From Oscillospiraceae bacterium (GTDB lineage Bacteria; Bacillota; Clostridia; Oscillospirales; Oscillospiraceae): DNA of 36,482 nt. Within the stretch, counting starts at the first letter, position 1. Every line of letters starts with the position of its first letter. This document shows positions 1 to 36,482 of this stretch, piece after piece. Below the pieces are notes generated by a model. The model searched no databases and was not told where the DNA came from. It saw nothing but the letters and a program-made list of their open reading frames with translations. The translations under genes were made by a program, and so were the position numbers. Location: contig JAFSHY010000125.1 of NCBI GenBank assembly GCA_017440065.1, forward strand, positions 1-36,482, written 5' to 3'.

Positions 1-1111
1 TGATCATGGAGTCGATGATGGGCGTGGGCACACCGTACTGAACACCCAGATCGTGGTAAACCTTGCAGCCGATGGGCACATCTTCCGTCATATAGCGGTG
101 ATGGATGCTGTTGGGGCCGGTATTGCCTTCGGTGGAAGGCTGATCCAACGGGAACACCACATTATCATTGCCGTTTTCATCCAGGCCCATATACTCCTGC
201 GTCAGCACGCTGCGGCGGGAGAAGAACATCTCATACTTATATTCGGGGCAGCCGACACCGATGGCCTTCGCCAAGGCGATCTCCTCATTATAGAATTGAT
301 ACTGCACCTCACAGATGGAGGGACACAGGCCGTGGGAATACATGGAATAGGTAGTCTTATCATGACCGCAGAAGATGACGCCCCAGTTTTCCATGGTGGA
401 AACACCCAGCACCGTAGCGGGGACATGAATGACGGGATTGACGTTGGCAAAGTCCACATCCAGAACCGTTTCCGCTCTGGCAGGGCCGTCACCCTGCGTA
501 ACGGCATCCATACAGGGCAGGTATTTGGAGGATTCGAGGAATTCATCGGTATCCGTCATGGGCAGCGCGGCACCGCGAAGAGTAATGGCGCGATACTTGA
601 CACCGACATGAGGGAACTGGAACGCTCCGATGCTCTCGATTCTCGTACCGTAAGGAGCGGAAGACCAGCCGCCGACGATGACCTTCTTGGTGCAGCCCAT
701 TTCACGCATCAGACGGCGCAGCAGCAGGCAGCCGAAGTTATCCGCAAAGATATGGATGACCTGACCATCCTCCAGATGCGGGATCAGCTGACGGAAGATC
801 GGCTCATGCCCCCAGGAGCCGCAGCCCACAACGATCAGACCCGCGCCTTTGACCGCAGCCGCGATATCACTGGTGACCAGATCGAAGAAGGCTCTGCCGG
901 AGCGCTCAAAGCAATAGCGGTTTCTCTGCACACCGTCCAGAAGAATGCCGGTCTTATCCAGATCCTTCAGGGAGGTCTTCGCAAAGGGCATGGCATCAAA
1001 CAGACGCACTTCCCTGCCCGCCAGCTTCATATCCGCAGCGCAGGTCTTGCCGACCGCACCGCCGCCGAGAACAGCAATGGGCATATCCTTTAAATATTCC
1101 ATATTACGCAT
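1..1111 (-). CDS. NAD/NADP octopine/nopaline (opine) dehydrogenase-family oxidoreductase, 3' end runs off window
   Basis: Minus-strand frame is open from an ATG at 1111 to the window edge, with a GAGGTG RBS 5 nt upstream (alternative in-frame ATGs at 1102 and 1084). The N-terminus MRNMEYLKDMPIAVLGGGAVGKTCAADMKLAGREVRLFD has a Rossmann GxGxxG motif. The C-terminal part (..HHRYMTEDVPIGCKVYHDLGVQYGVPTPIIDS) matches the octopine-DH C-terminal domain pattern. The listed plus ORF 53..1093 is its antisense shadow. Confidence 0.6.
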   Translation of the reverse strand, partial: MRNMEYLKDMPIAVLGGGAVGKTCAADMKLAGREVRLFDAMPFAKTSLKDLDKTGILLDGVQRNRYCFERSGRAFFDLVTSDIAAAVKGAGLIVVGCGSWGHEPIFRQLIPHLEDGQVIHIFADNFGCLLLRRLMREMGCTKKVIVGGWSSAPYGTRIESIGAFQFPHVGVKYRAITLRGAALPMTDTDEFLESSKYLPCMDAVTQGDGPARAETVLDVDFANVNPVIHVPATVLGVSTMENWGVIFCGHDKTTYSMYSHGLCPSICEVQYQFYNEEIALAKAIGVGCPEYKYEMFFSRRSVLTQEYMGLDENGNDNVVFPLDQPSTEGNTGPNSIHHRYMTEDVPIGCKVYHDLGVQYGVPTPIIDSMI

Positions 1112-1154
1112 AACAGCACCTCATATTCAAAAGAATCATGCAATTCATCCTTGC

Positions 1155-1177
1155 ATACTGTCACTATACCGCAGTAT
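1155..1177. promoter_or_regulatory. LysR-type T-N11-A operator box (ATACTG-N11-CAGTAT) in the divergent intergenic region
   Basis: Perfect 6-bp inverted repeat ATACTG / CAGTAT separated by an 11-nt spacer, located between the divergent opine-DH and LysR genes. This is the classic LTTR recognition architecture. Confidence 0.45.
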
Positions 1178-1239
1178 AATGAATTTGTAAAACGAATAGA
1201 ACTGATAGATTTGATCATGAATTTCGATTGGAGTATGAT

Positions 1240-2127
1240 ATGGATACGCGTACCTTACAGACATTTCTCAAGGTTCTGGATCTCGGCAGCTTTACAAAAG
1301 CAGCGCAGGAGCTGGGCTATGCTCAATCCACCGTTACGGCGCAGATCCGTCAGTTGGAGGACGAGCTTGGCTATCCTCTATTTGACCGCATCGGAAGAAA
1401 TGTATTTTTGACAGAATCGGGAAAATCCTTTTCCGCCTATGCAGCAGAGATCCTGCGGCTTTCCGAGCAGGCACAGTTTATCGCAAAGGAAGCGCAGGAT
1501 ACCGTCGGCACCCTGCGGATCGGGGTGCTGGAATCCCTGCTCTTTTCCGTCATGACGGAGGTTTTACCAAAATATCGCAGGATCTATCCCAAGGTCAATG
1601 TGCAGATCAAAATGGGCAGCGCCAGAGATCTGCTCCACTGGCTGAAAGAAAATCAGTTGGACATGGTGTATTATTCCCACGACCGCTGCGATGATCCCGA
1701 TCTGCATTTATGCTATCTGAGAGAAGAGCAGCTATGCTTTGTTGCCTCGCCCGATCATCCGCTCTGCGCCAAGGAAGCGGTTGCACTCGGGGATATACTG
1801 TCCCATCCGATGATCATGCCCGAACGGACAGGCCTCTGCTGGAACAGGCTGGAAAAACTGGCAGCAGAATATGCCCTGCCGCTGCATTGCTCCACGGAGG
1901 TGACCAGTGTCCGCGCGATTGCCCAGATGCTTCCCGAAAGCGCCGCCTGCAGCTTTCTTCCCCGCTATTCCATCCTCGAGCAGCTGAATCGGGGCGAACT
2001 TCGGGAACTGAAAGTAGAAATTCCGGAGCAGCTCTATTATTCCCAGATCGTTCACCACAGGAGCAAATGGATCCCGCCTTATCAGACCGCCATGATCGGT
2101 CTGATCCGCGAGGAACGACCCGAGTAA
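1240..2127 (+). CDS. LysR-family transcriptional regulator
   Basis: N-terminal HTH (TLQTFLKVLDLGSFTKAAQELGYAQSTVTAQIRQLEDELGYPLFDR) plus a C-terminal substrate-binding domain. The ATG at 1240 is preceded by GGAG 6 nt upstream; the track start 1228 is a TTG. It is divergent from a putative target gene. Confidence 0.9.
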   Translation: MDTRTLQTFLKVLDLGSFTKAAQELGYAQSTVTAQIRQLEDELGYPLFDRIGRNVFLTESGKSFSAYAAEILRLSEQAQFIAKEAQDTVGTLRIGVLESLLFSVMTEVLPKYRRIYPKVNVQIKMGSARDLLHWLKENQLDMVYYSHDRCDDPDLHLCYLREEQLCFVASPDHPLCAKEAVALGDILSHPMIMPERTGLCWNRLEKLAAEYALPLHCSTEVTSVRAIAQMLPESAACSFLPRYSILEQLNRGELRELKVEIPEQLYYSQIVHHRSKWIPPYQTAMIGLIREERPE

Positions 2128-2143
2128 AGAAAAAACGGAAGAC

Positions 2144-2354
2144 CATTGCTCGTTCCTCATAAGAAAACATAGCCCCTTCGCCGTACCTTTTCCGCCGCTT
2201 CTGTGTTGTTTTTCCTTGCATTACACAAAGTAGTGCTGCGAAAAAACGCCTTGAATCGACGAAAAATACACAGGCGAATGGCTGATATCAGTTACGGGTC
2301 ATAGACATCTGTCTATGACCCGTAATCTATGTTTTCTGATTCGGAACTCGCTTT
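2144..2354. repeat. Left copy of a ~211-bp inverted repeat (IR-L); contains a perfect 32-nt palindrome (2293-2324) and a CTGATATCAG palindrome (2282-2291)
   Basis: The reverse complement of 2144-2354 aligns with 17997-18206 at roughly 92% identity over the full length (checked by eye, base by base). The internal hairpin followed by TATGTTTTCTGATT resembles an intrinsic terminator reading from LysR. Confidence 0.85.
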
Positions 2355-2373
2355 CCGGTCTTCCGTTTATTTG

Positions 2374-5300
2374 TTACCAGCTGAAGGTTTCGGTCCAAAG
2401 CGCAATGACGCCGAGGAAATTTCTGGGCTGCAGGTAATTCATACCGCCGTAGCCGTAGCCTGCCGCCTCGACCTTGCCGTCTTCACGGACGCCGAAGGAC
2501 GTGTACGCACCGGCATGGATCGATTCGATATTTCTCCACGCGGATACACCGCACTGCCCCTTGCCGTTCTGACCGGCGGCATAGACCGTGCCGTCTTCCC
2601 GCAGCGCCAGCAGATGGTTGTCGCTGCCCTGAAGATCCACCACATCCTCCCAAAAACCGGTCTGCGTGGCCACGGAGGAGTTCATTCCGGCAAACACCGT
2701 GGTGCCGTCATGCCGCAAGCCCACGGAGTATTCACCCACATAGATCTGAACCAGATCGGAATGATCCCATTCATCGATACCGGAAAGCTGATTATTGCCA
2801 TTGGTGCCGGTGCAATGAATCGATCCGTCCTCGCAGATCATGGCAAGTGCGCCGTAGTCACCGCAGATCTCCTTCACCTGCCAGCCTCCCACACGGGAGC
2901 CGGAATAGGATTCCAGCCACGGATGAATGCCCTCCCAGCCTTCGATCTGTGTGGCCCGCATAGCGCCGTCATCCAGCACCACAAGCGTTCCGCTGCCGGT
3001 GGCATGATCGATGGCACGGATCATTTTTACATCGCGGAATCCGGAAACATCACAGGCGGGATTCGTATACTCCGATGCCGCAACCACCGTGCCGTCCTCA
3101 CAAAGTCCCACGAGATGCAGACGGGATGCGCTGATCTGCACGATGCCTTCCCAGCTTTCCACTTCCGCTTCCATGGATTCCGGCCCGGCAAACGCCACCG
3201 TACCGTCCTCCCGTAAGCCCGCGGAGAAACTTGTTCCGCAATCGGCAGCCACGATATCCTTCCAATCGCTGACATTGCACTGTCCGTTATCATTGAGGCC
3301 GTTTGCCACGGCAGTACCGTTTTCACGGATACCGACCACATGGTAATCGCCGGGAGCCACAAACGCGATTTTCTTCCAGCCTTCGGCATAGGTATTGTTA
3401 GTGACAAAGGTGACGCCGATCACCAATGCAGCAGCCATCACCGCCGTAAAGATCAGGTGGAGGAAGCCACTGCCGGGACTTTTCAGATTACGGGTATAGG
3501 AGAAGCCTTCACTGTTCCGAACAGTCAATGCGGGGATCTTAAGATCATTTCTGCCGTACTTGGCGGCAATGGAACGGGCACGTTCCTCATAATTCTGCGC
3601 GATGCGCTGATTGACATCGTATACATGCTCCGCCGCCTTATTGCAGACTCTCACCTTGCCCGCATTGCGGGATACGGAAGCCATGGCAAGGAATCGAAGC
3701 ACAAGCCAGAGAACGGCGGCAACCGCAATGGCGATCAGAAACACCTTCTGCGTGTGCTTTCCATAGACGATAAACACACCGACGCAAAGTCCGCCGCCCA
3801 GCAAAACGCCCAGCAGATTCTGTTCAAAGCTCTTCAGCGTTGTGAAAAGATTGAAGGCGGTCAAGGCAACGCCGCCGATGAACATCCATTTGGCCAGCTG
3901 ATAGAGCAGACCTTCGTAGTCATGGGACTGCACATAGCTTCGCACCAGCGTCATCTGCGCCACCAGAAGAAGCAGCATACCGAAGAACGAAAGCCACGAT
4001 GCGCGCTTGAGGTCATACATCGAGAAATCGAAATCTTCGATTGCGAGATTATACTCGTTTTCCGCCACAGACTGTTCCGTGAATAACGGTTCCGTCGCGG
4101 TATCTCTGCACTCGTACGCTTCCTTGAGACTCTTCGTTTGCCGCACGGCCTGATAGGCGGCGCGATAGCGGTCGATCTCGCGAAGTCGGGAATCTTCCTT
4201 CGGCAAATACAGATAGACACTCTGAATGGCCGCTTCCACCGACTCTACATACGCAACAGAATGGTTGGTCAGATTGGAGGTCAGCTTGCAGAGCCAATCC
4301 CAAACCTTTTCCCGCATCAGACGGGACATTGCCGCACGGTACTGTTCTCTGCGGGATTCCTGCGAAAACTGCAGCGCGTGCTGGTAATTCTGATCCAGCT
4401 CTTCGGAAATGACAGGTTCTGTCAGTTCTTTCGTCTGCGCACGGACAAGACCCCAATGCGCCTCCGCTTCTTCCGCGTTTCGCGTAAGCACATCGGCATA
4501 AATTGCAGCAGCCTGCTCGAACTGCCTCTGCTGCATCAGCTGCTCTGCCTTGCGGAGCAGCTCAAGGATCTCCTTGGTCAGCGAAACGCTCTGGTGGGTG
4601 CGGCCGAACATCTCATTGATCTTCGCAAGCACCGTATCATCAAAGCCCGCGCCTTCATAAGGAATAGACTGCAGCGGCTGCAGTTCCAAAGGCAGCTGCT
4701 CGGGCGTCATGCCGCGAAACACCGAAAGCATCTTTCTGCCCGCATCCTGACGGCGATAAGCAAGGAAGCGCTTCCAAACCGCTCTGTAACGCGGCTGTTC
4801 CGTACGGGTAGCAGACGTTGCAATGACGATCATGGCGGAAGACTTTTCCGCGATGGCCATCTCATAGAGGTTCTTATCCGCTTCCGGCTGCTGCGCCAGC
4901 ATGGTACAGGGCAAAAACACCCGATAGCCCGCGTCATGCAGCACCTTACCCACCTGATTGGCCAGCAGATAATCTGCCGTTCCGGGCTGCTCCACGCAGT
5001 TGATGTAAATATCGAAGGCGCCCATTCTGCGGGAGATCTCAAGCATTTTCCGCTGTTGGGCTTCGATCTCACGGGAAAGGCCTTCATAATAGTATCTGGC
5101 TTCGCGCGGGCAGTAGTCGATCATCTTCCCGTAGCTGGGATCGGAGGTAAAGAGATCCGTTTCCATGCGGTGGAAGATGATATTCTGATAGGTTTCCGCT
5201 GCTTCGGAGATCTCCACGCCGAATTTACTGAGCAGATAGCCCCAATGGGCTGCCGTTTCCTTGGCATCGACCTTCAGAATTCTGCTGTAGTAAGTCAGCG

Positions 5301-5472
5301 CGATATCAAAGCTGCGGTTCGCCAGCGCTTCCGCGGCCAGATGATAGATATTCTGCTTATTGGCAAACTGATTGGGTACCACGAACAGATTGCCGCAAAC
5401 GGGACATTTTACGATCTGCCCGTCCTGTGCCACAGGGATCTGCTTACCGCAGCAGCTGCACTGAAAATTCAT
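2374..5472 (-). CDS. Large membrane protein C: N-terminal zinc ribbon, TPR-like helical module, TIR-like domain, 5 TM helices, C-terminal RCC1-like beta-propeller repeats
   Basis: 1032 aa; ATG at 5472 with a GGGAGG RBS. CxxC..x17..CxxC at the N-terminus, then the AAHWGYLLSKFGVE motif shared with its two paralogs. Residues ~150-235 are TIR-like (FDIYINC...). Five hydrophobic helices lie at ~490-690. The C-terminal ~330 aa show repeated G..REDGTV..G.N..GQC..S.W units typical of RCC1 blades. Confidence 0.8.
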   Translation of the reverse strand: MNFQCSCCGKQIPVAQDGQIVKCPVCGNLFVVPNQFANKQNIYHLAAEALANRSFDIALTYYSRILKVDAKETAAHWGYLLSKFGVEISEAAETYQNIIFHRMETDLFTSDPSYGKMIDYCPREARYYYEGLSREIEAQQRKMLEISRRMGAFDIYINCVEQPGTADYLLANQVGKVLHDAGYRVFLPCTMLAQQPEADKNLYEMAIAEKSSAMIVIATSATRTEQPRYRAVWKRFLAYRRQDAGRKMLSVFRGMTPEQLPLELQPLQSIPYEGAGFDDTVLAKINEMFGRTHQSVSLTKEILELLRKAEQLMQQRQFEQAAAIYADVLTRNAEEAEAHWGLVRAQTKELTEPVISEELDQNYQHALQFSQESRREQYRAAMSRLMREKVWDWLCKLTSNLTNHSVAYVESVEAAIQSVYLYLPKEDSRLREIDRYRAAYQAVRQTKSLKEAYECRDTATEPLFTEQSVAENEYNLAIEDFDFSMYDLKRASWLSFFGMLLLLVAQMTLVRSYVQSHDYEGLLYQLAKWMFIGGVALTAFNLFTTLKSFEQNLLGVLLGGGLCVGVFIVYGKHTQKVFLIAIAVAAVLWLVLRFLAMASVSRNAGKVRVCNKAAEHVYDVNQRIAQNYEERARSIAAKYGRNDLKIPALTVRNSEGFSYTRNLKSPGSGFLHLIFTAVMAAALVIGVTFVTNNTYAEGWKKIAFVAPGDYHVVGIRENGTAVANGLNDNGQCNVSDWKDIVAADCGTSFSAGLREDGTVAFAGPESMEAEVESWEGIVQISASRLHLVGLCEDGTVVAASEYTNPACDVSGFRDVKMIRAIDHATGSGTLVVLDDGAMRATQIEGWEGIHPWLESYSGSRVGGWQVKEICGDYGALAMICEDGSIHCTGTNGNNQLSGIDEWDHSDLVQIYVGEYSVGLRHDGTTVFAGMNSSVATQTGFWEDVVDLQGSDNHLLALREDGTVYAAGQNGKGQCGVSAWRNIESIHAGAYTSFGVREDGKVEAAGYGYGGMNYLQPRNFLGVIALWTETFSW

Positions 5473-5490
5473 ATGCGTTTCCTCCCTTAA

Positions 5491-8136
5491 TCAGCGGCAG
5501 ATGCCAATGTTATCCAGGCCGTTAATGGCTTTGCGCATGGCGATCTCCTTTTCTTCCATGCCGTTCAGACCGTAGCCGCTGCGGTCCGGCATGATTCGGA
5601 CATCCATGATATCGCAAAGCTCCAGCAGGAACGTATTATCGAACGCGACCTTATCGGTGATGGGCCAGCCCGTAGAGAAGACCTTACCAGAGGTGGTCAG
5701 AACGGCCACATCCTCACTGTCGGTCACGACCGCGAGAACAGACCCGCAGGGAAGATCTGTACCCGGCTCGATCATGCCGTTCGTGGCATGCCAGCCGATC
5801 ACGGACATGCTGCTTTCCCTGTTCACGATATAAAGGCGGACAGAGAAATCGGGAGAATCCCAGTATCTGGCGGTAATGCCGATGTAAGCGGCATCGGTTC
5901 GGTCAATCACAAGAGCCTGCATTTCGGGATGAGAACAGTAGACCGTGCCGTCCTTACGCACCGCAGCGACATAATCGGCATAGATATCAAACTGCAGCAC
6001 ATTCTGCGCCAGTTCTCCGTTGACGGCGCAAAGCAGCGTGCCGTCCTCCCGAAGACCTACGGCTTTGGAATCCGTGACCTGAATGGAGCGCATCTCCGTC
6101 CAGCCGGAAATATCACCCACGGAAGCTACATCACCGACGAGGTAAGCCGTGCCGTCCGCACGGACAAAGCCGCCGGAATTGCCGGAATCGGAAAGCGATA
6201 CCGAGCGGTAGCCGCCATCTTCAATGGGCAGATGATCGCAGCCGTATTTGATCAGCGCACCGGTTTCCGCGGTGATACCGATCAGAGAGCCGTTGTCGCT
6301 GCAGGTCACAAGCCCCTGACTCTGATAAATACGCCATACATCCAGATAAGCAGGTTCAGAAATGCCGAAACCGCGCAGCGCGTCATAAGCATCGCGGTAC
6401 CTGCCCTGCTCATAGAAGTCGATGCCTTCCTGCAGCCAGCGATCCAGATAATCCTGTGCTTCAGGGAAATGCTCCGTCAGATCCAGCATCGTTCCGACGG
6501 CACCTGCACGGGTATCCAGACTTTCACCGTTAAACTGCGCACCGTAAAACAGCTTCTGCAGATTTTCCGATTCGCAGACGGAAAGCATATAGGCACTGTC
6601 CTGATAATCGCCAAGATCCTCAAAGATCTCCATGGCTTCATAGTACTGGCCGCCTTCATAGTAGGACATAGCCGTTTTGTACTGTCTGCGCTGCTCACCG
6701 TGCACCTTATCATACTGATAATAAACAATGCCTCCGACCGCCAGCGCAATGACCAGCAGAATGGAAAGGACGATGGCGCGGTCTTTCGCCTTGCGCTTTT
6801 TCTTGAGAAGCGCCTGATGCTTACGCTCCACTTCCTGTTTGGCAAGTTCTCTTGCGCGTTCCTCTTCCGCGATTCGGCGCTCTTCTTCTTCTTCCTGCGC
6901 CAGTCTTCTCTGATAGGTCTGTTCCGCTGCGGCGGCAACATTCTGAATGGTCTGACGTTCCCGTTCGTTGGCAAAAGCCACGGCAGAACGGTAATTACCG
7001 TCCTCACGGATGAGAACGCCTTTTTCCACCAGCTCATTCTCGTTGCTGCAGCCGTTGGCAGCCAGCAGAAGTCCCCAATAAGCCTGACTCTCGCGGGCGT
7101 TGTAGCTCAGCACCTGCTCAAAGGTTTCCTTGGCGGTACGGAAGCTTCGGTTATCCAGCGCAAGACGGCCCTGACGGATCAGGTTGGTATACTCATAGTT
7201 ATTATGGCTGCCGCTCTCGGTATGTAGGGCATCGGCAAAGTCGGTTTCCCCACCGCGGACAAGATTGCAAAGCGCAGGAAGGAACTCTCGGTTTTCCATG
7301 GAAACGCGGTGATCCGCTCCGTCAAAGATCGAATCGGGGATATCCTCGTATTCATCCAGCGCAGCGTAAGCCACGATCAGACGACGGATCGAACCGGACG
7401 CAGAACGGACATCCTTCGCCTTGAGAGAAAGGAAACGTTCGGCATCGAACAGCTCATCCTCGGGAAACGCCTGTTTACCGACGGCAATATAGACCATAAC
7501 AGATGCGGTATTCATGCCGTGGAACAGCACAGGCTCCCATGCCTGCCGCTGCTCCTGATGCAGCTCCATGGCGGGACAAAGGCAGCGGAGGCCCGCGGCG
7601 GTCAGCGCCGATTTAATGGCGGCAGCACGCTCCATGGATGCGCGGCTGCGAACGTCGGAAACGATCAGAACATCGTAGGGAGCGGTAACAGAAGCGAAGG
7701 AAGAAACCTGCTTTTGCAGCTGCGCGATCTTTCTGGTTTCCTCCATATAGATCCCGCGTTCTTCCTCGGTGCCCAGTTCAAAGGCCTTCCGCACATCGGG
7801 ATCTGCCGCAAAGCTCTGCAGCATGGCCTGATGACAGACAAGACGGTATTCTCCGCCGCCGATGGGCTGATATTCCACCTCATAACGGCTGATGGCACGA
7901 CCCCACCACGCGGCAGAGTTTTCGGGATGCTGCTTGAGAATATTGGTATAAGTAGAAAGCGCGCTGGAAAAATCGCGGCGCATACATGCCTGCTGCGCAT
8001 ACAGGAAGCTGCTTTCCAGAGCGGTATACCCTCTCGGGACAGGAACCGCATTGCCGCAGCGGTCGCAAAGGGCGATCCTTTGGTTTTCCGTTACGGTAAC
8101 AGTTCCGCCGCACTGAGAACAATAGATACGAAGCAT
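5491..8136 (-). CDS. Large membrane protein B: zinc ribbon, TPR-like, TIR-like, coiled coil, single TM, extracellular TPR and beta-propeller repeats
   Basis: 881 aa; ATG at 8136, 1 nt after the stop of the upstream gene, with its RBS GGGGAG inside the last codons of that gene (translational coupling). [11 protein letters not shown] zinc ribbon, AAWWGRAISRYEVEY motif, YDVLIVSD.. TIR-like segment, a Glu/Arg-rich coiled coil, TM helix AIVLSILLVIALAVGGIVYY, then repeat-rich C-terminus (..GLREDGTLL..). Confidence 0.8.
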   Translation of the reverse strand: MLRIYCSQCGGTVTVTENQRIALCDRCGNAVPVPRGYTALESSFLYAQQACMRRDFSSALSTYTNILKQHPENSAAWWGRAISRYEVEYQPIGGGEYRLVCHQAMLQSFAADPDVRKAFELGTEEERGIYMEETRKIAQLQKQVSSFASVTAPYDVLIVSDVRSRASMERAAAIKSALTAAGLRCLCPAMELHQEQRQAWEPVLFHGMNTASVMVYIAVGKQAFPEDELFDAERFLSLKAKDVRSASGSIRRLIVAYAALDEYEDIPDSIFDGADHRVSMENREFLPALCNLVRGGETDFADALHTESGSHNNYEYTNLIRQGRLALDNRSFRTAKETFEQVLSYNARESQAYWGLLLAANGCSNENELVEKGVLIREDGNYRSAVAFANERERQTIQNVAAAAEQTYQRRLAQEEEEERRIAEEERARELAKQEVERKHQALLKKKRKAKDRAIVLSILLVIALAVGGIVYYQYDKVHGEQRRQYKTAMSYYEGGQYYEAMEIFEDLGDYQDSAYMLSVCESENLQKLFYGAQFNGESLDTRAGAVGTMLDLTEHFPEAQDYLDRWLQEGIDFYEQGRYRDAYDALRGFGISEPAYLDVWRIYQSQGLVTCSDNGSLIGITAETGALIKYGCDHLPIEDGGYRSVSLSDSGNSGGFVRADGTAYLVGDVASVGDISGWTEMRSIQVTDSKAVGLREDGTLLCAVNGELAQNVLQFDIYADYVAAVRKDGTVYCSHPEMQALVIDRTDAAYIGITARYWDSPDFSVRLYIVNRESSMSVIGWHATNGMIEPGTDLPCGSVLAVVTDSEDVAVLTTSGKVFSTGWPITDKVAFDNTFLLELCDIMDVRIMPDRSGYGLNGMEEKEIAMRKAINGLDNIGICR

Positions 8137-8137
8137 A

Positions 8138-10189
8138 TTACTTCTCCCCTGCCTTTCTGTCCGCGATCACAGTCAGCCGATCCCGCAGCTTCGCCAGACT
8201 GCCTTCACACATGGCCTTGAGATCCGCGGCAAAGCGATTCTGCAGATCCTGCCAGTATGCGGCAGAATAATACTGACGGTAGGGTTCGGTCACACGGCGA
8301 AGCTGCAGCAGCGTTTCGGACTGAAGTGCGGCATCCAAAGACGCCAGCGAAGCCAGCACTTCCGCTGCCTGCTTACGGCATTTTGCCGCGCGAACCTTGG
8401 CAGGCTTTCTCCGAAGATCCACAAAGATATAGAACAGCGCATATGCAACGACCGCGATCAGAAGGAAGGTCAGCTTCGGCTTCATGGACTGCATAGCCTG
8501 AATGATGAGCATGCTGGAGACGTAACCCACGGCCACGCGGATGAGCAGTGCAAAGAAGCCCTCTTCCAGGAACGGGATCTCCTTCAGCATGATAAAGCAG
8601 CAGACCAGATAACAGATCACCATGGAGAGGGTACCGGGCATGGCGATCCAGTCAATGGTGGTATCGATCCCCGCCATTTCACCCAATTCGGAAGCAACCA
8701 TGGATACTGCGGGAAATACATTGCCGAGAAGAAGGAAGATGCGGAAGATTTTGGTAAAGGAAGACTGCTTCTTCAGCTTGGAAACCGTTACCTCCGCCCT
8801 CTCCGTAAAGTTGAGGGCTGCTGCACATTTCTGATGGGCAGGTGTTTGCAGGGAAAACTTCTCCACAGTCTTCATGGCATTCACCGCGTCGGCGCAGCAT
8901 TTTTCATGCTCTTCCGCGCACTTCAATCGCCATTTTCTGTTCTCCTCGCAGGTCGCCGCGATCTTATACAGCTCTTCCTGCTTCTGTTCGGAGGCGCAGG
9001 CCAGCGCTTTTTTGAACATGGGCTGACGGGCAATGGGATCGGCATACTGATGAAGCGCTTCCGGGCCGGGGATCTTCATCGCGCACATCATAAGACCAAG
9101 GTACGCATCGGGAGATTCCTGCAGTTCCAGAGACTGACGGAACATGGATTCCGCCACGTCAAAATTGCCGTTGACCAGTTCCACGGTGCCGCGGGTAAAA
9201 TAATTGTCCGCGGAGGTTTCCATACGGATGGCACCGGTTCCCTTGCCGCGCACCTGACGCTGCAAATCAGAAACCTCGTCTCTGTTCTCGCCCGAAAAAT
9301 GGGCAGAGATCATGCCGAAGAGAACCTGCTTGGGATCATCCGCCGCAGAAAGATCGCAGTACTGCGGCTGCTCTCTCAGCACGGCAGGAATGGCATCATG
9401 GCTCAGATTGTAGAACACGGGGATCAGCAGACGTCCGCTGCCCGGTTCTGTGCGCAGCAGCTGTGCGTAGCGGCTCCATTCGTTCTTCACCCAGACAGCA
9501 TTGTAATATTCCTGTCTGGAACCGATGGCCAGCATGACCCTGGCGCTTTGCAGGGCAGCAAAGATTCTGGGTTCATACTCTTCACCGACACCGAGGGTCT
9601 CTTCCGCGAAGAACACCTTATAACCGCGGCGGATCAGCTCACGGTAAAGATCCGCGGCAATTCTCGCGTCCGAGGTACGCTTCTCGCCTTCCTCCGTCTT
9701 CTTATAGCAGATAAAGACGTCATACGGATCTTCCTTGCCGGAGATCTGCAGGCTGCGGGACTGGATCAGATCGATCTGTGCGCTCTTTTCGCGATAGAAC
9801 TTCTCCGATTCATAGTCGGGCGCATAGTCGATGGCCTGCTTGACATAGTGGAATTTGCTGAACTGCTCACGGGAAAGACGGTGAAGTGTGGGGATCTGCT
9901 CCGCGGTATCGGGATCCTGCACGAATTCAATACCGTATTCGCTGACGGCATAGCCCCAGCAGGCAGCCGCCTCCTGCGGAGCGCGGATCAGAATATCTCG
10001 AAATGCCTCACGGGCTTCTTCAAACCGACGTTCGCTTAACAGTTCATTGGCATAGGAATAGGCCTGCATGATGCTCCTGTCCTCTTTGGGCACAGGAACT
10101 TCCGCAAAACAGCGGGTACAAATACCGATATGCGGATTTTCACCGATGACGACATCGGATCCGCAATTATAACATTTCAAATTGCTCAT
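8138..10189 (-). CDS. Membrane protein A: zinc ribbon, TPR-like, canonical TIR domain, 4 C-terminal TM helices
   Basis: 684 aa from the ATG at 10189 (AGGAAA RBS); the track ORF extends to 10243 without an RBS. CYNCGS..x15..CTRC zinc ribbon, AACWGYAVSEYGIEF motif. TIR: YDVFICYKK..x..GYKVFFAEETL..IFAALQSARVMLAIGSRQEYYNAVWVKNEWSRY..LIPVFYN (DVFISY-like, S..Y..S.W..E-like and iiPVfY-like motifs). Four hydrophobic helices at ~500-620. Confidence 0.8.
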   Translation of the reverse strand: MSNLKCYNCGSDVVIGENPHIGICTRCFAEVPVPKEDRSIMQAYSYANELLSERRFEEAREAFRDILIRAPQEAAACWGYAVSEYGIEFVQDPDTAEQIPTLHRLSREQFSKFHYVKQAIDYAPDYESEKFYREKSAQIDLIQSRSLQISGKEDPYDVFICYKKTEEGEKRTSDARIAADLYRELIRRGYKVFFAEETLGVGEEYEPRIFAALQSARVMLAIGSRQEYYNAVWVKNEWSRYAQLLRTEPGSGRLLIPVFYNLSHDAIPAVLREQPQYCDLSAADDPKQVLFGMISAHFSGENRDEVSDLQRQVRGKGTGAIRMETSADNYFTRGTVELVNGNFDVAESMFRQSLELQESPDAYLGLMMCAMKIPGPEALHQYADPIARQPMFKKALACASEQKQEELYKIAATCEENRKWRLKCAEEHEKCCADAVNAMKTVEKFSLQTPAHQKCAAALNFTERAEVTVSKLKKQSSFTKIFRIFLLLGNVFPAVSMVASELGEMAGIDTTIDWIAMPGTLSMVICYLVCCFIMLKEIPFLEEGFFALLIRVAVGYVSSMLIIQAMQSMKPKLTFLLIAVVAYALFYIFVDLRRKPAKVRAAKCRKQAAEVLASLASLDAALQSETLLQLRRVTEPYRQYYSAAYWQDLQNRFAADLKAMCEGSLAKLRDRLTVIADRKAGEK

Positions 10190-10211
10190 CTCTCTATTTC
10201 CTTTACAAGCC

Positions 10212-10907
10212 TCAGCCGACCTTACAGGCGCGGTTGCGGGCATTCAGCAGATTACGGATCACGGGGATCATACCGCGGGCAGCCTTTTCGTCATGGGCAG
10301 CAAGGGCCGCCTGCAGGGATGCGACCTTACCGCGAAGATCGGAATCGTATCCGGCCACTTTCCCCTTAACATCGGGAAGAGAAAGGCGGAATACTTCCGC
10401 CAGGGCGCGAAGCTCCGATGCAAAATCGGGATCTTCAGCAGAATCCGCCAGCGAGAGCAGCACATTGCGCATCACAGTCAGCTCCGAAGCGGCAGCGGCA
10501 TCCTTCCGGTGCAGCTGCTCAGCAGCCTTCGAGGAGGAAAGCGCCAGCACGATCACCACCGCCGCAGCGGCAAATACGATCAGCTCGATCAGCACGATCC
10601 ACTTAATGCCCTCCGCGGGAACGGCAGCAGCAATCATGCCCAGCACCATCGCGATCACGGCATAAGCACCGCCCGCAAAGACCGCGGGAGCCTTATAAAC
10701 CTGATCGTAGGCATTGAGCAGCACAGGCGCTTTGAACCAGATGATGCAGCCCGTAACGGCAAAGGCAAGAACGGTAAAGATAAAACCAATCCAGAGAGAG
10801 GCGGAAGCCGCCTCAAAAATGACAAACAGAGCCACACAATAGATCACGAAAAACAGGCCGAGAAAAGCCAAGGGCGCAATGCGGTTCAGCTTCTTTTCCA
10901 TACTCAT
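10212..10907 (-). CDS. Hypothetical 4-TM membrane protein with cytoplasmic alpha-helical C-terminal tail
   Basis: 231 aa with four clear hydrophobic segments and an Ala/Leu-rich C-terminal ~100 aa. Start overlaps the stop of the upstream SPFH gene by 4 nt and the gene lies 22 nt upstream of protein A, in an operon context. No recognisable family from sequence alone. Confidence 0.6.
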   Translation of the reverse strand: MSMEKKLNRIAPLAFLGLFFVIYCVALFVIFEAASASLWIGFIFTVLAFAVTGCIIWFKAPVLLNAYDQVYKAPAVFAGGAYAVIAMVLGMIAAAVPAEGIKWIVLIELIVFAAAAVVIVLALSSSKAAEQLHRKDAAAASELTVMRNVLLSLADSAEDPDFASELRALAEVFRLSLPDVKGKVAGYDSDLRGKVASLQAALAAHDEKAARGMIPVIRNLLNARNRACKVG

Positions 10908-12247
10908 CTGCCTCCCTTGGGTTCACCGCACTTGGGGCAGAACAGAACATCGGATGCATTGGTATGACCCTTGGAGCAGGTCCAGGGCAGATTGCTCGGC
11001 TTGGGCTGACCGCACTTGGGGCAGAACAGGCAGTCATCCGTATTAACATGACCGTTGGCGCAGGTCCAGCCTGCGGAAGCTGCGGGCTTGGGCTGACCGC
11101 ACTTGCTGCAGAACAGGCTGTCCGCCGCGTTCTGATGGCCGGAAGCGCAGACCCAACCGCCTGCTGCGGCGGAAGCAAAGGAAGCGCTGTTCTGATTGGC
11201 AACATTCATGGCATCGGTCATCATGCCGGACATCTCCTTGGCCATCTGAAGGCCGACGCCGACGCGCATCATATCACTCATCATGCCCGTCATATCACCG
11301 CCCATGGGAACGGCAGGAGAACCGCTGCCGCCGCTGTTCTTGATCATGGTGTTGATGGTATCGAACTGATGCTCCTGAATGGAGGTAATGCCCTCCAGAT
11401 CACGGCGGCGTTTTTCACTCTGAGCGCGGATATAATCCGACTGCGCCTGATAGGTCGTTTCCTTTACGGCCTTTTGCCCCTGAACATCCGCGAGCGTATT
11501 TTCAAATACGGCCTGCTCATATTCAATATCGTGCTGACCGCCGGCAAGAATGCGCTTATCGTAATTCCGTTTGGCAGACTGGTAGGTAGGATCTTCCTCC
11601 GGCATAATGAAGGTATCCAGATAGAAATCCCGCAGGATCAGACCAAACTTGGAGAATTCGGGACGAAGCCGCTGCAGCAGCACATGGTTGATGGTCTCCG
11701 TATGCTGATCCAGCAGGAAGGCCAGCGCCTTCAGTTCGCGCAGGGCATTGGAAAGATAGGGCTTGATCACGGAATTGAGCATACTGTTGAAGGTATCCTG
11801 AATAGCCTTCTGAGAAAGCTCGGTACCGGTACCCAGCAGGTATTCCAGGAACATCGTGACCTGATCGCGGTCGACCTGCATATTCATCGTACCGGAAGCA
11901 CCGATGGGCAGCGCCATCGCTCTGCCGCCGCCGACACCCAGCTCCACACGAACCTTCTGATTCAGCCACCAGGGCATGGCCATATGATAGCTGTGATTGA
12001 TAAAGTAGACCTGCGCCTGGAAATAACGGCCGTATCTGAGCTTGGTAAAGAAGCGCAGGAAGGGATAATTGGACGTTTCCAGAATATGCATACCGGGCCC
12101 GAGGATCTCAACGATTCTGCCGTCCCGAATAAAGACAGCCTGCTGCGAAGGATGTACCACAAGCTGAGCGCCGAATTCAAAATCCTCCCGCTCACACTTC
12201 CATGCAAGCAGTTCTTTCCTGCCGGGATCTACGATCATTGTTTTCAT
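10904..12247 (-). CDS. SPFH/band-7 (COG4260, B. subtilis YdjI-like) protein with three C-terminal zinc-ribbon repeats
   Basis: 447 aa from the ATG at 12247 (AGGAGGG RBS 5 nt upstream); the track ORF starts 30 codons earlier without an RBS. N-terminus MKTMIVDPGRKELLAWKCEREDFEFGAQLVVHPSQQAVFIRDGRIVEILGPGMHILETSNYPF is typical of the COG4260 SPFH group. The C-terminus carries 3 repeats of W.C..GH.N..D.LFC.KCGQPKP. Confidence 0.8.
   Translation of the reverse strand: MKTMIVDPGRKELLAWKCEREDFEFGAQLVVHPSQQAVFIRDGRIVEILGPGMHILETSNYPFLRFFTKLRYGRYFQAQVYFINHSYHMAMPWWLNQKVRVELGVGGGRAMALPIGASGTMNMQVDRDQVTMFLEYLLGTGTELSQKAIQDTFNSMLNSVIKPYLSNALRELKALAFLLDQHTETINHVLLQRLRPEFSKFGLILRDFYLDTFIMPEEDPTYQSAKRNYDKRILAGGQHDIEYEQAVFENTLADVQGQKAVKETTYQAQSDYIRAQSEKRRRDLEGITSIQEHQFDTINTMIKNSGGSGSPAVPMGGDMTGMMSDMMRVGVGLQMAKEMSGMMTDAMNVANQNSASFASAAAGGWVCASGHQNAADSLFCSKCGQPKPAASAGWTCANGHVNTDDCLFCPKCGQPKPSNLPWTCSKGHTNASDVLFCPKCGEPKGGR
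10916..11175 (-). repeat. In-frame tandem coding repeat, 3 copies, period 84-87 nt (zinc-ribbon units of the SPFH protein)
   Basis: ccgcacttggggcagaacag recurs at about 10926, 11010 and 11097, with similar flanking sequence each time. At protein level this is three 28-29 aa CxxC-type ribbon units. Confidence 0.8.
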
Positions 12248-12327
12248 AATAGCCCTCCTAATATCATTTGCAATGCCGCCTCTCAAAAGCAGCAGGATAT
12301 GTTTTGCAGGTATACAAATACGAATAT

Positions 12328-12356
12328 AACATAACACGGAACGATTCTTTTTTCAA
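12328..12356 (-). promoter_or_regulatory. Putative sigma-A promoter for the SPFH/TIR operon (TTGAAA-17-TATGTT with upstream TG)
   Basis: On the minus strand: TTGAAA aaagaatcgttccgtgt TATGTT, about 80 nt upstream of the SPFH start in the divergent intergenic region. The match is moderate. Confidence 0.25.
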
Positions 12357-12480
12357 GTAAAGAATGGAAGATCGACCGTTCATCTCTCCGTTTCCATATT
12401 ATTGTTCGAGAAGGATTTGAAATCACAGAATTGTTATGCTACCATGATAAATGAAAACAGTCATAAGGAAGGATCTATTT

Positions 12481-14103
12481 ATGGAACAATATTTGAAACA
12501 CGATACTGTCGTATATCAGATCTATCCCCGTTCTTTCCTGGATACCAACGGCGACGGCATCGGTGACCTTCGGGGCATCATTCAAAAGCTGGATTATCTG
12601 CAGGATCTGGGGATCAACACCATCTGGCTCTCCCCTGTTTACAAAAGCCCCAACGATGACAACGGCTATGACATCGCCGACTATAAAGCCATCCAGCCGG
12701 AATTCGGCACCATGGAGGATTTTGAAGAGCTGATCGCCGAAGCAAAAGCCCGCGGGATCGGAATCATCATGGATCTTGTCATCAACCACACCTCCGATGA
12801 ACACGAATGGTTTCAGAGAGCACTGGCAGGAGAAGAAAAATACCGCGACTATTACATCATCCGTCCCGGCAAAAACGGGAAAGTGCCCAACAACTGGGGC
12901 AATTTCTTCGCAGACTGTCCGTGGGCGCCGTTCGGCGATACCGGCGAATACTATCTCCATCTTTTCTCCAAAAAGCAGCCGGATCTCAACTGGCGCAATC
13001 CTGCTGTCCTCGAAGAGGTCAAGGATATCATGCGCTTCTGGCTGGAAAAAGGTGTGCAGGGCTTCCGCTGCGATGTGATCAATATCATTTGGAAGACCTC
13101 TCTGGAGGACGGAAAGAAGCAGTTCGCACTGACGGGACAGGAGCATTATCTCTCCCAGCCCGGCTGCCATGAGATCCTCCGCAGGCTGAACGAGGAAGTC
13201 ATCAAACCCTATGGCGCGTGGACCGTCGGTGAAACGGTCTTCGTAGACATCCCCAAGGCAAAAGACCTCTGTTCTCCGGAACGGAAAGAACTGGACATGG
13301 TCTTCTCCTTTGAGCATATGGAATGCGATCAGGTGGGGCTTAAATGGTTCAAGACCCGACTTTCCCTCAAAAAGCTGATGTCCACTCTGACCCGCTGGCA
13401 AAAAGGACTGGGCTGGAATGCCAACTATTTTGAAAACCACGATCAGCCCCGTTTTATCTCCCGCTTCTCCGATTCACAGAACTACCGGAAAGAAGCCTCC
13501 AAGCTGATGGCAGGCCTTCTGATGACGCTTCGCGGCACGCCCTTCCTCTATGAAGGACAGGAGATCGGTATGACCAACGGCGATTTCGCGGATCTCAGCG
13601 AGATCATGGACATCGAAAGCCACAACGTGTGGGCGATGGCGAAAAGCCTCGGCATTCCCGCGCCGATGCGATGGCAGATGATCAAGCGAACCTCCCGCGA
13701 CAATGCAAGGACACCGATGCAGTGGACGTCGGAGGCAAACGCGGGCTTTACGGGCGGAACGCCCTGGCTGAAGGTAAACGGCAATCATACGTCTGTTAAT
13801 GTGGAATCGGATCTGGCCGATCCCGACGGTGTGCATGCGTTCTGGAAGCAGATGATCGCCCTTCGTAAGAGTTCTGACGTTCTTTGCGAGGGACATTTCC
13901 GCTCGGTTCTGGAAAGCGGTTCCGTTTACGCATTTGAACGGATTTTGGGCATGAGACGGATGCTTACCGTCTGCAACCTTTCCGCCAAAGAGATTCCGAT
14001 GCCGGCGCAGCTGAAGGGGTGGAAAAACAGGGTGATCTCCAACTACGATGATTCGAAGGCCGGAATGCTCCGCCCTTTCGAATTCCGTCTGATGCAGCCT
14101 TAA
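12481..14103 (+). CDS. GH13 alpha-glucosidase / oligo-1,6-glucosidase family glycoside hydrolase
   Basis: 540 aa. VYQIYPRSF.DTNGDGIGDL.GI..KLDYL..LGI..IWL.P...SP..D.GYD, DLVINHTSDEH, GFRCDVINI and the EGQEIGMTN catalytic regions are characteristic. The ATG at 12481 has AAGGAAGG 8 nt upstream; the track start 12451 lacks an RBS. Confidence 0.9.
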   Translation: MEQYLKHDTVVYQIYPRSFLDTNGDGIGDLRGIIQKLDYLQDLGINTIWLSPVYKSPNDDNGYDIADYKAIQPEFGTMEDFEELIAEAKARGIGIIMDLVINHTSDEHEWFQRALAGEEKYRDYYIIRPGKNGKVPNNWGNFFADCPWAPFGDTGEYYLHLFSKKQPDLNWRNPAVLEEVKDIMRFWLEKGVQGFRCDVINIIWKTSLEDGKKQFALTGQEHYLSQPGCHEILRRLNEEVIKPYGAWTVGETVFVDIPKAKDLCSPERKELDMVFSFEHMECDQVGLKWFKTRLSLKKLMSTLTRWQKGLGWNANYFENHDQPRFISRFSDSQNYRKEASKLMAGLLMTLRGTPFLYEGQEIGMTNGDFADLSEIMDIESHNVWAMAKSLGIPAPMRWQMIKRTSRDNARTPMQWTSEANAGFTGGTPWLKVNGNHTSVNVESDLADPDGVHAFWKQMIALRKSSDVLCEGHFRSVLESGSVYAFERILGMRRMLTVCNLSAKEIPMPAQLKGWKNRVISNYDDSKAGMLRPFEFRLMQP

Positions 14104-14136
14104 CGGAATCCTGTGTACAAAAGAAAGGAATCGCCC

Positions 14137-15585
14137 ATGGATAAGCAAATCAAACGAAACAAATACTGCTTTGGCCTCGGAACCGTCGGACGTGACGCGG
14201 TCTATACGCTGATCAGCATGTACTTTATTACCCACCTTACCGAGGTTGTGGGCCTCTCGGATGCGCATCTGGCGATCATCGGAGGTCTGATGGTGGTGTT
14301 CCGCGTATTTGACGCGCTGAACGATCCCGTCATGGGTACCATCGTGGACAACACCAAGACCCGCTGGGGCAAGTTTAAGCCGTGGATCATCTTCGGTTCC
14401 GTCACCGCCGGCATTCTTTCCATCCTTCTTTTCAGTGATCTCGGTTTGTCGGACGGCTGGTATGTGGCCGTATTTTCGATCCTGTATCTGCTTTGGGGCA
14501 TGGCCTATACCACGAATGACATCTCCTACTGGTCGCTGATGCCTGCCATTTCCAAGGATCAGAAGGTACGCGAAGGCGTCGGCGCCATTGCCAGGATCTG
14601 CGCCAATGTGGGCATGTTTGCCGTGGTCGTGCTGTATACCATGGTTCCCGATCTGTTCGGCATGGCACCGAAGCAGGCCTACCAGCTCTTTGCCGTGATC
14701 CTTGTGGTGCTGATGTGGTTCTTCCAGGCATTCACGGTACTGGGCGTACGGGAAGACAGAAGCGAACTGAAGAATCAGGAGCATACCTCTCTTGGCGGTA
14801 TGGTAAAAGCCCTTGTGAAAAACGATCAGCTCATGGTCACCGCCATTGCCATGGCGCTGTTCATGATCGGCTACTGCACCACCACATCCTTTGGTGTCTA
14901 CTATTTCAAGTATGCCTACAAGAATGAAGGCACCTATATGATCTTTGCCGCGGTACTGGGTGTGGCGCAGCTGACGGCTCTTTCCGTATTCCCCCTGTTC
15001 AGCAAGCGCTTTACGAGAAAGCAGCTCTATACCGGCTCCATGATCACCGTTTGCGTGGCCTACATCATCTTTTTCTTCTCCTTTGAAAAGCTGGCGCTGA
15101 TCGTGATCGCGGGTCTTGCCCTGTTTTTCGCGCAGGCATTCATTCAGCTTTTGATGCTTCTCTTCCTTGCGGATGCCGTAGAATACGGTGAATGGAAGCT
15201 TGGTAAACGGAATGAATCCGTCAGCTTTGCCGTTCAGCCCTTTATCAATAAGCTGGGCGGTGCCGTCGGTACCGGTATTGTGACCTTGACGCTGATCATC
15301 TCCGGGATCAATCGGGTCTCCAATCAGACCGCGGTCATCGAAGAACAGATCGCGGGAATGACCGACGCAGCTTCCATCGCTGCCGCACAGGCCGAGATCA
15401 CTTCCCTCATTTCCAATGTGCAGGGTTCTCCCATCTGGATCATGAAGATCGCTATGATGCTGCTTCCCCTTGCCTGTATCGTGACAGGATTTGTCATCTA
15501 TTACAAGAAATTCCGTATCGATGAAACGATGTACAAAACGATCGTTTCCGACCTTGCAAATAGAAATAAGGAAACCGAAAGCTGA
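14137..15585 (+). CDS. GPH-family (MelB-like glycoside-pentoside-hexuronide:cation symporter) MFS sugar transporter
   Basis: 482 aa, about 12 TM helices. The N-terminal DKQIKRNKYCFGLGTVGRDAVYTLISMYF..TE..GLS and the RWGKFKPWI signature are typical of GPH symporters. AAAGGA RBS; sits 30 nt downstream of the glucosidase. Confidence 0.85.
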   Translation: MDKQIKRNKYCFGLGTVGRDAVYTLISMYFITHLTEVVGLSDAHLAIIGGLMVVFRVFDALNDPVMGTIVDNTKTRWGKFKPWIIFGSVTAGILSILLFSDLGLSDGWYVAVFSILYLLWGMAYTTNDISYWSLMPAISKDQKVREGVGAIARICANVGMFAVVVLYTMVPDLFGMAPKQAYQLFAVILVVLMWFFQAFTVLGVREDRSELKNQEHTSLGGMVKALVKNDQLMVTAIAMALFMIGYCTTTSFGVYYFKYAYKNEGTYMIFAAVLGVAQLTALSVFPLFSKRFTRKQLYTGSMITVCVAYIIFFFSFEKLALIVIAGLALFFAQAFIQLLMLLFLADAVEYGEWKLGKRNESVSFAVQPFINKLGGAVGTGIVTLTLIISGINRVSNQTAVIEEQIAGMTDAASIAAAQAEITSLISNVQGSPIWIMKIAMMLLPLACIVTGFVIYYKKFRIDETMYKTIVSDLANRNKETES

Positions 15586-15587
15586 AG

Positions 15588-15616
15588 AAAGCACCCCATA
15601 TGGGGTGCTTTTTTAT
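15588..15616 (+). terminator. Rho-independent terminator after the GPH transporter
   Basis: GCACCCCATATGGGGTGC hairpin (9-bp stem) followed by TTTTTTATT. Confidence 0.7.
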
Positions 15617-15656
15617 TCCGAACCTGTTTTAAATATCGACTGCACTTCGCTGATAA

Positions 15657-15920
15657 AATGGCGGAGTGCCGGGGAGGCAGGCTACAATTGGGGATCACCG
15701 GTATCTGAGCGAGGATGCTCCTTATTCCATGGTCTGCCTTTCCTCCCTTTCGCGGGCATTGGGATTGAAAACACCGCTGATGGATTCCATTGCCTATCTG
15801 GGCGGCGCTTTGATGCAGACCGATTACTGGGCAAACGGCAGAACGGTGAAAGACCTCGGCATGGAAAACTTGACACTTGATGAAATGAAAGACCTTTTGG
15901 AAAACGGCTATCCCGAATAA
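15657..15920 (+). pseudogene. 3' remnant (about 85 codons) of an opine-dehydrogenase-family gene
   Basis: The frame opens immediately after tandem TGA TAA stops. It encodes ..GDHRYLSEDAPYSMVCLSSLSRALGLKTPLMDSIAYLGGALMQTDYWANGRTVKDLGMENLTLDEMKDLLENGYPE, which parallels the C-terminal domain of the gene at 1-1111 ([32 protein letters not shown]). No N-terminal Rossmann part is present anywhere upstream. Confidence 0.55.
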
Positions 15921-15928
15921 GGAACAAA

Positions 15929-15962
15929 GCCTCCGTATCGTTATCTGATACGGAGGCTTTTC
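15929..15962. terminator. Bidirectional hairpin terminator between convergent genes
   Basis: GCCTCCGTATC-gttatct-GATACGGAGGC, a perfect 11-bp stem. TTTTCC follows on the plus strand, and on the minus strand it sits directly after the hydrolase stop. Confidence 0.6.
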
Positions 15963-15964
15963 CA

Positions 15965-17475
15965 TTAGAGTTTCAAAATACTGCGGATACCGAAGGCAAC
16001 GCCGTTTTCTTCATTGGAACGTGTAACAAAATCTGCCGCTTCTTTGCAGCGTTCTGTGGCATTTGCAACGGCGATTCCCGTACCGACGAAGCGCAGCATT
16101 TCCGCATCGTTATCTCCGTCACCAAAGGCAGCCACCGCCTTCGGAGAGATACTCAGCATCTGAAGCAGCCAGGATAGTCCGGCGTGCTTGCCGCAATCCC
16201 GGTGCGAGATCTCCAGCAGGTATTCAATGGATGTTGTGGTATAGATGTCCGATACCTTGGCGCGAAGGATCTTTTCGATCCGATCCCGTTCTTCCATGCT
16301 TCCCGCCGCAAGATCCAGCGCATCGATTTCCTGCCGGTGGTCGAAAATAAAGGAGCGGATATCGGCAACAGGCTCTCTTGTGGAACGGATATAAGGAATG
16401 CTGGAAGGCGGCGCTCCAAACCGCACAGGATCGCGCACAAACGCTTCGGATGCATATCCTTTTCCGTCCACAAAGACTTCGTAGGCCACATTCAGCGATT
16501 CGGTCAGGGTAAGGATCTCAGCCACCGACTCTGCGGTCATCACCGTCCTGTGAATACAGCGTTCGGAAGGAACATGATACACGGCAGCGCCGTTGGAGGT
16601 TATGGCATATTCGATCCCGGGCAGTTCCGTAATTTTCTGAGGCAGAGAAGCGAATGCCCGTCCGCTGGCTACCACAACATGGATCCCTTTCTCGATGGCG
16701 CTTTGAATTGCTTCCAGTGTTTCTTCGGAGATCCCTTTGGAGGGCGAAAGTGTGGTTCTGTCCAGATCCAGTGCGATACAGCGGATGTGGGACTCATATT
16801 CTTCCTTCAAAAACGCTTCAGCCGCATGATTGAAGGCTTCCGGATTCCGATTCGCGACAAAATGATCTCCTTCGATCCGTACCCACTTACCCAGCGGCAC
16901 AGAATCTGCGATCATCGCAGAGTGATCATCACGGATCATATCCTTCGTACCTGTGATCACCAGCACAGGCATGCAAAGCGACGAAAGGCGGGACGGATCG
17001 ATATGAGGCTCCTTTACCATCAGCCCAAGCAGTTCCGCGTTCTTCCTCGCGCCGTCACTGCGCTTTGCGAACAGGGACGCGATCCGATACCCCAAAACAA
17101 TAGGAAGCTGCACAGAAGCTTTGACACCGGAAGGATCAAGATTCGCGCCGTTCAGAATCAGCCGATTCACCCGTTCGGGATGCCGCAGCGCAAAGGTCAG
17201 CGCGATGTTGCCGCCATCGGAGAATCCGAGAATATGCGCCGAATCCAGAGAAAGCTCATTCATCAGCTGAAGCAGATCATCCGCAAAACGGGAAATGGAA
17301 AATTCCCCTTCACCGCGCGGTGACTTTCCGTGACCTCGGGTATCCACCGCGATCACGCGGTAGGAGCGGGAAAAATGCGCGATCTGATGACAGAAATAGG
17401 AACTGTCTTCTCCATTGCCGTGCAGCAGGATCAGTGGTTCGCCGCATCCTTGATCGGTATAATAAAGAGGAATCA
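15965..17475 (-). CDS. Bifunctional-looking fusion: N-terminal alpha/beta-hydrolase fold plus C-terminal Cof-type HAD-IIB phosphatase
   Basis: 503 aa from the ATG at 17475 (GGAGGG RBS); the track ORF extends upstream into the tRNA terminator. The N-terminal half has LILLHGNG..GFSDGG (nucleophile elbow G-x-S-x-G). The C-terminal half has IALDLDRTTL, ..SGR.., FGDGDNDAEML and GIAVANA, the classic Cof/HAD motifs I-IV. Confidence 0.8.
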
Positions 17476-17490
17476 TATGCTCCCTCCAAT

Positions 17491-17529
17491 CAATAAAAAT
17501 AGCTCCCGGAGCGCAATGCATCCGGGAGC
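17491..17529 (-). terminator. Intrinsic terminator immediately 3' of tRNA-Thr
   Basis: Minus-strand AGCTCCCGGA-tgcattgcgc-TCCGGGAGCT followed by ATTTTTATT. The hydrolase RBS and ATG follow directly. Confidence 0.55.
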
Positions 17530-17531
17530 TT

Positions 17532-17607
17532 TGGAGCTGGTAATGTGACTCGAACACACGACCTGCTGATTACGAATCAGCTGCTCTACCGACTGAGCTA
17601 TACCAGC
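17532..17607 (-). tRNA. tRNA-Thr (anticodon CGU)
   Basis: Reverse complement GCTGGTATAGCTCAGTCGGTAGAGCAGCTGATTCGTAATCAGCAGGTCGTGTGTTCGAGTCACATTACCAGCTCCA folds as a cloverleaf: 7-bp acceptor stem, D arm GCTC/GAGC, anticodon stem GCTGA/TCAGC with loop TTCGTAA, T arm GTGTG-TTCGAGT-CACAT, and an encoded CCA. Confidence 0.85.
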
Positions 17608-17619
17608 ATATGACCGAAA

Positions 17620-17990
17620 CAACAAGGCATTCCGTTTCTGTCCGAACTATAATAGCACAAAAGGAACCGTTCGTCAACCCAAAAACGATTCATCGCGCAA
17701 TGATTCCGAACAAAAGCCAATCGGCTTATCCTTTGACATTCCATGATATTCCAAACAATTATTAATAGAATTAATTAACAATTCGTGATCAAATTTGCTT
17801 TCACAGGGTAAGCTATTCACATTTTGCACAGACTTTTCCACAGAGATTCTTAGGGATTCCTCATAATTCACGATGAATTTCATATATTTTTAACATTTAT
17901 CGATTCATCGGACATAACCGATGCGCATATTTTGATTTACATAATATTATCCATTCTACAGGTTTTTAAACATCGGAGCGGAAAAAACAG
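17620..17990. other. AT-rich (~35% GC) non-coding patch inside the accessory segment
   Basis: Composition is sharply lower than the ~58-60% GC background. It holds only a 69-aa ORF with no RBS and contains the tRNA promoter. Confidence 0.6.
17649..17677 (-). promoter_or_regulatory. Near-consensus sigma-A promoter for tRNA-Thr (TTGACG-17-TATTAT, with TG at -15)
   Basis: On the minus strand: TTGACG aacggttccttttgtgc TATTAT, about 35 nt upstream of the mature tRNA 5' end. Confidence 0.5.
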
Positions 17991-17996
17991 GGTGCA

Positions 17997-18206
17997 AAAG
18001 CGAGTTCCGAATCAGAAAACATAGATCAGGGGTCATAGACAGATGTCCATGACCCCTGACTGATATCAGCCATTCGTCTGTGATTTTTTCGACGATTCAA
18101 GGCGTTTTTTTGCAGCACTACTTTGTGTCATGCAAGAAAAAACAACACAGAAGCGGTGGAAAAGGCACGGCGAAGGGGCTATGTTTTCTTATGATGAACG
18201 AGCAAA
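17997..18206. repeat. Right copy of the ~211-bp inverted repeat (IR-R); near-palindrome 18027-18058 plus CTGATATCAG at 18060-18069
   Basis: See IR-L. In this orientation the hairpin plus T-rich tract read as a terminator for minus-strand tsaD (stop at 18220). Confidence 0.85.
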
Positions 18207-18219
18207 TGCACCCTGTTTT

Positions 18220-19236
18220 TTATAACGTTTCGCCCAAAATACTCTTCGTTGCATAGGCATTCAGACTTTGATCACCGATGTTACCGGCGAGATATTCATA
18301 ATATGCCTGACTGCCGATCATGGCGCCGTTATCACCGCAGAGCGACAGCGGAGGAACAAACAGTTCCGCGCCAGCAGCCTTGACTTCCCGTTCGAAATCG
18401 GCACGGATGCGGGAATTGGCGGCAACACCGCCTGCAATGGCCAATTTTTGATAGCCGCATTCCCGAAGCGCACGCATGGTTCTGGGAACCAGCATATCGC
18501 TGACGGCCTTGGTAAAGGAAGCGCAAAGGGACGGAACATCCAGTTCCTCATCCCGCTGGCGGCAATTATGGATCAGATTCAATGTAGCGGTCTTCAAACC
18601 GGAAAAGGACATATCCAGCGGATTACCGGAAAGCTTCGGCTGCGGCATCGGATACTTGGTACCGTCTCCCAGCTGCGCCGTGCGATCCAGCGCAGCACCG
18701 CCGGGATACGGCATACCAAGAACACGGCCGACTTTATCAAAGCATTCGCCCGCAGCGTCATCCCTGGTCGAACCGAGGATCTCCAAATCCGTATAATCCT
18801 TCACATCCACGATCATCGTATGTCCGCCGGATACAACAAGGCAAAGGAAGGGAGGCTTCAATTCGGGATAAGCCAAATAATTTGCGGCAATATGCCCCTT
18901 CAGATGATGCACGGGAATGATCGGCACACCGAGAGAGAGGGCTGCAGCCTTTGCGAAGTTGACGCCTACCAGCACCGCGCCGATAAGTCCGGGCGCATAG
19001 GTGACCGCGACGGCATCGATCTCCTCGCGGCTCATATCCGCTTTTTCCAGCGCTTCATCCGCCAGCGCGTAAATGGCCTCAATATGCTTACGGGATGCAA
19101 TTTCCGGTACAACACCGCCGTACTCCCGATGCAGCGCCACCTGAGATGCAATGCAATCCGTCAGCACTTCCCTGCCGTCCCGCACGATGGCTACGGCAGT
19201 CTCATCACAGGAGGATTCAACAGCTAATATATTCAT
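18220..19236 (-). CDS. tsaD: tRNA N6-adenosine threonylcarbamoyltransferase
   Basis: MNILAVESSCDETAVAIV.., HIEAI.., GGVAAN..: the Kae1/TsaD/Gcp family signature throughout. 338 aa. Confidence 0.95.
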   Translation of the reverse strand: MNILAVESSCDETAVAIVRDGREVLTDCIASQVALHREYGGVVPEIASRKHIEAIYALADEALEKADMSREEIDAVAVTYAPGLIGAVLVGVNFAKAAALSLGVPIIPVHHLKGHIAANYLAYPELKPPFLCLVVSGGHTMIVDVKDYTDLEILGSTRDDAAGECFDKVGRVLGMPYPGGAALDRTAQLGDGTKYPMPQPKLSGNPLDMSFSGLKTATLNLIHNCRQRDEELDVPSLCASFTKAVSDMLVPRTMRALRECGYQKLAIAGGVAANSRIRADFEREVKAAGAELFVPPLSLCGDNGAMIGSQAYYEYLAGNIGDQSLNAYATKSILGETL

Positions 19237-19676
19237 GGCAATAATTCCTTCCGTAGAATATCCGCATCCTCTGTGGGGCGGGAATAATAGCGGGGTCTTC
19301 GGCCGACCGAAACAAAGCCCATCGACCCGTAAAGCGATTTCGCAGGGTTATTGGAAGTGCGAACCTCCAGCGTAATACATTGGGAACCTTTCTGCCGAAG
19401 CGAATCGCAAAGGGCTTGCGTCAGCATCCGCCCGATGCCCTTCCTGCGGTGGTCGGGGTGTACGGCAAGATTCAGCATATCGCTCTCACCCAGCACCGTC
19501 TGACTGCCGATATAGCCAAGCACACAGCCATCTTCTTCCGCCACCAGCCAAAGGCTCAGTTCATTGATCAGTTCTCCCCGAACAGAGGCTTCATCCCACG
19601 GAGCGGAAAACAACTGTTCTTCCAGCGCCGCTATGGCAGGCACATGGGAAATATCCATGGAAACGATCTTCATCAT
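19233..19676 (-). CDS. rimI: Ribosomal-protein-alanine N-acetyltransferase (GNAT)
   Basis: 147 aa GNAT fold (..LAVHPDHRRKGIGRML..). Overlaps the tsaD start by 4 nt, matching the classic rimI-tsaD linkage. Confidence 0.85.
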   Translation of the reverse strand: MMKIVSMDISHVPAIAALEEQLFSAPWDEASVRGELINELSLWLVAEEDGCVLGYIGSQTVLGESDMLNLAVHPDHRRKGIGRMLTQALCDSLRQKGSQCITLEVRTSNNPAKSLYGSMGFVSVGRRPRYYSRPTEDADILRKELLP

Positions 19677-22186
19677 TTGGCCTCATACCAGCTTTCTCCG
19701 CATTTGGCTTCCGCCAGCAGCGGGACGTTCAGGGCAGCAGCGGCTTCCATTTCCTTGCGGATGATCTCCATGACCTGTGCCTGCTCTTCTATCGGACATT
19801 CCACGATCAGTTCGTCATGCACCTGAAGAACCAGCCTCGCCTTCAGGCCCGCTGCGCGAAGCGCATCCGAAACACGGATCATGGCACGCTTGATAATATC
19901 CGCGGCAGAGCCCTGCACGGGGGTATTCAGCGCAATGCGTTCACCCATGGAACGGATATTAAAATTACTGCTTTTCAATTCGGGAAGATATCGCTTCCTG
20001 CCGTAGAGCGTGGTCACATAGCCGGTTTCACGGGCAAAGGAAACAATATCCTTCATATAGGTACTGACGCCGGAGAAACGGCGCAGATAATTGCTGATAT
20101 ACTCCTCGGCTTCCCAAACGGAAACACCGATATCCTCGGAAAGAGACCATTTGGAGATGCCGTACACGATGCCGAAATTGACTGCCTTCGCGTTTCTGCG
20201 CATAGTGGGCGTGACCTCGGAAACAGGCACGCCAAACACTTGCGATGCAGTGACTGTATGAAAATCTTCACCGGAGCGGAAGGCATCCTGCATAGCGGTA
20301 TCGTCGGCAATATGCGCCAGCACGCGCAGTTCGATCTGACTGTAGTCCGCGTCGACCAGCACGCAGCCTTCCTTCGGAACGAACATTTTGCGGATCTCGC
20401 TGCCCAGTTCCGTACGGACAGGAATATTCTGCAGATTGGGTTCCGTGGAGGAAAGTCGTCCTGTCGCGGTAACCATATTCTGAAAACTGGTGCGGATCCG
20501 TCCGTCGGGATCGATCACCTTCAGAAGGCCGTCGGCATAGGTGGACTTCAGCTTCGTCAGTTGGCGGAATTCCAGAATGTCTTCAATGATCGGATGCTGA
20601 CCCTTCAGCTTTTCCAGCACTTCCGCATTGGTGGAATATCCGGTCTTTGTCTTTTTCACAGGAGGCAGCTGCAGCTTTTCAAACAGGATCTCCGCCAGTT
20701 TCTTGGTGGAATTAATATTAAATTCTTCTTCCGCGGCGGCATAGATGGCAGCCTGGCAGCGGTCGATCCGTTCGGAAAGCATCTGACCGAAATGCTCCAA
20801 CTGATCCCGATCCACGAGGATACCCTCGTTTTCCATATCCGCAAGAACCGCGCACAGAGGAAGATCAATATCGTAATAGACGGAACGAAGACCTTCCGCC
20901 TCCATCCTCTGTTCCAGTTCCTTTGCCAGTTCGGGCATCACGGATACCATAGAGACCGCATCATCCGAAACGGTATGGGACAGATAATGGGATGCCAGCG
21001 CGGAAACAGAATAATCGGAAGCGGAGGGATTCAGAACATAACCTGCAAGAGAAATATCAAACGCGTTGACAGGGCGGTCAATCAACAGTTGATCTGCCCA
21101 TCTGCAGATCTGCTTCAGATCACAGACCGCCAGCTCTTCATTTTGCAGCACAGCAGCGAGATACTCCTTATGATCCGCACAGGATGCGGAGCAGGCACCA
21201 CGCACAGACGCTACCGCAAACGCAGAACCATCCGCAGAAAGAAGCAGCGCGGAAACCTCCGATGCATCGGGAAGCTCCGAAAGCGCATTCGCGGCAGCTT
21301 CTTCCACCTGTTCCGGCTCCGCTTCGCGCAGGCGGTACTTATCGATCAGCTTAATAAACTGCAGTTTTTCAAAAAGAGCCAGCAGCGCAGGCTTGTCATA
21401 GGGTTGGATCAGACAGTTTTCGGGATTAAAATCAATGGGAGCATCGCAGCGGATGGTAGCAAGCTCATAGGAAAGATAAGCCATTTCCCGATCCGCGATC
21501 AGCTTTTTGCGGACAGATTCCCGAATGGAATCGAGATTTTCATAGATCGCATCAAGGCTTCCGTACTGCTGCAGCAGATCACCGGCAGTTTTTTTGCCCA
21601 CACCTGTCACGCCGGGGATATTATCGGAAGAATCACCCATCAGCGCTTTGAGGTCAATGAGGCGAATGGGGTCAAAGCCGTATTCCTCACGGAACAGTTC
21701 CTCGGAATAAAGTGTCGCCGTGGTCTGACCCGGTTTGGTAATGATCAGCTTGACATGGACGCATGGATCGATCAGCTGCAAACTGTCACGATCACCGGTC
21801 ACAACGGTACATTCCCAGCCTTGCGCGCAGCAGCGTTTGCCGACCGTGCCCAGCAGATCATCCGCTTCCCAGCCTTCCAGCGACAGTACAGGAATGCGCA
21901 TGGCCTGCAGCACTTCCTTGATCAGCGGCATCTGAACCGCCAGTTCCTCCGGCATGGGATGACGGGTGGCCTTATAGCCGTCGTACTGAAGATGACGGAA
22001 CGTGGGGCCTTTCAGATCAAACGCAACACAGATGGCATCCGGTTCATCCTCATGGCGCATCTTCTCCATGATATTTAAAAAACCGAATATGGCGTTGGTA
22101 TAAAGTCCGTCACGGGTGGAAAGCAATTTAACGCCGTAAAACGCACGGTTCATGATACTGTTGCCATCCAAAATCATCAGTTTCAT
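19673..22186 (-). CDS. polA: DNA polymerase I
   Basis: 837 aa. N-terminal 5'-3' exonuclease (MKLMILDGNSIMNRAFYG..), and a C-terminal family-A polymerase with motifs ..DYSQIELR.., ..RRNAKAVNFGIVYG.. and ..QVHDELIVE... AAGGAGA RBS. Confidence 0.95.
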   Translation of the reverse strand: MKLMILDGNSIMNRAFYGVKLLSTRDGLYTNAIFGFLNIMEKMRHEDEPDAICVAFDLKGPTFRHLQYDGYKATRHPMPEELAVQMPLIKEVLQAMRIPVLSLEGWEADDLLGTVGKRCCAQGWECTVVTGDRDSLQLIDPCVHVKLIITKPGQTTATLYSEELFREEYGFDPIRLIDLKALMGDSSDNIPGVTGVGKKTAGDLLQQYGSLDAIYENLDSIRESVRKKLIADREMAYLSYELATIRCDAPIDFNPENCLIQPYDKPALLALFEKLQFIKLIDKYRLREAEPEQVEEAAANALSELPDASEVSALLLSADGSAFAVASVRGACSASCADHKEYLAAVLQNEELAVCDLKQICRWADQLLIDRPVNAFDISLAGYVLNPSASDYSVSALASHYLSHTVSDDAVSMVSVMPELAKELEQRMEAEGLRSVYYDIDLPLCAVLADMENEGILVDRDQLEHFGQMLSERIDRCQAAIYAAAEEEFNINSTKKLAEILFEKLQLPPVKKTKTGYSTNAEVLEKLKGQHPIIEDILEFRQLTKLKSTYADGLLKVIDPDGRIRTSFQNMVTATGRLSSTEPNLQNIPVRTELGSEIRKMFVPKEGCVLVDADYSQIELRVLAHIADDTAMQDAFRSGEDFHTVTASQVFGVPVSEVTPTMRRNAKAVNFGIVYGISKWSLSEDIGVSVWEAEEYISNYLRRFSGVSTYMKDIVSFARETGYVTTLYGRKRYLPELKSSNFNIRSMGERIALNTPVQGSAADIIKRAMIRVSDALRAAGLKARLVLQVHDELIVECPIEEQAQVMEIIRKEMEAAAALNVPLLAEAKCGESWYEAK

Positions 22187-22267
22187 CGCATGATCTCCTT
22201 TTGGGGGATTTCCCGCATTTGGCAGGGATAAGGATACAGAGGGCGGCCGCTAGGGCCGCCTGTTCTG

Positions 22268-23692
22268 TTAGATTCTCTTCCACTTCGTGCCCTGAGGCGT
22301 ATCGATGATCTCGATGCCCATGGCCTTCAGTTCGTCACGGATGCGGTCTGCTTCCGCGAAATTCTTTGCCTTCTTGGCAGCGGTACGGTCAGCGACAAGG
22401 CCGTCGATCACAGGATCACGCTCTTCGGCAGCCTCTGCCTTACGGGCTTCCTCGCGCACCTTTTCCGCGTTCTTGAGGAGGTCCAGAGAGAGGACATAGT
22501 CGAATTCATCCAGTGCCGCCAGCTTGGTGGCATCGTTGGTCTTGGCCTTCAGCACATCGTAGAGGGCAGTAATGCCAAGGGAGGTATTGAGGTCGCCGTC
22601 CAGACCCTTCTTGAAGCGTTCACGCAGGGACTGCATGACGGCTTCGTCCACGGCTTCGCCGGAATCGGTCTTCAGCGCGGCGATCTTATCAATCAGCTTG
22701 CCGTAGGCGATCACGGCATTATCCAGATTTTCCCAAGTGAAGACAAGATTCTTACGGTAATGGGACTGCAGGCAGAAGAAGCGGTAAACGACAGGATCGT
22801 AACCCTTTTTTTCCAGCAGAGATACGGTCAGGAATTCGCCCTTGGACTTGGACATCTTGCCGTCATTGGTATTGAGATGCATGGCATGCACCCAGTATTT
22901 GCACCAGGGATGACCCAGATAGCTTTCGGACTGGGCGATCTCATTGGTATGATGCGGGAAAGCATTGTCGATGCCGCCGCAATGGATATCCAGATCTTCG
23001 CCGAGATGCTTGAGAGAAATACCGGAGCATTCGATATGCCAGCCGGGATAGCCGACGCCCCAGGGAGAATCCCACTTCAGCGCCTGATCTTCAAACTTAG
23101 ACTTGGTGAACCAAAGAACAAAGTCATTCTTATTGCGCTTGTTGGTATCTTCCTCAACGCCTTCGCGAACACCGACAGCTAGGTCTTCTTCATTATGGTC
23201 ATTGAAAATATAATACTTTTCCAGCTTGGAGGAATCGAAATAGATGTTGCCGCCGGCCTGATAGGCATAGCCGGTATCCAGCAGCTTGGTGATGATGGTG
23301 ATATATTCGGGAATGCAGTTGGTGGCGGGCTCGACCACATCGGGACGCTTGATGTTCAGCTTGCGGCAATCCTCAAAGAAGGCGTCCGTATAGAACTTTG
23401 CGATATCCATGACGGTCTTATTTTCGCGCTTTGCGCCCTTGACCATCTTATCTTCGCCTTCATCGGCATCGGAGGTCAGATGACCGACGTCCGTGATGTT
23501 CATCACGCGCTTCACAGGGAAGCCGACATAACGCAAGTACTTTTCCAGCACATCTTCCATGATATAGGTTCTGAGATTGCCGATGTGGGCAAAATGATAA
23601 ACGGTGGGACCGCAGGTATACATCTTGACCAGTTCGGGATTATTGGGAACAAACAGTTCCTTCTTTCTCGTTGCAGAGTTATAAAGATACAT
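22268..23692 (-). CDS. cysS: Cysteine--tRNA ligase
   Basis: 474 aa. HIGN (HIGH-type) motif at the N-terminus, KMSKSKG motif, and zinc-binding Cys positions typical of CysRS. AAGGAGAG RBS. Confidence 0.95.
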   Translation of the reverse strand: MYLYNSATRKKELFVPNNPELVKMYTCGPTVYHFAHIGNLRTYIMEDVLEKYLRYVGFPVKRVMNITDVGHLTSDADEGEDKMVKGAKRENKTVMDIAKFYTDAFFEDCRKLNIKRPDVVEPATNCIPEYITIITKLLDTGYAYQAGGNIYFDSSKLEKYYIFNDHNEEDLAVGVREGVEEDTNKRNKNDFVLWFTKSKFEDQALKWDSPWGVGYPGWHIECSGISLKHLGEDLDIHCGGIDNAFPHHTNEIAQSESYLGHPWCKYWVHAMHLNTNDGKMSKSKGEFLTVSLLEKKGYDPVVYRFFCLQSHYRKNLVFTWENLDNAVIAYGKLIDKIAALKTDSGEAVDEAVMQSLRERFKKGLDGDLNTSLGITALYDVLKAKTNDATKLAALDEFDYVLSLDLLKNAEKVREEARKAEAAEERDPVIDGLVADRTAAKKAKNFAEADRIRDELKAMGIEIIDTPQGTKWKRI

Positions 23693-23924
23693 AAGCTTCT
23701 CTCCTTTTAAAGAAACCGCCCCCTGAATTCAATTCAGGAGGCGGGTAATTCACTCGCGGTTCCACTCCGGTTGGTTCTTTCGGCATACGCTGCCGCAGCG
23801 GGGTCTCCCCTTGCTCCCGGACGCACTTTCAAGCTACCCGACCGGACACGCTTTCAGCCTTTGACGCGTCCTCTCTGCGATCTTTCTGCAGCTTTACTCT
23901 TTCCGTTCAACGCAATATGAACTT
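23693..23924 (-). promoter_or_regulatory. T-box riboswitch leader (Cys-specific) upstream of cysS
   Basis: The minus-strand leader contains AGAGA in the stem I region, GAAAG-UGC-G (a UGC Cys codon in a specifier-loop-like context), the T-box sequence GGAGUGGAACCGCGAG, and a terminator CCCGCCUCCUGAAUU/GAAUUCAGGGGGCGG followed by UUUCUUU that overlaps the antiterminator. Confidence 0.75.
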
Positions 23925-23930
23925 GCAAAT

Positions 23931-23959
23931 ATACTATCAAAGTTCCGCGAACGTGTCAA
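23931..23959 (-). promoter_or_regulatory. Sigma-A promoter for the cysS T-box leader (TTGACA-17-TAGTAT)
   Basis: A perfect -35 hexamer, a 17-nt spacer and TAGTAT. The -35 overlaps the pgsA stop codon. Confidence 0.45.
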
Positions 23960-24483
23960 GAATTTCCCTTTACGGAGAATCCGAACACATCCCAGTTCTT
24001 CACGAAATACTCTACGCCGGATACAACGGTCGTCAGAACGATGACGGCAATGGCAATAAAATCCAGAATCTCAACAGAGAAGACCATCATGACACAGAGC
24101 GCAACCATAGTAGATACCGTCTTGATCTTTCCGGACCAGCCGGCAGCAATGACTCTGCCGCTTTCCACGGCCACCAGGCGAAGACCGGTCACGCTGAACT
24201 CACGGGTCAGAACGAGCATCAGCGCCCAACTGGGGAATCTTCCCCATTCGCAGAAGATCGCCATGCAGGAAATGACCAGCAGCTTATCCGCAAGGGGATC
24301 CATAAATTTACCGAAATCGGATACCTGATTGTACTTTCTTGCAATGTATCCATCCACAAAATCGGTAATGCTTGCCAGCACAAACACGGCAAAAGCAGCA
24401 AACTGCTGCCCCATCAGCATCAGGATCATATAGACAGGGATCATTGCCACGCGGACAATGGTGATCTTACTGGCAAGTGTCAT
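23956..24483 (-). CDS. pgsA: CDP-diacylglycerol--glycerol-3-phosphate 3-phosphatidyltransferase
   Basis: 175 aa membrane protein with the CDP-alcohol phosphatidyltransferase motif D-G-x2-A-R-x8-G-x3-D-x3-D (DGYIARKYNQVSDFGKFMDPLADK). Confidence 0.9.
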   Translation of the reverse strand: MTLASKITIVRVAMIPVYMILMLMGQQFAAFAVFVLASITDFVDGYIARKYNQVSDFGKFMDPLADKLLVISCMAIFCEWGRFPSWALMLVLTREFSVTGLRLVAVESGRVIAAGWSGKIKTVSTMVALCVMMVFSVEILDFIAIAVIVLTTVVSGVEYFVKNWDVFGFSVKGNS

Positions 24484-24486
24484 CCG

Positions 24487-25818
24487 TCAATTCCCCCAAA
24501 CCGCAGCGCCGACAGGATCGCCATCCTGCATTTCACCAATGAAGACAGGCACAAAGCTGCCGATCTCCACATCCTTCTCGCTGGTAAACCAGACGCAGCC
24601 GTCGATATCGGGAGAATCCGCAAAGCTGCGACCGTAATACAGACCGTTTTCTTCCGAATACCCTTCGCAAAGGACTTCCAGCGTTTCACCGATGAGACCG
24701 AGGCTGTACTCATCCATGATGGACGCCTGCAGGTTTTCGATGTAAGCAGCGCGCTGCTCCGCAATTTCACGGGGCGGATACTCCATTTTCGCGGCGGCAG
24801 TACCCTCCTGCGGAGAGAAGACAAAGGCGCCGACCCGTTCCAGACGGAATTCCTTCAAGAATTCGCAAAGCTCAGTAAATGCTGCATCGTCTTCATAAGG
24901 AAGGCCTGTGATCAGGCTTGTACGAAGCACGACGCCTGGAATACGCTCCCGCAGCTTGCGGAACAGAGCCTCCAGATAAGCCTTCGTGCCGCGGCGGTTC
25001 ATGCGCTTCAGGATCAGATCGTTGATATGCTGGATCGGAATATCCAGATACTTCACAATCTTCGGCTCGGAAGCGATGGCATCGATGATTTCATCGGTCA
25101 TATCCTCAGGATAGAGATAATGTACACGGATCCAATGGATGCCCTCAATGGCACAAAGACCGTGCAGCAGGTCGGGCAGCATATGGCGGCCTTCGAGATC
25201 CATGCCGTAACGGCTCGTATCCTGCGCCACAACGATCAGTTCCTTCACGCCGTTGGCAGCAAGGATCCGCGCTTCATACAGGATATCATCCATGCTGCGG
25301 CTACGATACTTGCCGCGAAGCTTCGGAATGACGCAATAGGAGCAGCGGTTGTCACAGCCCTCTGCAATGGTCAGATAGGCATAATGATCGGGAGTCGTCA
25401 GAATACGGCCCGTTTCATCCACAGGCGCATCGATATCGCCGTACTCCTCCACCAGTTCGCCTTCCAGAACCTGCTTGGCGGCGGCGGCAATGTTATAGTA
25501 GCTGCCGGTACCAAGAATGCCGTCCACTTCCGGCATTTCCTGCAGGATCTCAGACTGGTAACGCTGCGCGAGGCAGCCGGTTACCATGATCTTGCCGACC
25601 AGACCCGCTTCCTTCAGCTGCGCCATCTGCAGAATATGGGAAATGGCTTCTTCCTTGGCGGAATCGATAAAGCCGCAGGTATTGATGATCACAAGATCCG
25701 CACCCTCGGGCGAGCCGGAAACATGAAAACCCGCTTCCTGAAGGCGGAACAGCATCTGCTCGGCATTGACCTGATTCTTGGCACAACCCAGCGAGATCAT
25801 AGACACAGTATGCGCCAT
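24487..25818 (-). CDS. rimO: Ribosomal protein S12 methylthiotransferase (radical-SAM MTTase)
   Basis: 443 aa from the ATG at 25818 (GGAGG RBS; the track ORF extends 74 codons upstream through recX). MTTase N-domain SLGCAKNQV.SE, radical-SAM CxxxCxxC (CDNRCSYC), and a C-terminal TRAM domain. This RimO-type N-terminus differs from the MiaB type. Confidence 0.9.
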   Translation of the reverse strand: MAHTVSMISLGCAKNQVNAEQMLFRLQEAGFHVSGSPEGADLVIINTCGFIDSAKEEAISHILQMAQLKEAGLVGKIMVTGCLAQRYQSEILQEMPEVDGILGTGSYYNIAAAAKQVLEGELVEEYGDIDAPVDETGRILTTPDHYAYLTIAEGCDNRCSYCVIPKLRGKYRSRSMDDILYEARILAANGVKELIVVAQDTSRYGMDLEGRHMLPDLLHGLCAIEGIHWIRVHYLYPEDMTDEIIDAIASEPKIVKYLDIPIQHINDLILKRMNRRGTKAYLEALFRKLRERIPGVVLRTSLITGLPYEDDAAFTELCEFLKEFRLERVGAFVFSPQEGTAAAKMEYPPREIAEQRAAYIENLQASIMDEYSLGLIGETLEVLCEGYSEENGLYYGRSFADSPDIDGCVWFTSEKDVEIGSFVPVFIGEMQDGDPVGAAVWGN

Positions 25819-25819
25819 G

Positions 25820-26437
25820 TCAATCCTCCTCAATCGTTGCGCTGTGCCGCTGAAGACCTGCCCGGATATCCTCCCAGCTGTGTCCGCGGCGCAGCAGCGC
25901 ATCGGTAATCTTTTTGATTTCTTTTCGGTCCGAACACCCGGGACGAAGATGAGCGGAAAGATAGCGGTCAATGGTTTCCTCCATATCCGGAACCTCCGCC
26001 AGCGCCTCACCCCAATGTTCTTTTCCGATGCCCTTTTCATAGAGCATCTGCTTCAGCCGCGCTTTCCCGTAGCCCTTGGCGATGCCGCGGCGCACGATCT
26101 GCTTTGCCGTATCCGCGTCATCCACCAGATTCAGCCCGGTCAGCCAATCCACCGCCTCATCCGCGAATTCCTGCCGTTCTCCTTTGGACACAAGGCGGCG
26201 GCGCAGTTCCCGTTCGGAGATCGCGGAAGAAGCCACGATCCGCACGGCACGAAGCTTGGCGGAAGCCCGTCCTGCGGCATCACCCAAGGCATCCATATCC
26301 GAATCGGACATCGTCAGCCCTGCATACAGGCCAAGATCCCCAACAACGGAAACAGGGACCCGCATGGTCGATCCGTCATCAAAGGAAAGGCGGATATAAT
26401 CCGGAGAGCCTGTGGCTTCCAGCTTATTAAGTTTCAT
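25820..26437 (-). CDS. recX: Regulatory protein RecX
   Basis: About 205 aa helical-repeat protein directly downstream of recA; the start is probably MKLNKLE at 26437, overlapping the recA end by about 11 nt. The start assignment is uncertain. Confidence 0.7.
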
Positions 26438-27524
26438 CGTCAAAATCGTCCGCAGATACATCCACAGCCTTGGCAGCAGCCTTGGCCTTACCGCGGGCAG
26501 ACATATTGGCAAGATTTTCGCGAATCTGCGCTTCCACGCGGTCTGCGATCTCTTCGTTTTCCATCAGGAACAGCTTCACATTATCTCTGCCCTGGCCGAT
26601 GCGTTCGCCGTCCATGGAGAACCAACTGCCGGACTTCTGAATGATATTCATATTGACAGCCAGATCGACCATTTCACCGTACTTGGAAATGCCTTCGCCG
26701 TACATGATATCAAAGACAGCCTCACGGAACGGAGGCGCGACCTTGTTCTTGATGACCTTGGCACGGGTGCGGTTGCCGATGACTTCGCTGCCGTTCTTGA
26801 TGGCTTCCACACGGCGGATATCGATACGGACAGAAGAATAGAACTTCAGCGCGTTGCCGCCCGTGGTGGTCTCGGGGTTGCCGTACATGACGCCGATCTT
26901 CATACGGATCTGGTTGATGAAAATAACCACGCAGTTGGTCTTGGCGATGGTGCCTGCCAGCTTACGCAGCGCCTGAGACATCAGACGGGCCTGCAGACCG
27001 ACAAACGCGTCACCCATTTCGCCTTCGATTTCCGCTCTGGGCGTCAGCGCAGCAACGGAGTCCACAACGATCGCATCCACCGCACCGGAGCGAACCAGAG
27101 AGTCCGTGATCTCCAGCGCCTGCTCACCGGTATCGGGCTGAGAAACCAGCATGGAATCGATATCCACGCCGAGGGCTGCGGCATAATCGGGGTCCAGCGC
27201 GTGTTCCGCGTCAATAAAGGCTACTTCGCCGCCCATCTTCTGCGCGGCAGCAAGGATATGCAGCGCCAGCGTGGTCTTACCGGAAGATTCGGGGCCATAG
27301 ATCTCAATGATTCTGCCTCTGGGAACACCGCCGATACCGAGGGCGGCATCCAGGGCAAGAGAGCCGGTGGGAATGGCTTCCACGGTCATATCCGGGCGGT
27401 CACCCAGACGCATGACGGCACCTTTGCCAAAGTTCTTTTCGATCTGCAGAAGGGCAGTATCCAGCGCCTTTCTCTTGTCACTGGCAGGGGTGGGAGCTTC
27501 ATAAGTGGGTTTCTTAGATGCCAT
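26427..27524 (-). CDS. recA: Recombinase A
   Basis: 365 aa from the ATG at 27524 (GGAGAGG RBS). [33 protein letters not shown] (Walker A), ..[10 protein letters not shown].., ..VVDSVAAL..: unmistakable RecA. Confidence 0.95.
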
Positions 27525-28389
27525 TTGTTTCCTCTCCTTTTTTCTGGGCCGAAACTGCCCGAATGATTCCTCTTGCGTCTCTCCGCAGCTGCAGGACGCG
27601 GTAGCCGCCCTGCTCCAGAATGCTGCAGACATCTTTCTCCTGTCCCATACCAAATTCAAAGCAAAGATAGCCTTCCGGTTTGAGAACAGATGTATAGTTT
27701 TTCACGATCCAGCGATAAAAGTCCAGGCCGTCCTCTCCGCCGTACAGCGCCAAAGAAGGTTCAAAGGCCCGCACGGAATCGGGAAGTTCTTTCATTTCCT
27801 GCTCCGTGATATAGGGAGGATTGGACACGATCAGATCGTAATTCTTTAAATAAACAGGCGGCGTCTTACGCACGTCCGCGGCCACACAGCTGATGCGGGG
27901 CGCATAGGGAGCGGCATTGCTCTTTGCTACCTCCAGCGCGGCAGCGGAAACATCCGCCAGGGTAACTCTTGCATTCGGAATACGGTCGGCAAGGGCAATG
28001 CCAATGCAGCCGGTGCCTGTGCAGAGATCCAGAACGCGAGGATTGTCTCCCATGCCTTCCATCAGCTCGGCGGCAAGATCAGTTACCGCCGTGGTATCAT
28101 CCCGCGGGATCAGCGTATCTTTCGTAACACGAAGGGTGAGTCCGCAGAAATCCCATTCTTCCAGAATGTAGGGCAGAGGCTCCCCTGCCAGGATCCTGCG
28201 CACCGCATCTTCCATGCGGTCGCCGATCTCTTCGGAGGCATACAGTTCCCTGTCGGCCAGCATCTGCGCCTGCGATTTACCGGAAAACTTGCAAAGCAGT
28301 TCTCTGGCGATCATGGCAGCCTGCTCTCCTTCTGTGGGCAGAAGGGCTTTCCGTGCTTCCAGATAAAGCTCCTGATAGCGCTTTACCAT
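27514..28389 (-). CDS. prmC: Release-factor glutamine N5-methyltransferase
   Basis: 291 aa. SAM-binding [11 protein letters not shown] and the NPPY catalytic motif (IVSNPPYI), typical of the HemK/PrmC family. Confidence 0.9.
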
Positions 28390-29345
28390 TGATCGGCGCC
28401 CTCCTCTTCGGGAATGACCAGTTCCATGGCGCGGATGGCCACTTCGATCATTCCGTCATCGGGCTCATTGGTGGTAAAATTCTGAAACCACATGCCGGGC
28501 GCCGTCAGAATACGGGTAAACCAATTGTCATGGGCGCCCGCAAAGCGGTTGCACTCATAAGCCAGCGCCACCACAACGGGCAGCAGAAGAAGCTTAAAGA
28601 GCATGCGAAGCAGCGTGTTGGTGGTCTGGATCAGACCGCCGACGAAAACGCTGAGAATAATGACCACAAACAGGAAGCTGGTGCCGCAGCGGGGATGCAG
28701 ACGGGTCATAGGGCGCACATTTTCCACCGTCAGAGGAAGCTTGGCTTCATAGCAGCGGATCGTCTTATGCTCCGCGCCGTGGTAGGAAAACACGCGTTTG
28801 ATCTCCTTCATGCGGGAAACCAGCACAATATAGGCCACAAAGATCGCGACCTTGACAACGCCTTCCAGCAGATTGCGAAGAAGCAGATGCTCCTTTATAT
28901 AGGGAATGAGTCCCACAAGGAAGGTCGGCAGCAGCATGAAAAGACCGACCGCAAACAGAATACCGAGCACCACGCCCAGCGGGACGATCAGCTTGTCCAG
29001 CGCGTCCTGACCAAACTTTTTTGCGATCCACTTTTCAAAGGCCGTGGGTTCTTCCTCATATTCGGGAAAGAAGTCCGCAGAGAAAGTCAGCGCCTTCACA
29101 CCGTTGAGCATGGAGGAAAAGAAATTCACTACACCGCGGATCAAGGGCCAGCCCAAAGCGGGATAGCGATCCTTGGGAAGCTTCAGCTCCTCCACCTTCT
29201 CCACAAGGCCTTCGGGAGAACGGACAACGATGGCCTGCTTCCTGGGGCCTCTCATCAGAATGCCCTCAATGAGCGCCTGTCCGCCGATCATGGTCTTGAA
29301 CTGTTCTTTGTTTTCACAATTGGGGGTATTGCAGGATTTTGCCAT
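28383..29345 (-). CDS. DUF1385-family membrane-associated protein (YqhQ-like)
   Basis: MIGGQALIEGILMRG and ..YHGAEHK.. motifs with multiple TM helices. GAGGAG RBS upstream of the ATG at 29345. Confidence 0.8.
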   Translation of the reverse strand: MAKSCNTPNCENKEQFKTMIGGQALIEGILMRGPRKQAIVVRSPEGLVEKVEELKLPKDRYPALGWPLIRGVVNFFSSMLNGVKALTFSADFFPEYEEEPTAFEKWIAKKFGQDALDKLIVPLGVVLGILFAVGLFMLLPTFLVGLIPYIKEHLLLRNLLEGVVKVAIFVAYIVLVSRMKEIKRVFSYHGAEHKTIRCYEAKLPLTVENVRPMTRLHPRCGTSFLFVVIILSVFVGGLIQTTNTLLRMLFKLLLLPVVVALAYECNRFAGAHDNWFTRILTAPGMWFQNFTTNEPDDGMIEVAIRAMELVIPEEEGADQW

Positions 29346-29350
29346 AGGGG

Positions 29351-30835
29351 TTACTCCTCGATCATTTCTTCATCGACGGGAAGACGGATCTCGACCAGAG
29401 TGCCGCCGCCTTCCGCATTGGAAAGGGTCAATGTTCCGTTGTGCAGCTTCACGATCTCATCGCAGACGGCAAGACCGATGCCGTTGCCGCGGGCCTTGGA
29501 GCTGCCCTTATAGAAGCGGGATTTCACCAGCGGAAGCTCCTCTTCCGGAATACCGGGGCCAAAGTCGCGGATCTGAATGGAGATATCCATATCCTTGCGG
29601 CAGATAGCAGCGGTGATCTTCTTTCCTTCTCCGCCGTGCTTCACGGCATTGTCCAGCAGGTTGAAGAACACCTGCTTCAGTCGGGAAATATCGCAGCGGA
29701 TCTCCGGCACATCGTCATCGTTATCCAGATAATCCAGCAGGATGCCTTCTTCTTTCAGCTTGGAGGCATACATAAAGATGGTATCCTCCAGCTCGGAGCG
29801 GATGTCGCAAAGCGCCACATTGAGCGTCATGCGGCCGTCCTGAATGCGGGTAAATTCCAGCAGTTCTTCGACCATACCGGTCAGACGGCGCGCTTCGGAA
29901 AGCATGATCCCCATGCCGCGTTCAAAGTCCTCGCGGGGAATATCCTGTTCCGCCAGCAGGGTCTCGCCCCAGCCTGTAATGGCGGTCAGCGGTGTCCGCA
30001 ATTCATGGGATACCGAGGAAACCAGCTCTGTCTGCATCCGTTCCGTACGGCTGATGGCATCGGACATCTCGTTGATGGTCTCCGCCAGTTCGCCGATCTC
30101 ATCCTTGGAGATCTTCTGGATATGGCTGCCGTAGCTCCCCGCGGCGATACGTTTGGCGGTAACGGTGATCTCCGCGATCGGTTCCAGAATAGAGCGGAGG
30201 AAATAGTTGCTGCCCAGCGTGACAAAGGCCATAAACGCAAGGCCGATCAGTATGACCGCGCCTGCGATCATCAGCGCCTGCCGGTCTGCAAACCGAAGAC
30301 TGGTCACGTACCGCATCACACCGATCACTTCACCGTTGGAATAGATCAGCGGGGTGGAAACCGCAAGGATTCTCTCCCCTGTTCTGGGGTCGGAGCCGGA
30401 ATAGGTGCTGGTCTTTCGCTGAAGGATGGCTTCATCGATCTCCGGGGTGGTCAGACGGATACCCGACCATTGGGCAAACGAAGACGCGACGAGCCTGCCG
30501 TCCAGATCCACGAACTGCAGTTCCATATCATTCTTATCCTCAAAATTCTGGGCGAAGATGATGCAGGAATCATAGAATTCGTGATAGCTTTGGGCAATAT
30601 AGCTTTCAAAAAAGCTGTTCGTGGTTTCCGCCTTGGTCTCCATACCGGAGCGCAGGGTGGAATAATAGTAAGAGGCGATCAGGATCGAAACGATCACTAC
30701 CGTTGCCACCACGATGGCAAGCACGAAGGAAAGCGTATTCTGATACCAGCGGGCTTTCAGTCCGCCGCTGCGCTGGCTGAATATGGCCTCCATGCTGGGC
30801 AATGCGCGCTTCTTATCGTTCTTTACGCGCCCCAT
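29351..30835 (-). CDS. Sensor histidine kinase (two TM helices, extracytoplasmic loop, HAMP, HisKA, HATPase_c)
   Basis: H-box SHELRTPLTAI, N-box ..NLLDNAVKH.., G-boxes DFGPGIP and GNGIGLAV. Two TM segments flank a ~140 aa sensing loop. Confidence 0.9.
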   Translation of the reverse strand: MGRVKNDKKRALPSMEAIFSQRSGGLKARWYQNTLSFVLAIVVATVVIVSILIASYYYSTLRSGMETKAETTNSFFESYIAQSYHEFYDSCIIFAQNFEDKNDMELQFVDLDGRLVASSFAQWSGIRLTTPEIDEAILQRKTSTYSGSDPRTGERILAVSTPLIYSNGEVIGVMRYVTSLRFADRQALMIAGAVILIGLAFMAFVTLGSNYFLRSILEPIAEITVTAKRIAAGSYGSHIQKISKDEIGELAETINEMSDAISRTERMQTELVSSVSHELRTPLTAITGWGETLLAEQDIPREDFERGMGIMLSEARRLTGMVEELLEFTRIQDGRMTLNVALCDIRSELEDTIFMYASKLKEEGILLDYLDNDDDVPEIRCDISRLKQVFFNLLDNAVKHGGEGKKITAAICRKDMDISIQIRDFGPGIPEEELPLVKSRFYKGSSKARGNGIGLAVCDEIVKLHNGTLTLSNAEGGGTLVEIRLPVDEEMIEE

Positions 30836-31509
30836 TTATAACCGAAGCCCCAAACGGTGGTCACATAGACGGGGTTGGCCGTATCATCCTCAATCTTGAT
30901 GCGAAGACGGCGGATATTGACGTCCACGATCTTCAGTTCGCCGTCATAATCACGGCCCCACACGGAGGCGAGGATATCCTCACGGGACAGGGCTCTGCTG
31001 GGATTCTGCATAAAGAGCTTCATGATGGCATATTCCACCTGCGTCAGCTTGATGCGGGTGCCTGCCTTATCCAGGGTGCGATTGCGGACATTCAGCGTGA
31101 AGGGCCCCTGCTTCAGCTCTTCCACATTGTCGGAAGCGGAATTGCCGATGCGGCGGTACAGGGCATCGATACGGGCGGTCAGCTCCGCGGGCGAGAACGG
31201 CTTGGTCATATAGTCGTCCGCACCGGTCATGAGGCCCGTGACCTTGTCCATTTCCTGGCTTCTGGCAGTCAGCATGATAATGCCGATGGTCTTATTGGTG
31301 GTGCGGATATTGCGGCAGACTTCAAAGCCGTCGATATCGGGCAGCATTACGTCCAGGATCGCAACACCGATGTCGGGGTTTTCAGCCAGCTTATCCAGTG
31401 CCTCCTGACCCGTAGCAGCTTCGATGGCATCGTAGCCGGCACGGCGCAGATTGATCACCACAAAGCTGCGGATATTCAGTTCGTCTTCCAGAATGAGTAC
31501 TTTTTTCAT
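30823..31509 (-). CDS. OmpR-family response regulator
   Basis: Receiver domain (LILEDE..D..LPDIDG..) plus a winged-helix trans_reg_C domain (..VWG..Y.). Overlaps the kinase start by 13 nt. Confidence 0.95.
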   Translation of the reverse strand: MKKVLILEDELNIRSFVVINLRRAGYDAIEAATGQEALDKLAENPDIGVAILDVMLPDIDGFEVCRNIRTTNKTIGIIMLTARSQEMDKVTGLMTGADDYMTKPFSPAELTARIDALYRRIGNSASDNVEELKQGPFTLNVRNRTLDKAGTRIKLTQVEYAIMKLFMQNPSRALSREDILASVWGRDYDGELKIVDVNIRRLRIKIEDDTANPVYVTTVWGFGYKWGA

Positions 31510-31522
31510 TTTTCTCTCTCCT

Positions 31523-32872
31523 CTACATTTCGCCGGAGTTCCAGTCGATGCTGATGAAACGGAAGCGTTCCAGCAGATCGTCTTCTGTCATGCCCTTTGC
31601 CCAGGGGCTGTCTCCGATCGAAGCAGCAAACGATATATCATTTTTCTCGGCCAGCAGGAATCTGCCATCAGCCACCGCCAGTTCGGTGCGGTGGTCGCCG
31701 GAGAGTACATAGATCGTGAAGACCTCTCTGTGGGTCTTTTCCGATTCGATCCATTGGCTGAAGCGGTAAGCAAAGCCCTCTTCCGCGGTATCATCCCGCG
31801 TTACGGAAATGTTTTCCTTCCACGTGCTGTCCAGTTCCACATAGAAACCGCGGGCATAGTCGTGGTAGGTCAGCATTTTGTAGGTCTTCTTTCCGTCCAG
31901 TCCAAGGTTATACCATTGGATCAGTCGGTAGTTGGATGCGTTTTCGGCATCCTCGCTGTGCAGAATATCAAAGGGTTCGGGAAGCTCCACCAGGCCGTCG
32001 CCGTCGATATCATCACTGTAAACGTAATAATTACGAACGGTCATGCTTTCGGCGTTTTCACCGGTAACAATATTCTGCAGCTGAGAATCGCGGATCGCAA
32101 ACACATCTGTTCGGATCAGATGCTCATCCAACGTTCCCGCCACAAACACCGCGGGAACATCCTTGGCGGTGTAGCCGGTGATCACACGGCGAACCGAGGT
32201 GATGCCATCTGATAGCTGCTGTTCGGGATCGCGAACCATCACGCCTTCGGAGAAGCGGTACAATTCCGCGGAACCGCGCTGTGTATCAGCCTCAAATCGG
32301 ATCAGAAACAAATCCTGTCTGCCATCCTGATCGAGATCAAAGGTCTCCAGCGCGGAATAGTTGGCCGACATCAGTTCCAGCGTGCTGTTTCCCTGAAAAC
32401 TGTGAACGCTGACGGATTTGAGCAGCTGATCGCTGATGGCTCTGCCGACAATGATCTCCTTGCCGGGAGAGCCGTCGATCTGCTCATAGCAGACGGAATC
32501 GAAGCTGGCTCCGACACCTTCCACGGTGGATGCCAGGCGGAAGCTGTCGCCCGAACGGCTGAAGATATAGATCTTCAGCGGTTTATCCCCGGTGTCCTTT
32601 GCGAAGACGATTGCTTCATCCACGCCGTCGCCGTCCAGATCCTGCATCTGAAGCGGCTGGCGGTTTTCCCCCGCAGTCGGTGCACAGTACTGAACAGATC
32701 CTGTCACGACTTTCTCGATCTCCAGCTGAAGATTATAGTACGCATCGGACTGGCGCGGCAGCGTATAAAGCTCATCCACCGGTTTCAGCAGGCACCCGCT
32801 TAAAAACAAAGCGAAACAAAGCGGAATCAGGCAGAGCAGAAGCCTTTTCCTTACTTTTTTACTTTTTGACAC
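31523..32872 (-). CDS. Lipoprotein with FG-GAP/Ca-binding-like DxDxDG repeats
   Basis: Signal peptide with lipobox LSGC; repeated DLDGDGVDE / DLDQDGRQD / DIDGDGLVE motifs; sits upstream in the same operon as the two-component system. Confidence 0.7.
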   Translation of the reverse strand: MSKSKKVRKRLLLCLIPLCFALFLSGCLLKPVDELYTLPRQSDAYYNLQLEIEKVVTGSVQYCAPTAGENRQPLQMQDLDGDGVDEAIVFAKDTGDKPLKIYIFSRSGDSFRLASTVEGVGASFDSVCYEQIDGSPGKEIIVGRAISDQLLKSVSVHSFQGNSTLELMSANYSALETFDLDQDGRQDLFLIRFEADTQRGSAELYRFSEGVMVRDPEQQLSDGITSVRRVITGYTAKDVPAVFVAGTLDEHLIRTDVFAIRDSQLQNIVTGENAESMTVRNYYVYSDDIDGDGLVELPEPFDILHSEDAENASNYRLIQWYNLGLDGKKTYKMLTYHDYARGFYVELDSTWKENISVTRDDTAEEGFAYRFSQWIESEKTHREVFTIYVLSGDHRTELAVADGRFLLAEKNDISFAASIGDSPWAKGMTEDDLLERFRFISIDWNSGEM

Positions 32873-32941
32873 TCACTCTGCCTCCTTTCTTACATTCTGT
32901 ATATTATAGCATAAAAGATGCACTTTGTGAATCACTAACCG

Positions 32942-35900
32942 TTATTTTACAACAACATTCGCGTCACCAAGCACAGCCTTCAGTTCGGCCAGCATACTGC
33001 CTCGCAACTCACAGGCTGCAGAGGCGCGAACGCCTGTGGAAGCATAGTAGAGGATCACGGGCGTCTTACCGGGGAACATATTGAGAATGGCACGCGTCTT
33101 GCGCTCCTGAACCGTTCCTTCCGCGGGAATCTTCAGATAAAGCTTCTGATTCTTCCCTTCCGCCGCGGACTGACGTTCCGTTTTCATCGGCGCATCCGTA
33201 ATGCTGCGGACACTGTTGATCACAATCTGCGGTTCTTTTTCCTCCCGTACGGAGATCCGCCCCGTCAGAATGGCAGGCGCGTTTTCCCGCAGCAGCTGAC
33301 CGTACTGAGAAAGCACGCTGGAAAAAGCCAGCGCCTCCATCGTTCCCGTATCATCTTCCAGCGTAACATAGGCCATCACGGAATTGTTGCGGGTGGTCTT
33401 CTGCTTTGTCTTCTGCACGATACCAGCCACAGAAATGATCTGCTCATCATGGAAGCGTTCGTCACCTTCGGAAAAGCTTTCCAGCAGTTCTCCGATGGGA
33501 ACCACATGACTGCCCGCCAGCATCGGACGGTAATCGTCCATGGGATGACCCGAGAGATAAAGTCCCGTTGTTTCCTTTTCCATATTCATGATCTCGGAAC
33601 GGGAAAGCTCCGGAAGGTCAGGGATGGCCACCGCGGGAACAGGATTGTCCATAGCAAGATCGAACAGTCCCATCTGCCCTTCCACATTCTGCTTGCGGCT
33701 TTCCGCCACGGAGTCCATGATCAGATCATAGACCTTCAGCAGCTGGGAACGGCGAAGGCCGAGGCAATCCAGCGCGCCGCATTTGATCAGATTTTCCATG
33801 GCTCTCTTATTGAGATCCATGCCCACCGTGCGCTCGCAAAGATCCTCCAGCGAATGGAACGGACCGCCTGCCTCACGTTCACGGATCACCTGACGGATAA
33901 GTCCTCTGCCGATATTCTTGACCGCAGCCAGACCGAAGCGGATACCGCGATCCACAGCGGTGAAATTATCCTCCGATTCATTGATATCGGGGGGAAGCAG
34001 CGAAATGCCCATATCCTTACAGGCTGCAATATAGCCGGAGACCTTCACGGAGGAATCCTGCACCGAGGTCATCAGCGCAGCCATATATTCCTTGGGATAA
34101 TAACACTTAAGATACGCGGTATCGTATGCGACCTTGGCATAGCAGACGGCATGGGCTTTATTAAAGGCATAATTGGCAAAATCAAGAATCTCATCATAGA
34201 TCTCCTGTGCCGCCTTTTCACTGACGCCGTTCTTCACCGCACCGGGAATTCCGCGTTCGGGATCGCCGTAAACGAAGGTCTTCCGCTCCGCCAGAATGAC
34301 CGCCTGCTTTTTCTTGGAGATGGCGCGGCGCATATTATCGGCCTGTCCGAGGGTATAGCCGCCCAGACGGCGGAAGATCTCGATGACCTGCTCCTGATAT
34401 ACCATACACCCATAGGTGACCGATAAAATGGACTCCAGCTGCGGTGTTTTATAGGTGATCAGAGAGGGATTCAGTTTATTGGCGATGAACCGCGGGATCG
34501 AATCCATGGGGCCGGGACGGTAGAGCGCCACAATAGCGGTAATATCTTCAATGGAACCGGGCTTCATCTGCACGCAGACGCCGGTCATACCCGCGGATTC
34601 CATCTGGAATACGCCGGAGGTTTTGCCTTCGCCCAGCATTTTATAGACCTTCGGATCGCTGTCCGAGACCTTTTTCATGGAGAAACCGGGAACTTTTTTT
34701 CGAATTTCACGTTCCGCATCCTCGATCACCGTCAAGTTTCGAAGGCCGAGGAAGTCCATCTTCAGAAGACCCAGTTCCTCAATTGTCGTCATGGTAAACT
34801 GGGTCACGATGGTCTCGTCATTGCGGCTGAGCGGCACATAGTCATAGACAGGCTGCTCGGTGATCACAACGCCAGCCGCATGGGTTGACGTATTGCGGGG
34901 CATGCCTTCCAGCGCTCTGGCCGTATCGATCAGCGTTCTGACCCGTTCATCGGAATCGTACTTTTCCTTCAGCTGGGCGGATACCTTCAGCGCCTCATCC
35001 AGGGTCATATGCAGGGTCGTGGGGATCAGCTTGGCAACAATATCCGTTTCCGCATATGTAAAGTTCATCGCACGACCGACATCGCGGATGGCCGCACGGG
35101 CAGCCAGCGTACCGAAGGTCACGATCTGCGCCACATGATCGGAGCCGTATTTCCGCATGACATAGTCGATCACTTCTCCGCGGCGTTCCTGGCAGAAGTC
35201 CGTATCAAAGTCCGGCATGGAAACACGTTCCGGATTAAGGAATCGCTCGAAAATGAGCGTATATTTCATGGGATCGATTTCCGTGATATGCAGACAATAG
35301 GCGGCAATGGACGCGGCGCCTGAGCCTCTGCCGGGGCCGACGGGAATGCCCGCTTCCTTGGCATAGCGGATAAAGTCCCAAACGATCAGATAGTAATTGA
35401 CATAGCCCATGCGGCTGATAACGCCGATCTCATAGTCCAGCCGTTCCAGATATTCCTTCGGCTGGTCGGGATAGCGCTTACGGAAGCCGTCCATGCAGAG
35501 CTTGCGGAAGTATTCCTCGTTGGTGTAGCCCTCCGGCACATCGAACGCAGGCAGATGATACTGATTGAATACAAATTCCACATTGCAGCGTTCCGCAATC
35601 CTGCAGGTATTCTCAAAGGCTTCGGGAATATTGGGGAAAAGCTCCCGCATTTCCTCTTCCGACTTCAGATAGAATTCATCCGTCTCGAATTTCATGCGGT
35701 CGGGATCATCCACAGTCTTGCCCATCTGAATGCACATCAGGACATCCTGAATGCGGGCATCCTCACGGGTCAGATAGTGGGCATCGTTGGTGGCAACCAG
35801 CGGCAGGCCGGTTTCTCTGGCAAGACGCATCACGCCGGCATTGACGGCCTTCTGCTCCTCAATGCCGTGATCCTGCAGCTCCAAATAAAAATTCCCTGGC

Positions 35901-36397
35901 CCGAAAATCTCGGAAAGCGTCAGCGCTTCCTGCTTCGCACCTTCGTAATCCTCCTGCATCAGCTTGCGTGGAATGGAGCCTGCCAGACAGGCCGAAAGCG
36001 CAATGAGGCCCTCCGAATGCTGCCGCAGCAGATCAAGATCCACACGGGGTCTATTGTAGAATCCGTGCAGAAATGCCATGGAGACCATGTAGCTGAGGTT
36101 GCGGTAACCCGTTTCATTTTCGCAAAGCAGAACCAGATGGTATGCCTCATTGTCCACGCCGTGTACGCGGTCGGACATCTTACGGGGCGCTACATAAACC
36201 TCACACCCGATAATGGGTTTAACGCCCGCAGCCTTGGCAGCACGGTAAAAATCGATCACGCCGTACATCACGCCGTGGTCAGTGATGGCTACTGCTTCCT
36301 GCCCCAGCTCCGCGGCACGCTTTACAAGCCCGCCGATGCGGCAGGCGCCGTCCAGCAGACTATATTCCGTATGCACATGAAGATGTACAAAGCCCAT
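32942..36397 (-). CDS. dnaE: DNA polymerase III alpha subunit
   Basis: 1151 aa. N-terminal PHP domain (FVHLHVHTEYSLLDGA), polymerase core motifs (..GSGAASIAAYCLHITEIDP.., ..DFDTDFC..), and a C-terminal OB fold. Confidence 0.95.
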   Translation of the reverse strand: MGFVHLHVHTEYSLLDGACRIGGLVKRAAELGQEAVAITDHGVMYGVIDFYRAAKAAGVKPIIGCEVYVAPRKMSDRVHGVDNEAYHLVLLCENETGYRNLSYMVSMAFLHGFYNRPRVDLDLLRQHSEGLIALSACLAGSIPRKLMQEDYEGAKQEALTLSEIFGPGNFYLELQDHGIEEQKAVNAGVMRLARETGLPLVATNDAHYLTREDARIQDVLMCIQMGKTVDDPDRMKFETDEFYLKSEEEMRELFPNIPEAFENTCRIAERCNVEFVFNQYHLPAFDVPEGYTNEEYFRKLCMDGFRKRYPDQPKEYLERLDYEIGVISRMGYVNYYLIVWDFIRYAKEAGIPVGPGRGSGAASIAAYCLHITEIDPMKYTLIFERFLNPERVSMPDFDTDFCQERRGEVIDYVMRKYGSDHVAQIVTFGTLAARAAIRDVGRAMNFTYAETDIVAKLIPTTLHMTLDEALKVSAQLKEKYDSDERVRTLIDTARALEGMPRNTSTHAAGVVITEQPVYDYVPLSRNDETIVTQFTMTTIEELGLLKMDFLGLRNLTVIEDAEREIRKKVPGFSMKKVSDSDPKVYKMLGEGKTSGVFQMESAGMTGVCVQMKPGSIEDITAIVALYRPGPMDSIPRFIANKLNPSLITYKTPQLESILSVTYGCMVYQEQVIEIFRRLGGYTLGQADNMRRAISKKKQAVILAERKTFVYGDPERGIPGAVKNGVSEKAAQEIYDEILDFANYAFNKAHAVCYAKVAYDTAYLKCYYPKEYMAALMTSVQDSSVKVSGYIAACKDMGISLLPPDINESEDNFTAVDRGIRFGLAAVKNIGRGLIRQVIREREAGGPFHSLEDLCERTVGMDLNKRAMENLIKCGALDCLGLRRSQLLKVYDLIMDSVAESRKQNVEGQMGLFDLAMDNPVPAVAIPDLPELSRSEIMNMEKETTGLYLSGHPMDDYRPMLAGSHVVPIGELLESFSEGDERFHDEQIISVAGIVQKTKQKTTRNNSVMAYVTLEDDTGTMEALAFSSVLSQYGQLLRENAPAILTGRISVREEKEPQIVINSVRSITDAPMKTERQSAAEGKNQKLYLKIPAEGTVQERKTRAILNMFPGKTPVILYYASTGVRASAACELRGSMLAELKAVLGDANVVVK

Positions 36398-36482
36398 GGT
36401 TACTCCTTCGAAAGTTCTATAAGTTTTCTCATTCTGTGGTTAATAGCGGATTTGGTCACGGGAGGATCCAGCATCTCCGCCA

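Follow-up and report, generated by a model that had tools for sequence, protein, structure and literature searches.

Two inverted repeats in an Oscillospiraceae genome are copies of a small hairpin element and probably independent insertions in terminator loops

Results

We analysed a 36,482-nt stretch of Oscillospiraceae DNA (the window), in which a LysR gene (ORF 1228–2127) and tsaD (ORF 18220–19236, minus strand) lie beside the left (IR-L) and right (IR-R) repeats of a long inverted pair. A block at 2124–15691, unmatched in a blastn comparison of the sister-taxon contig L031 with the window, is lineage-specific. It carries IR-L, a minus-strand operon encoding SPFH, TIR-TPR, TPR and RCC1-TPR proteins, an alpha-amylase-family gene and an MFS sugar transporter; at its position, the sister taxon has an octopine-DH-like gene and a second LysR gene. 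PADLOC gave a weak match for the TIR protein of this operon and nothing else. The DNA from the block to IR-R (15692–17981, minus strand) is ancestral: in L031, its nucleotide sequence is 73% identical and its order is the same. It contains an octopine-DH-like 3′ remnant (15692–15920), a hydrolase/HAD gene, tRNA-Thr(CGT) (17532–17607) and an AT-rich tRNA promoter patch.

A repeat search of the window returned one long inverted pair, 2130–2354 and 17997–18221 (225 nt, 90% complementary), and no further inverted pair longer than 43 nt. The element proper, 2146–2354 in IR-L and the reverse complement of 17997–18206 in IR-R, is identical at 194 of 210 positions (92.4%), with 15 substitutions, one indel and a longest identical run of 30 nt. 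This agrees with a preliminary description of the same DNA, which had given about 211 bp, about 92% identity and 15–20 mismatches, and its placement of both repeats between genes also held: the IR-L arm begins 3 nt past the LysR stop, the convergent RCC1/TPR gene (2374–5472, minus strand) has its 3′ end 20 nt beyond IR-L, and IR-R adjoins the tsaD stop. Two features had been missed. Each arm is palindromic in itself, and the 12–15 nt outside the arms, which differ between IR-L and IR-R, are self-complementary within each copy.

IR-L (2146–2354; profile match E 1e-56) is one copy of a ∼209-nt hairpin element whose better-folding strand is here the minus strand, and IR-R (17997–18206, plus strand) is a second copy in the opposite orientation. 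The ends of the element pair with each other, forming 27-nt imperfect terminal inverted repeats around a AGAAAACATAG / CTATGTTTTCT core, an 11-nt core whose invariance is partly an artefact of the way copies were found. In IR-L, these repeats occupy 2146–2172 and 2327–2353, and the interior consists, as in the element generally, of a long rod (∼2173–2285) and a 15-bp hairpin (2292–2325); its fold z-scores are −9 to −13. Across the 16 copies collected, the element measures 206–210 nt, and 19–26 of the 27 terminal positions are complementary (26 of 27 in L010 and L013). Among subfamilies, the 16 nt furthest out at the ends vary in sequence but keep their complementarity. No conserved reading frame was present in the 16 copies, the longest stop-free stretches varying in strand and frame.

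The element family occurs in Faecousia and related Oscillospiraceae. Besides the two copies in the window, we found 14 further ones, each with unique flanks, in at least six other Oscillospiraceae MAGs and two metagenome contigs. At least two to three copies were present in each of five MAGs and at least one in a sixth, numbers that are lower bounds only, because the search pattern needed 22 exact bases and the MAGs are fragmented. The 16 copies fall into only about six subfamilies, and most lie between convergent genes, in DNA whose high GC content gives long ORFs on both strands. Blastn against plasmid and phage collections gave no match to the element, and a scan of viral contigs with the end-core pattern gave a single match, AT-rich and unrelated. 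The same pattern hit 44 loci in metagenomes, only two of them of the element family; the remaining loci, an unrelated Chitinophagales palindromic repeat and AGAAAACATAG satellites, were excluded. When the collected loci were searched with an nhmmer profile for extra, partial, solo or long autonomous copies, only the known copies and assembly-truncated ends were recovered; these loci contained neither a transposase-bearing relative with these terminal repeats nor solo or distant end pairs. The element thus has the size (about 50–500 bp) and lack of coding capacity of a MITE, together with terminal inverted repeats and several copies dispersed in and among genomes, their flanks unrelated.

Sequence identity between copies ends abruptly at the ends of the element. 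Beyond them, the flanks of all 16 copies pair with each other, as A-run and GC stem on one side and stem and T-run on the other, so that each copy occupies a bidirectional intrinsic terminator at its loop. Perfect complementary runs between the two flanks measure 6–16 nt (≥10 nt in 12 of the 16 copies), compared with mismatched flank pairs (n=240), which average 5.0 and reach 10 at most. Upon in silico removal of the element, a hairpin spanning the junction appeared in every copy, usually with both A-run and T-run. These data show that the element goes into the apex, or loop, of pre-existing Rho-independent terminator hairpins whose stems are mutually unrelated.

Both window copies follow this pattern. 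IR-L broke up the bidirectional terminator hairpin that LysR and the RCC1 operon share between them: its left half (2130–2144; A-run and stem arm, AAAACGGAAGACC) pairs perfectly over 12 nt with its right half (2357–2368; stem arm and T-run, GGTCTTCCGTTT). IR-R broke up the ancestral tsaD terminator, the distal half of which (17982–17996; AAAAAACAGGGTGCA on the plus strand) is a perfect 15-nt complement of the proximal half (18207–18221; TGCACCCTGTTTTTT on the plus strand), whose T-run extends 2 nt into the tsaD stop codon. As in MITEs, presence/absence polymorphism with an unoccupied site was found at both positions. IR-R is present in five same-species contigs (L024–27, L084) and missing from the sister taxon and more distant relatives. 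In the sister taxon (L031/L032; TsaD 96% identical), the site reads GAAGACAGGGTGC-GAACTT-GCACCCTGTCTTC, with the hairpin intact, and simple hairpins follow tsaD in L034, L035 and L037. IR-L is unchanged in the same-species contigs L028 and L029 and missing from L082 (RCC1 protein 98% identical), which has the same arms as the window around a 4-nt loop (AAACGGAAGACC-GCAA-GGTCT after the RCC1 gene, the contig ending 9 nt past the stem); this site could be an excision product instead of never having been occupied. Beyond this relative, the nearest RCC1 homologues are about 52% identical and therefore too distant for terminator comparison. The loops of the unoccupied sites (GAACTT, and TTGC on the forward strand of the element) are not those predicted by simple removal of the element.

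Overall, the two arms very probably inserted independently of each other and in opposite orientation, each as a copy of a MITE-type mobile element, ∼209 nt long and non-coding, that targets terminator loops; their flanking of 15.6 kb would be incidental. Alternatively, the repeats might function as the borders of one 15.6-kb unit, which could be a RecA-invertible segment or else a composite transposon-like island acquired whole. Their inverted orientation, 92% identity and exact matches of as much as 30 nt make homologous recombination physically possible, and most of the DNA between them (2124–15691) is lineage-specific. Strain L024 shows a cluster of three substitutions in IR-R, each giving the base of IR-L, and is otherwise unchanged over 861 nt, which hints at gene conversion among family copies. 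A simple conversion tract from IR-L to IR-R was rejected, as three IR-L/IR-R differences lying between these substitutions stay unconverted, so that IR-L is not a simple donor. However, the borders of the acquired DNA are not those of the repeats. As the block ends at 15691 and the gene remnant, hydrolase/HAD gene, tRNA-Thr and AT-rich patch (15692–17996) are syntenic beside tsaD in relatives, including ones that lack the element, IR-R is separated from the block by 2.3 kb and occupies the ancestral terminator of tsaD. Since that terminator pre-exists in relatives and IR-L is missing from L082, the two copies are separate insertion events. Furthermore, all five junction-spanning contigs from other samples (L024, L025 and L026 on the tsaD side, L028 and L029 on the LysR side) have the orientation of the window; both orientations were not seen among these assembled contigs, which may miss a minor isoform. 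We consider a repeat-bordered unit highly improbable.

The preliminary description had taken the repeats to bracket a segment that was accessory throughout and might invert, or else to belong to a dispersed MITE-like family marking an insertion hotspot. Its accessory label stands for 2124–15691 but not for the tRNA-Thr, hydrolase, gene remnant and AT-rich patch; the bracketing fails at the right edge of the block (15691 against 17997), and LysR does not directly adjoin tsaD in relatives. The inversion finds no support in the five contigs. The dispersed MITE-like family was borne out by the 14 further copies, their unique flanks and the unoccupied state of both window sites in close relatives, whereas a hotspot was not, as the element marks terminators, not island edges.

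The fold of the element is maintained through compensatory changes. Of its 78 pairs, 44 changed on both sides; 91.9% of cells are paired compared with 76% in shuffles and 43–49% when slid, and the covariation score of 0.435 (versus 0.156) was reached by none of 500 shuffles. Such covariation, strong in all internal helices, could also mark the element as primarily a host-selected structured RNA (a 3′-UTR or small-RNA module, or a portable bidirectional terminator), with the fold kept for RNA function and mobility secondary. All 16 copies lie in transcribed 3′ regions and fold better on the same strand, by 4–22 kcal/mol, with G-U pairs recurring on that strand, and on each strand the internal hairpin is followed by a T-rich tail. 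Nonetheless, at IR-L the strand that folds better is in the sense of the upstream operon and at IR-R it is antisense to tsaD, and it thus has no consistent relation to flanking transcription; with only about six subfamilies among the 16 copies, the strand bias is also weakly replicated. No promoter-like site was found within the element, and the arms of a DNA palindrome can co-evolve without RNA function. The element matches no family in Rfam 15, searched at gathering thresholds and at E up to 10 (best E 1.9–8, far below gathering); tRNA-Thr was the only match passing in the window. A primarily host-selected RNA appears distinctly unlikely compared with a mobile element.

Discussion

As the ends of the mobile element pair and its interior folds, an inserted copy merely lengthens the terminator hairpin, and the outer stem and T-runs are retained. 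The palindromic core would place a T-rich tail after the internal hairpin whichever strand is read, and such a tail is present on either strand, so that termination is probably preserved and the site may be a near-neutral safe haven. Mobilization would occur in trans, by a putative enzyme recognizing hairpin or cruciform geometry or a T-rich loop. TT(T) stands on both sides of most copies; the junctions fit, but do not prove, a 3-bp T-rich target duplication, to which the L008/L009/L020 subfamily and both unoccupied sites conform poorly.

In a variant of this mechanism, the element would move as single-stranded DNA through an HUH/Y1-type enzyme (PATE-like or REP/RAYT-like) into hairpin loops extruded at replication forks, without target duplication. 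Several observations are in line with this route: no unambiguous target duplication was found, residual loop bases vary from copy to copy, target sites have shape and not sequence in common, the same strand folds better in all copies, and complementarity without shared sequence in the outermost 16 nt suggests conservation of structure among subfamilies. The TTGC loop of L082 equals the first four bases of the left end of the element, as expected if a target tetranucleotide stays 5′ of it. A report that the DNA just upstream of IS200/IS605 elements is enriched in terminator-like hairpins (PMC13548323) also speaks for a single-strand mechanism. IS200/IS605-type elements such as PATEs have no terminal inverted repeats, subterminal hairpins, a fixed 4–5-nt target 5′ of the left end and a Y1 transposase in the genome. 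Subterminal hairpins in the element and the absence of a clear duplication speak for this assignment; its 27-nt terminal inverted repeats, absent from IS200/IS605 elements and their derivatives, speak against it. Moreover, the T-rich bases beside most copies are also compatible with a DDE transposase that makes an ordinary 3-bp duplication, and, with the two window copies inverted within one replichore, there is no strand bias relative to replication. We regard the single-strand route as possible, if doubtful.

A bolder model, which we think unlikely, is a shape-homing element that would recognize any intrinsic-terminator hairpin regardless of sequence, integrate at its apex as a self-folding single strand and replace the disrupted terminator with its own two-way terminator-like hairpins, using an uncharacterized structure-specific recombinase or an RNA-mediated route, not an ordinary DDE transposase. 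If this holds, terminators in genomes of the Firmicutes type would serve generally as a class of safe-harbour targets, and the element would offer a natural tool for directing insertion by structure.

Precedents for targeting by shape are few: insertion sequences that enter REP palindromes, and group IIC introns beside terminators. Group IIC introns, ∼2-kb ribozyme retroelements, recognize intrinsic terminator stem-loops by shape and not by sequence, with an insertion point downstream of the hairpin instead of within the loop. The element, in contrast, sits in the loop and has no ribozyme, reverse transcriptase or Rfam match. IS1397 and ISKpn1 insert at the REP loop and duplicate 3–4 bp, and IS3-type elements carry TG...CA tips. 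The T-rich bases beside most of our copies would fit a 3-bp duplication of this kind, but the element ends have no recognizable TG...CA tips. For these two IS3-family elements (PMC1525189 and references therein), insertion is likewise aimed at an extragenic palindromic, hairpin-forming sequence, the REP units of BIMEs; they are autonomous, roughly 1.4 kb long and directed at one conserved REP sequence, whereas the element here is non-autonomous and its target stems, ordinary terminators, are all different.

Bacterial MITEs (RUP, BOX, Correia, ERIC; PMC10969869) resemble the element in being ∼200 nt long and non-coding, with terminal inverted repeats, long hairpins, several copies, unique flanks, enrichment between convergent genes and presence/absence polymorphism. 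Unlike them, it lies in a terminator-hairpin loop in every copy examined and has internal helices rich in compensatory change, and neither a clear target-site duplication nor a parent insertion sequence was found. SPRITE is likewise a small interspersed terminator-like repeat near gene 3′ ends, strongly enriched between convergent genes; it is, however, a single long stem with a U-tract and only AAAA/TTTT ends, is not reported within pre-existing terminator loops and has no sequence similarity to the element. REPINs, REP-RAYT systems and IS200/IS605-derived PATEs (PMC3116915, PMC3333891) are also hairpin-forming intergenic repeats with maintained structure, for which single-strand recognition without target duplication is proposed; the element is larger and has long terminal inverted repeats, and neither a conserved GTAG-type REP motif nor a Y1 transposase was seen with it. 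We found no report of a MITE inside terminator loops, in a literature search whose incompleteness leaves such absence unproven.

The element is thus a small mobile element of little-studied gut Oscillospiraceae with unusually clean targeting, all 16 copies lying inside terminator hairpins with unrelated stems, and identifying its enzyme would reveal how a mobile element chooses a near-harmless landing site. The 15.6-kb stretch would be no repeat-bounded invertible or mobile island, the truly acquired block having other borders. Such elements can mimic island borders in sequence scans and break metagenome assemblies: contigs L027 and L030, from other assemblies, both end inside the element, as a repeat would cause.

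Two copies of one element and their relatives

The sequence comparisons support a reading of the two inverted repeats in the window as copies of a structure-conserved mobile element that seeks out terminator loops, which sharpens the 'dispersed MITE-like repeat' offered as an alternative in the preliminary description. The long inverted repeat reported there is real (2130–2354 and 17997–18221; 225 nt, 90% complementary). Within it, the element proper, present as IR-L (2146–2354) and IR-R (17997–18206), is identical at 194 of 210 positions (92.4%), with a longest identical run of 30 nt. Each arm is a unit of its own, in which imperfect 27-nt terminal inverted repeats surround a palindromic core (AGAAAACATAG, 154 nt, CTATGTTTTCT). 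A 15-bp GC-rich hairpin and a long rod make up the fold of the arm interior, and the complete unit gives a far more stable fold than shuffled sequences do (z-scores −9 to −13). Bases immediately outside the unit are wholly different between IR-L (AAAACGGAAGACC ... GGTCTTCCGTTT) and IR-R (AAAAAACAGGGTGCA ... TGCACCCTGTTTTTT), are mutually complementary inside each copy and include a run of A and a run of T. This is the pattern of a bidirectional intrinsic terminator with ~210 nt placed in its loop.

Six Faecousia/Oscillospiraceae MAGs yielded 12 related copies when one genome per species was scanned with the end-core pattern, and a metagenome scan added 2. These 14 further copies, each with its own flanks, bear out the dispersed-repeat alternative. 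When all 16 copies were aligned, similarity stopped at the same positions in all, and the flanks were unique to each copy. Left and right flanks shared a perfect complementary run of 6–16 nt (at least 10 nt in 12 of 16 copies), compared with a mean of 5.0 and a maximum of 10 for mismatched flank pairs, and in silico removal of the element produced a hairpin across the junction in every copy. No reading frame was conserved across copies, no Rfam family matched the element, and plasmid and phage collections held nothing similar. The search pattern also drew in, because of the chance presence of the same 11-mer, an unrelated palindromic repeat family of a Chitinophagales MAG with terminal inverted repeats of ~45 nt (...CACATAGGGACATAGAAAACATAG; loci L002, L004–L006, L014, L015 and many JGI contigs, e.g. 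L038, L044, L047 and L053). Two metagenome contigs from other samples (L027 and L030) have their 3' ends inside the element, as expected since repeats break assemblies.

Sites with and without the element

IR-R is present, unchanged or nearly so, in L024–L027, contigs with the same TsaD protein sequence as the window, and it is also present in a 99%-identical strain (L084). In the sister taxon (TsaD 96% identical, core 84% nucleotide identity), tsaD is followed by GAAGACAGGGTGC-GAACTT-GCACCCTGTCTTC, in which the stem seen in the window is whole and uninterrupted by the element; a plain hairpin also follows tsaD in three relatives that are more distant. At the other site, L028 and L029, both from the same species, have an identical IR-L. 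In L082, a contig with a 98%-identical RCC1 protein, the sequence is AAACGGAAGACC-GCAA-GGTCT to the contig end, where the window runs into the element. From this comparison the hairpins are older than the insertions, the two insertions are separate events, and IR-L at least is polymorphic in presence among close relatives. Some terminators in the window region stay unfilled: strong intergenic terminator-like hairpins (13–14 pairs) without the element lie at 15926–15960 and 23716–23744 (minus strand).

Conservation of the fold

The consensus structure of the better-folding strand across the 16 copies has 78 pairs, 44 of which show changes on both sides. Paired cells amounted to 91.9%, compared with 76% after shuffling and 43–49% when partners were slid by 1–3 columns, and the covariation score (0.435 versus 0.156) was reached by none of 500 shuffles. 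Subfamilies have different sequences in the outermost 16 nt of the ends, with complementarity kept. The same strand folds better by 4–22 kcal/mol in 16 of 16 copies, which represent only about six subfamilies. IR-L and IR-R point opposite ways relative to neighbouring genes, and selection may act on the single strand as RNA or as DNA.

A possible insertion mechanism and its precedents

Together, the alignments show a non-coding, multi-copy element with terminal inverted repeats that is found in some relatives and not others and has, as read from these junctions, inserted into the loops of pre-existing terminators of unrelated sequence. The ends of the element would pair with each other and stack onto the stem of the target, lengthening the terminator hairpin and not destroying it, and on each strand the core CTATGTTTTCT supplies a T-rich tail that follows an internal hairpin; termination would thus likely be retained, making such a site cheap for the host. 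An enzyme acting in trans may recognise the hairpin or cruciform shape or the T-rich loop; no autonomous partner element was found among the loci examined. TT(T) on both sides of most junctions would fit a 3-bp duplication such as certain DDE transposases produce; the fit is not clean for one subfamily or for the two unoccupied sites. In L082 the loop reads TTGC in the forward orientation of the element, the same four bases with which the element begins, and this would suit a target-retaining single-strand mechanism or an excision footprint.

Group IIC introns use terminator stem-loops. IS1397 and ISKpn1 insert into REP palindromic units (PMC1525189), and the pneumococcal SPRITE repeat is terminator-like and lies between convergent genes (PMC3049150). 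These are the nearest precedents for the targeting, and none of them is known to join non-autonomy with loop insertion into generic terminators. Within an incomplete coverage of the literature, we found no report of a non-autonomous family inserted in generic terminator loops. The element agrees with the descriptive criteria for MITEs (reviewed in PMC10969869), save a proven duplication and an identified parent.

The acquired block and the segment between the repeats

Our gene map agrees with the preliminary one. LysR (1228–2127, plus strand) is followed by a minus-strand operon (2374–12337) encoding RCC1/TPR, TPR, TIR-TPR, a 231-aa protein and an SPFH/zinc-ribbon protein, then by an amylase-family gene and an MFS transporter (12451–15585, plus), a hydrolase/HAD gene (minus), tRNA-Thr(CGT) (17532–17607, minus) and an AT-rich patch (17608–17981) before IR-R. 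Beyond it lie tsaD (18220–19236, minus) and core genes (polA, cysS, recA, dnaE and others). The top match in a TsaD search (P0001; contig of 1721 nt) has 546 aa against the usual 338, which may reflect read-through, or gene calls that were fused, at the 3' end of tsaD in a single assembly.

The repeats had been taken to bracket a 15.6-kb accessory segment. When the sister contig L031 was compared with the window by blastn, three stretches matched: 27682–18208 (core genes as far as the terminator of tsaD), 17948–15692 (AT-rich patch, tRNA-Thr, hydrolase/HAD gene and an octopine-dehydrogenase-like 3' remnant) and 2123–3 (LysR and its neighbour on the far side). This leaves 2124–15691 as the lineage-specific block, and IR-R lies 2.3 kb outside it, so the bracketing is not supported. 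The block stands in place of an octopine-dehydrogenase-like gene and a second LysR gene, both kept in relatives, where LysR does not directly adjoin tsaD. The remnant at 15692–15920, from a gene that L031 has whole (11558–12727), marks the true right edge of the block. The AT-rich patch, previously counted as accessory, is not foreign, being partly conserved beside tsaD in relatives; it contains a promoter-like TTGACG-17-TATTAT (with TG) facing tRNA-Thr(CGT), conserved across relatives.

The proposed inversion of the segment between the repeats found no evidence, as all five junction-crossing contigs from other samples keep the window's orientation; a rare inverted isoform could exist, because IR-L and IR-R share 30-nt identical runs. 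Compared with the window (17997–18206), IR-R in L024 (4074–4283) has three substitutions in a stretch of 52 nt, each giving the base found in IR-L, and there is no other difference in 861 nt. Three IR-L/IR-R differences lying between these substitutions are unchanged, and because of this interleaving the pattern hints, at most, at patchy gene conversion with some copy of the family as donor.

The five-gene operon is absent from the sister taxon, and its 231-aa protein has no Pfam match. In another genome (L083, 3850–13090), a homologous four-gene operon (SPFH, TIR, TPR, RCC1; about 52% identical) that lacks a counterpart of that protein has genes for a relaxase and an integrase beside it. PADLOC gave the TIR protein a weak PDC-S66 match and nothing else. 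The operon looks like a mobile, defence-type island. Within the SPFH gene, three tandem direct repeats (10914–11171; 84–87 nt, 63–74% identical) code for the protein's repeated C-terminal zinc-ribbon modules.
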